Assembly (NCBI GenBank): GCA_036785375.1
Contig: JAWMAR010000040.1
Location: 9,982,001-10,046,000, forward strand
DNA: 64,000 nucleotides
Reading direction: 5' to 3'
DNA from: Leucoraja ocellata
Lineage: Eukaryota
The notes beneath the pieces are model-generated. The model was not told where the DNA came from, did no database searches, and saw nothing but the letters and a program-made list of their open reading frames with translations. The position numbers were made by a program, and so were the translations under genes. Below, piece by piece: positions 1-64,000 of the stretch (positions are counted from its first letter, which is position 1; each line of letters opens with the position of its first letter).

Positions 1-612
1 CTTGCCAAAGCAGCAAATTTATATATGGCAAATTTTCTTTTTACAAGCAGCAATTCATTGATGAAAATATAGCCTATTTTGGTAATACTGGTGTTGAAAA
101 ACTACTGAGCAGGAAACAGGGAAAATTCCTGTTTGTTGAAGTATTATAGGAATGTTACCTTGCCGAAGTATCATCCAAAACAAAACATCACCTCTAAATG
201 ACAGGATTTCTTGAATACACTCTTCCCTAAATACTGTATTTACATACTCCAGGGATGTGAACACTGCTGCCTGGCTTAACGTTTATTACCCATTTAATCG
301 AAGAAGCAGTCATTTATTTGCATCAGCACAGCACAGGGTAATTGGGAAGTGGTCGTGATCCAATGTGCCATTTGTGCCAGGTGGAAGAGACAATGATTGG
401 CAGAAGAAACAGCCAAGATGTATGCAAATCCTGAAGAAGAATATCTCCAAAGGAGGGATGGTGTCACTGAGCTAACACTGATATACAAATTCAACCTTGA
501 ATAGTTTCTTTAGATGCATTACTTCATTATTATGACCACAAATAAAAGTGTTGCAGTTTTTCAAACCGTAAGCAATGTATTTTTGGATTAACTCTGTGTT
601 TCTTTATTTCAG

Positions 613-1259
613 ACTATGTCAATCAGAATATAGGTGGCACATCTTCAGGAATGCACACCTCAGGACCTGCATTTTCCACCCTCCACAGACTTCGCCGGAA
701 GAGGAAGCCACCCCGGGTGAAGGATCCCTTAGATGACATTCTTCTTAAATTTCTCACAGCGCAGAGGGTAGTGGAGGAACGTTTCCTGCAAATGGAGGAG
801 CGCAGAATGCAACGGGACATGGAACTAGAGGACAGGCGGATGCAACTGGAACAGCGCCGGATGGAGCTGGAACGGGAGCACGAGTACAGAATGTTCACCA
901 TCTTTGCTCAGATGGTGAATGCGCTTCGACACGGTGGCTCCGTGCAGAACTTGGGCTTGGACCTCAGCCGAGTCTTCTCACAGTCCTCTGACCAAGCTAC
1001 TGAAACAGTTGGAAGCCCGAGCTCAGCCTCCACCTCCAAAGATGGTAGCAGTAGAGTGCTCCAGCATCAGAGCAAACCTTTACCAAATGGATTGAGAGAT
1101 GTTACAACTCATGCAGAATTGAATCCAACATTCCAGCACCTTCAGTCAAGTATTTATTTATCGAAAAGAGGAAACGAAATTAAGAATTTTTTTGGAATAT
1201 TTCAGAAAGATTCTCCTGCGCATCACGCAGATAAGTACGATGAAGACAAAAACCCGAAT
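613..1259 (+). CDS. ACCS: ACCS-like gene, first exon visible in the window (phase 1 start, so further exons lie upstream): basic patch, E/R/M-rich coiled coil, linker, then start of the ACCS domain
   Basis: tttcag| acceptor at 611-612 and |gtgagt donor at 1260. Open frame encodes RRKRK...EERRMQRDMELEDRRMQLEQRRMELEREHE...LSKRGNEIK..DKYDEDKNPN, which matches the ACCS N-terminal motif (LSxRG...YDEDKNPxG). Confidence 0.88.
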
Positions 1260-2190
1260 GTGAGTCTATTAAGCTGTGTTAAATAACCAAGTGTAGGTGT
1301 GAATTACTACTTTAGTTTGGGCATTTGTATTCAATCACTTTCTGTTTGGGATATGTTAGCTATGTAATTTAAATCTATATCCAATTTCAGATTGGTTAAT
1401 ATATTTTACCAGGGTTTTTAAGACACAGTAAGAAGAATCTATTTAAGAGACTTTAGGTCAAAGTGAAAAATTAATCTGCACACATAAAGCTGTCCAAATG
1501 TAGCAAAATCTTTAAAATGTTAATATTAAGTGGAGATGGTGGAAAATTGTCACACAATTGTCTTAAGATATTCATGGGCTTGGGTTAACTTACCTTGCAG
1601 TTTGGTACATATGAAAAATGTTGTAGACTTGATCCTTTTAACATTATGAACATTATGAATATTGTACATTAAATTTCACGTTTGGTGTGGGCACTACTCT
1701 GCACACAGGTTTATTGTCTATACATAGCTTTCTATCCACAGGAGATGAAATGTTGGATTCTGGTGCAAAAAGCAAATTGCTGAAGGAATTCAGTGAGTCA
1801 GGCAACCGTTTTGGGTGATGTATGACTGTATCAGGACTGATGCAGGGTTGTGACCCAAAACGTTGACTTTCCCTTTGCCTGTACAGATTCTGCCGGACCC
1901 GCTGAGTTCCACCAGCAGTTTGTTATTTGCACCATTCTGGATCACTGCACTTACCCACGGAAAGTTCTTACAGGAGCTTTATTGGTGGTTGTTAAAGTTG
2001 CTTCTATTTCTCTGCAGTGTTGATTTTTGATCACTTTGTAATACATTATCAAGCATATTTAATCTTCATTCCAATGCAGTCAATAAGAAAGTTTACAAAT
2101 CACGTCGATTAAATTTGAGTCAATTTTAATCTTCATTGTACCTGTACTAAGAAATAATTTCATTATAATCTTCATTATACTAAGAATATC

Positions 2191-2430
2191 ACACAGAGAG
2201 TTGTGAATTTTTGGAATTCACTGCCTCAGAAGGCAGTGGAGGCCGATTCACTGAATGAATTCTAAAGAGAGTTAGATGGAGCTCTTAGGGCTAGCGGAAT
2301 CAAGGGTTATGGGGAGAAGGCAGGAACGGGGTACTGATTGTGGATGATCAGCCATGATCACATTGAATGGTGGTGCTGGCTCGAAGGGCCGAATGGCCTA
2401 CTCCTGCACCTATTGTCTATGTATCTATGT
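2191..2430 (+). mobile_element. CR1 3' end
   Basis: cagagagttgtgaat...ggcctactcctgcacctattgtctatgt tail shared with other CR1 copies in the window. Confidence 0.85.
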
Positions 2431-3024
2431 AAATATTGATAATTGATGGGATGATGAATATTTTTTTGCTGTTTTTAAAACTGAAGTAAACAGACATCTA
2501 AAAGCTCTTTCTGACATGCAAGTGTATTAATCGAATGTTTTAATAGGCATGTTAATCTTACATTTACCTAATCTATGGGAGGATGTTGCCTTTGGTCATT
2601 ATGTGCCAGGAACAATGTCCTTGGTTTTTCATTTCCTTTGGTCTTCCTGGAAATCATTGTATGATTCATATTTGCTGCGTGGCTGATGTACAGACGAGAA
2701 GAGTATTTTCTCTCCGTTCCATTCTCATAAATCAGCAAAACCTGCGGATTTCAGTAAGCTGGAAAACTCATCTCCAGCAATATCTATGTTGTTTTAAATA
2801 CAGTTTGTTGGGTGTAAATAATGTAACTATTAATGTTACGAAGCATAATCAGTGAAGATTCAGAAAGGCCTTCCACATGCTTTAAATTAAATTTGACTTT
2901 GATGGTAGAATTGGAGCCACCTAACACTGATATTGTAGGACAAATTGCAAAGTATGTTTGCATATAATTTACTTTTCTTCAGATGTATGTCATTATATTT
3001 GATTTACTTTCATCTTTGTTCCAG

Positions 3025-3084
3025 GGCATTATTAATCTGGGAACCAGTGAAAACAAGCTGTGCTTTGATCTTCTTTCCAAAAGG
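3025..3084 (+). CDS. ACCS: ACCS exon GIINLGTSENKLCFDLLSKR
   Basis: ccag|...|gtatgt, 60 nt. Hallmark ACS/ACCS motif GIINLGTSENKL. Confidence 0.96.
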
Positions 3085-3440
3085 GTATGTCCATTTGTAC
3101 ACTTTTATATCATTCAAAGAATGATTTAAATGCGCTTCCTAAATATTACTTACATTGTTCAACTTTTTCCTATGCTAATGTTTAAAGCAATTTAAAGCAA
3201 TAATGTTTGCAAATGAATTTCATGCTTTCGACAAAAGTTCCTATATTCCATTTCTTCAGAAGATTTATGGTTGTCCTTCCGTTTCATGTCCTGAATCTTT
3301 CATATAAAACTCTAAATTTCCAAATTAACTCACAACAAAGTTTAAACCATTTTCATAACTGACTTGTAAATTTATAGTTATTAATTGATTAACAAGTTTT
3401 AAGCACGCTCAATTGAACGGTTGATTGCTCCTTTTTGCAG

Positions 3441-3511
3441 GTGATGCAGACTGACATAATACAGATGGACCTGCCACTCTTGGAGTGTCCAGACTGGAAT
3501 GGACACGAGTT
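3441..3511 (+). CDS. ACCS: ACCS exon VMQTDIIQMDLPLLECPDWNGHE
   Basis: tgcag|...|gtaagt, 71 nt, phase consistent. Aligns to the LLQYxDWxGH motif. Confidence 0.92.
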
Positions 3512-3999
3512 GTAAGTACTGTGTGATTTTAATTAGTAGTTTATTGATATTACATCACTTTAATTTGAATGTGCATCCACGAACATATACTGTCAAAAAT
3601 CTGACTAAATGTTCTGGGTTAATATTTCAACGCATAACATTAGAGATGTTCTGTTGTTTCAGTTTAGAAATTAAAATGAAATCTAGAGCGACCCAAGGAA
3701 CTGCAGACTCTGGTTTACACAAAAAGACACAAAATGCTGGAGTAACTCAGTGGGCCAGGTAGCATCTTTGGAGAACATAGATAGATCACGTTTCAGGTCA
3801 GGACCCTTCCTCAAACTGATTCTGGTGGGGGAGGGAAAGCTCGATGAGAAGTGGGGGAAAGACAAAGCTTGCAGGTGAAGTGAAGGGGGGGGGGGAGGTT
3901 AACTGGCAGATAGTTGGACAAAGACCACAGGTGAAAAGACAAAAAGTGTGAAATCAGGATAGAAGAGTGCAAATTGTGAAGCCAGAGCAAGGAATATGA

Positions 4000-4795
4000 A
4001 GCAGGTAGGATCCTCAGACCTCAGTAATGAGAGATTGAAGAGGTCTGCAAAAAACACCAGCCAGTTGGTCCGCGCATGTTTTGATAAGGAACCAGATACT
4101 TCATCAGTTCCAGACACTTTCTGAGGGTTCACCCTCATGAAGGATCTTCTGACATCAACCTTGGTGACTGAGATTACAATATCAGCGGGGGGCTATGGGA
4201 GCCTTGAGTATTCAATATTCTCCCTATGAAAGTGTGCATAGAATACATTAAGCTTGTCCAGGAGTAATGCCTCATTGTCCCTTGAGCTGCCACTTGGTTT
4301 TGCCTTGTAGCACGTAATGGTGTACAAGCCACAGCTGCTGAATATCTGTCTCATCCTCTAATTTAGAGCAGAAGCCCCTTTTAGCCTTTTTGATGGCCTT
4401 ATTGAGATCATACCTGGACTCGTATGAATCTACATCAACAGACTTGATTGCCCGAGATGTGGTCCTAAGAAGATTGCAGACCTCCCGTTTCATCCAATGC
4501 TTCGGGTTTGGGAAACACTTGGATGGTTTTGGTGGGAACACATCCCTACGTACATTTCCTTATGAAGTCAGTAACAACTGTGGTGTATTTGTTCAGGTCA
4601 GTTGCTGTGTCCATAAATATTGTGCAGTCTACCAACTCAAAGCAATCCCACTGTCGTTCCTTTGCCTTCCCTGACCAGCTTAGGGCAGTCCACACATCTG
4701 GGGCTGCGGCCTTCAGTCGCTGCCGATATGCAAGAAGAGGTACAGGCCAGGGGTCAGATTTTCCAAAGTGTGGGCAAGGAATGTAGCGATGGCAT
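4000..4795 (-). mobile_element. Rex1/Babar-type LINE fragment
   Basis: FPNPKHWM, RYDLNKAIKKAKR and RVNPQKVSGTD...ADLFNLSL peptides. Confidence 0.75.
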
Positions 4796-4805
4796 ATCTG
4801 ATATA

Positions 4806-6534
4806 TCTTGTATACTCTGGAATTTAGAAGGATGAGAGGGTATCTTATTGAAACATATACGATTATTAAGGGATTGGACACGCTAGAGGCAGGAAACATG
4901 TTCCCAGTTGGGGGAGTCCAGAACCAGGGGCCACAGTTTGAGAATAAGGGGTAGGCCATTTAGAACGGAGATGAGGAAAAACCTTTTCACCCAGAGAGTT
5001 GTGAATCTGTGGAATTTACTGCAGTGTGGAAGGCAGTGGAGGCCAATTCTCTGGATTCTTTCAAGAGAGAGATAGATAGAACTCTTAAAGGATGAATGAA
5101 TGATTGAATGGATGAACGAATGAATGAATGAATAGTTTTATTTCAGTCCTACATTAAAAAGAACAAAACTTTACAATCTGTGTGAATATGAACCAACACT
5201 GTGTCCATTTCACACAACGTTCACATAATCAATGACTGAAAAATAGGCTGAAGCCACAAAGCTTATTTTTTCCTATCCTATACAATCCATAAGATAACCC
5301 GGAATATCAGCATTACAAAGGAAAGAAAAAAAATAAAATTTACTCTAAATTGTAATCCTTACTTATTTTACATTTTAATCATTTTACATTATAATCCTTA
5401 ATTATTTTACATTTTAAGGCTTTTTTGAAACTCAACGGAGAGATACAAAATTTCAACTCATCACTAAGCCCGTTCCATAATTTGACTCCCAAAACTGAGA
5501 CACATCTATATTTTACATTGGTTCTCACTTTACATGTTTGAAAAATACACAACCCCCTTAAATTATAATGTCCTTTTCTTATTTAATTTATTTTTGAATA
5601 CTAACAGAAAGGCTTTTATTCCTAACTCGGAAAAGTATTTCTAATGTGTTTACATGCACAATATCCAAAAATGTTAAGACTTTATGAATAATGGATTTGT
5701 AGTTTCACGGTAAGAAGCTTTATGTATTATTCTAATAGCTCTTTTCTGGAGTTTAATTATAGAGTCTATATTTGTTTTATATACATTTCCCCAAACTTCA
5801 ACACAATATGATGTATATGGCATTATAAACGAGCAATACAATATGTACAAACACCTTATTCAACAGATCCTTTGTTTTGTAAAGAATAGCAATGGATTTA
5901 GATAATTTTCATTTGATGTATTCTATATGTGGCTTCCAACAAAGTTTACGATCTATAATCACTCCCAGGAATTTTATTTGGTATACTCTTTCAATTTCAA
6001 CTCCATTTAAATTCAATTTTATTTCACAATTAACCCTGTCACCACCAAACACCATAAATGTTGTTTTATTTTCATTTAGGGATAACCATATAAACCATAA
6101 TACAATTACAGCATGGAAACAGGCCAACTCGGCCCTTCTAGTCCGTGCCGAACACTTATTCTCCCCTAGTCCCATCTACCTGCACTCAGACCATAACCCT
6201 CCATTCCTTTCCCGTCCATATACCTATCCAATTTATTTTTAAATTATTAAATTTCAAACCATTTTTTTAGCACTATCATTTCTCTTTCTACTGTTTTCAA
6301 TAGTTCTTTTATTATCATTCCCTGAACAAAATACATTTTTATCATCCACAAACGTAACAAACTTCAACGTATTAGATAGTTTACAAATATCATTTAAAGA
6401 TACCGGAGTCAAGGGATACGGAGAGAAGGCAAGAACGGGGTACTGAATGTGGATGATCAGCCATGATCACAGTGAATGGCGGTACTAGCTCGAAGTGCCG
6501 AATGGCCTACTCCTGCACCTATTGTCTATTGTCT
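4806..6534 (+). mobile_element. CR1 3' fragment split by a nested insertion (CR1 parts ~4806-5090 and ~6396-6534)
   Basis: The two halves join across TTAAAG to give the same sequence as the intact CR1 end at ~7786-7841. Confidence 0.8.
5091..6395 (-). mobile_element. AT-rich L2-group (Crack/Daphne-like) LINE 3' fragment, itself containing a CR1 tail at ~6085-6240
   Basis: LSLNENKT..M.F...IERV.QIKFLGVIID.KL.WKPHI peptide. AATAAA plus (TTCA)n tail on the minus strand. Confidence 0.75.
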
Positions 6535-6544
6535 AATGATGGTG

Positions 6545-7841
6545 GAGGAAATGGAATTATAGACCAGTTAGCCTGACATCGGTGGTGGGGAAGATGCTGG
6601 AGTCAATTATAAAAGATGAAATAGCGGCACATTTGGATAGCAGTAACAGGATCTGAGTCAGCATGGATTTACGAAGGGGAAATCATGCTTGACTAATCTT
6701 CTGGAATTTTTTGAGGATGTAACTAGGAAAATGGACAAGGGAGAGGCAGTGGATGTAGTATACCTGGACTTTCAGAAAGCATTTGATAAGCATAGGAGAT
6801 TAGTGGGCAAAATTAGGGCACATGGAATTGGGGGTAGAGTGCTGACATGGATAGAAAATTGGTTGGCAGACATGAAACAAAGAGTAGGGATTAACAGGTC
6901 CCTTTCAGAATGGCAAGCAGTGACTAGTGGGGTATCGCAAGGCTCGGTGCTGGGACAGCAGCTATTTACAATATGCATCAATGATTTAGATGAAGGGATT
7001 CAAAGTAACATTAGCAAATTTGCAGATGACACAGAGCTGGGTGGCAGTGTGAACTGTGAGGAGGATCCTATGAGAATGCAGGGTGACTTGGACAGGTTGG
7101 GTGAGTGGGCAGATACATGGCAGATGCAGTTTAATGTGGATAAATTTTGCTTCTTTAGTAGCCAAAACAGGAAGGCAGATTACTATCGAAATGGTGTCAA
7201 GTTGGGAAAAGGGGAAGTTCAACGAGATCTGGGGGTCCTTGTTCATCAGTCAATGAAAGTAAGCATGCAGGTACAGCAGGCAGTGAAGAAAGCAAATGGC
7301 ATGTTGGCCTGTCTAACAAGAGGAATTGAGTATAGGAGCAAAGAGGTCCTTCTGTGGTTGTATAGGGCTCTAGTGAGACCACACTGGAGTATTGTGTGCA
7401 GTTTTGGTCCCCTAATTTGTGGAAGGACATTCATGCTATTGAGGGAGTGCAGTGTAGGTTTACAAGGTTAATTCCCGGGATGGCGGGACTGTCATGTGCT
7501 GAGAGAATGGAGCGGCTGGGCTTGTATACTCTGGAGTTTAGAAGGATGAGAGGCAATCTTATCGAAACATATAAGATTATTAAGGGTTTGGACACGGTAG
7601 AGGCAGGAAACATGTTCCTGATGTTGGGGGAGTCCAGAACCAGGGGCCACAGTTTAAGAATAAGGGGTGAGCCATTTAGAACGGAGATGAGGACACACGT
7701 TTTCTCACAGAGAGTTGTGAGTGTGTGGAATTCTCTGCTTCAGTTTGCCTCGGCCGGTTTTCTGGATACTTTCAAGAGAGAGCTAGATAGGGCTCTTAAA
7801 GATAATGGAGTCAGGGGATATGGGGAGAAGGCAGGAACGGG
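6545..7841 (+). mobile_element. CR1 LINE ORF2 fragment (reverse transcriptase to C-terminus), frameshifted
   Basis: YRPVSLTS, VYLDFQKAFDK, SGVSQGSVLG, FADDT and LEFRRMRG motifs. Confidence 0.95.
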
Positions 7842-8337
7842 ATTAAGAAACATCGGGTGGCACTGTGAGCGGCAGCCTGCAGTTTGTCTGTCATTTCACC
7901 CTTTTTGTTATTTTTAGTGAACCAAAAAGTTTAATCTTGTACACATTGAGTTTCAAAGTTTCATTATTTTTAAGGTTGACTGAAGTAGATAAACTCAACT
8001 GTTAACTTTTTCATTGCTTGACATTTCCTTATCTCTATTAAACCCCGACATTACTCTGGTTCAGAAACTCACCATGTTGCATTTTTCACTCCTTGAAGCC
8101 AGCAACAAAGGATCATGTCACAGTGCTCCAATAATACTAAATAGCCTTACATTTATAAGAAAGAAATATAAGCATTTAAGTAATATTGCTGACACTGTTT
8201 ACTTCTTACTTCTTTTAACCTGATAATTTTGTTAATGTATGTTTTGCTTCAAGCCAGAATTTAAACATGAAGAAATGTGAAAGAAAGAGGTATATTTATC
8301 TATCACCTTTTGTCTTTGCTTTTTTCTGCAACCTCAG

Positions 8338-8407
8338 TCTCAGAGTGGAAGTTGGAAGGTTTTTGACGCATCACTGTAAGGCATCTGTATACATCAAGCC
8401 TGACAAC
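8338..8407 (+). CDS. ACCS: ACCS exon (F)LRVEVGRFLTHHCKASVYIKPDN
   Basis: ctcag|...|gtgagt, 70 nt. Aligns to LREEVAxFL...L.PEN. Confidence 0.92.
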
Positions 8408-9033
8408 GTGAGTAATGGAGTAACCAATATAAAGAAAAAAGGAATATTTGGGCATATTAAATAAATTTTAATAAACTGTGTTACAGAGAATGTGAATGGT
8501 TAATATCACTTCTATCTCTTCATGACATTTTGTGGCAGATCTTTTAATTAGCCTGGTCCAATAGCCTGGTTGAACCTACAAACTAGGAGGAAGAGAATGC
8601 CACTCAGACCCTCGTCTATTCTGCGATTTAATAAAATCATGGCTGATCTGTTCTAACACCAACTCTGCATTCCTGTGTACCTGTGAAAATATTTCAATCT
8701 ACTGCGCCCAGTGTTCCCGATGTGGGCTTTTGTAAATCAGTGAGACCAATTGTAGACTCCGCAACTATTTTGCCAAATGCCACTCTGTCCGCCAATGCCT
8801 ACTAGATCTTCATACCACTTTCACTCCCATTCCCATTCTGATCTTTCTTGCCAGGGCCTCCTCCATTGCCAGAGTGAGGCCAAATGCAAATTGGACGAAC
8901 ACCGCCTTGTATCCCAATTTTGTTTACAGATGGAGTTTGAGTAGGTGTTATTTTTCCTTACAAATGTAATACTTTTACATAAAATACTTTGTAACCAAGA
9001 ATGATGCATTCAATACTTTTGTCATTATTCTAG

Positions 9034-9100
9034 ATAGTGGTGGTTAATGGATGTGGATCTCTCTTTTCCTCATTGTCTGCTGTGCTCTGTGATCCTGGAG
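9034..9100 (+). CDS. ACCS: ACCS exon IVVVNGCGSLFSSLSAVLCDPG
   Basis: ctag|...|gtaggt, 67 nt. Conserved VVxNG..SLF...LCDPG motif. Confidence 0.95.
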
Positions 9101-9696
9101 GTAGGTGAAGGCCGAAACTGTAGTTGTTTATTTGAACAACAAAATAATTGGTTTTGCTTTTCAGTAGGTTAAAGTTGTACTGTGGATGTGATGTTGTTCC
9201 ATGACATTTGACATATCAATATTGTAAAATTACCTTTTAAACTACTGTCAGTGTTTGAAATGGACTTGTAAAAATAAATTAAAAACTCAGTCCCTGATCC
9301 AGAAATAAATATTAAAACTAAAACATATAACAGGATTGAGAGTAACTGTGCTTGCTACAAACAGTATTCAAATGAGTTAGTAACAAAGGGCCACTGAAAC
9401 CCTTGGTTTCTCCACCTCCCCTTTCTCAACCGGTAAACATGCCCATGATTGTTACAGGCTAATCATTGCAGATTCAGGACATTACTGCTAGTATTCCTTG
9501 TTGCCCCAGGATAGCATCTATAATCCAGTTATAAATAGCTGCTTTATCAATGATCCAGGTGGGAAAGTTGAACTATAGTATAGAGATTAAAGCTGCATGT
9601 CTAGGAGGCAGGCCAGACAAGACTTGGGGCAGAAGAGGGAACATGGATGGTCTGAACAGCTAGTTTGCTTCAAAGCAAGAGGCCTTGCAGGTAAGA

Positions 9697-10195
9697 CATA
9701 GAAACATAGAAAATAAGTGCAGGAGTAGGCCGTTCAGCTCTTCGACCCAGCACCGCCATTCAATATGACCATGGCTGATAATCCAAAATCAGCACCCTGT
9801 TCCTGCCTTTTCCCCATACCCCTTGGTTCCGTTAGCCCTAAGAGCTAAATCTAACTCTCTCTTGAAATTATACAGTGAATTGGCCTCCACTGCCTTCTGT
9901 GGCAGAGAATTCCACAGATTCATCACTGTCTGAGTGAAAACGTTTTTCCTCATCGCAGTCCTAAATGGCCTACCCCATATTCTCAAACTGTGATCTCTGG
10001 TTCTGGACTCCCCGAACATTGGGAACATTTTTTCAGCATCTAGCCCGTCCAATCCCTGAAGAATTTTATATGTTTCTGTAAAATATCCTCTCATCCTTCT
10101 AAATTCCAGTGAATACAAGCCCAGTCGACCCATTATTGCATCATATGTCAGTCCTGCCATAACCTGGTGAACCTATGCTGCACTCCCTCGATAGC
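9697..10195 (-). mobile_element. CR1 3' fragment
   Basis: ORF 9789-10160 (LGLYSLEFRRMRG...NLWNSLP) plus CR1 tail. Confidence 0.9.
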
Positions 10196-11063
10196 AAAAG
10201 ACATTGGATGAACTTGGAGCATGAATCGGCACATGGGATTATGATATTATAGCTATCACAGAAATGTGGTTGAGCGATGGACAGGACTGGCAGCTCAATA
10301 TTGCAGGAAACTGATGCTTGCAGCGTGAGAGAGATGGAGGTAATTTAGGAGGGATTCCAGCATTGATCAAAGAGAGGATGTGCCGGGAAACATCCAGCAA
10401 GGCCATTTGGGTAGACCTTAAAAATACAGAAAGAGTGATCACGTTGATGGAATTATACTGTAACCCTGCCCCCTCCCTCTAATAATCAGCAGGAATTAGA
10501 GGAAATATATACAGGGAGTTTGCAGAAGCTGTAGGAACAACAGTTTTGTGATAGTAGATGAGTTTACCTTATTATTGGTTGGAAGCACTTTGGGTTCGAT
10601 GACCATAATTCTGTGTGTTTCAAGATGGTCATGGAAAATGGTTGGACTGGTTCACAAATTAATGGCCTAAATTGTGGGAAGGCTTATTGAAAACAAAACT
10701 TTTCACTGAACCTCATAGCATTTGACAATAATAAACCATTTATCTGCCTGAACTCTTGTCTATAACATTCTATTGTTGAAAGTGCAATTCTGACAGACAT
10801 GATTGATTAGTATCACAAATTGCACTGTGCAATGAGCACGCATATAGTACATCACATTTCTGGGGAAATTTTGATCTTGTTGAACAATGTTATCATTGAC
10901 ACTAATTTATATCCCATATTTGCACCTAAATCAGGATGCTTAGTAGTAAAATAGAATTTTGAATAAAACCACAAATTTGTCTTGTTTTTAAAAAATGTTT
11001 TCATAAACCGGTTTCACTATTCAGCCATAGAACATTGGTTACTTGCAACAAGTGTGCTGATGT

Positions 11064-11128
11064 TTCATTCATACATTCATTCAATCATGCATTCATGCAT
11101 TCATTCATTCATGCATTCATTCATTCAT
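11064..11128. repeat. (TTCA/TGCA)n microsatellite
   Basis: Imperfect tetranucleotide tandem repeat. Confidence 0.8.
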
Positions 11129-11228
11129 AAAATTGTTTTGTTCAATAGTAAAGGACTATTTAAATTCTAAGTTGCTGGCTATTTACTAAAATGACTTTAA
11201 TGTAACTGTTTTCCTTCTGTGCTGACAG

Positions 11229-11326
11229 ATAGAATTCTTCTACCCACACCATACTATGGTGTTATCAAGGATGATATTTTTCTCTACAGCAAAGTCAAAC
11301 CATTGCATGTGCATTTGGAGAGCAAA
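11229..11326 (+). CDS. ACCS: ACCS exon (D)RILLPTPYYGVIKDDIFLYSKVKPLHVHLESK
   Basis: acag|...|gtaaga, 98 nt. PTPYYG motif. Confidence 0.95.
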
Positions 11327-11884
11327 GTAAGAGTAAAAACAACTGAACATTTGACGTTGTGGTTCCTTGTATTTAGTAGCTGCTTATTGTCAAACCTGTC
11401 CAGATCTTAAGCTTCTGTTTGGGTGAATGCAAAGTATTCAAGCAAGGTAGATCCGTACTGTAATTAAAGAACCAACATTGTGTTTAGAACTAGTATTTGA
11501 GAGAGTATTTTTGTTCAAGATGTGTGTTGAACATATCATTTCAATGTAATTCGCTAAAACACCCTTGAATTGAATCAGAATGCATACATCAGCCTCTTAT
11601 ATGCATAACATGATTCCTTTTCATTTATGGGTCCTGCCACACCCGTCATAATGGGGAAAGTGTCTTTTTAAATTCTCCTCATATCCCAATGTTCACAGTT
11701 CTCCAACTATGCAAACTGCACATACATATAGTTTTGCCAAAGGAGAGTTGGATGAGCCATTAGTATTGGCTTCAGTTTGCATGTAATGTTAATTATATAG
11801 TTGAGAAAGGTGGAAATTGATATCATAGAGAATTATAAGTGTAAACCCAAGTATTGCTGTGTATTTGCCTTGGCCTTGTTTTAG

Positions 11885-11962
11885 GTGACTGATGGTGACA
11901 CACGTCCATTTCAACTTACAGTGGGAAAGCTGAAAAAATCAATGGAAGCTGCAAAGCTCCAG
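11885..11962 (+). CDS. ACCS: ACCS exon VTDGDTRPFQLTVGKLKKSMEAAKLQ
   Basis: ttag|...|gtgaat, 78 nt. TRPFQLTV motif. Confidence 0.94.
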
Positions 11963-12266
11963 GTGAATGATTCAGAAATGTTCATCGTTTTGATCGTAGA
12001 TAGTAATTTTTCAGTTTCGGTTTCAGTTTAGATTATTGTCATTTGTACCGAGGTACAGTGAAAGGCTTTTGTTGCGATAAATTACAACAATGAAAGAGGA
12101 AAATATGTTTAGAAAAACAAACTAATTGAACTGAACCTTTTCTTTCTCAGCTCCAGGTCAGAATCCCCATTGAGCTGAATGGGAATTTTAGTGCTAAGTC
12201 AGGTTATTACATTAAGGGTTAGACAATAGCAATCTCATAGTTTATTTAAAATATATTCCACAATTT

Positions 12267-12563
12267 GGGCAGCACTGTGGCGCAGCAGTAGAGTTGCTGA
12301 CTTCCAGCGCCAGGGGCCCGGGTTCAATCCTAACTACAGGTGCTTGTCTACAGAGTTTGTACGTTCTCCTCGTGATCTGCGTGGGTTTTCTCCAAAATCT
12401 TTGGTTTCCTCCCATACTCCATAGATGTACAGGTTTGTATGTAAATCGGCTTGGTATAAATGTAAATTGTCCCTAATGTGTGTAGGATAGTGTTAATGTG
12501 CGGGAATCGCTGGTCGGTGCCGACCCGATGAGTTGAAGAGCCTGTTTCCGAGCTGTATCTCTA
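12267..12563 (+). mobile_element. tRNA-derived V-SINE (HE1-like)
   Basis: A box TGGCGCAGCAG, B box GGTTCAATCC, V-domain (gagtttgtacgttctcc...gtgggttttctcc) and CR1-like tail. Confidence 0.8.
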
Positions 12564-12805
12564 AACTATAAATTAAATTTAGGGTTAGGTGAAAGCAAGG
12601 TGGAAACACTTGTAAATTAGAATGAGAAATTGAAGTAACTGACACAAAAATAATTACATGTTTAATGATGCACTTTGTTTTTGGGTATTATAATTACCAT
12701 TCATGACTCCAAAAATGACTCTTAAAATCTTCACTCTAATTATACTAATCTTTCATTGTAAGGTAGTTTTGCAATAACCCTAACAATTTTTCTGTGTATT
12801 CACAG

Positions 12806-12906
12806 GGTAAGAAGGTCACAGCCATGATTCTAACAAACCCTCACAATCCCCTGGGTGATATTTATTCAGCAACAGAAATGAAAGAATTTCTTGAGTTTGC
12901 TAAAAG
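12806..12906 (+). CDS. ACCS: ACCS exon GKKVTAMILTNPHNPLGDIYSATEMKEFLEFAK
   Basis: cacag|...|gtgaga, 101 nt. NPxNPLG aminotransferase class I motif. Confidence 0.96.
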
Positions 12907-13949
12907 GTGAGACTTTCGCAGTTCCAGAATGAAAAATTGTATGTTTTTACTTTGTTACATTTCCATGAAAACTTTAAAACTATATGTTCAATAAAACAAT
13001 CAAATGCTCCTGCTGATGTCCGCTTAGGTGTTCCGATCATCCAATTTAGAAATTAAATGACCTTAAATATCTTTCATATATATCCTTATGTACATCTCAT
13101 TTCCGTCCTTGTAATTCCACTTGAGACTTAAAGTGGCCTTCAGTCTGAATCTTTATCACAGCTAACATATTTCCTTGGGAGGATGGAATATCATTCATTG
13201 TTTGTTTGTGTAGATGTACTTTATTTTGGCATTAAAAATATAATTTCGTATTTCTACGCATCCTGTTGAGAAATCACTCTCTTGTTTCTGTGTGTATAGA
13301 TTATTAAGGCTTGCTGATACAATTGAGGTTATATACTTGTATGTTTGAAGGCAAAATGGATGATTCTGAAGTTTGATTCCAAAGCATGGTTCAAGTTCTT
13401 TTATTCTATTTTGTGCTACTATATTTTGGATCAATTTAACTAGCAGAAAAATGTCATCAATGACAAGAATACCCAACTGGTTCATTTTAACCTATACAGT
13501 AGCATGGATCAGTAGGATATACTTTGTGCATACACTTTCCATCAGATTTTTTAAAAGTAGACTATCCCAACATTTAAGAAACAGTTAGACAGGTACATGG
13601 ATAGGACAGGTTTGTAGGGATAAGGACCAAATGCTGGCAGGTCCATAGCTGGGACATGTTGGCCGGTGTGGGCAAGTTGAGCCGAAGGGCTTGTTTCCAC
13701 ACTGTATCACTCTATGACGCTATGAATCTATGACTAGTGTCATAGGATCCAAAAAAGACTGCTGATTCTAATATTTTAGTTGAGGCTACTTTTTCTTGCC
13801 AAAGATCATGTTGGTTCTACCATATCGCTATGCTATTAATATGCAAAACGACTGGTTACCTTGTGGGGGAAAAAATCAGAACCTTTGAATTGATTGAGAT
13901 TTATGAATAAGTTATTTAGATTCTGTTTTTTGTCCCTCTGGTGATGTAG

Positions 13950-14039
13950 ATACAAATTGCATGTAATTGTGGATGAAGTGTACATGCTTTCGGTATTTGA
14001 TGACGTAAACTCATTCCAAAGTATCCTCAGCTTTAACAA
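13950..14039 (+). CDS. ACCS: ACCS exon (R)YKLHVIVDEVYMLSVFDDVNSFQSILSFN
   Basis: gtag|...|gtgagt, 90 nt. LHVIVDEVY motif containing the Asp that contacts the PLP pyridine nitrogen. Confidence 0.96.
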
Positions 14040-14419
14040 GTGAGTCTTACTTTAATATTAAATATTGTACGTCTCTTAATTATTTTGCTGCTTTTACAAT
14101 TATTGGTGTGCTTGAATTTTATATTATCTTCTGTCAGAAACCCATTGCCTTTTTTAAAGAGCCTCTGAGGTGAGTTATTGAGGAACATAGATGCCCACTT
14201 GCTCTCTCTACGGGGTGAGGCAGACACACACCCACCTCTGCCATCCACCCTCCCCAAATCCCCACCCCACCTAATCACAGTAACTGGCCCACAACTGTTT
14301 CCTCAGTCCTTTCAATTGTTCCTTAAACACAAATTGTCCTGCCTTCACCCCTAACTCCAGCCCTAGCAAATGTCAGGTATCAAGAGGTATTTCTGGTGCA
14401 AATTCATCTCCCTCATCTA

Positions 14420-17400
14420 TGTAAGAAATTACGGCTTCAGCATGTAGATCGAAACAAACACAGGTTTTCAGTACACACTGTTGCCAGTGTAGGTATTCCT
14501 TATTTTTAAAAGTGCACTGTGCATACTCACACATATTCACGAGACTGATAAGATATAGACTATATCACACAAAATAAATCTTACCATGAAAGTACTCAGT
14601 TCTTAAAGTTACAGTTATAATTATATACACTACACTGCTCTCCCCTTAGAAAGTAAAATAACTTGTAAATTAGACAAACTAATAAAGAATAATTTTATAA
14701 TGTTAATCTGACGACTGGTTTACGTACTCTTTCTGATCTCCTGAGTGCTTTAGGGGGTGTGTCATGTTGTGGTTCTAAAGGAAAGTCAAGTTCAGCATCA
14801 TTTACCCTTATCTCTACTTTCTTTGGAGATTCTGATTTTATATCTGAACTTGGAATAATACCACAAATCTACTTCTTCGACTGTGCTTTGCTCTTGCTGG
14901 GATCGTATGGTTTATGTGTACACTTCTAACATGTCCTCCAATTTCTACCAACTACCTCCTGGTACCATACACTTCAACTACTATTCCCACATCCCATTTT
15001 TTGCATTGTAAGGGGGGGCTGAGAACATGAACCTAATCATGGGTATCAAACCTACATCCTTTTGGACTTCCACCATAATGACGTTTCAGATCAGATTGTT
15101 TTTGTTCAACCTTAGGAGATAAGTTAGGTAGAGCCAAACTCTGTCTATTTCTGAGCCTTCTTTTCATTAGTTCAGCTGGCGATAGATTGTGGCATGGTAC
15201 GATATTTCAGTAAGAAACTAGCTAGCCGCTGTGACATACTGAATTTTGAATTCCCTTCAAGAACTTGTTTCTTGAGAGCTCCTTTGACTATCCTGACTGA
15301 CCTTTCAGCTGCGCCGTTAGATGCCGGACGGTAAGTTGGCACTAAGGTATGCTTGATACCATTTAGCTACATGAAAGTTTGGAACGGTGCAGCACGAAAT
15401 TGGGGGCCGTTGTCAGAGACAAGCTCTTCAGGTAATCCATGACAAGCAAAGATAGACCGCAATGTGTATATTGTTATTTCTGTTGTTGTGTTTGTACCCA
15501 TATGTACCACCTCAATCCACTTTGAGTGACTATCTACCAAAACAAGAAAATTATTATTCCCGGGTTCACAAAAATCCACATGAATCCTCTGAAGAGGTCA
15601 AGTAGGCCAAGACCATGTTTGCAAAGGGGTTTGGGAAGGCCTACCTGTACAACTCTGACAAGTGTTACATTTGCTTGCCATTGCTTCTCTGTCAATGTCC
15701 AATCCTGGCCAATACATGCAACCTCTGGCTGTAGACCTCATTTCCACAGTACCTGTGTGTTCACGATGGAGTTCTTTAAGCAATCTTTGTCTTAACCAAT
15801 TACTACTCTGTGACCCCCATTTAAAACACCCTTGCTTACATGACAGTTCATGTTGTTTATTGTGATAAGGTTTTAGGTGATTAGTACTTGGTTTTATTTC
15901 TGACCATCCACACAAAGTTTGTTCGTATACTGGCTTTAGCACTGTGTCCTTTTGAGTTTCAGCAGCAATTTCAGCTGCTGTGACTGTAAAGGTAGAAATT
16001 GGAGGATGTGTTAGAAGTGTGCACATAAACCATATGATCCCAGCTAGGGATGAACCGGTATAAGAGCAAATCATAGACAAAGAAGTAGATGTAAGACTTT
16101 GCTATTATTCCAAAGTCTGACAGATCGACTTCTTCGTCTATGCTTTGCTCTTGTACCGGTTCATCCTTTGCTGGGATCATATGATTTATGTGCACACTTC
16201 TAACACGTCCTCCAATACTTCTCCAGATTACGTTTTCAGTTGAACGCTTGTTTCTGTGATAGGCATATTGCTAAACTTGGATTCATAAGGTGTCTTTGCT
16301 TATAATTGTGCAATCAGTAGCGGTATCAATACACATAGTATTGATGTATGGATTGTTCACTTTGACCCTTGTCTGAAAGTCTTCATCTCCAGACCGACCG
16401 TTCATAGTATAAATGACGTACAGTCCAAGTTCATTACTCTCTGGGTGTTCTTCAAGGTTATGAATCCCATGCATGTGGTTTTCTCCAGCCTTTTGTTTAG
16501 CTTTATCATGTGATGGCACTACATGCTGCTGCAATATGGTCTTTCTTTTGATAGTTGTGGCACTTTGATAGTGAACTGGCACTTATTTGCTTCATGTTGA
16601 CCATTGCATCAATAGCACATAGCTGCGCATTTCCCAGAACTTTCCTGTGAAGGCCTTTTCCCAGTCTTGTCATGCTTGTGTTTTGGAACTACCTTTTGAC
16701 TGTTGACTGTGCCAGTATGTGTTGGTCAAAACTCATGTGCACTTTGACATGCCATCTCCATGGCCAAAGCAGTTTTAGAAACATAGACATAGAAACATAG
16801 AAATTAGGTGCAGGAGTAGGCCATTCGGCCCTTCGAGCTTGCACCGCCATTCAATATGATCATGGCTGATCATCCAACTCAGTATCCCGTACCTGCCTTC
16901 TCTCCATACCCTCTGATCCCCTTAGCCACAAGGGCCACATCTAACTCCCTCTTAAATATAGCCAATGAACTGGCCTCGACTACCCTCTGCGGCAGAGAGT
17001 TCCAGAGACTCACCACTCTGCATGCCAAATCAAAGGTAAGGGTTGGTGTGTCATTAATTTTGATTGGATTCGCTCATCCAGCATTCCACTTACAAATCTA
17101 TCATGCAAAGCTCGATCCAGAAATGTCGCAAAATTGCAGTGTAGAGACTACTTCTTCAGTGAGATAATGTTCTCACACACAGTCTCACCAGACTTCTGAT
17201 TTCTTGTGTGAAATTTGTAACTTTCTGCGATCTCTTGGGGTTGAAGTGAGCATCAGGTTTTGCAAGAACAGTCTCAAATGAAACATTCCTTGCTTTCTCT
17301 GGGGCTAGGATGTTAATGAGAGCTTCATAATATTTTGTTCTTGGATGGCCTTGTTTTGTGCTCTTACCTGCACTTGATCATCATCCTCTGTTTCTTCAGC

Positions 17401-17976
17401 TTCAATAATGTAATTTGCAAAAAAACCTTTCCATTCGCTCACAGTACGAGGTAAAGGTTTCACAGTTCTTGTCGAAAGTCCCTAGTCGGCCTATGTGTCC
17501 CGAGGATGCCATCTTGCCCCCTGGGCACAAGACAAAGATAGCCTGACAAACTCTAGACGATTTGTACAGCTGCTGTTTTAAACTACAGTCCCTTGCATAG
17601 AAGGATCTGTGGCCCCTCGTGTCCAGTTCACAAACAACTGCGACACAGCTTCATATTTGCTGTTTAAAACGTTAAACAATGCTGCATATTGCAAAACAAT
17701 CCTGCATTGTATTCGGAGGTTGAGTTCACGAACTCTATCTGATCCTCGTCGCCATCGTAAGATACTGAATTACGGTTTCAGCAGGTAGATAGAAACAAGC
17801 ACAGGTTTTCAGTACACACTGTTGCCAGTGTAGGTCTTCCTTATTTTGCAAAAGTGCACTGTGCATACTCACACATATTCACGAGACTGATAAGATATAG
17901 AATATTTCACATGACACAAATAATACCATTATAGTACTCAGTTCTTAAAGTTATAGTTACCTTTATATACATTACA
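14420..17976 (-). mobile_element. Ty3/Gypsy (Mag-like) LTR retrotransposon, internally deleted and degenerate, in an ACCS intron
   Basis: LTRs 14420-14634 and 17756-17976. 5-bp TSD ATCTA at 14415-14419 and 17977-17981. PBS TGGCGACGAGGATC (17754-17741, tRNA-Ser type). PPT at 14635-14647. Remnants of gag (~17510 leftwards), protease (IDTATD), and integrase with HHCC and VDSHSKW...VSDNGPQF. Confidence 0.93.
16777..17020 (-). mobile_element. CR1 LINE 3' end nested in the Gypsy gag
   Basis: CR1 3' UTR with (ATAGAAAC)-type tail. It splits the gag peptide LTFDLAC / KTALAMEMA. Confidence 0.85.
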
Positions 17977-18079
17977 ATCTAAGAAGAGTAGAATGTGCCA
18001 GGGACATAGGTGTGGTAATCATTACACTCAGTAAAGAACCATCTGATTTTGTAATTGTCTCCCTGTCAGCTGCCAGAGG

Positions 18080-18345
18080 GTAATGCCCCTGTCCCACTTA
18101 GGAAACCTGAACGGAAACCTCTGGAGACTTTGCTCCCCATGCGGTTCCCGGAGGTTTTTGTCAGTCTCCCTAATGGTCGAAAGTGGTTTCCGCTTCTTCT
18201 ATGTTCCAGCGATTATTTCAAAAAATTCAATACTTGCTGCGACTAAAAATAGGTTGCCGTTTTAAAAATCAGTAGTTTTTTAGTCGAAGCCGGTTGCAAT
18301 GCTAGTTGAAGATGGTTGCCGGAGGTTGCAGGTAGTGCAAGGTAA
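18080..18345. mobile_element. Probable non-autonomous DNA transposon fragment
   Basis: Starts GCCCCTGTCCCACTT with internal GGAAACC/GGTTGCC subrepeats and CpG-rich content. Family assignment uncertain. Confidence 0.4.
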
Positions 18346-18533
18346 GCACTAAAATGCATAGTCAACCTACAAGTTCAAGTAATAGCAGCCTTTGTTTTTT
18401 TCACCTGATAATTCAAAACACATTTATGTTATCTCTTGCATAATTTTACCTTGTCCACATTAGTATACATTGTGTGAGCTTTTTAAAATATTTATATGTA
18501 CAATATTGATGGCTGTCTGGTATTGTTTTTCAG

Positions 18534-18579
18534 GCTCCCTGATCCACAGAGAACTCATATTATGTGGGGAATTAGAAAG
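18534..18579 (+). CDS. ACCS: ACCS exon (K)LPDPQRTHIMWGIRK, ending in the PLP Schiff-base lysine
   Basis: ttcag|...|gtaaat, 46 nt. LPDPQRTH motif. Confidence 0.95.
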
Positions 18580-21379
18580 GTAAATGCATCCACCGTGGCA
18601 TCTGCGTCAACGCGAGAGATAATGTGATGTTAAAGTTCAGAGGTCATAGGAGCAGAATTAAGCCATTCATCCCATTGAGTCTACCCCACCATTCATTCAT
18701 CTGATGTGCATTTCCCTCTCAATCACATTCTCCTGCCTTCTCTCTGTAACCTTTAACACCCTTACTAATCAAAAATATGTCAATCTCTGCTTTAAAAATG
18801 CCCAAAGCCTTGGCTTCCACAGCCATCTGAGGCAATGATTTACCACCCTCTAAATAAAGAAATTTCTAATAAAAAAAATCCTCTTCATCTAATGGTACGT
18901 CCTTCTATTCTGATGCTGTGCCTTCTGGTCCTAGACTCTCCCACTAGTAGAAACATATTCTCACATCCACTCTCTGCATGCCTTTCATTAAAACAGCAAT
19001 GTAGAATGTGTTAAAGTAGCAAAATGAAACAGTGAATTGGCACTTTTACATGTTGTGCCGGAAAATGGTAACATGCTGGTTTGCATCTCCCATGATGAGC
19101 CTTGTCACTACTGAATTAATCTGGGGATATATTAAGAAGAGCCATTCGATTGAACTGCTGTGGCGCCGCCCAGAGCTAATACCTTACTATATTTTGTAGG
19201 AGGTGCAGGGGACTTGATGGATTCCTAAATATCTTAATCCAGAAGGAGGCATTTAGCCTTGTGGTTATATCAGTTTAAAAACAAACTTTTGATGTTATTC
19301 CTAGTTTTCATTTTTTTGGTTCCTTTTATAAATCCACTCATGATTTCTGTCTTCATAATTCTTTCAGACACACAATTCCAAGTCCTTACCACTCTTTGGG
19401 TAAATATTTTTTCCTCAGCTCTCCTCTAATCCACCCACAACCTATGCTTCCTTGTAATTAGTCTCTCAGCTAAGGGAACAGGTCCTTCCTTTTCGCACGA
19501 GCTAAGCCTCTCATGAGTTTATATCTAAAGCTACAGGAGAATCATTTTAACAAAAATAGAAACTCTGTTCAATTTATCTCTGTACTTATTTAGTTTATTC
19601 CAGGAAGGAAGGAATTTGTGAAAAATCCTCTAATCAAGAAGTGATTAGTACTGAAATAGAAGGTTGAGCTGTAGGAAAATATTGTAAAGCATGAACACTT
19701 ATCTTGAAGTTAGCTGAATGACTCAGTCGATGCTATAATTCACTGATGTTACCTTCCTTTGATGGTCATAAGCCCTGATCAATGAATGTTTAAAATAAAG
19801 AATAGCTAAAACTTTCTTAATAGTAGCATTCTTTCTATCAAATGTGATTAAAGCAGAATTTGTTAACTCCCTTCTGTGGGAATCAGTTAAATACTTGCAA
19901 AGAGATAGATACTGGAAAACACAAAGGAAACAGATGTTAAATCATTTCCAAAAAGAAGTGAGCCAAATTGGCTTATTAGGCTGTTTTATTGTTGTGATCC
20001 TTTTATGAAGTTCTGCAGTAAAGGCTACATAATCTTGATGATTATCATGCATTTCCGAGTAGCAGTGAAAATATTGTGAGAACTGGAGGACAGGGTCCCT
20101 GCTGACTAAAGTGCTGCAAGGTAATCCAAGGCCAACATTGAATCTTTAAAGGATTGATAACAAGGCCAGCATTTGAAGCTCAGCCTTGAGTTCTTGAGTG
20201 GAGATAGTGATTATTGTGCTATGTGAAGCAAGCTGGTGAAATTTCTGAATGTTAAACGCCACAGAATGTTGATGGTGGGGAAACTGGCAATGGTAATTCC
20301 ATTGAATGTCAGGAGTATGTGACCAGACTTTTTGTTTAACGTGGTAATTATTTGCTACTGCTGTGGCGTGAATGTGTCCTGCTGCTTATCCATGCCTGGA
20401 TGTTGTCTAGGTCTTGCTGATGCAAGCATGGACTTCTTCATGTGGTGAGGAATTGTGGATGCAATTGGACATTATGAAATCATTAGTGAATGTCCCCACT
20501 TCCAACCTGTAGAAGGAAGGTGATTGATGAAGCAGCTGAAGATAGTTGGGCCTTAGACACTGCCTCAAGGAACTCCTACAGTATCCATGGGCCTTGGGAT
20601 GAGATGATTGACTTCCAACAACCACAGTCATCTTTGATGCAAGGTTTGCTCAGCAGTTATCAATGGCTTAGTATGTCGTCATCAAAAATTTGCTTGGCCT
20701 TCACATCAAAACTTGCAGGGTATTCTACAGTGCGGATAAATCTAAAGTGGTTTAACTTCAGATATCCTTTGATTCTGTTGAAGAAAGCAACAAAAAAGAA
20801 GCCTGTAGTAAGACATTGAATCAGTAAAAAGTTCAAATTTTGCATAACACAAAACCATGATCAGTGTCGGTTTCATAGATTAATGAAGTAAAATGTTGGT
20901 GATTTCACCATTATCACCAATTATGCAAAATCTGGACCATTCAGTCATAAGAATCTGCCTGAGCTTCAGATCACTGATATTTTATGTATCTAAAATAGCA
21001 TATACTGATCATCAGAGGCGGAATAACCCTTAAATTTACCTTTGTGTAACTATTGTCTTTGTAATCTGAAATTGGAGATAAACTTGTTCCAAGCCACCAG
21101 CAACACATTACAATGAATGTATACTGCGGATTATGTTGCATGAGCAAAATCTATTTCATCAGATCAAGAGTATTTAATTGTCTTATGTACTGGCAAGGAA
21201 CTGGACTGGCAAACTGGCAAGGAACAAGTACTGGCAACTTTACAGGTGCCTTAATGCAACAACACATAGATATACAAGAATCAATTATACAATAAATTTC
21301 ATTATTATTAATACAAAGTAACAAACCACAATAGAGCAAAACCAAAGTACATAATACAAACAAAATAAAGTCCATAATG

Positions 21380-21690
21380 CATCATAGTTACTGAGAAAGG
21401 ATTGCGTTTAGGGTGCTGCGGCGTTCAAGAGCTAGATTATTGCTAGGAAAAAGTTGTTCTTGAACCTGAAGGTCACGGTTTTTAGACTCCTGTACATTCC
21501 TCCAGATGGAAGTAGTGAGATGAGAGTGTGACCAGGGTTGTGTTGGTCTTTCGTGATATGAGCTATCTTTTTGAGACAGTGCTCTTGAGATCCCTTCGAT
21601 GGTGGAGAGGTCAGTGCCCATGATGAACTGGGAATGTCCACCACTTTCTGCAGCTTCCTTCGTTCCTGGGCATTCGAAATATCAAACCGG
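21380..21690 (-). mobile_element. Rex1-type LINE 3' fragment
   Basis: KIAHITKDQHNPGHTLISLLPSGGMYRSLK..RFKNNFF peptide. Confidence 0.75.
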
Positions 21691-21844
21691 TGATGTCTCG
21701 GATTTGTATCTGATTTCCAGGGACCGTGTTGCTTGGCCTTGCTTGCTTGACAATTTGGGATAAAATTGCATGCCAAAAACAAATTGAGAAGCAGTGAGCA
21801 ATATCAGGAGATAATTAAATGAATCGTGTTTTTTTGTTGTCTAG

Positions 21845-21986
21845 GATTTTACAGCCAGTGGACTTCACGTAGGTACTCTACACACTGAGAATGCTGATGT
21901 TATTAGTGCCCTTGGTCAACTGTCACACTTCCATGGTGTTCCAGCTGCCACACAACATATGGTAGCACAGTTACTGAGAGACCAAG
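21845..21986 (+). CDS. ACCS: ACCS exon DFTASGLHVGTLHTENADV...AQLLRDQ
   Basis: ctag|...|gtaaga, 142 nt. Aligns to DFGxSGLRxGTLYTEN...AQLLRD. Confidence 0.94.
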
Positions 21987-22089
21987 GTAAGAATGCCTTG
22001 TGGAGAAAGCCCCATGTTCCAGCAGTACATAGAAAGTATATGTTCATTAATCAATGAATTGGTAGTGCTTCACATGAAATACATTGCTT

Positions 22090-22750
22090 TGCCTGGATTG
22101 GAAAGCTAGGCTGATTGCAATAGAGGTGACCATTTCACCAAACACATGCTCAGTCTGGCAAGGTTTGCTGGATCTCCCAGTTGTTTACCATTTTAACTCC
22201 CCTTCCCAGTCATATACCATCTTTTCTGTTCTGGGCCTCCCCAATTCCAGAGCGAGGTCACTTGCAAACCAGAGGAACAGCACCTCGTATTCCATGAAAA
22301 GCTTACAACCCAACGGAATGGATATTGCATTATCCAAATTTTTAGTAACACCACATTTTCCCCATCTCACTTTCCTGGGCCTGCCCCACACCTGGTGTGT
22401 ACCCATTTCTCCCATTATCCTACCCCTCTTTCCCCCCTTACCCCTGTCCCTTTCAACCTTTATCCCTTTCTCTGGATTTACATTTCACTCCTCTCATTAA
22501 CCAGTACCCTTTTATCTCAACCCCTTGTCACTAATTCCACTCATCTGCCGATCAAAACCCCCCTCACCTGTATCCACGTATCAATTGCCAGATTTTGCCC
22601 CACCCTCCAACTCTTTTCCCCCTACTACAATCGGTCTGAAGGTCTCGATCCGGAGTTACTTATCCATCCCTTCCACAGATGCTGCATGGCCTGCTGAGTT
22701 CCTCCAGTACTTTGTCTTTGTTCATGATTTCAGCATTTGCAGTTCCTAGT
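22090..22750 (+). mobile_element. Degenerate Penelope-like element 3' part (GIY-YIG C-terminus plus pLTR)
   Basis: LPVVYHFNSPSQS...LQPNGMDI..S.F peptide followed by the same pLTR sequence as the element at 34067. Confidence 0.75.
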
Positions 22751-24125
22751 GTCTACGTATGACAAAGAGCTTTTTAAAAAGTTACTCGTATAGGCAATGG
22801 GTGTTACATCATCTTTTACATTAAACCATGGTGTAACTAGGATGTCAACAAGTAGTTATCAAAGATTGCCAATCCAATACAAAAAATCCCAATCTTTGAA
22901 CTTCTGTCTCACCTGGTTCTGTTTCACACATTCCCTATTAACTCAGCATTGGCAAGTTGGGCCAAAGGGCCTCTTTCCTCGCTATACGACTCTATAACTC
23001 ACCGAAAACCATACTACCTTTAAATTCACCAGGCCCTGCTCCTGTACTCCTTCAAACTCATGTGGATCAATGGAGAATTTATTATGCTATTATGTGACAC
23101 AAAAAAAAAGCAAATCAAAAGTGTGTTGGGTATTAATAGGAATAACATCTGATGGTCTGGAAAATCTGCCAGCCCGCATCCATCAAATTCAAGGTGGCAG
23201 ATTATCAGTTTTATTGTGTTACCTTTTGTTTTAACTGATTTAAGGGTATTCTCCTCACACTTTCCTGAAGGTACACTTTTACAGACCAGGTTTGGAGGCT
23301 GAACCAAATATGTTAAATAAAAATCTGACTCAGCAAGTTAGATTTTGAAGGGTTTTATAGTTAAGCTAAATTCTTCTCTTTTCCAAACACAACCATGCAC
23401 GTCCATTTTTTTTCAACATATGACTGAATACTGAACTGCCTTAAGAATAACAGCCTTTAGTTTTCCTTTTCTAGATTAGTTTTGCTTAAACCAGTTGAAA
23501 CACCTTCTGAGTATCATCATGCCACTGAGACCAGCACCCTTGTAGAGTCAAAACTCCATTCATTGGCTATGTATCAATCAAAAGGAGAGTGGGGAGGGAT
23601 GAGATATAAAAAATGAATAAGGTATCATATCTTTCTTTAGTAACGTATTAGTCAATACAAAATAGGCTATATTTAATAATCAAAATGTAACAGTATATTT
23701 TCTTAAACTTAAAATTAGTGGGTCCTGTTTACATTTTTATATTCTCTGTAAGAGACTGAGACTAAATTATGATCTGTTATGTTTACCTACAGTATTTTGA
23801 TTTATATTTATAGATTGGAAATTAGTCCTGTAAAAAGTCCTGCAAAAAGGATATCTAATTATACGATTTTTACATGCTAAATGTTATATAAAAAGACGTC
23901 CTTCTATTGTCCAAGTGGTCCAGCGCAGAGCAGAAAGCCAGCGAGTTGAACTTACATAAAATTAATACTGAATTCCAGCATTCCAGTTATAAAAGTAATG
24001 TGATAAAATAGTACTGTTTTAATTGTTGGATGTAAAAATGCTTCTCTATAAATTGGATAACAGATTTTCTTTTACAAGATTAGGACATGCCGTCTGTGTA
24101 AATTTATTTTTCTATTTCTCTGTAG

Positions 24126-24268
24126 ATTGGTTCAATCGTGTTTTTTTACCAACAAATCGAGCCAGATTAAAAACTGCCCACAAGTGTATGACAAATGAAT
24201 TAATAGCAATGGACATTCCTTTCTTGAACCCGCAGGCAGGCCATCACATCTGGGCTGATTTTAGAAAG
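24126..24268 (+). CDS. ACCS: ACCS exon (D)WFNRVFLPTNRARLKTAH...HIWADFRK
   Basis: gtag|...|gtattc, 143 nt. Phase consistent. Confidence 0.95.
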
Positions 24269-25114
24269 GTATTCACCTTTAGTAGATGGATATAAAGGAA
24301 TCTTTAATTTCTGTACCAGAAATTTATTTAGGATTCTTTTCAGTTGTTTCAATATATTCCTTCTATAATGTAATAAAATTGTTAAAAAACAATGTTTTTT
24401 CATATTTTGAATCTTCTGATTTCAGACCAAGGGACTTTGTAGGATCTCATTCATGTGGGAGGGACTCAAGATGGAAGGTGATGGTATGGTTATACAGCCA
24501 TAGAAATCTATCATCATAATGCATTGAGAAGCAAGAGTGAAGGGCATATTTTAGAATATCTAGTCGAGTTTATTGTCATATGCACAAGTACGGTGAGGTA
24601 CAGGTGTAATGAAAAATCTTGCTTGCAACCACATCATGGGTACATCAATTCAAACAACATACAAGGAAGAACATTGCATAGAAAATAAAAATAGAAAATA
24701 AAAACCAAGTCATTGGTACTGCCATAGTGTTCTGTTGTCGAAGTAGGATTAGGGTTGTGTTAGTTCATGGGGTGCAATGTATTCTATTTGTGCATCTGGA
24801 CTGTGCTGTGTAACATAGTGTTTGGTAAAAGTAAGTCTTTCAACATATCGAACTTTCCTTACTATCACTACCATGAAGTTTCAAGAACATAAGATTAATT
24901 TAGGTCATTTTTGCTTTATATGCTATATGTATGAACAATACAGAGGATTTAAGCTCTCAGGGTAATTATACATGATTTAGGCATCCTGCCAATTGTTGAG
25001 AGCAGAGATGACAAATGCAGAGATGACAATTTGAACAGCAAATGAATTGAAGTAGAGATAAAAAATTGTGGAGAGATCATGCAGAGGAAAACTACACACA
25101 GCAACAGTATAGGG

Positions 25115-25308
25115 CAGGGGTTCCCAACCTTTTTTGTCCCGTTTACCCCAGGCAACTTTAATAGCACAGAACAATGTTATTTAACATATTTATGAACAAG
25201 TAATGATGAACAGATACCGGTATACCAGAACCAAACACAGTCAGTCAATGAGAAAAAAATATGTACAAATCCAGAATCAACAAATTTACCCCAGGTTGGG
25301 AAACTTTG
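25115..25308. mobile_element. hAT (Charlie-like) MITE
   Basis: TIRs CAGGGGTTCCCAACC / GGTTGGGAAACTTTG. 8-bp TSD GTATAGGG / GTATAAGG. Confidence 0.8.
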
Positions 25309-25771
25309 GTATAAGGGATTTTGTATGGGGCTGTTTTACTGCTTAGCAAAGACAGACACCTGAAATGCTGGAGATGCTGAAAGGAAATAGTGAGAAAAGG
25401 AGAACAAACTTGAGGCAACAGGAGTGTTGGCCTGAGGATGAGATGGTGATTCAGAACAAAGTACAGTATGCTGACAGGACCGTAAATCTCAAGGCTGGAG
25501 GGTAAAGGATGGGTTTTAGAGAAAGGATTAATAATAATTATGGTGATTGGGTATTTTGTAAGTCTTACTAATTTATTATTCTTAAACAATTGGATCCTCT
25601 TATGTCTTATTGAATTGAAGTCTTTCATTGCAGAATCATATTTTCCAGTTTGTGTCCAGGCATATCTCCAGTTTGAGACCTAGTCTGTTGGCAACGGTTA
25701 GATAAGAACTTGTGTTCCGTGATTCAGCAATGAAAACCACAAATGTAATGTGTGCGCATCTTTCTATCCAG

Positions 25772-25925
25772 TATTTAAGGAATCCGACATTTGAAGAAGA
25801 AACAAAACTATGGAAGCGATTTCTTAAAAATAAAATCCTTCTCAGCAGTGGGAAATCATTTGGGTGCTGTGAACCTGGATGGTTCAGCATTGTGTTTGCT
25901 GACAAAACCAGTAGACTACAACTAG
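25772..25925 (+). CDS. ACCS: ACCS exon YLRNPTFEEETKLWKRFLKNKILLSSGKSFGCCEPGWFSIVFADKTSRLQL
   Basis: ccag|...|gtgagt, 154 nt. TFEEE..LW and C.EPGWF motifs. Confidence 0.95.
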
Positions 25926-27377
25926 GTGAGTACAGTTACAATAACTTTCATCTACTTGGTTCCATTTGGAGTTTTCTTCTTTGTTAGCCTCTCTATCCCA
26001 TCTAAATATGCATTTGCCACAAGTGCTTTTGTAGCTAATGAGCAGAACATTTAAGTACAATTCAGATGTTCCAGTTTCAGTTATTACAGAAAATCAATAG
26101 ATAGATGCAAGGTAGTTTGAGTTCAAACATACAAATCACAATATTATAAAATATTTTTTCTAATGATTTGAAATCATTGCAATGATTCTTATTGCAAACC
26201 AACTGTCATCTACTTTGTTCCAATATTGATGCTGGGAATCAATTACCCATCGTCTTGTCCACTGTGACCCGGCAACAACCCACCAAAGTCATTTGACTTG
26301 TTGCCATTCAGTTGGTGGTTAAGTTGCAATTATACTTGGGAACAATTGCAACTCTTGGGAATTCTCAGTATTTGGAAGGAGAAAACTGATTCGATTACAT
26401 TGCCCTAAAAACAAGCATGGTGCCCTCTTGGTTGAAAATAACCAGGTATTTCATTAGTACAAGATTGCATGGTGCAGACCCATATGTTCTTTCCCATAGT
26501 ATGAAGTGTAGATTTTTTATATTTAATCAGAGACATGGTGTAATTTATTGGGACAGAACTACCCAGGTAAAGATAAGCTTGTACTCAGTCATTTCTGGCA
26601 TCACCAACCCGGTGTGATCATCCTGTGCTATGCAACCTCCCAGCTCCAGGGCTTGCAGGTACTCAGGGGATGGAATGTCCAGTTCTGCCATAACTGAGTT
26701 ATGTACCAAGAACATACCTGGCAAGCCCCACCCTCCAAATCCTCCCAGATCCCTGGTGGTCTTTGCTACATTCCCTTACTTCACTCACAGTCATTTGGGC
26801 TACGTCCGACCATCTTCTTATCCCAGTTGCAATCCGATGGAAGTCCGGATGTCCCTGGATCCAAATGTTCCAGGTTTATGAAAATTGTGCTATCGTGCCC
26901 ATCTTTGATTTATCCTCTTGATTCCTCTAGCCGCATATCCTTAACTTTACGAGTACAGATAGCAAATGTGCACCTTTGCTGTCTTAAATATGTAGAAATG
27001 AAACCCCTTCTAATTCAATCTTACCTATTATTTTCCCTTCATCCCTCATACAACATCACTCTTGTGTAAACAGAAGTCTCCAAATTAGAAGTCACATTGG
27101 AATGGGGCAAATCAATGCTGCAGAACCCAGTACACCAGTGTGAACATGTTAGGTCAGTGATGGGTGTCAGGTAGCTACAAATTCCCAGTTCATCATGTTT
27201 TTACTAGATTTATTTAGCTAACATGATTACATTCTGAGCATTCGTTCAAGTAAATTTTTTTACGTAGTTGTGTGCGGACTCAAACTAATCCTATGGTTTA
27301 TATTTTTAATGTGATAAATAGACCAGTCGTTTTTTGCCACTTTCCTAAATAATGACATTTGAATTTTGTTCTGTTAG

Positions 27378-27658
27378 GAATGCACAGAATTAGGAAAGTC
27401 CTGGAAGAGCAAGATTCAGTAATCCAATCTCTTGATAAAGAGCCAAATTCTGATTCTGAGAGTAGGTCCAAAATTGCCGAAGAAGTCATAGAAATTGGTG
27501 TCCAGCCATCTCTACCGGATCCTGCTCTTGATGGTCTGATTGGACTTCTCCGTGAACAGATTCGAACAACTGACTGGTTACAGAGAAACACAGCTGAACA
27601 GTTTGCTCAAGAGAATCCTGAAGTCCATGAAGTTTTCTGCAAGCTCACAGAGAAATAA
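27378..27658 (+). CDS. ACCS: ACCS terminal exon (G)MHRIRKVLEEQ...EVFCKLTEK*
   Basis: ttag| acceptor, frame continues to TAA at 27656-27658. AATAAA at 28070-28075 and further candidates downstream. Confidence 0.9.
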
Positions 27659-28629
27659 TCAGTCCTGTAATTGACAAAAATGTGTAAACTGAATGAATTA
27701 GTCATTCATTACAGGGACTCATGGGCTGGAAACATGACACTGAAATGGTACTGTAGAACACTGCTTGGACTTTTAACTTGTTATTTTACTTGTTTATAGC
27801 TTTACCTGTACGCAGAGCCCCCTGCCCATTCTAAGGACATTTAGCGACGATGCATTGAGAAATGTCACCTTCACAGGATTGTCAAGCATTGTCAGCACTT
27901 GAGGTTTCATTAAATGACTAAATCGGGGCAGCAGTGAACAGCGCTAGAACAAGGACACCATTATATTCCTATCCTTCTATCACAACATTAAAAAAATAAT
28001 GTTAAATACACTGCATTACCCTCCTAATAATGAGGAATTATGATTTCTTTATATTTCAAGCTGGTTGCTAATAAACTAAATCAACTTTTATTGTGAATGA
28101 AACAATTTATAGGTCACATTTTGGGTTTTTTAAATGTTGTTTAAAATATTGTTAACTGCTTTCCATGCAGTATTCTTCATGACAACTAGGAATCACTGTT
28201 GATTTATTTTTCATTACTTGTGATATATTTGTGTACTTTAAGGGTGGAGGAAGGACAATACGGTTTTATTCGTCACATTGCACATTTCACTTGCTCATGA
28301 ATGCAAGACAGATGTTTTTAAATCTCAGCAAATGTAAAATAAAACTTTCGGATGTCCAATCCATTTAGACTAATATGTGTTTACGACAATAACATAGTGA
28401 AGCTGAAAAGAGCAGATAATAGTGTAAATATAAAAATAATCTGCAACAAGCTAAGAAGCACTTGAAAAATAAAGAACAGATGAGTGAGACTATGCTACCA
28501 AAAACTATGGTTGCGACTGAGGGTTACACCTGAATCAATTCTGTCTTTGTTGCATTTCTGCTATCTTCTGATTTTGTTTAAATTTCTGGTACTTTTAACT
28601 GCACAAGAGAACCCACACCGATTGTTCAA

Positions 28630-29575
28630 GGAACTATCAAAGCTGCAACTTTGTCCAGAGCTTTGATTAACTCATTTATATTTTGCAAATGTACTCGACA
28701 AATTAAATTCCTGATATAGGATATAATTGATAAAGGACTTGGAAGGTCAAAGCTCTCATCAGTGAACAAGTAATAAGATAAACAATGAAATCTGACATAT
28801 AATACTAATGTGGAAATGATTATACACAATCTATGAGTTCCAGAGAATGCTGTTCTTGTGAGTGAAATAAAAGGCTGGCTCCAGTGAATTTGTTTTAATT
28901 TTACATGTGCTTTCCATTTGCTTTGAATGAGAAGAAATTATCGATGGAAAAGGATGACCTTACTAAGTGGGAATAAACAGCACACATGGGCATTGGGAGC
29001 ATTTTTAACTCTTTCACCTAAACCACAGTAAAAGAAAGAGGATGCTGTAAAAGGAATCCCACATTATTCAAATATTTGGATTATGTTTCAGCAAATCGGC
29101 AGTATGATTGAAAAATCTTTTTGGTAGTTGAAATTCATTATGTTGTTATGTTCATTTTGAATGTTAAGATTGTGTGTAACTTCTTCAGAAGATATTCTTA
29201 CCACAATAAAAAAATATGTTGCTTTTACATTGAAATTGTTAATTGCAAAGAATACCATATAGTACTGTCGCTTAAGATCATGTACGTCCTATTTATTAAT
29301 TTTACATACCTTTTAATTGCCTTTAGTGCCAAATTAATTTAAATATATAGGAATGTTTGTACATTCTAGTTGTCTTTTCTCATGGCAACTCACTTTGAGG
29401 AGGAATTTGGTTTTCCCATTGGAATGTAACTTGTTGCTCTTCAGAGGGAACTATCAAGGCGAAAAACTTTGTCCAGAGCTTTGATTAACTCATTTATATT
29501 TCACAAATTTACTCGCCAAATTAAATTCCTGATAAATGAGATAAAGGACTTGGAAGGTCAAAGCTCTCATCAGTG
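28630..29575 (+). repeat. Two dispersed direct copies of a ~130-bp sequence (28630-28764 and 29447-29575)
   Basis: Shared blocks GGAACTATCAA...TTTGTCCAGAGCTTTGATTAACTCATTTATA...AAATTAAATTCCTGATA...GATAAAGGACTTGGAAGGTCAAAGCTCTCATCAGTG. Confidence 0.9.
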
Positions 29576-31919
29576 GGGAGTTTTTAACTTGGAGTTCAAT
29601 ACTCTTACATTGGGAAGGATTTCTATATTTTGACTGCCATTGTTCATGATTTTTGAGATCTTAAAGTAAAATTGTTCTGTTGAAGATCTGAAGGCTAGAT
29701 TGTATCCCAGTTAAAGAACCTTCCTAAACTGTTATAACTATTGGAAAAAAGTAAATGTCATCATTAATAATCACTGTTTTTTCCCTCTACAGTTTGGTAA
29801 AAGATTTATGTAAACGAAAAGTTAGGCATTTTGTCATTGGCTTATCAAAAACCTTCACAAGCATCAGTTTTTTAGGGGAAGAGAGCTTGTTAATTGCAGT
29901 CTCTGCATAAATATTACAGACTTGCTGGGAAATAGAAATAGGACTAATGGAATAAATGAGCCAAATAACTGGCATTTATATGATGGGCCAAATCACCTCT
30001 TTGCCGCATCATTTCCATGATCAATTTTTATTTCAGATTTTGGCTGTTAACACAAATTGTTTTTATTGGTTTAATTGGTCTCCAATGTAGGATTTATCAA
30101 GGTTTAGTGACAAAATGTGACTGAAAAGTTTAATTCAAGAACTTCTAAATTCATCCTGGTATCTTAGTAAATTGTGCGCTAACTCTAAATTGCAGTAGTG
30201 TGCAAAAGAGCGCCAGTGTTTTGATGGAATACTTTTTACAGTATTTGGACTGGGTCCAGTTGTATTGTTATTTGGCAGTGTGCCTTGTGAAGGTGGTTTT
30301 GTGGAGATAATTATATACAGTGTGTGGTGGAAATCATTTTCATGGAAACTGTTTTAGGGAATATTTTGTGTCTTAATGTCACTAAAATGAAACGTGCATC
30401 TTATCTATCTGATTTTGTGCATAAGATTGTGTTCCCGCTTTCCAGAAAGAATGGGGAACTGTGGGTGATTTCAAGGGAAGTCAATTAAAAGGAGAATTAA
30501 CATAATTTCAAACAAAAGTATTATATAATTCCTTATTGAAAAACATTTATCATTTTTCACTTTAAGCTGATATGGATAGTATTTCCCTGCCTAGTTCACC
30601 CCTAAGTTTTAACAATTGATTACATTGTTGGAAAAGTAAAATTGCACCAATGCTGGAAATTTCTAATAAAATTTGAGAAAAATGCTGAAAATAGCAAGTC
30701 AAGTAGCATCCACGAAGAGAGAATTGTGAGGTAATTGATCTGAACTTTTAACTCTATTTCTCTCTCCACAGAGTCTGCTAACCTGAGTATTCGCAGGTAT
30801 TTCTGGTTTAGTTTAAACCACTAAAACCTTCATTGCTTTCATCACTGAAAGTAACGTGGAATTCTGTTACATGAGTACTTTCTGCCTTTAATTTTGCTTT
30901 CTTTCACTAATGTTCTGTTGAGTACTGTAAATGGCTGTGAAACACAAATGTAATTTGTCATGTTATGTTAACATTGTCCCAAGGACAGGATCACTATTTG
31001 GACTATTTGCCTAAAACTAATGTATGTAGCTGTGGAGTAAGATATAATTGTCTGTGTTACGATACCCACATGGGACAGGGAAAGAAAATGAATTTCATAT
31101 AAAATGTTTTGGATCCAGTAATGATTCAATGTGATAGCGATTTAACGTTAACACAATTTCAAACATGCCACTTGTTAATACGTTAATTATTGTAAAATAT
31201 TTTTTATTTAGAGCTCTGTATTCATTTGCCCAGTAAAATTATGTTATTGACACTTACACTTTGACTCTGCATTTTATGTAACTGCTTTCATGTCTTCCTT
31301 TTACAACACTCCCTTGGGGTGGAGAGTGATTTGCTTCTGTGCTTCCTAAGTTAACTTAAGTGTGATAAGTTGGAACCACAAGGTTCATGGTTGTATGATT
31401 TATGTACGTACCATTCCATGTTTATGTATGGGCTCTACATACTCTTATCACAACATATATACTGTTGTTTACCACCTTTATGGATGTTCATTGAAAAGGA
31501 AAAAAAGGTGCAGATACTATAAATTTGAAATAATAGCAAAAAATACTGGAAATACACAGATCAGTTAGTGTCAGTAACAAAGTAACTGAGTTAATGTTTC
31601 AGGGGAATGATTTTTCATCAGGATTGGGTAAATTAAAAATCAAACTTGTTAAGTTGTAGACAAAGGGTTGGGGGTGGAGACGTTGGAAATAGACACATTA
31701 GGTGGCGATGCTGACTGAGAAAAATAAATGTGTGTACTTCATTCCAGATAATATATCTGGTGGAGATGCCTTTTGGGGATTTTGGGGGGAAAAGGAGAGA
31801 GGGAACCTGAAATAAACAATGTTCAAATTAGTACGTTGTCTGCATAGAGGGGAAAATGTACAATTTCAAAAAAAGTGGAAAAAATTGAAAATGTGCTGTT
31901 TTCAAATAGCTCGTTCTAC

Positions 31920-33950
31920 AAGTTTGCAGATGTGGTGGGCAGGATCATGAACAAAGATGAGATGAAGTACAGGAAGGAGATAGAGAGCTTAGGCTTCCTC
32001 TTGCGTATGGCGTGCACAGCCTAAAGTTGTAGGACAACTTGTTCTATTTGATCTTATTTGGTTGATTGCATTCGTCGAAACAGGGTGAACCACGTGAAGG
32101 TTGCAATCTTCCACCCCAGAGAGCTTAGTAATGTGGTGTCAGAAAAACAGCCACTTCCTCAATTTCAGCAAAGCAAAGGAGCTAGTTATCGATTTCAGGA
32201 AACATGAGCGGAAATCCTGGGGGGGGGGGAACATGCCCCTCCCATATCTTGAGAGGTGGGGGACAATCCCTCCCATGTTTTGTCATCCGGATTTTGAAAT
32301 TCGGTGGAAAAAAACTAGTAAAATCTCCGCTTTCTGCGAGACAGTGGGGGTGTCACTGTTAAGCGCTTGTTAAATGTCTCCATTAACATCGTATTAACAC
32401 GATGTGTTGCCAATTGTGTTTTGACCAAGTATTGCTGAACGTATTCAAGGAGAATTTCTTAAAACTCTGATGCGTGTACAATTACCATTTGAGCTAATTG
32501 GATGTATTGGTGGATGGGAAAGATTTAAACGAGTATCGGATTTAAACGGGTCAGGTCATTAAGTGCTCCGGTTGAACGTGTTTCCTGGCGGGCTTGCAGG
32601 TAAATCCCTCATTCACGGTCACTCACGTTATTTAGTATGTTTTCCCCATCTCTCTCTCCCCCCTCCAAGGTTGATTCTTCTGTTTGGCTTTATTTGCTTC
32701 AGTTTTATTTGTTTAAGTGTTATCACATTGTGATCCATTGTATCTTTTGAAAGATTCAAGCGGGTATCAGACGCTTTCTAATTGCTGAATCGGCCCATTC
32801 CCAGGGCCTTTCATTGCCCGGCGCTGCTTAAACTCAATCTGCTGCGTCGAGGTGATCGAGGCTCCCAATGCTGGACGATTTTAAGCTGCTCTGGGCGATG
32901 AAAGGCCCCGCAAATGGGCCGATTCAAGCCCCACGATTCGGGCAGATGAAGCTGCTGTTGCTAGAGTTCGGAGTCGGTCACCAACCAAGTCAGCTCCCAA
33001 TGTTAGCGTCCACAGGCCCCACAGCCAAAGCCTCCGGAGCCTCGTGTGTGTGTGTGCGCGCGTGGCCACCAAGAAATTGTGTACCCCCCCCATGTTTTGA
33101 CAGTGATTTCCGCCCCTGCACTAGCATCCACTGAAGTACATGCCCCAATCAGCATCAATGGTGCCAAAGTGGAAATGGTTGAGAGCTTCAAGTTCCTAGG
33201 TGAAAACATGACCAAATATCTGTTGTGGACCAACCAGTCCTGAACTACTATCTACCTCTTTGGTGATCCTCAGACTATCCTTCCTCGGACTTTGCTGGCT
33301 TTACCTTGCACTAAATGTTATCCCCTTATCATGCATCTATACACTGTAAATGGCTCAATTGTAATAATGTATTGTCTTTCTGCTGACTGCTTTGCATGCA
33401 ACAAAAGCTTTTCACTGTACCTCGGTACACGTGACAATACCACTCTGAAGCTAAAAAAGGACATCAATGTCTGTATTCCTCAGGACACTGAGGAAATTCA
33501 GCAAATCTTCAACAATTCTTTTGAACCTGCAGGTACTTCTACAATCACAGTTTGGTTTGGGAACAGCTCTGCCCAAGACCATAAAAAATTACAGAGAATT
33601 GTAAATGTAGCCCAGTCTATCACACAGACCGATCCCTACAATTGACTCCATCAACACACCACGCTGCTTTGGGAAAGCAGTCAACGTAATGATTTACCTT
33701 TCCCACCCCAGTCATTCTTCTTCCCACTCCCATCGGACAGAAGATACAGAAGCGTGAAAGCATGTATCACCAGATTCTGGTGGCATACACTTTCTACTCC
33801 TCTCTTATTGGACTTTGGATCGTCCTTCCATGAGCTCTGGTACAATACTGATTCACCAAACTACATCATTGTGGAAATGGGACTTTTTCTCTGGAACTCC
33901 TATGCTACAATGCTGAGAACGATATTCTGCCCTCTTGTATCTTTGTCTCT
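31920..33950 (+). mobile_element. Rex1-type LINE RT/3' fragment interrupted by younger insertions
   Basis: KFAD, LVMWCQKN..LNFSKAKELVIDFRK and HAPISINGAKVEMVESFKFLG, ITVWFGNSSAQDHKKLQRIV peptides. Confidence 0.75.
32203..33118. mobile_element. Non-autonomous hAT-like DNA transposon inserted in the Rex1 fragment
   Basis: Imperfect TIRs CATGAGCGGAAATC / GATTTCCGCCCCTG. It splits the Rex1 RT peptide between IDFRK and HAPISING. TSD not clear. Confidence 0.65.
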
Positions 33951-34066
33951 TCTCTAACTTTTGTACGTATTCAGTTATAGTAATATCTGATTTGATTGGA
34001 TAACATGCAAACAAAAGCTTTCACTGGTACTTGCACCTTGGTACAAGTAACAATGATAAACCTAAA

Positions 34067-35052
34067 GGTAGACAAAAATGCTGGAGAAACTCAAAGGGGG
34101 TAGCAGCATCTATGGAGCGAAGGAAATGGGCAACGTTTCAGCCAAAACCCTTCTTCAGACTGATGTAGGGTGGGGTGGGGGGGGGGGGGGGGGGGGGGCA
34201 GGAAGAAGAAAGGAAGAGGAGGAGCCAGAGAGCTGAGGGAGAGCTGAGAAGGGGAGGAGATATTGAGGGCTACCTGAAATTGGAGAAGTCAATGTTCATG
34301 CCGCTGGGGTATAAACTGTCCAAGCGAAATATGACGTGCTGCTCCTCCAAATTCTGGTGGTCCTCACTCTGGCCACGGAGGAGGCCCAGGACAGAAAGGT
34401 TGGATTCAGAATGGGAGGGGGAGTTGAAGCGCTGAGTCACCGGGAGATCAGGTTGGTTATTGCGGACCGAGCGGGGGTGATCGGCGAAGTGATCGCCAAG
34501 CCTACGCTTGGTCTCACCGATGTAGATCAGCTGACATCTAGAGCAGCGGATGCAATAGATGAGGTTGGAGGAGGTGCAGGTGAGCCTCCGTCGCACCTGT
34601 AACGACTGCTTGGGTCCTTGAATGGAGTCGAGGGGGGAGGTAAAGCGACAAGTGTAGCATTTCTTGCGGTTGCAAGGGAAAGTGCCCGGGGGGGGTGTGG
34701 TACGGGTGGGAAGGGACGAATTGACCAGGGAGTTACGGAGGGAGCGGTCTTTGTGGAAAGCAGACAGGGGAGGAGATGGGAAGATGTGGCGAGTGGTGGG
34801 GTCACGTTGGAGTTGGCGAAAATGACGGAGGATTATTTGTTGTATGTGACGGCTAGTAGGGTGGAAGGTGAGGACTAGGGGGACTCTGCCCTTGTTACGA
34901 GTGGGGGGATGGGGAGAGAGAGCAGTGTTACGGGGTATGCTAGGGACCCTGGTGAGAGCCTCATCTATAGAATCCCCCAGTCTTCACTGCTGAGTTTCTC
35001 CAGCACTTTTGTCTACCTTCGATTTTCCAGCATCTGCAGTTCATTCTTAAAC
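34067..35052 (-). mobile_element. Penelope-like element (GIY-YIG endonuclease) with inverted pLTR ends
   Basis: NLIYCIRCSRCQLIYIGETKRRL...GMNIDFSNF. Inverted terminal copies GGTAGACAAAAATGCTGGAGAAACTC. 14-bp TSD ATGATAAACCTAAA at 34053 and 35053. Confidence 0.92.
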
Positions 35053-36765
35053 ATGATAAACCTAAACATGCTTTTTCACTGTTGCTGAGCATTTCTTAGA
35101 TTTATTCTCTCTCTCCTGATCAAGTGTGAAACCATTGTTCTATGTAAAGCATTCTTTTAACTTTGGTTCTATGTTTCTATACAAATTTCTCTGAACTGAA
35201 CACCATTTCCCCAATTACTTAAACCACTGAAATACCTTTGGAATCATATTGAGTGTTTCCTTCTCGGTTGCTCTACTTCCTATTTCAATTGTCTGTAAAT
35301 GCTCTGTGGTTTAAATTTGCTCACAGTGCTACATCCTGCAGTATTACATTGCATAGGACCTGCACCAATAATCAGTCCATATAGCAAATTACTCCATACG
35401 AAGCAGGAATAGTTCAAATTTAACCCATCTAAACAAAACAGACAGGAAAATACATAGTGCTTCAGTTTACCATAATATTTCAGCATAAGAGGAGAAAAAT
35501 TGATAAAGTTTTTGTACTTGTTATTTAGTAACTACTATCACTGAGAGAGAGTGTGTGTGTGTGTGTACGTATGCAAGAGCTGGAGTTAGGACAAGGTAAG
35601 TGATTACCTCACCTTTGATAACCACATTGGTAGAATAATCTGCTGAGAACCTGCTGTTACAAGATTCAATTGTTAATAATGCACAATATTGTCTAAAAAC
35701 CTTGAGGAACAGAGGGGAGAGATGATATGGGGTTGGTGGGAAGAACACAAATCACGTTTGCACCCCACTAGAGGAAAACATGAATTTCAGCAAGAATGTA
35801 TTTACACATTCTGTGCTAGTGCAGTTAAGCAAATTACAGTTGGTTTCTGGTATTTTTGCTCCTATGCACAGGAAGACCTTGTGGCTTTTTAGTATTTCGT
35901 TTCCTCTTGTTTTTCTCTGTTCATGCACCATTAGTCGCCTTATTTCAACCTGCACGGCATCTTGTTTGTAACAAAGATTGTTACATTGTGGTTTTAAAAT
36001 AGAAGCCTGTGAGAAATAGTTGCATGAGATTGTGAACCACTGCACATTGTAACATACATCATTTCCATTATTACAAATGCGTTAGAAAAGTCCATGGCAA
36101 AACAGTAGTATTATATTGGGAGTAAATATTGAGAAATTATTATTTTCAAAGAAAAATTCAGGATTCAAAAGTTTTCTAATTAAATTGACAATTATAAATT
36201 GGTAATTCAAGATGTGAGTGAGAGAGTACGTCCATCCGTCCCAGAATACGAATTCCCAGTTTAATTAAATCCAGAATACGAGTAAAAAAACAAAGAAAAG
36301 AAAATACAACAGAAACTTACATTAGAAAAAAATACAAAAATTGGGTAAAATAAATAAAATCTTTAATCAAAGGTAATACTTGTTTGAGGTTACTTAGCAA
36401 GTAGGATGATGGTGTAAAACATTGGGAGGGATGAAAGTGGTTGAAGGGAAGGTGATGATTTTGCATCTTAACTGTTAAAGTTCAAATAATATTGGTAATT
36501 GCTGTCTTTCCAACTACATTTCCACATAATAACATCTTCACTTACAATGGCCTTTTTTGTTCATAATATAGTTCAGTAAGTTTCAAGGTCGTTGCAATGA
36601 AAAATATTTTTAATATAATGTCACTTTTCTGAATTCTAAAGGAGAGTCTTTCAGAGTTAGTGTCCTTTATTTCCTAAAATAGTTCTGAATATAATCACTG
36701 CCTCTTTTGGCTGCGGGATCCCAAAAGTTGTGAAAACTTCATTTAGGTTTTCCTGATCCAAATAT

Positions 36766-36983
36766 TTATATGTTCTCTTGAAATTCTGAGCTCCTCTTCA
36801 GATTAGTCTCTGGTTCTGAAAGTGCGCACTCTTTCGTGAAGTGTATAATTGGCAAGATAACTAACAAAGTGAGACAAGAACAGATTCCCGCCCAATATGC
36901 AGAGCCAAGTTTTGTGATATCACTCCTGATTTGTTCCTTGTAACGACTGGTGTATGAACACCATGAGATAAAATACAATAGAG
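36766..36983 (-). CDS. Tetraspan gene exon 3: (A)LLYFISWCSYTSRY...LGSAYWAGICSCLTLLVILPIIHF...QENI*
   Basis: ttttcag| acceptor, phase 1, stop at 36766. Encodes the end of TM3, ECL2 and TM4 with a claudin-like G-S-A-Y-W start. Confidence 0.85.
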
Positions 36984-37709
36984 CTGAAAATAAAAGAAAG
37001 AAAATGTTATTGTGATCAGTCAAGCAATTATGATGTTATATGTTGATAGTGAATTTTGACAACTGAAAAATAGCTCATGAAACAAAGTTACAGCATAACA
37101 GTTTTATCCGATCTATCTTGATGTGATATTTTCCAGGGGCCTTTTAACTTCCACTTAGATAAATCAGTTGATCCACTCACATTTCCTTCAAAGAAATGAA
37201 GAGGGTAAGAAGGCTCGTCGGTACACAAAACTACAAAGCAAAATACATCTTACTCAGTAAGTTGCATTATGTCAAATGTAATTGTGCAATTAGCCATCCA
37301 TTGCACTAAATCACATACATTTTATTGACTTCTCCACTGGTCAATACAAAAAGCTGAGTTTGATAACATTTTGTGCTTTATAAACATATCAAAATGAATC
37401 TATTCTATTTCAGTGTGTTTCAGATTGTTCCATCAGCAATGTAACAGGTTTGATCAAAATATAGCTGTGCTGAGAGATCCGAGGTAGAATTGTTTCACTG
37501 TCTTGACCGGAGAAAAGATGGTAAGATTCACTTAATCGACACGTGCTAAACAGCTATAAATCAAGTATGGACTACGTCAGGTACACCGTATATTAATCCC
37601 ATATATGTACTAATTATACATCCTGTCAAGTAGAGAATTTCAGTTATTTTCTGCATGTTTGTATATTATTTCAAAATATTTTTCTGAAGGTTAGTAGATC
37701 ACTGGGCAA

Positions 37710-38585
37710 TAGTACAGAAACAGGCCCTTCAGCCAACTTGTCAAGCTGCCGATTTAAACTCATTTGCCCATTTGCCTCTGTTTGACCCGTATCCCTCTAA
37801 ATTTTTCCTATCCAAGTACCTGTACAAATATCCTTTAAATATAATTATGCCCGTCTCAATCATTTACTCTGGCAGCTCGTTCCATATACGGACCACCCTC
37901 TGTGTGCAGATGTTGCCCCTCAGGTCTCTTTTAACACTTTCCCCTCATACCTCAAACCTGTGCCGTCTCATTTTTGATTCCCCTATCCAGGGGGAAAATC
38001 TGTTAAAAAAAAAACAAAACACCTTATTTATGCCCCTCTATTATTTTATACACCACCATAAGGTCACCCCCTCAGTCCCCTACCATCCAAGGATGAACTC
38101 TAGGCCTGCCCAACCTCTCCGTTTAGGTCAGTCTGGTGAATTATGACACTTTCATAAATCTTCTTTGCACTCATTCCAGCTAAATGAGGTCTTTGCTATA
38201 GCACGGTAAATAAACCTGGACACAATACTCCACAAACAGCCTCACCAAGACCTCACAATAGAACATCACATCTCATTTACACAACACCTTCACTAATGAC
38301 GACCAGCATGCCAAAAGCCTTCTTTGTCACCCTTGAACATTCTCATCCAAATGACGAACAACAATGAGCCCGCCATCAATCCCTGAAGCACACCACTAGT
38401 CACAAGCCCCCAGTCTGTAAAACAACCTTGCACTATCATCCTCTGCTTATACCATCAAGCTAATTATGGAACCAATTAGCTAACTCACCCTGGATCTTAT
38501 GCAATTTAACCTTCCAGACCAGCCTACTTTGTGTAACCTAGTCAAATGCCTTCCTGCAGTTCATGTAGACAACATCCACCACCTT
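37710..38585 (-). mobile_element. Old CR1 fragment in a tetraspan-gene intron
   Basis: Degenerate RT-to-3' UTR sequence (gaccaccctctgtgtg, aatgccttc..gttcatgtagacaacatccac). Confidence 0.65.
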
Positions 38586-38812
38586 AGACTCTTGCTAACC
38601 TCTTGCTGAAGCAATGGCATTTCAAACATTTCCACCACTTTCCCACCACTTGTCACATCTTCCCATCCCCATTTCTTTCCGCTCTCCATAGAGACCACTC
38701 CCTCTGCAACTCCTTTGTTCACTCATTCCTTCCCACCCAACATGCCCCCTCCGCAGGTACATTCCCTAGTCACTGCTTTATTAAGATAATTAATCGATTG
38801 TGATTCTCTTAC

Positions 38813-38989
38813 CAGTTGGCATCAGTACTGTAAGTAACAATTTTTCTGGATGGCGAATTCGTCCAGGATTCATCTTGGATTCACTGTAAGTGTATGGATC
38901 CCAGCAAAAGCTAAACAGCAAACAGAGACAGATGGCGATGACGGCCATCATACTCGCAATCACACCAAGCACACGTTCTGTTTCCACAG
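38813..38989 (-). CDS. Tetraspan gene exon 2: (A)VETERVLGVIASMMAVIAICLCLLFSFCWDPYTY...LLLTVLMPT
   Basis: ttttcag| acceptor and |gtaaga donor, 177 nt, phase 1/1. Encodes TM2 and the start of TM3. Confidence 0.85.
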
Positions 38990-40739
38990 CTGAAAAGGAA
39001 ACCCAAGATTGACTAAGCAAAAGTACACACAGCACTTCATGTTTCCCATTTGTAAAAAATCCGTATTGCTTGTCCTTCAGATCTTTTGCTGCTAATAAAA
39101 ACAATATTATCATACGAGACCTGGCAGATTCTCTGGTCGTTTACTGCATAAATTCTCATCAGGAGAAACATGGCTTTAGAGTTTGTGAAAATGTCACAAT
39201 ATTTGGTCATTGGAAAGACATCTGAATGTTCCATCTCAATTCACCCTGCCCAGACAGCTTGTGTGGCCAGTGGTTTGAATGTAGATTGATAGCCTACCAA
39301 CCAATGTTAGTGGAAAATAGAACATTTTAATTGGCAGTTAAATGCTTTCCAAATATTTACAACAAATATTCCAACAAGAAATATTGTGAATGCCACTTTA
39401 TCCACTTAATATCTGCTTCAGAATTTTATTTCAAATATAATTTTATTACAGCAATAGTTGTCAAAATACAAACAGCTCAATAAAGCATCAATTGATAGCA
39501 CTGTGGATGGTGTACAAAGCTTGAATCTGCAAAGCTAAAATTATCAAAGCTAAATCAGAAAATCAGTAGGATTATACTTAAGCATCAAAGAAAAGTACAA
39601 CATGGTCATCTGAAGATGGGTATAAAGGAGGGGAGGTATTAGGGTGATTCAGTTGTACGTTTGAAATTGTTGTTGGAAGTGATTTGTGGAAGAGTTTTTC
39701 CAGGATGGACAGAGAAGAAAGTAAATTGGAAATGAGATTGGGGGATCTGAGTAGAAGAAGATGCAAAAAAATAATGAGAGATGGTATTTACTGTGATTCA
39801 TGCAGAAAGATAAGGGGGTGTCTAAAGCAGGTTTCAGAGGGAGATCTTGGACATCTGCAAGTGGGTAGGTGTAGGGAGAGATTATAGGAATTTAGAAGGG
39901 CAATTAACAAAATGTGATGGGCTGAGATGAAAAGTAACGTTGCCAAGGATGAAAAGTAATTTGAAAGAAGGCAATAGAAAATACTTTTACATTGCATGAA
40001 GATGGGCAGTGGAGAACACGGATGGGAGAACAGCACAACACAAATTGTTCAAAGGTGTGTGAGTAGGAGAGTATGACATGGGGTGTTTTGGTGATAAATA
40101 AAGCCCTTCCTAAATCATGGACTGAGCTTGGAACAATTGCAGTTTCAGATAAAACAAATTAAAATAAAAACTAAAATGGTTTAATGTGCCATTGATCAGT
40201 GCTACCACCCATTGTGTGCTCCTCATTGCTCAGTGTGTTTTTGCCAGGACCATTCAGCAACACACTTCATTTTGGCCTTGGTCCAAACAAGTAACCCACC
40301 CTACATCAGTTTGAAGGCTTTTGGCCCGAAACGTTGCCTATTTCCTTCGCTCCTTAGATGCTGCTGCACCCGCTGAGTTTCTCCAGCACGTTTGTCTACC
40401 TTTGATTTTCCAGCATCTGCAGTTCCTTCTTAAAAAACTGGTCAATGGGCATCAACGGAAAAAAAATTCAGTGGTTGAAATTATGCCTCATGTGAAAGAG
40501 GATGGGTGTGGTCAATGGAGGTTATTCAAACTTTTCACTGTACACTCAGTGTGACATTAATAAACCTAAAACTGAAAATCTGAATGCAGTGTGAGCAGAA
40601 CATTGAGAATCACCGGGATTCCTTCCGATGTTGTCAATGTAACATTAACTTTACGCTCATGATGTGTAAAAGTTTGTTCAAATGAGTAAACATCATGGAT
40701 GGAGAGCAATGGTGACAGCTGATGCCCTGCGAGTCTTTG

Positions 40740-41570
40740 GAGATCGCAGGGAGACGGAGCGGTGTGAAATTGTGGCAATTTTAGGAGAAACTGGCCCACA
40801 GTTTAGGAGAGGGAGGGGTGGGTCTGCCAGGATGGTTCTGTCAAACGGCAGGCAGACGTACAGTGGGCCGAGTGGCCTCAGTCTGAAGAAGACTCTCGAC
40901 GCGGAATTCCTTTTTCTCCAGAGATGCTGCCTGTCCCGCCGAGTTACTCCATCATTTCCCGCAAGTGACCACGTTTCGCCCTTCCCACGGGGGGAGAGCA
41001 GAGACAGGCACAAAGTGAGCTGCCGCCACGGAATCTCTTACCTCGGCTGAGCTGGTTCGCTGGCTGCGTGATGCTGTCCTTGTACCACAGCCCTCTCCCC
41101 GCGTACCAATCTCGGCTGCAAACCGAGTAGATCAAGGCGACGGAGCCGACTGTTCCCGAGATGGTCAGCAGCAACCGGTATCCCAGCTCGTCGCCCTTCA
41201 TCTTGCCGCCGGCTCTGCACCGAGTGAGTGAGTGATGCCCTTAAACGGCGCTTCGTCCTTTCGCTGCCCTGCTCGGCACTGACTGACTGACTGACTGGGG
41301 ACCAGCCCGGCGATGCGTTGGCGCGGCTGGAAAGCCCCGGGGCTCCGGCAGGCGGGGCGGGGTGGGGGGTCCAACGGCCCCGGGGTCACAGCCAGGTCCG
41401 GGGCACGGGTTCTGGGGGCAAATCTTCAAACTGGGCAGAGCGGAGGGGGGGGGGGGCAAGTGAGGCGGAGAATCGCGTCGGAGTGCGGGAGAGGGGGTGG
41501 TCGTGTGATCAAACCCGCTGCAGATCGCGGGACACTCGCACTCGACACAAACACACCGTTGTGCAACCTG
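40740..41570. promoter_or_regulatory. CpG island / promoter of the tetraspan gene
   Basis: Abrupt rise in GC and CpG content against an AT-rich background. GC boxes (GGGGCGGGG ~41354) upstream of the minus-strand ATG. Confidence 0.75.
41042..41201 (-). CDS. Uncharacterised tetraspan (PMP22/EMP/claudin-like) gene, exon 1: MKGDELGYRLLLTISGTVGSVALIYSVCSRDWYAGRGLWYKDSITQPANQLSR
   Basis: ATG in good context (gcaagATGA) inside a CpG island. Donor G|gtaaga, 160 nt. TM1 followed by a W-x4-GLW motif. Confidence 0.85.
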
Positions 41571-42999
41571 GCGGATTTAACAGGGAATTTATTTCTCAAT
41601 GTTATTTCTGGATCAACTTTTCATGTTAGCCGGAAATCAGCTGAACTTTTCCGTCGGAAAAAAAAACCCGTTTCTGGTAAATAGCTCGTTGATTACTAAT
41701 CAAGCAAACAAAACCAAGGCAGCCGAGGATCTTGTTGGTTGGCACGCTCCCCCTCCCCCCAAATACACTCTATTCAGAATGAAACATGTATACAAAACAT
41801 TTACAAGAACCTCTTCCTACATTCACAGCGTCTAAACAGTGTTAGATGTGGTGGCGTTCACAAACTATCCTTAAACTTTCTTGTGGCCTCCTGAGGCGAT
41901 GTCTCTTCCCTTGTTTGAGGGGTGTCTCCACTAGACCCTACCCCTCAATGTCTCTAAGCTGTGGTCCTCTCCCACAGAGCCTTGTCCTTGGCTGCACCAA
42001 GCTTCAGTGTGCTCCTTAGCAGGTAACTCCTACAGTCTAGAATGGGCAACATTCCCTGAACGATATCTCGCTCTGCTGGGAGGCCAACAAGTTTTCGGCA
42101 GACCAAAGAGCTGATGATCTCTTCTGAGCACAGCATATTGATGTAACCACAAATAAAGGTCACCAACACTTGTACTTCCTCGGATGTTTGAGAAGATTCG
42201 TCATGCCACTGAATACTCAATCAAAAATCAACAGGTGTATGTTTCAAGAGTGTAGGGCTGGTTGTATTACAGCCTGGTTGGGTAATGCCAGTGCTCAGGA
42301 GTGAAGAAGGCTGCAGGAAGTGATGGAAGTTGTGGGTACATCATGGGCGCACCTCCCCACCATTGAAGGGAGCTACATGATGTATAATCATGAAAGAGCC
42401 ACAACACCATGGCCACGCGCTCTTCTTGTTGCTACTGTCGGTGAGAAAGTACAAGAACCTGAAAACTGATACCTCCAAATGTGAGAACAGCTTCTTCCCA
42501 TCAGGTTCTTGAACCCGCCCTGCACAACCCTAATCATAACCCTACCTGAGCACTAAACTACAATGGATTTTCACTACTATGTATGCTCCATGTACTTTGT
42601 TTTTGGCACTATCATTGTCTGGATTACATAGAAAAACTGATAATTTATTGTGTATTTATTGGTTGCTTTGAAAGTGCCAGTAAAAGCTACAGCGGGTAAG
42701 ATTTTTGTTACATGGTTCAAATCTGGTGCAAATGCAAATAAACACTCTTGATACGCTCATGAAACATCTCTATCTTTGTTGCAGGTGCCTCATATTTTAA
42801 ATTGACCGCATGCCCAGGTCATAGGTCACTCGCCATAAACATTGTTGGTGGCTCAGCAGCTGAACCTTCGTTTCATCCGTATTTTCCAGCTTTGATTTGT
42901 CTAGGTAAGAAACTATTGCTTTCAAACTATGAACTAGTTGTATTTATTGTTCCTTTGTACAAAGCTACGATGATTCTGTCGTTTTTATTGCTTTATGCT

Positions 43000-43680
43000 T
43001 CGGTGAGTGAGCGAGATCGTGCTGCTCCGTGGGGTCGGGATCGGGTCCTGGGTCTCCGGCGCTGTGGGCGCTGTTATGTTGCTGCTAGGCCGTCCCTTCC
43101 CTGTCCGGGGGTGACCGGAGGTGTCCGGGTGGCCCTGGGCTGGCGCGGTGCCGGTCCGGGTTTGCAGCCGGCGCTGGCTCCAGCTCTGCTCTGCTCCGTC
43201 TCCCATGGGGGCCATTGCCCGGTGGGCCGGGGACCGTCGGCTGCGCCACTCTCCTTGTCCAGTGGCTGACTGTTGGCCCCCTCGGTGCCGGCGGGGCTGA
43301 GCGCCGGTCATCGGCTGGGATGCACACGGGCTGCTGCGGTGGCTCGGCAGGTCAGGCAACATCTCTGGACCTGAAACGTCGCCCGTTCCATTTCTCCGGG
43401 GATGCTGCCAGTCCAGCTGATGTGCTGCAGCGCTTTGTGTGTATCCCCGTTGATGGCTGGTGTTCGGCTTTCACCGGTAGTGGGGGCCCGCAGCTGCTCG
43501 GTGGGGCGGCGGGTGCGGCTGGCGATCCCCGGCCCGTCAGGGAGCGGGTTGGGCTGGGGTTGGCGCGCCTTCTCCGTGCTGGCTGTGGGCCTGTGGGCCG
43601 CTGCTCCGGGCCGGTATCCCGTCGGTCCAGGGTTGCCCCGGACGTCACCGGCCGCCCTCCGAATCCTCAAGACGTGAATA
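43000..43680. promoter_or_regulatory. Second CpG island with no assignable gene
   Basis: Very GC- and CpG-rich ~680 bp stretch. The overlapping ORFs are low-complexity and unrecognisable. Confidence 0.6.
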
Positions 43681-45086
43681 GATTTTACAAATGATAAACA
43701 TTACATGACACCCATCTGAAAGTACTGTAAACATGTAGGCTGCCTGCCATGATTCACCGCTGTGGCCTCGTTTAGAAGTAAGTTACTATTGCTGATATAG
43801 AGTGATATAATTATTTCCAATCTGTGAGGTCCTTCCCTCGTCAATGGTCAATGATCCACATCCAGGAAAATTGCAGGTAGGCACAGAATCCTCAGCAAAA
43901 TGTGAACTACTCCAATTCTCAAGACCAAGCAGTCTTCTTCATATTTACCAAAAGCAGGGAAGTGTGCTTTAATACAATGTTCTTCCTGTTTAATTGATTT
44001 CCGCTCTGAGCATCATTGATCCTTGATGCCTTCTCTCCACTTCTTCTCGAAGAACCTCAATGAAGTAAAGATGAAGTGTAGGGCATGTCTTTATTAGGAC
44101 CGTGTTAGTACAGCAGACCGCAGACATGCCTAGCGTTGCTGTGGTTTGGGGGACTTGAGCTGTTTTGAGGGCCAGAAGCTTGATGTCATTTGGGATATGA
44201 ATTGCCAACAGAGGTGGATATAACAGCACTAATGATTATTTGTATCTAATTAGCATTGGAAGTCGAGTATTGGGGGCTCAAAATACACAGATAAAATATT
44301 CATCAATGGAGTCTGAAGAAGGTATCCGTCCCAAAATGTCAACTATTCATGTTCTCCAGAGATGCTGCTCAACCTGCTGCATTACTCCAGCACTTTGTGT
44401 CATTTTTTTGTAAACCAACATCTGCAGTTTCTTATTTCTTTGCAGATGTACTGTATCCAAGCAGTACCAACATGAAGAGAACAGTGTGCAGCATGGACCT
44501 AGTGCTTTTATTCTGGTGAAAATCTATTTCTAGGCTGTGATGTTCAGCATTTTTTTCAGCAACCTCTTGGCTCCTGTGTTGTACAGGAAATGCTGTGACC
44601 TGAAGCAGCATTCCATTTCGTTGAGCTACTTTGTAATTCAGCTTATGATGAAAGCAGTGGTCGTGAATAATTGATGAAAGCACAGGAACATTAAGTGAGT
44701 TTACATGCTGACAAGCACTCAAAATCACAGACTCCTCTCCATTGTAACAGTAGTATTGAAGCCAATTATTTCTATTGCTTCTTCACTCTGCTCATTTGGC
44801 AGTAGTCAGAAATTCCTTGGCACCGTGACTGAAGGAGTTTCCAGAATCTCCATTCAGAGTCAGTCCTAATTCCTATAATGGATATTAGTAATGGTATAGG
44901 TCAGAAGAAGTCAAAGGCATGGAATTTGATGCTGAATTGTGCCAAGTGACTAATTCTGGACACGTTTAAAAAAAAAATGTTTTTCCTTGCGTCATAGGAG
45001 GTTATTCAGTCCATCAAGTTGATGCTATCTTCCAGAGTAATCTCATCAATTCCATATCTCCTGTTATTTTCCTGTAACTTACTCTC

Positions 45087-45326
45087 TTACACAGAGAGTT
45101 GCGAATCTCTGGAATTCTCTGCTACAGAAGGTAGTTGAGGCCAGTTCATTGGGTATATTTAAGAGGGAGTTAGATGTTGCCCTTGTGGCTAAGGGGATCA
45201 GGGGGTATAGAGAGAAGGCAGGTACGGGATACTGAGTTGGATGATCAGCCATGATCATATTGAATTGCGGTGCAGTCTCGAAGGGCTGAATGGCCTACTC
45301 CTGCACCTAATTTCTATGTTTCTATG
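45087..45326 (+). mobile_element. CR1 3' end
   Basis: Same family as 16777-17020, with tttctatgtttctatg tail. Confidence 0.85.
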
Positions 45327-48300
45327 TTACACGTCCATCAAATCCACCCACATCCATAGGAACAATTCACAGCATCCAATGAACAGATCTGCCAGCATGC
45401 CATTGCTGACCTGCCAGGTCTGAAGAAGTGTCTCAACCCAAAACGTCACTCATTCCTTCTCTCCAGAGATTCTGCCTGTCCCGCTGAGTTACTCCAGCTT
45501 TTTGTGTCTATCTTTGGTTTAAACCAGCATCTGCAGTTCCTTCCTGCACAGCATGTCTTTGTGATATGGTAGGAAAACAGAGTACTCAAGGTGAACCCAT
45601 ACAATCACAGGGAGAATGTGCAAACCCACAGACAGAACTGGAAGTCAGGAGCATGGAGCATGTGCCACTGCAACTCTAGGTTGCACTATTGTGCTGTCTT
45701 ATGGAACAATTTGATTTCTCAAAGGTTCAAGGATCAGGGACAGGTCACTTGGTTCACAAAGTCTTCACTGCCATTCACTAATATCCAATCATGCCCACAA
45801 TATTATTTACCCACTCTTCCCCTCTACATTTTGACTCCATTGTAGTTCAAATATCAGTCAGTCTCTGCCTAAAATATATTCCATGATTTTTCCTTCACAG
45901 CTCGCTAGGGTAGGGAATTCATCTTATATTCATTTTAAATGGTAGACCTCTAATTTTGAAACTAGTTCTAGATAAACCATCCTCTTAGCATCCATCCTGT
46001 CAATCCCCTCAGAATTGCATGTTCTTATGAATTCTTATGAACACCACCTCTTATTCTATCAAACATCCATCGAGTGTCGGCACAACCTGCCCAACCTTGC
46101 ACATGTGTCAACCCCTTCATCCCAGGAATCAACTCAGTGAACCTTCTCTGCTCAGTCTTCAATACAAGTACAGTATATCCATCTGTCCCTTAACAGCAAG
46201 ACCAAGAAATTATTATTGACTGAAGGAAGTGATAGGTTGAGCACAACCCTGTCCTCATCAACAGAGCAGTTGTAGAGATGGTCAACAGCTTCAAATTGCT
46301 AGGCATCCATATCGGTAGCAACCTAACCTGGTATCTTCACATTGATGCAATGATGAAGATAGTGCATCAATGTATTTACTTTCTTAGACACATGTGAAGA
46401 TTCAGCATGTACTTGTTGACTCTCTCAAACATCGACAGATATACTATAGAAAGCATTCCAATGTATGCATCTCATCCTGGTTTTGCTACTGCTCTTCTCT
46501 TGCCTACTTGAACCTGCAGAATGTGAACACAGGCCTGTCCATCACAGGCTGATGACATCCTTCAATCCAGTCCATCTTCACGGTGCATTGCTTCTAGAAG
46601 GCTGGAAATATCATCAAAGTTTTCTGGCCATTCCTTTTCTCCCTTCTAACCAATCACCTCTTGTCCACCCCATTCCCAGAGGTGATGTCATGGACTCTTA
46701 CTCTTAATTCTCATTTGGTTATTTCATTGTTTTGCTGTGAATTTGCACTACATCAGATTACATTACAATCTAGCACTATTCTCCTATTTTGCAACTAATG
46801 TTATGCTTAGTGTTGTATTTATCATCACTATATGAATACTGTTTACTCTCTGCACTGCCTGTAAACAAGGAATTTCTTTGCACCCTGGTGTGCATGACAA
46901 TAACCAACTGAGTTCTGAAATCTGAAATGTAAATTAGTGGTGACAAGAACAGCTCAAAGACAAGCTATGCTGTAGCAAATGACTCATGTCTGCCTCATCA
47001 AAGCCAAAATCGCTTGTCAGAAATTGAATGGGATATTCTTCAATTGCTGGGATGAATAACACTCAAATAAGTCCAGGAAACTCACTTAATTGGTACCCAG
47101 TCCACCAGTCAATTCATTAGAAACAATGAACTGCAGATGCTAGCTTGCAAAAAAAGACACAAAGTGCTGGAGTAACTCCAAAGTGCTGGAGTGGGTCATG
47201 GAGCGTCCCTGGAGAACAGGGATAAGTGATGTTTCGGGTCAGGACCTTTCTTCAGACCACCAGTTGAGTCGTTCCGTCCCTCTGTTACTAGCATCCAGTC
47301 AGTTCATACTGCCTACAAAATATACTTCAGGTCTGTGTTTATGTCACCTCAACAACACTTCCAAACGTGTGTCTGCCATCAAAAAGATCAAAGGCAGCAG
47401 GGACATGGGAACACCAAGTCAAACATCTTCTTCATTTGGAACTATGTAATCATTCCTTCATCAGCTCATGGTCTTAATCCAGGTACTCCTGACCCCATCA
47501 GCACTATGGGAGTATCATCAGCAGGGGGGCTGCAGCTGTTCAAGAAAACATATTACCATCATCTTCTCATATGCAAGTAAGGGCAAGAATTCCAACTCCA
47601 GTGATGCACAGAGGGAACATTGGCTAGTTGGAAGTGCAGACATTTTAGTTTAATCTGCTTTTAAACCAAAGTCCTGTGTGTTCTCATAAAAGTTCCCATT
47701 GCGTTTTTCTTGAAGGAAAGCAGATACAGTGTCTCCGGTAACCCGATTAATATTATGCCTTATTCAGCACAATAAAATAATCAAGTCATTATTTCATTGT
47801 AGCTAATAGATGTGTTCTGTGCACAAAGTAACAGCTATTCATCCTACAACTGCACTGCAAAGGTATTTTTTGGCTGAGAAGTTCTTTTGAGTGTACCAAG
47901 TAGAAGTGTTTCATTTCTAACAATTGCTTCTGGAGGAACAGAGAGTAATCAACAGAAATTGTTGTCCCTTGTTGGCCTCTCTAATAAATTATACAGGCAA
48001 ACTCCACCTAATGATTAAGTCTTTAAATTATAACTCATCCATGTTTGGAAAGAAGCAAGACCAACAACACTGAGGCAGTCAAGAGGTTAAAAAAATATTA
48101 AAGTTGTGCATCTTTCACTAGACATACTTGACTCAGCCTGCACTGCAGGCATAGGGATGATATCTAAAAGAAGGCATGACTACCTTTTCAGAACCTTTTA
48201 CTAGTTTTTTTTAATATAGCATATTACATCAAACAAACATATGGCCTTTCATTACCAACATTTTAATAAATGTGGTGAAAATGTAATCCAGTAACAGGGG

Positions 48301-49398
48301 TGTCAATGAGCCAGAGATAGACACAAAAAGCTGGAGTAACTCAACGGGACAGGCAGCATCTCTGGAGAGAAGGAATGGGTGACATTTTGGGTCGAGACCC
48401 TTCTTCAGAAGTGTCAATTGGCCAGTCTGCCTCTGCAGGTCCAGCTACATATGCAAGTGAATTTTCCATCACAATCTTGGCCTTAACCTGGCCATCCAAC
48501 AGTTCTCAGCAGGTAAACAGCTGTTGCTGCATCTCGCCTTTATACCCGTCTTGCTGAGATAACCATGTGTTAACATGGCAGATGCAACTGAGTTGGCCAG
48601 CAGCAACTTTAAATTAGACTGTTGTACCATTCATTATTTAGTTAGACCTCGTTTGTACTTCTATGGTGTTAACAGACTCGTTATCCCAAGCCTGGATGCT
48701 GTCCAGGTTGCATGCGGTTTCATTAACAGAAAGGCTGTGAATAGAGCTACACTGTGAAATCAACAGAAAAAAAACATTATTCTGGAGTTTACAATGAAGG
48801 AAGTTAATTAATGAAGCTGCTACACACAGCTAGATTGGGTATGCTGCCTCCACAGAACTCATTGGTTGCCAATAATTGCCGACCGACAACCATAGAGGGG
48901 TTGCAAAGGTTGATGTGAGGGGGTGCTGAAGATGATGGCAGGGAGAGGGGTTCTCCTTGACCCTGTTGACATTTTTCACTCGGGTTAACACATTGTACTC
49001 TGGCTTGATACTGTACCATAGCACATTGTGCGCTGACTTGATACTGGGGATAATTATTCAGATCTCCATTGGGTTTTTCAATCCTTATATCCATGTCTGT
49101 TTTTGAAGGCTATGAGGAGGTTTGGAACAAAATTATTCCGTCAAAACCCAAACTAAGGAATTCTTCAATATAATTATGCAGTGCTTTTTTTCCCCAATAA
49201 CTACGAAGATATTAAATTTCACTCTCTTTAATAAAGCTGTAGAAGTTAATAGCTCGCAGTAAATCACGTATAACGTCACAGCTTATATTGATAAAATATC
49301 TGTACAAGTTCTTAACATTTACAGTCTCTTACAAATGCATAAATTCACATATACACAGTGATTACAAAACTCAGCATTGAAGGATATCTGGAGTAATT

Positions 49399-49618
49399 CT
49401 AGATCATTCCATTGAGTTTAGTCCATTCATAAATATCTTGTTCACAGACAATGTCTGAGTTGATGAGTAGGTATCTATCTCCCACACAGAAATGTTTTTG
49501 ACATGCAGCACATTTGAAACACTCCAGGTGATAAACCTTATCCTTTACTCGCATTGTCATTTCATAGGCTCTGATTCGTTTATCACAGGCAGAGCAAAGT
49601 CCATCTTGGCCAAATAAC
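49399..49618 (-). CDS. LMO2: LMO2 terminal exon encoding LIM2
   Basis: [72 protein letters not shown]. The three exons sum to 477 nt, or 158 aa. Confidence 0.98.
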
Positions 49619-50164
49619 CTAAGGTGGAGAGATAAGATGTTAGTATGAAGCAGAAATAATGGTGAAGAATACAAATTAAATTAGTATCAAGTATATACCT
49701 ATTGATCAACGTTGTTTAACAGGGTTAAAGGAGCACAGTAGGTTTCTCACTAAAGCACACAGGCTGCAAGAGTCCCAAGTTAAGCCAAGGATTCTAGGCT
49801 GCAGAATGGACATTGGGTCTGGCGATAGTTTCTGTACATCAGGAGTATCTAGGCCTTGGGTCACTTGGAAAAGTTCAATTCATATTTCCAAGAATTTGCC
49901 CCTCTCTCATTCTGCAGATATCTGAGGCTGTGATTTTGGATTTATCAATAGATGAGACCACAGCACAAAACACCCTGACCAAATTTCCAGGCCACATTTC
50001 CAGCACAGGTAAGGTGGCAAAAATGGGAGAAGTTCAAATGCAAAACCTAGTTAGTTTACTCACATACTTTATACATCTTGATTTAAGATCATAAGAAAAA
50101 AAACATGGAATCGCACCCTCTGATGAACAAAATTCAGAATATATTCTGTGATTGCTTGAAAGAT

Positions 50165-50462
50165 ACAGCATGGAACCAGGCCCTTCAGCCCACTGAGTCC
50201 ATGCCGACCATCATTCACCCATTCATACTAGTTCTACATCCAATCCCTACACACACACACACAGTGGGTGCAATTTACAGAGACCAGTTAACATGCAAAC
50301 CTGCATGCCTTTGGGATGTGAGAAGTAACTAGAGCACTTGGAGGAAACCCATGCTGTCACAGGGAGAACATGCAAACCCTGCATAGACAACATCCAAGAT
50401 CACGATCAAATCTGGTTTTCTGGCTTTGTGAGTCAACGGCACCGCCAATTGTGCCACTGTGC
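50165..50462 (-). mobile_element. V-SINE copy
   Basis: Reverse complement of the V-domain (gaaacccatgctgtcacagggagaacatgcaaac) and tRNA-like head. Confidence 0.65.
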
Positions 50463-51582
50463 TTAGTGGGGCTTTGGATGTAGATGCCAACATTTAATGA
50501 GCTACATGAAAATAAGCCTCAGATGCGTTGGAAGTAATTTCAGAGACCCGAAAAGTGATAAAAGCTCTAGGATGAAGAATGGCCTATACGTCACCTGGAT
50601 TCAAAAAGGAGAAGAAAGCTAATTCAGGTAAACATTGGCCAGTTCAAATGTGATAGATAACATTTTGCAATTGATGACAAGATGGTGAAGTGATCAAGAT
50701 CCCCAAAAAGATGCATTTTTCAGAAAGGGACATTGTGCTTGACAAGAATTCCCAGGGAAGGTGATGGATATTGTGGGAAATTTCAAGAAAGATTCAGTTG
50801 AGAAAGATTCACTCAAGGCATCAATGATCAAGACTAAAGGTTATGGAATTAAAAGATAATTCCATGTATTGAAAAAGCCAAAAAGTTAGAAAAGAAGACA
50901 AAGGAACATGAGTTACATGTAACTTCTCTCTATTGTGATTTGAGTGATTTGGAAGTGGATAAAGTTATTTTCTGATGTAAATTCTATTCATCCATTTTTT
51001 GAATAAGAGTTAGAGTGTTCAACAAAGATACAGACCAAACTGGAATAGGCAACTCTGACGACCAATGGAAGTTACTGAAAATATTGGTAAGCTCCAGTAC
51101 CATTCAGATGGCTCCGATACTGAACTGTACTGTACTGTACTGAACTGAAACTGTAAATCATTCACAACAGGAACAATGTTGGACAATGTTGATGCTTAGA
51201 ATGAAAGGGAAACGGAATGTTAATAACTGCATTGGTCCAGGAATGAAAACTCAACCATTTAATGCTTATACCATTTCCAATGACCCCACTATGGTCAACA
51301 TCATGAGGATCACACTGACCACAAACTCACAAATTGCACATACCAGATGCAGAGTTTTCACTCCTGAAGAGGTGTAGGCACTCCAATCATTAGATTGTGC
51401 CAGCACAACTCAAAATGTAATTTATTTGGCCTTTTATAGGAATGACGATCACCACACGAGTTTAAACCTTCAAGGGTTTGCATGTTTTTTTTATTCAGCA
51501 GCAAAGAAAATGAAAAGTCCCTTTGCTATCGGCACAGAAGCTTAAATATATTAAGAATTAAAATTCAAAGAGAGCTGCATAC

Positions 51583-51798
51583 CTGAGATAATCCCTGCGG
51601 CAAAGCTTTCTGCCAAGTTTGTAGTACAGTCTCCTCCCCACTTCTCCCAGTCTACAGCCGCACAGGTCACAGCTCAGACAATCTTCATGCCAATACAGAT
51701 CAATGGCTTTCAGGAAATAACGATCTCCAATATTCTGCTGACAACCGCCACATGTTAATAACGATGGAGGCATCTGCAGCACCTCATCCACTGTTTCC
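51583..51798 (-). CDS. LMO2: LMO2 exon encoding LIM1
   Basis: [72 protein letters not shown] boundaries, 216 nt. Confidence 0.98.
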
Positions 51799-52647
51799 CT
51801 GTAAAGAAGCAATTGATATTTGGTAAAGTTTATATTAATTTACAATAATATTTGTACAATATATCTATTTTTCTCCAATTTATTTTCTCAGGAAGTGACT
51901 TCTGAATATTTTAGGGTTTCTTTGCTCTGCATTTACCCCACATAGGTGGTGGTGGGAAAGAAATTCCAAATAATGAGAGGGAAAAACAAAATGCCGGCAG
52001 TCCCCGGGTTTTGAAAAGGTTCCTTTCCTAAGAACTGTTTGTAACCCAGATTTCATGATGAACATAAACAGAGTCTGAGAGAGTGCCATAGAAACAGCAG
52101 GCATGGGAAGAGCAGTCACCAGCCAGACAGCCTCACTGACTCAGTGTGTGAGCGAGTATCTGTTCAGCTCAAACCACCCCTCAAATTAAGCAGCTCGTCA
52201 ATATGTACATTTGTCCATAGGTCGGCCATTTGCAACCAGAAGAGGGCTTGTATGTACACAGCTAATCATCCCAATTTATGGGGGGGGGGGGGGGGTAGAT
52301 AACTTAAGAGAAATAGCAGCGTAACACCTGAAGGCATTCATTGCAGAATGGTTGTGCAGTTGGTAAATGCCAAGATAACAATCGTGACGTTCACTTTTTA
52401 AGAAGAAAGGACTTTTAATGCTCAGATATTAAAGTGGTAGGAATGTGTTTTTAATGGTCAACACTACATGTATGTTGTTCTATTATTGGCTGCCCAGTAT
52501 TTTGATGCATTAACGTTTTGGAGGAATATAAGAGATATTATTTCCACAGAAACTTAAAAGGAAATGCTAGAAGAATATTTCACATAGTAGTTGAAATAAC
52601 CTGACACAAGAATAAGCTGAGACAACAATGTATATACAATGTAAATA

Positions 52648-52745
52648 TGTCTGAAGAAGGGTCTTGACCCGAAACATCGCCCTTTCCTTCTCTCCAGGGA
52701 TGCTGCTTGTCCCGCTGAATTACTCCAGCTTTTTGTGTCTATCTT
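52648..52745 (+). mobile_element. Short Penelope pLTR insertion with hammerhead core
   Basis: 11-bp TSD CAATGTAAATA (52637-52647 and 52746-52756). CTGAAGA-AGGGTC-TT-GACCC-GAAA. Confidence 0.8.
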
Positions 52746-53496
52746 CAATGTAAATACATAAGGAGGAAAGATATAACAACTAGATGAAGAGGGAAAAGGA
52801 AAACTAAGGCGGATCAGATTAAGGCGTGATCAGTAAATCAAATAACCTGCGAAATGGAGTCTGCAGAAGAATCCCAACCCAAAATACCATCAATCTATTT
52901 CCCTTCACAACCAAGTTCCTCTCGCACTTTTCTTTTTCCTCAAGATTCCAGCGTCTGCAGTCTTTTGTGTCTCCATTTTACTATTCCACTGCAAAATCTT
53001 CTCAAAGTATATCTACTTAGAAAAGGTTCTCTCGAGACAGGAGTTCTGAAATCCTTTCTTACTGCCCACCCCCCTCCCCACGAGTCTGAAGAAGGGTCCT
53101 GACTCAACGTCTTCTGTCCCTTTCCCCACACCGACACAGCCTGACCTGCCCAGTTCCTCCAGCACTTTGCAAATCGACCGGTAGTCATGTTCCTGTAAAG
53201 GATTCAACTCTCTAGCCTTTCATTCTGCATTTTAAGTTAATATACTGCTTGTATTCTGCTGCTTGTAGTTCACCAAGAAAGGTAATTGCAATGTCGCCCT
53301 CTAATCTCAGCCAAGGTAGTTGTTAATGAGTCCAGCATTTGGAGGGCAGAGGGGGAATGTGAACTGTGATGGTGAGATTGAGGAGGCAAAAAGAATAAAA
53401 ATTGGAAGGAGATGAAGATTGACCAGGCAGGAAGATCTCTTAGTGTTCACGGCAGTAATTTTCTCACAATCACGCATTGGCCAAATTAGATTAAAC

Positions 53497-53710
53497 TGTG
53501 GCGGCTCCTAAGGGTCGTGCCATTATACTGCCGAACCTTTCGGCACAGGAGTGGTGCAGTCCGGAGGCGGTCCTTAGCCGGAGGGTTTAAAAGGCAGGGT
53601 TTGGGTGCCATCTTTTCCTGGTTTCGTCTTCCCCTGAACCGGGAGGAATTAAAGTAAAGTGCTTCTCAAACTTCGGACTACTTGCCTCATTTTGAGACCC
53701 ACGCACTACA
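53497..53710 (+). mobile_element. Solo LTR in LMO2 intron 1
   Basis: TG...CA ends (TGTGG...CTACA), 4-bp TSD AAAC, internal TTTAAAA and ATTAAA, CpG-rich (probably young). Confidence 0.75.
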
Positions 53711-56700
53711 AAACTACCATTTATTTTATTTATTGTTTTGCAGAACTGCACATCAATACAGTTAAATGGCTACATCCTCTCCAGGGTGTGAGTGGCAATA
53801 AAAATGCAAATTCTTATTTCAGTGTGCAATGATGAAACAGCTGTATATGCATGGGCCATTCATTCCAGATGATGAATAACTGCTATCATTTTTGTTTCTG
53901 TCATTAATAATGAACTGTGAAGTCAGTTCAAATCTCTACTAAATTTAACAACAAAAAGCATTTTCTGTTTAAATTCATAATTTTTGATTGAGCAAAAGAG
54001 CACTGTGACATTTGTATCAATACTTCTTGTTACCCTGCATTATGGTCACCTTAATTATGCTAGATTGAAAAATGTACGATGGAAGTTGCTTCAAATAGTG
54101 TTTCAACTTCACTGTTACCCAACATTCATAACTGCCTTCAGCAAGTGCATAGTGCTACAACTACAGTATCCCCACTATTCCAACACTGGTGACCTGCTGT
54201 GGCAAGAGGTTAGAGCACCAGTTTCTTCAATTTATTTATTAGATGGAACCTGCAATTCAAATAACCCAATGCACTAAATTGGTAAGAGAAGACCGGCCAT
54301 GGTACTGATAACCCCATCCTCCAGGCACTGAAAATGTTAAATTCCCCAAACCATTTTTTGTTGCATGATAACATTTCCAGCAGCAGAGATTGTAAATAGC
54401 TCATGCTGGGCAAGATGTAGCCATCATTTGGGGAAAGAGCCTCATGTCCTGAGGTGCATTTGACTTGAAATATTGAGTTCTTACAGTATTCGGTTCAACT
54501 GATACAGCAGACCAATTTGGTCTTATTCCCCTTTTATTTCCCTGTTCCCGGTGTCTCTTTCTCACATTTCCATCAACTCCTCTATGCTGGGAGGAAACAA
54601 GCATCCAACAAATACCTACATTCTCACTGAGAGAACATGCAAACTCCACACCGGCAGCACACAAGGCCTGGATCAAACCTGGTCGTTGGAACCGAGGCAG
54701 CAGCAGTCAGTGATATATCACCTTGCCACATGTGCAAAATAGAAAATAGAAAGTTTATAATACAGGAAGAGGCTATTTGGCCCACCATGTGTGTGCCAGG
54801 TGACAAATGCTACTGAGCCTAATCCAACTCTCCAGCACTTGTGTCATAACCCTGGTACAATATCAGGGCACTTTAATGCAGTGAGAGTTCTGTCTTACTA
54901 GCCGTTCAAACTCCTACCATCCCCTGGGTATAAAGAGGTTTCCTCACCTTCCCTCTACTCTTTCTATCAGTTCCTTTAAATCTATACTGCCTGGATTTTG
55001 ACACCTTGGTCAACAAAAAACAGTGTCTCCTGTTTATCAATGTTCCTTGATAAATTCTCCTCACAGCCTCCTCTTTCCAAACAAAACTATCTCCAACTAG
55101 CGAATGTACCAACTATAACTTTCCATACTTGTGCAGTCACATCTGTCCTGTAATACGGTGACAGAAATACCATGCAGTTCATGGTTGACCTTTTCTGATA
55201 ACTTCATCTTGGCCTCCCAACCTCTGTAAGCTTTGGCTAACAAAGGAAGGCATTCCATATGTATTTTCAAAATGCTGCCCTGCTATTTAATGACCTAGTC
55301 ACAAATGTTCCAATATCTGTCCATTTCTCCATAGTACATGGAAAAGTGCAGCACTGGAACAGACCCTGCAGCCCACAATATCTGTGCTGAACATGATGCC
55401 AATCCATCCTCCCAATCCATTGCCTCTCCCCAAATGTACTCCCTCATTTCATTATATCAAATTCCGTTTTTACTTTTTCTAACCAACTAAATGATTTACA
55501 CCAACCTGTAATCTAATGCTTTCCTCCTTTCCCTGTCAATCAAGCAGACAATTTTTGTGTCATCCTGAAAATTCTTCATCATACCCCTTACATTTAAGTC
55601 CAACTTGCTTTGAATTATAAGAAAACTCAAGACACTAAATAATGAGCTATTTGGAACCTCGGACTTGTTCTCTAAATCACCTGCTAACCTTTGCTGTTTG
55701 CTTCCTGCCACAGCCAGTTTGCCACACTGCCTTTGATCCCATGGGCTTATACTTCTGTAAAACTCAACATGTAGGTTCTTGCCAAAGAGCTTTGCTAAAA
55801 TCCACAAAGACAAGATCAAATATACTGCCCATATCAAACCTCCACGTTACCTCATGAAAAATTCTATTGCTAGTTAAACCTAAGATGGCTGTCCAATTAA
55901 TCTATGCCCTTCTGAATGAAAGTTTCCACTGTCTCTTAGAATTGGTTCCAATAAATTGTGCCCCACTGAAGTTAAACCAACATGGCTATAATTAGGCAAT
56001 TTATCTCTTTCTTCTGAAACAATTGTACAACCTATATAATCCTCTGCTCTGGCAACACCTGCAGCCTGGAAGTTGAAAAATGATGATCAGAAACTACAAT
56101 TTCCTCCCTTGCTCCTTTAAACAAACTGAGATATATTTCATCCAAGCTTTTTTATTTATTTTCAATTACACTAAATGTCTTAATTCTTTGTCTGTTAATA
56201 TGTTTATCCATAAATTATTTCACATTTTCCCTCCTAAGCATCAGTTGACATTAATCCTCTTGTGATAATAGCTCAAGTATTCATTTACCTTCCTCATTTC
56301 TTCTGCCTTCACATTAATTGTCAGATTACATTTTATGCGCGTCTAAAAAAACATTCAACTTACCTTCACCTTAATTGCCAGTGTTCATTCATGCCATCTT
56401 TGTCTTGTTAAAATGTTCTTTTTTATTTAACCCTTGTAGTTTCTACATTCTTCTCGGTTTCCTGGTGTTTTTAACACCTCATTGCCCGATAACTTATTTT
56501 GTTTTATCTTGCCCTCTATGCACCTTCTCAACCAGGGGCTCCAGATTTGGTGGCCTACCCCTTCTCCTTGTGGGAACACGTTTATCCTGAACCCCTTGAA
56601 TCCCATTGCTGATACAAAAGGAGCAGCGCTGTATCTTTTATGTTTCAAAACTCTATGTTTTAAAGGCAAGATTAGAATCCTAGAACTACATGTACAAGCA

Positions 56701-59700
56701 CTGATATCCCTATCCGTTCCCTTAACTATATAACGGCCCTTCACTTTAGTTTTAACATGCGAGAAATGATCAGGGATTGTCTAATCTGTTACATTGAGCT
56801 ATGCAGCATGGCACCACTCTTGACAATTCTCCTCCAGTCCTGTACAGCAGAGCCATCTTCTGTGCTATAAACTTTACTCTGGTTACACTACCCAGGAGAG
56901 TCTTCTTCCACCACCATCAGTATTTAAAACACAATGCAGTTTAGAAAGCAAGATGAACCCAAGTGTCTCCAGCATAATCTTCCTTTCCCATTTTGCCCAT
57001 CTTGCAGTGTCCAAGTCCTTCCTGAGGTGTTGGACCACTACCTTCTGAAATGTGCTGTCCACCGTGACATCAACTATTGGCCAAGCTCCAAAACCTGGAG
57101 CTCACACTGCTGCAACTGACAACATTTCCTGCAACCACAATCCCCATGTCCACGATGTGGGAATTCTAACATAAGGCCTAGAGTGTCCTGTCATGACTCT
57201 ATTTCTTAGATTAATTCACTTAGCACAAACAAATAGCTTAAAAACGAAAGTACTGGCTATGGACCCTCCAACTGACTGTTTTTGCTTGCTAACAAACCCC
57301 TCCTTTCCTCCACTTTTTCACTCTTTTTGAACAATCGTTCCTTAATCCATGCTAATAGCCTTTAACCCCTGCTCTCTATTCCTCTCTCTCAGACTGTACC
57401 AGGTTTTTAATAAAAATACACCTTTTATCTTCCTCCACCAAACCCCCCTATTTAAAAAGTCCCAGGTTTTGTACTCTGCAGAAGTAGTGCTGCATGGATC
57501 TGAACTCTGTGCCACTTGCTTGACTGAACAAATTAGGAAAGTACAGTGGACAGATCTGACTGTGCATTACAGGCACATCGGGTGCCTTTTGACTTACATC
57601 AACAGCATATGAGCAAAGCACACTTAAGCAGGACCCTTGCTTTTGCTGAACATGTCTCATTAAAGAAACAGGAAAAAGCCTGGAAACAACCAAGTGATCT
57701 GATATAATGGTTCTAAGTAATGTGAGTCTACTACTTCATCATCAGAAATGGAAACCATACTGCTAAGGCCCAATAGAAGCACTGGTGGTAATTGATAATG
57801 CTGGCCTCCATTAATCTACCACAACCAGCTGCAATTAAAGCATCTCACATTCACTCTATTCATCCTGTAGTTAAAGGGAATGCAGCACCATCCCCGTCCC
57901 TAGATTCATGTTATTGTCATTGATAAACAAAACGCAAGTTTGAAGTCATTACATTCAGTGAAGAGATAGTGGCCAGCTTGGTATGAGAGAGTCACCCCTC
58001 AATTGGTAACGGGAACAGTAAGATTCTGGAAAGCCTGTCTTAAAGGCTGGACCTTGTGGAAAGCACCAAAGATAAAGAGGATTGTGGTCAGTGCGGTGCT
58101 TTGAGGGAACTCTTCCCCCCTCCTCCCTTCCCCAATATAAAAAAAGGATTCAGAATTTTAAAGTAGCACAAGAATCATCCCAATGTCTACTGAAATTAAT
58201 ATTTTAAAAATCCCTCTAATAATGGTTTTGAAAGGAAGGGCATTCATGCCCCCTACATAGGACCATCTAAAACATCTTGCAATGCCTCCATTTCTCTTGC
58301 AAAGTGGAGGATGCTCCCCTTAAAATTCCATGGGTTCTGATGCAACCTAAGAGTTCTGTGCAGAGTCTGCAAATTCTACCATCGGAAGGAGAAGTGGAGC
58401 TTGACCAGGCAGGTGGATGCTCACTGCTTGTACTTGACCTCCATGTGTTCAGCAACTCCCCAGATACTTCACCATTTGGAGCTGTTTTCAGAGAGATTCT
58501 CATGAGCCAAGAACATTGCTCAAGATTCTTCTCTGTTCTCCTGTGATAAGAAAATAATTCACTACCTAAAGGGAGAACTTGTACAGAGTACTTGCTTAAG
58601 GATCTTTAGTTGAGGCCCAATCTCTGGTACAGCTCAGCAAAGGAATATGTGATAGTCTGGTGCCCTGTGGAGCCCGGCCTCATGTACACAAACTTTGCCT
58701 GTGGACTAAACCTCAGTGACTGATTCTGTTGTGATCTAGAGTAGAGAAGGTGAAAGTTGGACAATTTTCTGGTTTTTGATTGAGATCTCAGTGGCCAGCT
58801 ATTGCTGCTTGACCTGCTTAGTTCCTCCAGCAATTTGTTCATTATCTTGCCATGTGTCCCATTCATTCACTCGTCCTATCCATTTCCACAAAAAGCATGT
58901 CGAAGAGGATGAAATATTGCAGCGAGGAAGATTAAACAAGTTTTTGGCTTGGTACAGCCTTGCTAGACATCATCTGGACTGGAATTGTGTTTCTGTTGGA
59001 TCCATTGGTTAGAATCACTGCCTGCATGATAAAAGAGCACTGTAGTTCCAGGAACTTCCTCAGTTCTGACACAACCATCTTGGTCCAAGCATTCAAGGAC
59101 CCTCCACTTAAAAAAAACACAGACCGAGGAGAGCTTTTCATAGTTAGTTAAACAGCCAGTGCTTACTCACTTCCTCAACCAAATTCCAGACTTTGTTGGA
59201 AGTCCCCTGGACTCCTTTACACAAATGCCTATCGGCTACAATCTCTGCACTATCTCCTGCTACAGAGGTGTTGAAAAGCCCACCCCATAACTGCTTGCTG
59301 TTTGGGAGTTAATTTGCCATATGTCAACTAATGTGGCCGATCACGTACAACCTTTAGATTAAATACGTTTTAGATTAAAAAATGAAGAATTAAATATTGA
59401 ATGTTATTTTGTACTGCATCTCTATCGTTTCAACAAGAAAATTGCTCAAATAAATTAAAACAATCCTTTGCAATAATACAGCAAATAGGCCTTCCTATTA
59501 AAAATGATCACACTTTAATAATTGTTATTGAATTGTGTCTACTCTAGTAAAATTAGTCCCACCAAATCATGTCTCCCTACTACCAAAGGAACATTAAAAA
59601 AATGTATTAGGCCAACCAGTTTCATTCACCATTCAATGAGATGATGGCTAATCGGCATCTCAACCCCATTTTGTCCTTGTTGCTGCATATCTCTTGATAA

Positions 59701-60325
59701 TCTCACCTAACAAAAATTTAGGTACCGTGAATCTGAAATCTCCAAATATTCCTAGATCTTCAACCTACTGCACCATTTGCTTGAAGCATGCTCTGCCCAA
59801 TATTTAGTTCCATTCACTTCCATAGAACTAAATATTTATTGTGTGGTACTTTGTAAAGTAGATAGAGTACTGTACACTAAATATCCCTGTCTTGTGCAAT
59901 GTTATCTCTGAGCTATTAGTAAATGAGCAAAGTCGTAATGTTTAATTGATGTGATTTTTTAAATTATTTACAGCCCAAGTTATCAAAGCTTAAAACCAAT
60001 CAGATTGAATAATATTTGAAAATATACGACTCCTACAATCAATTGGAGTACAATATTTTTGGCGGAAGCTACAATTCTGTACAAGAAAAAATGTTTTTTT
60101 CAGCATTCACATCTTTTATTAAATATTTATTTAAGTAACCTATCAAATTGCATGTGTGCAGCATGGTAAATCCTGAGATATCATGGATTATTGTTAAGTA
60201 GAAAAGTCATTAGGAGAACCTCGCAAAAGGTATTTAGATAAGTGACAAAATAATCTGTTTTGCTGATGGACAAGAGGAACAATTTTATGGAGAACTAACT
60301 TTTCAGGCTACAAAATAAAACTTAT

Positions 60326-60829
60326 ATAGAGAGAGTACAGAGGAGATTTACTAGAATGTTGCCTGGGTTTCAGCAACTAAGTTACAGAAAAAGGTTGAAC
60401 AAGTTAGGGCTTTATTCTTTGGAGCGCAGAAGGTTAAGGGGGGACTTGATAGAGGTCTTTAAAATGATGAGAGGGATAGACAGAGTTGACATGGATAAGC
60501 TTTTCCCACTGAGAGTAGGGAAGATTCAAACAAGGGGACATGACTTGAGAATTAAGGGACTGATGTTTAGGGGTAACATAAGGGGGAACTTCTTTACTCA
60601 GAGAGTGGTGGCTGTGTGGAATGAGCTTCCAGTGAAGGTGGTGGAGGCAGGTTCATTTTTATCATTTAAAAATAAATTGGATAGTTATATGGAAGGGAAA
60701 GGAATGGAGGGTTATGGTCTGAGCGCAGGTATATGGGACCAGGGGAGAATACGTGTTCGGCACAGACTAGAAGGGTGGAGATGGCCTGTTTCCATGCTGT
60801 AATTGTTATATGGTTATATGGTTATATGG
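60326..60829 (+). mobile_element. CR1 3' fragment (second family, ATATGGTT tail)
   Basis: ORF 60356-60802 LGLYSLERRRLRGDLIEVFK...VWNELP plus tandem tail. Confidence 0.9.
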
Positions 60830-62083
60830 TCTGCAAGACACTACTTCTGATAAAACAGTATTCCAGCCATTCTGTGGTGGCGCCAGTCCAGATCAAGCCA
60901 TTGGAAGTGCTTGGACCACCATGACGTCAGACAGCACACTGCACCTGAAGCTTAGCTGAGGAAATATTTTACTTGGTTGGAACGTTACAAATGTTCATGA
61001 TGCTAACTTCTTGCAAGAGCTGATTGTCCTGTGAGTACAAAATTAGACTAGGCCTTGCTCTCGAGTTTAAAAGAAAGAACGAGAATAATCACATGAATAA
61101 ATTGTGATAAAATTCCTGGGGATATTGGTAAGGTAGATGGTGGAAGGATATTTATTCTGGCTAGGAATCTAGAAATAAGCGGTGAGGTCCATGAAGGCCA
61201 TTTGGGACTACGAAGATAAATTTCTTGAAATGGGTATAGATCATTGCTATGTTTTCCCGTAAAATGTCACATGTTTAGTTGCTGAATATATTGCAGATAG
61301 ATTGATGGAGTTTTGCTCATGAGAAAGAGAAGAAAGGGTTATGTGGGTGTTAGAGGAAAGCAGAGCAGATCAGATAAATATGTCATGATTTGAAAAACTG
61401 ACTAGCCTACCTGCTCATATATATAGCAACCTATGCAGCAGTAGAAACAAAGAAATGCAGATGCAGGTTCATACCAAAGAGAGGCGCAAAGTGCTAGCGT
61501 AGCTCAGCGGGTCAGGCAGCATGTCTTGAAAAAAAGAATGGGTGATGTTTTGGGTCTTGATCCTTCTTCAGATTGAAAGTAGGGGGGGGGGGGGGGTCAG
61601 AAATGTTAATACAGTAGTTAATTTGCCTTTGGATTAGTAATAGTAAGTTATATAATTCAGGAGTGCTGTTCTATGTAGTACAATAATAGTAAGATGTAAC
61701 ACATATCCAGTTAAGTATATAAAACTAAATTAAAGTCATTCTAAACCAAACTAAAGCCAAATTAATTTCTGTAGTTTGACAATTACTGAGGCTCATCAGA
61801 TGTATGCAATTTTATTGTTTCATAACAAATAAAATGTAACATTTTAAATGTATATACATGTTTAATATGAATTCTGTTACTTCAATGTGTTTAAAATTAA
61901 TTTATCAATAATTTCAGCAATTTGTCCGTCATGGTTTTTCAGTAAAATATGCAAAGTTTAAAAGTTGAAATAAAAATGGCTTTAAGTTTAATGGTCGGAC
62001 CTTTCTGAAGGGGAAGTTCAGTTTAAGATATCTCAGAATCCCCCCAGAATGACTACAAAATATTAATATGTAGGTCATGGGTT

Positions 62084-62141
62084 CATCTGATAACAAACAT
62101 GTTTATCAGATAAGCGTCAGATAAGATGGTGGGATCTATCT
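62084..62141. promoter_or_regulatory. GATA-site cluster in LMO2 intron 1 (candidate +1 enhancer)
   Basis: TGATAA 62088, TTATCA 62103, AGATAA 62108, AGATAA 62119 and CTATCT 62136, plus E-box CATCTG at 62084. Confidence 0.7.
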
Positions 62142-62633
62142 CCTGCAGAATTTTGTTCCACCTTCCTTCCAGATTCAGCAGTATTTTTTTTAAAGATACG
62201 TAATGTAGGAATAGGAAGGGTTCCACAACGCCGTGCCAAACATCAAAGGGTTGAAAGTCACAACAGCTGCTCAGATCAAATAAAATACCATATCTCAGAA
62301 ATCAAGACTATAATTATAAATGTACTGCTTCCAAAAAGATTCACAAAAAGTTGGCATGAAAATAAATGTATTTCACAAATTGTTACCATCATCAGTCAGA
62401 ACCCCTGTGTGTGTTTTCGTTTCTTTTTCATTACTCGTTGGGCCACTATGCTGCTTGAGGAGATGATTGACATTGACATCGACTGTGTCTATTTGCTTTG
62501 ACTATTTGGGGTTCCTGCCGCATTAGACCCTTGTCTGAAGAAACAGCTGAACCCCTGATCCGTGCCACCGGTCCAGCACAATCTCTACCCCCTTCCCACC
62601 AGCTGAGAATTGAAATGAGAAGGGCTCACTTAC

Positions 62634-62674
62634 TCCGCATTCTCCAGCGATTTCCTCTCGATTGCCGCTGACAT
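62634..62674 (-). CDS. LMO2: LMO2 first coding exon MSAAIERKSLENA(E)
   Basis: Matches the LMO2 N-terminus MSSAIERKSL. Donor |gtaagt, 41 nt. Confidence 0.93.
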
Positions 62675-62749
62675 TTGGTCGGGGAGCCGATCGGGGTCGC
62701 TGGCTGTGGGCTGCTGAACGCCTGGGCTACACACAGCAGCTCGGCAAGG

Positions 62750-62880
62750 CCGCTGGCTTTTTTATATCGAGCTCAGCCCCTGATCACACGTTTCCTTTTC
62801 CTCATCACGATTCGGACAATACACGGAAATTCGTGTTAAAGCCGCAGCTTTGAAGCGTCGCCAAGGGACTGCTTCCTCCA
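62750..62880 (-). promoter_or_regulatory. LMO2 proximal promoter (TATA box plus ETS GGAA cores)
   Basis: Minus strand reads GATATAAAAAAG at ~62757-62768, about 90 nt upstream of the ATG. GGAA cores at ~62792-62802, 62825 and 62872. Locally CpG-rich. Confidence 0.65.
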
Positions 62881-63214
62881 AAACAAGACTCATCACTTTT
62901 AAAGAGGCAGTGCCCCGCTACTGTTAAAGGCACTCTGCACATTGAGCTGATAAATAGCTGCATCATTACTGTTTGAGAACCATGTATTGTCGAGCACCCA
63001 ATTTTGCATCAAATATCCGAACCTGAAATTTGCATTGTGGATATTTTATGATGGAGATCGAGTTGATTTTTAGAAAAAATATTTGGATTGGAATACTTTA
63101 ATATTAGATGACAAAGTAGTGAATGTGATTATCCCACTAAAATAATCTAAACACAGAGAACTATTCCTTTGCCACCAAAGTGATTAAATGAACAAACTTG
63201 GTCTAAATGTCCTT

Positions 63215-63424
63215 TAAGAAGGAATTGCAGATGCTGGAAAATCGAAGGTACACAAAAATGCTGGAGAAACTCAACGGGTGCAGCAGCATCTATGGAGCGA
63301 AGGAAATAGGCAACGTTTTGGGCCGAAACCTGAAGAAGGGTTTCAGCCCGAAACGTTGCCTATTTCCTTCGCTCCATAGATGCTGCTGCACCCGCTGAGT
63401 TTCTCCAGCATTTTTGTGTACCTT
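63215..63424. mobile_element. Palindromic Penelope pLTR insertion upstream of LMO2
   Basis: 12-bp TSD CTAAATGTCCTT (63203-63214 and 63425-63436). Two inverted pLTR copies. Confidence 0.85.
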
Positions 63425-64000
63425 CTAAATGTCCTTCGCTTATTGGAGGTAAACAGAAATGCTGGAGAAACTCAGTGGGTGAGGCAGCATCTATGGAGCA
63501 AAGGAATAGGTGACGATTCGGGTCGGGACCCTTCTTCACTTATTGGAGTAGTTTATAACGATGGTCATGGAGTCCATCAATTGCTTTCTCGAATAAATGA
63601 ATGGAAAGTCTTGAAGGATCTATCCCAAATATGTTATTGGTACCGTCAGATCTTCAATTGCATCTTGTTTTATTTTCGGTGTTTTTTCCAACTCTCTGGA
63701 TAAGAGAGTAACATTAGTAGCTTGTCTTCCTGTGTTTACATTATGCAATCTACTAGGACTACTCAGCAAGAGACTCATAAAGATCAGGGTCAACAAGTCA
63801 GTTGACAGGATAAGGGTGAGGAACGAGTCTATGCGATTAGCTATCAAATTAAAAAAAAGGCATGGTGCGTGATTCACTTCCTGTAGTGAATGTTAATCAA
63901 CATTAATTGGGAATGGAAACAGGAAGAGAAAATGGAAGGATGACCAGAGATCAAAGGTACTTGATGACCATTTCCTGTGTCTGAATGATTAGGATCATGT

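Follow-up and report, generated by a model that had tools for sequence, protein, structure and literature searches.

The locus examined here raises the question of whether a vertebrate ACC-synthase-like gene (ACCS) encodes a nuclear regulator that senses a metabolite. The window, i.e., the whole stretch of 64,000 nucleotides of ray-like fish DNA that was analysed, contains an exon in which a basic patch and an E/R-rich coiled coil appeared to run into the start of ACCS. From this exon and from a seemingly degenerate active site, the original prediction derived an animal analogue of the bacterial MocR/GabR factors.

The exon has an AG acceptor before 613, begins in phase 1, and is followed by a GT donor at 1260. 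No stop interrupts its frame 3, which contains DPLDDILLKF from 723, EREHEYRMF at 870-896, and the first ACCS motif, LSKRGN, from 1158. The reading of patch, coil, and ACCS start as parts of one exon in one frame was thus borne out. A protein search with this exon gave 116 matches at E<=0.001, all longer proteins and most of them with both PF13837 and PF00155, and since they extend from sharks to marsupials, the reading frame is not a product of chance; a Pfam scan of the exon alone gave no match. A second copy on contig C806, with 0 differences in 647 bases and likewise without a stop, is probably the other haplotype. The phase-1 start had been taken to imply coding sequence upstream, and the upstream coding exon was located outside the window (Table 1). 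Scanning the upstream exons for Myb_DNA-bind_4 (PF13837) revealed this domain at residues 12-99 (E 2e-20), spliced in frame to the exon at 613. Its score was 73.5 bits against a curated cut-off of 27. Six full-length proteins were scanned with Pfam; all six carried PF13837, and none a GntR domain.

The joint between the Myb/SANT exon and the exon at 613 was found in assembled contigs of three of four runs, belonging to three studies; the runs are from relatives, and their RNA origin is guessed. One contig of 4,408 bases (X4), from a relative's run of equally guessed RNA origin, extends from a 5' non-coding exon through both front exons. The clean GT..AG skip of 3,051 bases in the contigs indicates a spliced product; no listed run with the locus is recorded as RNA. 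The raw-read run X22, of which about 6% was sampled, had no depth on either front exon, and run X5 did not cover them. The top search match, P0001 (902 aa), maps to the locus with residues 1-220 on the upstream exon and the remainder on 14 GT-AG exons of the window, the last of which ends at 27658. It differs from the window translation in 3 of 682 residues and contains the whole ORF. The order of domains in the 902 residues is Myb/SANT, linker, basic patch, coiled coil, linker, and ACC-synthase-like PLP fold.

In some databases the locus is represented by Myb/SANT-only or ACCS-only models, as would be expected if two adjacent genes, each giving mainly a separate protein, were joined by read-through or by gene-prediction error. 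However, coil and ACCS start share one exon without a stop both here and in the C806 copy, the full-length ORF is found both in assembled contigs and in roughly a hundred records, and many of the short Myb/SANT-only matches are just as long as the first exon. We regard the joining of two separate genes as very improbable, and the Myb/SANT-ACCS fusion as practically certain to be real.

Table 1. Positions of the features of the fused ACCS gene, in window coordinates unless a contig is named.
Feature	Position	Strand	Remarks
Myb/SANT exon, residues 1-220	G000:C40:9978901-9979561, outside window		begins 3,100 bases before window position 1
3' part of 3,051-base phase-1 intron between Myb/SANT exon and exon at 613	1..612	+	GT..AG joint in contigs
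Putatively chimeric coding exon, residues 221-436	613..1259	+	basic patch, likely coiled-coil helix, poorly conserved linker, presumed ancestral first coding exon of ACCS
Candidate start ATG (M234), in frame	651..653	+	for isoforms skipping the Myb/SANT exon
Basic patch RRKRKPPRVK, residues 248-257	693..722	+	NLS-like by sequence
Predicted single long helix, residues 258-326, E/R-rich, ends EREHEYRMF	723..929	+	AlphaFold helix 259-326, pLDDT about 71-88
ACC-synthase-like fold-type-I PLP domain, residues about 403-822	1158..25925	+	PF00155; 1IAX; exon map
PLP-domain exons, first half	1158-1259, 3025-3084, 3441-3511, 8338-8407, 9034-9100, 11229-11326	+	
PLP-domain exons, middle	11885-11962, 12806-12906, 13950-14039, 18534-18579	+	
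PLP-domain exons, end	21845-21986, 24126-24268, 25772-25925	+	last residues extend into final exon
R662 and K663 (PLP Schiff-base lysine, retained)	18574..18579	+	position 662 is S/T/G in other aligned sequences
H671, replacing arginine conserved in ACS and GabR-type sites	21866..21868	+	alignment
S797, replacing conserved GWFR arginine	25886..25888	+	alignment
Last coding exon with conserved C-terminal helical motif, residues about 860-902	27378..27658	+	TAA 27656-27658

Three further observations were made on the minus strand of the window. Remains of a broken LTR-retrotransposon integrase (PF00665, PF17921) lie inside an ACCS intron at 15370-16101. Three open stretches with hydrophobic segments at 36769-41240 may be exons of a small membrane-protein gene; none had a Pfam match over cut-off. 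Two LIM-domain exons at 49402-51839 belong to a LIM-only gene, LMO2-like in sequence, which is the downstream neighbour of ACCS.

AlphaFold (66 sequences) modelled a helical N-terminal domain at 17-101, one helix of 68 residues at 259-326, and the ACS fold, with an overall pTM of 0.50; the linkers at 105-254 and 332-420 were mostly below a pLDDT of 50. The long helix is likely a coiled coil. The solved sequence nearest to the N-terminal domain was the plant trihelix DNA-binding protein GT-1 (2EBI), a weak match over 48 residues (E 0.0017). Searches with a single-sequence model of the Myb/SANT domain retrieved no Myb-type fold: Foldseek gave no match at E<=0.001, and the best hits of VIA-align (Z up to 7.4) were unrelated, generic helical bundles. 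At least four K/R within six residues of the basic patch were present in 60 of 61 aligned sequences having the coil. The linker encoded by the Myb/SANT exon carries IKCE, a SUMO-consensus-like motif, and the pattern [ILV]KxE, a putative SUMO site, is kept in 55 of 56 fused sequences.

Among 433 stored proteins, 332 had the enzyme domain, and 109 of these also had Myb/SANT, while 50 had the coil without Myb/SANT; these counts were made with profiles from our own alignment, on records which are not independent of each other. Fused proteins were found in sharks, chimaera, sturgeon, paddlefish, gar, bowfin, teleosts, coelacanth, lungfish, and amphibians, as well as in turtles, crocodilians, birds, squamates, monotremes, and marsupials. 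The survey of ACCS architecture across vertebrates that had been proposed thus gave a fusion extending from sharks to marsupials, and Myb/SANT, coil, and C-terminal motif in none of 30 placental ACCS/ACCSL protein records. Myb/SANT and coil were likewise absent from the protein records of sea lamprey (521 aa) and hagfish (a partial model), and from those of amphioxus, hemichordate, echinoderm, nemertean, and chiton. A different arrangement, with four to eight tandem Myb_DNA-bind_4 domains fused to TINF2_N or KRAB, was seen in P0253 (from tarpon), P0260, P0284, P0324, P0331, P0261, and P0312.

Transcript models that lack the Myb/SANT exon exist, and many of them keep the basic patch, the coil, and the enzyme. 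Judging from the 50 records with coil and enzyme alone, such short isoforms may be common. Isoforms of shark and frog in the databases start inside the exon homologous to 613-1259, and M234 is a possible start for them in the present gene. The original prediction had depended in part on the coil being retained in transcripts. A coil match is missing from 3 of the 109 fused records, so this part stood; it is the Myb/SANT exon that some models skip.

Two trees were computed: one of 85 rows, by quick search and without bootstrap, and a second, careful one of 23 rows. The enzyme domain falls in the same clade as placental ACCS (clade support 100/99), as expected for the vertebrate ACCS orthologue, and groups with that of the stingray Hemitrygon (100/100). 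Lamprey lies inside the orthologue clade (100/99), its exact place within it being unsettled in the 23-row tree. Placentals nest within therian mammals inside the fused clade (100/98, 23-row tree), and the absence of the front module from their protein records is therefore best read as a loss. Synteny with EXT2 was not seen on contig C40 (PF09258, none among 32 matches), so orthology of ACCS rests on the trees.

The source of the front module was sought in the same genome, where PF13837 occurs at five loci, of which four are present twice. Two standalone, two-exon Myb/SANT-coil genes, at G000:C36:7375023-7380241 (minus strand) and at G000:C40:2866400 to about 2876700 (plus strand), are laid out as the front end of ACCS: Myb/SANT, a KEE motif, a phase-1 intron, a basic patch, and a coil ending REHE. 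Their splice sites were read from sequence, not from RNA. The coil profile scored 38.2 and 21.4 bits on them against shuffle maxima of 12.3 and 12.4, and 0 of 1000 shuffles reached either score. The view that an E/R-rich coil of this kind is a C-terminal module of Myb/SANT proteins was in this way substantiated within the genome. Two more single-locus PF13837 exons, G000:C69:5849418-5849600 and G000:C368:917788-917982, are each interrupted within the domain.

The genome also contains an unfused ACCS paralogue (G000:C186:2932249-2954650, minus strand), with the lysine and both arginines of the active site intact; similar unfused paralogues occur in lungfish and paddlefish records. The first coding exon of the C186 paralogue opens immediately upstream of the corresponding SARG motif and closes at the corresponding NPQ|GT. 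Taken together with the standalone genes, these bounds suggest that the exon at 613 is a chimera of the last exon of a Myb/SANT gene and the first coding exon of ACCS. In the stem of jawed vertebrates, a two-exon Myb/SANT-coiled-coil gene would have come to sit directly upstream of ACCS, and read-through would then have joined its last exon to the first coding exon of ACCS. The nearest relatives of the Myb/SANT domain that were found are host genes, with 34-45 identities in about 90 residues. Around PF13359 transposases, 14 sampled loci gave no match to the Myb/SANT profile as a sign of a Harbinger donor, and one weak coil score (E 0.69). There is one fused locus, with its second copy on C806, and none of the 150 listed PF13359 matches lies on contig C40. 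At least 150 matches to Harbinger/ISL2EU-type transposases (PF13359) occur in the genome, on many contigs and many with long open frames.

In the enzyme half, Aminotran_1_2 (PF00155) was matched at residues 438-804 (E 2e-52). The sequence of tomato ACS2 (1IAX) was matched at E 3e-58, and the model resembled this structure with a target-normalised TM of 0.89. Active-site residues were mapped via alignment to tomato ACS2, together with the residues listed for AtACS7 in PMC8580319. All 53 aligned sequences have the Schiff-base lysine K663. Both arginines, which contact the phosphate of the cofactor and the carboxylate of the substrate, are retained by 50 of the 53, and by 44 of 47 non-placental sequences. 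The exceptions are the present protein and that of the stingray Hemitrygon, the only ones with R671H and R797S, and one short whale-shark model (K, Q). The claim of a degenerate active site in ACCS consequently failed, and general degeneracy was rejected; by the alignment, loss of both arginines appears to be essentially ray-specific. Further changes in this protein are Y472C and S662R. The glutamine needed for ACC synthesis, Q98 of AtACS7 according to PMC8580319, is absent here, its equivalent being P473. This absence fits the annotation of ACCS as a vinylglycine deaminase, which was the sole ACCS activity that we found cited (PMC12363045). The PLP domain of most vertebrates has likely retained the binding of PLP and of an amino acid, and its activity is likely that of a lyase or deaminase and not of an ACC synthase.

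The C-terminal helical motif (window 27527-27655) had no Pfam match. It is conserved from nemertean and amphioxus to marsupials, scores also in a protein of Pigoraptor, and is absent from placental records and from the C186 paralogue. We considered it as a part of the captured module and rejected this, since lamprey, amphioxus, echinoderm, and nemertean proteins have it too; it predates the fusion.

The most conserved part of the protein is the Myb/SANT region. Residues 1-104 have 103/104 identities with sharks, 96/104 with canary, and 92/104 with Tasmanian devil; the enzyme domain has 82%, 263/422 (62%), and 237/422 (56%), respectively. Residues 241-328 have 87/88 identities with sixgill-type shark and chimaera, and 62/88 with canary. 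Between the two front exons and those of a close relative, 21 synonymous and 2 non-synonymous codon changes were counted, a sign of purifying selection. In this ray-like fish none of 81 conserved positions of the Myb/SANT domain and none of 22 in the coil is changed. At conserved enzyme positions, the two rays have the most changes of all, namely 17 and 18 of 159, where the median is 2. Because the reference is rich in tetrapods, and other cartilaginous fish have 6-13 changes at those 159 positions, a part of this excess reflects the reference.

The front module might also be a handle for nuclear import or protein interaction, and not a reader of DNA, placing the PLP enzyme in a nuclear complex. 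Many isoform models that drop the Myb/SANT exon but keep basic patch, coil, and enzyme would agree with this, as would the Harbinger Myb-like proteins, which import the transposase, and NAIF1, both of which bring partners into the nucleus (PMC9392472). Such a handle would not by itself account for the strong constraint on Myb/SANT, which is invariant in rays where the enzyme site erodes, and we consider it quite unlikely. Nuclear DNA binding by the fused protein is in our judgement fairly probable from its sequence; human Myb/SANT proteins have yielded DNA motifs in the Codebook study (PMC11601247).

Our preferred reading is that ACCS of this ray-like fish is a nuclear, likely dimeric, DNA-binding regulator carrying a loosely tethered PLP enzyme domain, and that it arose by read-through capture; to this reading as a whole we give an even chance. 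The basic patch would import the protein into the nucleus, coil and PLP domain would dimerise it, the paired Myb/SANT domains would bind DNA, and the conserved SUMO-type motif would recruit co-regulators. As far as sequences tell, the two halves can be parted: in rays the ligand site erodes behind an intact front module, and in placentals the enzyme has persisted by itself. The tethered regulator is favoured over a GabR-like sensor on account of the long variable linkers, the independent loss of the two halves, and the dependence of GabR on residues that rays have lost.

The sensor deserves consideration nevertheless. Jawed vertebrates may have evolved, independently of bacteria, a one-component metabolite sensor of MocR/GabR type by capture of a transposon-type trihelix gene onto a PLP enzyme. 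An amino acid bound as external aldimine, without turnover, would switch DNA binding or output, and rays would be ligand-blind. The domain order is that of the MocR factors (PMC5320631), and this part of the claimed analogy stood. The lysine and two arginines with which GabR senses GABA (PMC11669113) are kept in most non-placental sequences, as counted above; the fusion is retained across all jawed-vertebrate classes sampled; and vinylglycine deamination is the one activity cited. Against it, the domains are separated by long, poorly conserved linkers of low model confidence, and the lysine and arginines are conserved just as well in proteins without the fusion, from lamprey, invertebrates, and placentals, so that they do not single out sensing. 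Moreover, the ray lost both arginines with its Myb/SANT domain and coil unchanged at conserved positions. The other part of the analogy, in which a degenerate site spoke for sensing, did not survive: as GabR by that account needs both arginines, their erosion in the ray counts against sensing and not for it. Since the erosion is essentially ray-specific, a role as enzyme or as sensor is conceivable for most vertebrate orthologues, and sensing is least likely for the ray protein. We therefore hold the sensor to be doubtful. If it were true, transcription would be coupled directly to vitamin B6 or amino-acid status in fish, amphibians, reptiles, birds, monotremes, and marsupials, with a ligand-blind version in rays and a bare enzyme in placental mammals.

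ACCS has been an orphan, and human ACCS is annotated as a non-functional homologue of the plant enzyme. The present data make the human protein a truncated exception. In the ancestral jawed-vertebrate form a domain of DNA-binding type is more strongly constrained than the enzyme, and this hints at a role in the nucleus. Natural mutants are at hand in rays (site eroded), placentals (module lost), and lamprey (never fused, on current records). The architecture can be seen in automatic annotation, with the proteins named only ACC-synthase-like, and in three ESM Atlas clusters of 55-125 members each, of which 87-97% carry PF13837. A full-text literature search, with subscription journals and bioRxiv supplements outside its reach, found no paper describing the fusion, and a search for transcription factors sensing PLP or amino acids listed bacterial examples only. 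We know of no direct PLP- or amino-acid-sensing transcription factor of such design in animals.

Several known systems resemble parts of this protein. The plant trihelix factors (GT-1, GT-2/GTL1) share the PF13837 domain, and GT-1 is the best PDB sequence match, a weak one over a short stretch; a chordate cluster that bears the automatic name 'GTL1-like' is similar to the first 330 residues (0.91). The plant trihelix family has a C-terminal coiled coil, as is predicted for the ACCS front module, but ACCS has an enzyme domain attached. Human and placental ACCS and ACCSL and plant ACC synthase have an orthologous or homologous PLP domain; the placental proteins differ by lacking Myb/SANT, coil, and C-terminal motif, and the plant enzyme by the glutamine that aligns with P473. 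Unlike the Harbinger-derived genes MSANTD1-4 and NAIF1 (PMC9392472), the module in ACCS is fused to a metabolic enzyme domain, and since placental records lack it, a survey starting from human genes would overlook it; the main text and one supplement of that paper do not mention ACCS. The fusion is accordingly a candidate Myb/SANT capture of gnathostome age, invisible to human-centred surveys. With MocR/GabR of the bacterial GntR family, ACCS shares an N-terminal DNA-binding-type domain followed by a C-terminal fold-type-I aminotransferase-like domain with the PLP lysine kept. It differs in having Myb/SANT in place of a winged helix, an extra coiled coil, about 300 residues between the domains, and a PLP domain that is ACS-like and not MocR-type, and in that the phosphate- and carboxylate-binding arginines are lost in this genome. 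It is also of independent vertebrate origin, and control by a ligand would be a putative feature of it. Fused ACCS is thus not a member of the MocR family, but a variant both of Myb/SANT capture and of the joining of a DNA-binding domain to a PLP fold.

Follow-up and report, generated by a model that had tools for sequence, protein, structure and literature searches.

The window (the whole stretch of 64,000 nucleotides of the Leucoraja ocellata genome that was analysed) contains most of the gene whose orthologues bear the name ACCS, and the numbering of residues used here follows the skate protein P0001, which is 902 aa long. The 14 exons within the window join into a single frame of 682 codons with zero internal stops, and all of their splice sites are canonical (AG for 14 of 14 acceptors, GT for 13 of 13 donors), as was claimed in an earlier note on this DNA; however, the gene has 15 coding exons, and the first of these, which encodes a Myb/SANT domain, lies upstream of the window (Table 1). 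The small exons were missed by a Pfam search of the skate's own genome and were recovered with a protein query. The encoded protein consists of a Myb/SANT domain, a coiled coil and an aminotransferase domain, in this order, and the same fusion is found across jawed vertebrates. The Pfam families matched are PF13837 (aa 12-99, E 2e-20) and PF00155 (aa 438-804), the latter with a score of 178.9 bits versus 213.9 for the shark protein, and the top Atlas match for the Myb/SANT domain (0.91) is to the same family as PF13837. The Myb region is identical at 103 of 105 positions between the skate and Callorhinchus, and the C-terminal helices beyond the enzyme domain are also conserved. The fold of the aminotransferase domain matches that of ACC synthase (ACS; E 9e-28), the single-chain AlphaFold model, which is poor (mean pLDDT 56), being used only for the fold and for helix positions. 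In a tree based on the enzyme domain, the skate gene branches inside chondrichthyan ACCS with support of 100/99. The start motifs of EXT2 and ALKBH3 were not found within the window.

Table 1. Coding exons of the skate ACCS gene and the residues of interest within them (window positions, except for coding exon 1).
Feature	Position	Strand	Remarks
ACCS coding exons 2-15	613..27658	+	aa 221-902
Coding exon 1	G000:C40:9978901-9979561		aa 1-220; Myb/SANT (PF13837, aa 12-99) and His-rich linker; ~2.4-3.1 kb before the first base of the window
Exon 2	613..1259	+	Basic RRKRK patch; long helix/predicted coiled coil (aa 259-326); linker; aminotransferase start
Exon 3	3025..3084	+	GIINLGTSENK; Gly38-equivalent G442 kept
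Exon 4	3441..3511	+	Loop predicted by the model to cross the dimer interface
C472 (TGT)	3486..3488	+	AAT Tyr70* position, occupied by Tyr in sharks and bony vertebrates; replaced by Cys in skates and independently in Mobula
Exon 5	8338..8407	+	
Exon 6	9034..9100	+	NGCGS phosphate loop, unchanged in skate
Exon 7	11229..11326	+	PYY; ring-stacking Y535 present in skates and replaced by Gln in the four myliobatiforms
Exon 8	11885..11962	+	
Exon 9	12806..12906	+	NPHNP; N598 kept
Exon 10	13950..14039	+	DEVY; D626 kept; Y629 present in skates and replaced by Phe in the six other batoids
Exon 11	18534..18579	+	Ends with R662 (AGA 18574; Ser257 position; skates only) and K663 (AAG 18577; Schiff-base Lys), then donor GTAAAT
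Exon 12	21845..21986	+	H671 (CAC 21866; Arg266/ACS Arg281 position; His in 9/9 batoids)
Exon 13	24126..24268	+	Exon 13-14 joint present in contigs from two runs
Exon 14	25772..25925	+	S797 (AGC 25886; Arg386/ACS Arg407 position; Ser in 9/9 batoids); joint to exon 15 in two runs
Exon 15, coding part	27378..27658	+	Aminotransferase end, linker, conserved C-terminal helices, stop

The transcript of this gene is spliced, as the 902-aa proteins sit on Logan contigs of 3.4-3.7 kb despite a gene span of ~31 kb. Further, both of the GT-AG joints among exons 13-15 are present in contigs of two of the four runs, and one spliced contig continues unbroken past exon 15 to position 28037. The two joint-bearing runs are guessed to be RNA, their joints skipping GT-AG introns, and among the matching runs listed none is on record as RNA. 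In a single raw RNA run, of which 6% was read, one of three exons was covered at a depth of ~2 and with no joint, and read mapping over positions 3000-22500 gave no exon joints, the signal being swamped by repeats. A Myb-only isoform was also considered and was not supported, the lone skate example seen ending in an adapter-like tail.

The four codons that the earlier note had singled out are all present, with the substitutions Y472C, S662R, R671H and R797S, and the Schiff-base Lys and the DEVY, NPxNP (here NPHNP) and PYY motifs are retained as it had described. These changes are not private to one assembly, as the assembly's other copy (G000:C806), with 96.5-99.4% identity across the long blocks, has the same codons, and all four substitutions occur in proteins named Leucoraja, Amblyraja and Rhinoraja, i.e. 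in three skate genera, and in 5/5 full-length Logan proteins of the cluster. All four positions also fall inside gap-free motif blocks. An artefact of sequencing, assembly or alignment, for which no support was found, is for practical purposes ruled out by the second copy, the independent species, the transcripts and the gap-free blocks. A recent duplication was likewise rejected as the cause: the second copy resembles an alternative haplotype, other genes being paired too, and the search revealed a single true paralogue, which is ancient. This paralogue (G000:C186) is a stand-alone gene with an intact active site (Y/Y/N/D/Y/S/K/R/R), and it was unseen in sharks or non-skate rays in a search for its relatives, which returned one candidate cluster, from skates only, and is uninformative on sharks.

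Nor are the four changes a matter of chance. Among 173 non-batoid rows (inclusive of isoforms, and with the mis-binned skate fragment P0121 left out), 168 have Y at position 472 (5 gaps), 171 have S/T/G at position 662 (2 gaps), 168 have R and 2 have K at position 671 (3 gaps), and 159 have R at position 797 (13 gaps), where the one S comes from a gene model skipping the region; elephant and hamster ACCS have Y/S/R/R. The changes R671H and R797S are fixed in 9/9 batoid species, which represent four orders, and occur in 0/12 sharks, and they are among 13 enzyme-domain residues (including also E/D419K, G420D and P467L) that are fixed throughout the batoids but are found in neither sharks nor Callorhinchus. 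Y472C, on the other hand, is shared by skates and Mobula, whereas the stingrays to which Mobula is related do not have it, so that it arose twice; Y472C and S662R in skates are later, lineage-specific losses in the pocket. The four changes, which had been treated as a single event in a stand-alone enzyme, are made up of two batoid-wide and two later losses, in a gene fused to a Myb/SANT domain and with an intact paralogue elsewhere.

In terms of the fold-type I enzymes (AAT numbering), the Schiff-base Lys, the pyridine Asp, Asn194 and Tyr225 are all present in skates (viz. K663, D626, N598 and Y629), whereas the phosphate ligands Arg266, Ser257 and Tyr70* are replaced by H671, R662 and C472, and the substrate alpha-carboxylate Arg386 by S797. 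Positions 671 and 797 align with Arg281 and Arg407 of ACS, which are given as active-site residues. The equating of position 472 with Tyr70* holds for prokaryotic aminotransferases (weak alignments, E 0.11-1.4; the family has Y in 105/124 rows), but not for plant ACS, whose active-site Tyr85 (box 2) aligns with W475 rather than C472. Similarly, Gln98 of AtACS7, required for ACS activity, aligns with P473, and both of these plant residues are missing in sharks too. K663, D626 and N598 are unchanged in 9/9 batoids, and the matching Asp and Lys form the PLP core of the MocR regulators, which is a counterpoint to regarding the domain as a pseudoenzyme. The codon for K663 constitutes the final three bases of exon 11 and is followed by a weak donor without +5G; splicing may be what holds this codon and, because it forms the edge of the splice donor, the retained Lys is weak evidence for kept PLP chemistry.

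Based on the 14 mappable AAT sites in a published list of first-shell positions (PMC3823064), 8 of 14 sites are changed in at least one of the nine batoids, in comparison to 60 of the remaining 236 conserved sites (Fisher p=0.025) and to 1 of 14 in the 12 sharks (batoid 8 versus shark 1, p=0.013). Each batoid has 4-5 first-shell changes, and these occur in five different combinations. With variation within batoids alone, the enrichment in the pocket is not significant (6/14 versus 49/236, p=0.088). An earlier pocket list, which gave p=0.008 and 0.002, was chosen after seeing the data, and the published list is relied upon instead.

The enzyme domain is under continuing purifying selection in batoids. 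Between the two assembly copies it shows 1 non-synonymous and 3 synonymous differences, versus 12.2 and 3.2 expected from the intron rate (315/25725; Poisson p=7e-5), and for two enzyme exons in another run the 5 differences that are listed, out of 10 in total, are all synonymous. No indel or truncation of the domain is found in 9/9 batoids. In relative-rate tests, which are not independent of each other, the batoid enzyme domain is faster in 15/16, as compared with 0/16 for the Myb, coiled-coil and C-terminal regions combined. On the batoid stem the change in the linker (0.088) is as great as that in the enzyme domain (0.093), and within the batoid crown the enzyme domain evolves at the linker rate (ratio 1.08; sharks 0.77). 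In a model, the enzyme domain is predicted to fold as a dimer (score 0.84 versus 0.44 for the best control; pLDDT 89; at least 97% of contacts shared between runs). The threshold for a dimer is reached by 21/30 solved microbial pairs, 0/23 microbial single chains and 7/16 animal pairs, and the pass may reflect memory because ACS dimers are already solved. Conservation at the predicted interface does not exceed that in the remainder of the domain (variable 20/70 versus 92/337, p=0.88), and therefore dimerisation as the target of selection remains conjectural.

Two of the features by which a pseudoenzyme is recognised are found here, viz. catalytically required residues are missing from a gene that is spliced, open and under purifying selection. 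The interpretation we consider probable, with room for doubt, is that all batoids carry a PLP pseudoenzyme domain on a protein that is likely DNA-binding. Conversion of the ACCS enzyme domain to a pseudoenzyme likely took place in the common ancestor of all rays. From fold-type I chemistry, a domain without the phosphate Arg and the alpha-carboxylate Arg would neither hold PLP tightly nor orient the amino-acid substrate, so that turnover would be lost, and after the loss of both arginines the other pocket residues would be free to drift. The Myb/SANT domain, as its family assignment suggests, would bind DNA, the dead domain likely being retained as a folded, dimer-forming module (for dimerisation or as a protein surface), and the intact paralogue would cover any metabolic need. 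The earlier note's preference for a loss of cofactor and substrate binding over pseudogene decay agrees with the open frame, the spliced transcript, the purifying selection and the concentration of changes at first-shell residues. The other half of its proposal, a rewired ligand sensor, is weaker, as further pocket losses differ by batoid lineage, unlike what a newly specialised pocket would show.

In a rewired protein, which we regard as unlikely, a PLP aldimine would form via K663, D626 and N598, the ligand would be without an alpha-carboxylate, and R662 of skates could replace the phosphate Arg. The invariance of these three residues and the 13 batoid-fixed residues are consistent with it, as are the location of R662 beside the Lys at a phosphate-shell position and the variation of effector-binding residues around a constant Asp/Lys core in MocR regulators. 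However, R662 and also Y629 are lacking in the six non-skate batoids, four of which have lost Y535 as well; in skates the gain of R662 was accompanied by the loss of Y472; the additional losses vary by lineage; and splicing may maintain the Lys. It is somewhat less probable still that the domain is a slowly decaying passenger, without any positive role in rays, which persists via its fusion to a needed Myb/coiled-coil protein, where a misfolded domain or a shifted frame would damage the entire protein or lead to decay of the mRNA. The linker-like rate in crown batoids and the lack of special conservation at the predicted interface fit with this, and placental ACCS, being without the Myb domain, indicates that the enzyme half, at least, can exist apart from the other. 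However, the marked non-synonymous deficit between the copies, together with the wholly synonymous listed differences of the other run, the complete absence of truncations and indels in nine species, the conserved helices past the domain and the rejection of the Myb-only protein as a real isoform argue against a passenger.

ACCS, the function of which is not settled, is conserved among vertebrates, and the skate gene is its one-to-one orthologue; sharks, chimaera, bony fish and tetrapods retain Tyr/Ser/Arg/Arg at the four positions, whereas batoids do not. A superorder that keeps ACCS under selection yet drops both arginines indicates a role independent of PLP chemistry; the Myb/SANT domain, which hardly varies, gives a hint of its nature, and the shark and ray proteins offer a direct comparison at the bench. 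In 2001, Koch et al. reportedly found PLP binding and deamination of vinylglycine by human ACCS, but no formation of ACC. Mammalian ACCSL ('probable inactive' ACS-like protein 2) is a family member already named inactive, and in Cavia and Thomomys it lacks the Arg266-position residue, as in batoids, Thomomys being also without the Arg386 position and the Lys. However, ACCSL is a long-branched duplicate confined to mammals and is without a Myb domain, whereas the batoid case concerns a slowly evolving orthologous fusion gene. The closest solved relatives, both by sequence (E 3e-58) and by fold, are the plant ACC synthases (PDB 1IAX, 1B8G, 1M7Y, 7DLW), which show ~30% identity to the skate protein, where both arginines are gone.

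With MSANTD1-4 and NAIF1, which are domesticated Harbinger Myb-like genes, skate ACCS shares the Myb/SANT trihelix, but these are single-domain genes and ACCS is a fusion. The pairing of Myb and PLP-enzyme domains is already visible in database annotation. The main text of the MSANTD/NAIF1 paper makes no mention of ACCS or of a fusion, the main text of a transposase-capture preprint does not mention a Myb-ACCS fusion, and a literature search covering titles and the starts of abstracts, with subscription papers outside its scope, returned nothing on this fusion or on the batoid losses. In the bacterial MocR/GabR regulators, an N-terminal DNA-binding domain, a linker and a fold-type I PLP domain follow each other in an order like that of skate ACCS, where a predicted DNA-binding domain is N-terminal to the fold-type I domain. 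However, the DNA-binding domain of MocR/GabR is a winged HTH of separate origin, Pfam assigning PF13837 and no GntR family to skate ACCS, and MocR proteins keep PLP binding; the likeness is one of predicted domains. We suggest only tentatively, as a doubtful possibility, that jawed vertebrates independently built a MocR/GabR-like transcription factor for sensing B6 or amino acids from a domesticated Harbinger Myb-like domain and a PLP enzyme, of which rays switched off the sensor but retained the DNA-binding half, whereas placentals dropped the DNA-binding half and retained the enzyme. If this is true, shark, ray and placental ACCS would constitute a natural set (full, sensor-dead and enzyme-only) with which to work out what this orphan gene does.

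Residue numbers follow P0001, the 902-aa Logan ACCS protein, which also guided the exon model. The five codons singled out by the earlier note, viz. those for C472 (3486), R662 (18574), K663 (18577), H671 (21866) and S797 (25886), are all present, and its description of 14 open ACCS exons with canonical splice sites held as well: they form one 682-codon frame (613-27658), in which all acceptors are AG and all donors are GT. This frame differs from P0001 at 3 positions, and from the proteins of Leucoraja erinacea, Amblyraja radiata, Rhinoraja longicauda and Pristis pectinata (ACCS) by 4, 6, 19 and 74 residues, respectively, which marks it as skate sequence. A second ACCS copy in the assembly (contig G000:C806), with 96.5-99.4% identity over long blocks and identical at the four changed codons, is taken as the other haplotype because further genes also occur in pairs. 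Full-length ACCS proteins sit on Logan contigs of 3.4-3.7 kb, and both introns among exons 13, 14 and 15 are spliced out at GT-AG in contigs from two of four runs; among the listed runs carrying ACCS sequence, none is recorded as RNA. Elsewhere in the window, the LIM-domain exons presumably represent LMO2, the reverse-transcriptase fragments at the four tabulated sites are LINE-like by their translations, and a 98-codon open frame (40947-41240, minus strand) gave no Pfam match.

Features of the window and of P0001, and lineage-restricted changes in the batoid pocket
Feature	Position	Strand	Remark
LIM-domain exons (PF00412)	51561-51839, 49402-49680	minus	tail-to-tail with ACCS
CpG-rich kilobases	41001-42000, 43001-44000		may be another gene's promoter or first exon
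Broken reverse-transcriptase fragments and other repeats	6647-7917, 9789-10172, 34270-34983, 60299-60802		introns and flanks
Myb/SANT (PF13837)	aa 12-99 of P0001		Pfam
PF00155	aa 438-804 of P0001		Pfam
68-residue helix	aa 259-326		structure model
S662R			skates only
Y472C			skates and Mobula
Y629F			six non-skate batoids
Y535Q			four myliobatiforms
G660E			Pristis
C510H			Narcine

In AAT, Arg266 binds the phosphate and Arg386 the alpha-carboxylate. K663, H671 and S797 align with the SK lysine, the GFRVG arginine and the GWFR arginine of tomato and apple ACS, and the equation of C472 with AAT Tyr70* stands in part: it aligns with the tyrosine of prokaryotic aminotransferases (in weak alignments only), and 105 of 124 family rows carry Tyr there, but plant Tyr85 falls three residues later. 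In published accounts, the active-site residues of apple ACS include Lys273, Arg281 and Arg407 (PMC10813531, PMC1282579), these two arginines are in AtACS7 the salt-bridge partners of carboxylate and phosphate (PMC8580319), and the AAT first shell comprises 16 residues, including Tyr70, Ser257, Arg266 and Arg386 (PMC3823064; also PMC9430417).

Both R671H and R797S are present in all nine batoid species (three skates, one sawfish, one electric ray, two stingrays and two devil rays) and in none of 12 sharks. When the published AAT first shell is used as pocket list (14 of 16 positions mappable, Ile17 and Arg292 omitted), changes in some batoid are seen at 8/14 positions versus 60/236 other conserved sites (p=0.025), and in sharks at 1/14; variation within batoids alone (6/14 versus 49/236, p=0.088) is not significant. 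The batoid crown is about 180-200 million years old. Carpet sharks (P0008, P0146, P0147, P0160) have changes of their own at otherwise invariant sites, viz. G442A in three, and W772L and E431Q more widely.

The enzyme domain is not neutral. Between the two assembly copies it shows 1 non-synonymous and 3 synonymous differences, against 12.2 and 3.2 expected from the intron rate; in another run, five of five listed differences in exons 13-14 (10 counted in all) are synonymous, and the domain length is 421 residues in 9/9 batoids. By relative-rate tests, batoids are faster than sharks in 15/16 comparisons for the enzyme domain, 4/16 for the linkers and 0/16 for the Myb domain, coiled coil and C-terminus. 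However, linkers and enzyme domain accumulated similar amounts of change along the batoid stem, and in the crown the two rates are equal, which counts against a simple story.

The first exon, with the Myb/SANT part (aa 1-220 of P0001), lies directly upstream of the window (G000:C40:9978901-9979561), and its first 105 residues are identical to those of Callorhinchus at 103 and of Sarcophilus at 93 positions. The PF13837 and PF00155 pair is recorded in sharks, chimaera, coelacanth, lungfish, gar and teleosts, and also in amphibians, reptiles, birds, monotremes and one marsupial. The Myb profile had no match in the rows tested from lamprey and invertebrates (two lamprey, three amphioxus, two echinoderm, three hemichordate, one coral), where incomplete annotation, especially for lamprey, could mask it. 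The placental ACCS rows examined (P0192, P0191, P0187, P0180, P0391) also lack the domain by profile, subject to similarly incomplete annotation, and this absence mirrors the batoid loss. Some marsupial models lack it too, but start within the coiled coil. A Myb-only isoform (P0004, a 405-aa Logan protein) was rejected, as its tail resembles a read-through library adapter. A further exon (G000:C2396 and C36) shares 32% identity with the segment of exon 2 that encodes the coiled coil, and possibly belongs to an MSANTD-type gene.

A second family member (G000:C186:2954645-about 2929800, minus strand) has 14 exons of matching sizes with a single GC donor, after the third exon, and encodes 483 aa with no Myb domain, 194/414 identities to P0001 and an intact Y/S/K/R/R active site; its first intron holds a Pro-rich tandem repeat. 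An annotated Amblyraja protein, clustered with Leucoraja, Rhinoraja and Logan sequences, differs from it by 7 residues. The tree places this second family member next to a short lungfish ACCS (support 94/91, unstarred) and outside the group formed by lamprey and jawed-vertebrate ACCS (100/100); it is therefore ancient and not the trigger of the arginine loss, which it could buffer.

Confidence in the single-chain model is low (mean pLDDT 56), but its best match is ACS. Modelled as two copies, the Leucoraja enzyme domain reached a dimer score of 0.84 versus 0.44 for the best control (run agreement 97%, pLDDT 89); the pass mark of this test was reached by 21/30 solved microbial pairs, 7/16 animal pairs and 0/23 single chains. 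As ACS dimers are already solved, this score shows likeness and not binding. The predicted interface includes residues 469-474, 662 and 667-672 and is no more conserved than the rest of the domain.

The ancestral fusion most likely held PLP in an active site shared by the dimer. Loss of both arginines on the batoid stem would have ended tight cofactor binding and substrate recognition, the remaining pocket residues would then have drifted, and the fold would have survived as a structural module of a putatively dimeric, DNA-binding protein with nearly frozen Myb/SANT and coiled coil. Alternatively, the domain may still bind PLP and a changed ligand, as retention of the lysine could suggest. However, the codon of K663, the Schiff-base lysine, is the final one of exon 11 (AAG/GTAAAT, 18577-18585) and forms the exonic part of a weak donor, a layout shared by the paralogue; as a donor without +5G depends on the exonic AG, splicing may be what preserves K663. 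No such constraint applies to D626 and N598, which are kept too, which makes rewiring a possible explanation. The changes are real, lineage-wide and apparently undescribed, and point to a lineage-specific pseudoenzyme in a predicted DNA-binding fusion; searches of the literature outside subscription journals gave no account of the Myb-ACCS fusion or the batoid losses.

Some ACCS database entries are already labelled "inactive" as ACC synthases, and ACCSL is named "probable inactive"; ACCS is described simply as a class-I aminotransferase-family homologue (PMC4458882) or called PLP-containing (PMC11428511). Rodent ACCSL has also lost the phosphate arginine, independently of batoids, and the residue at the Arg266 position is missing from five mammalian ACCSL-like rows (P0212, P0213, P0225, P0234, P0362; three named ACCSL), two of which also lack that at the Arg386 position. 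The architecture of the fusion parallels that of MocR/GabR (PMC6677901), although ACCS is not a member; MocR-like sensing by the ACCS fusion is conceivable but rather unlikely.
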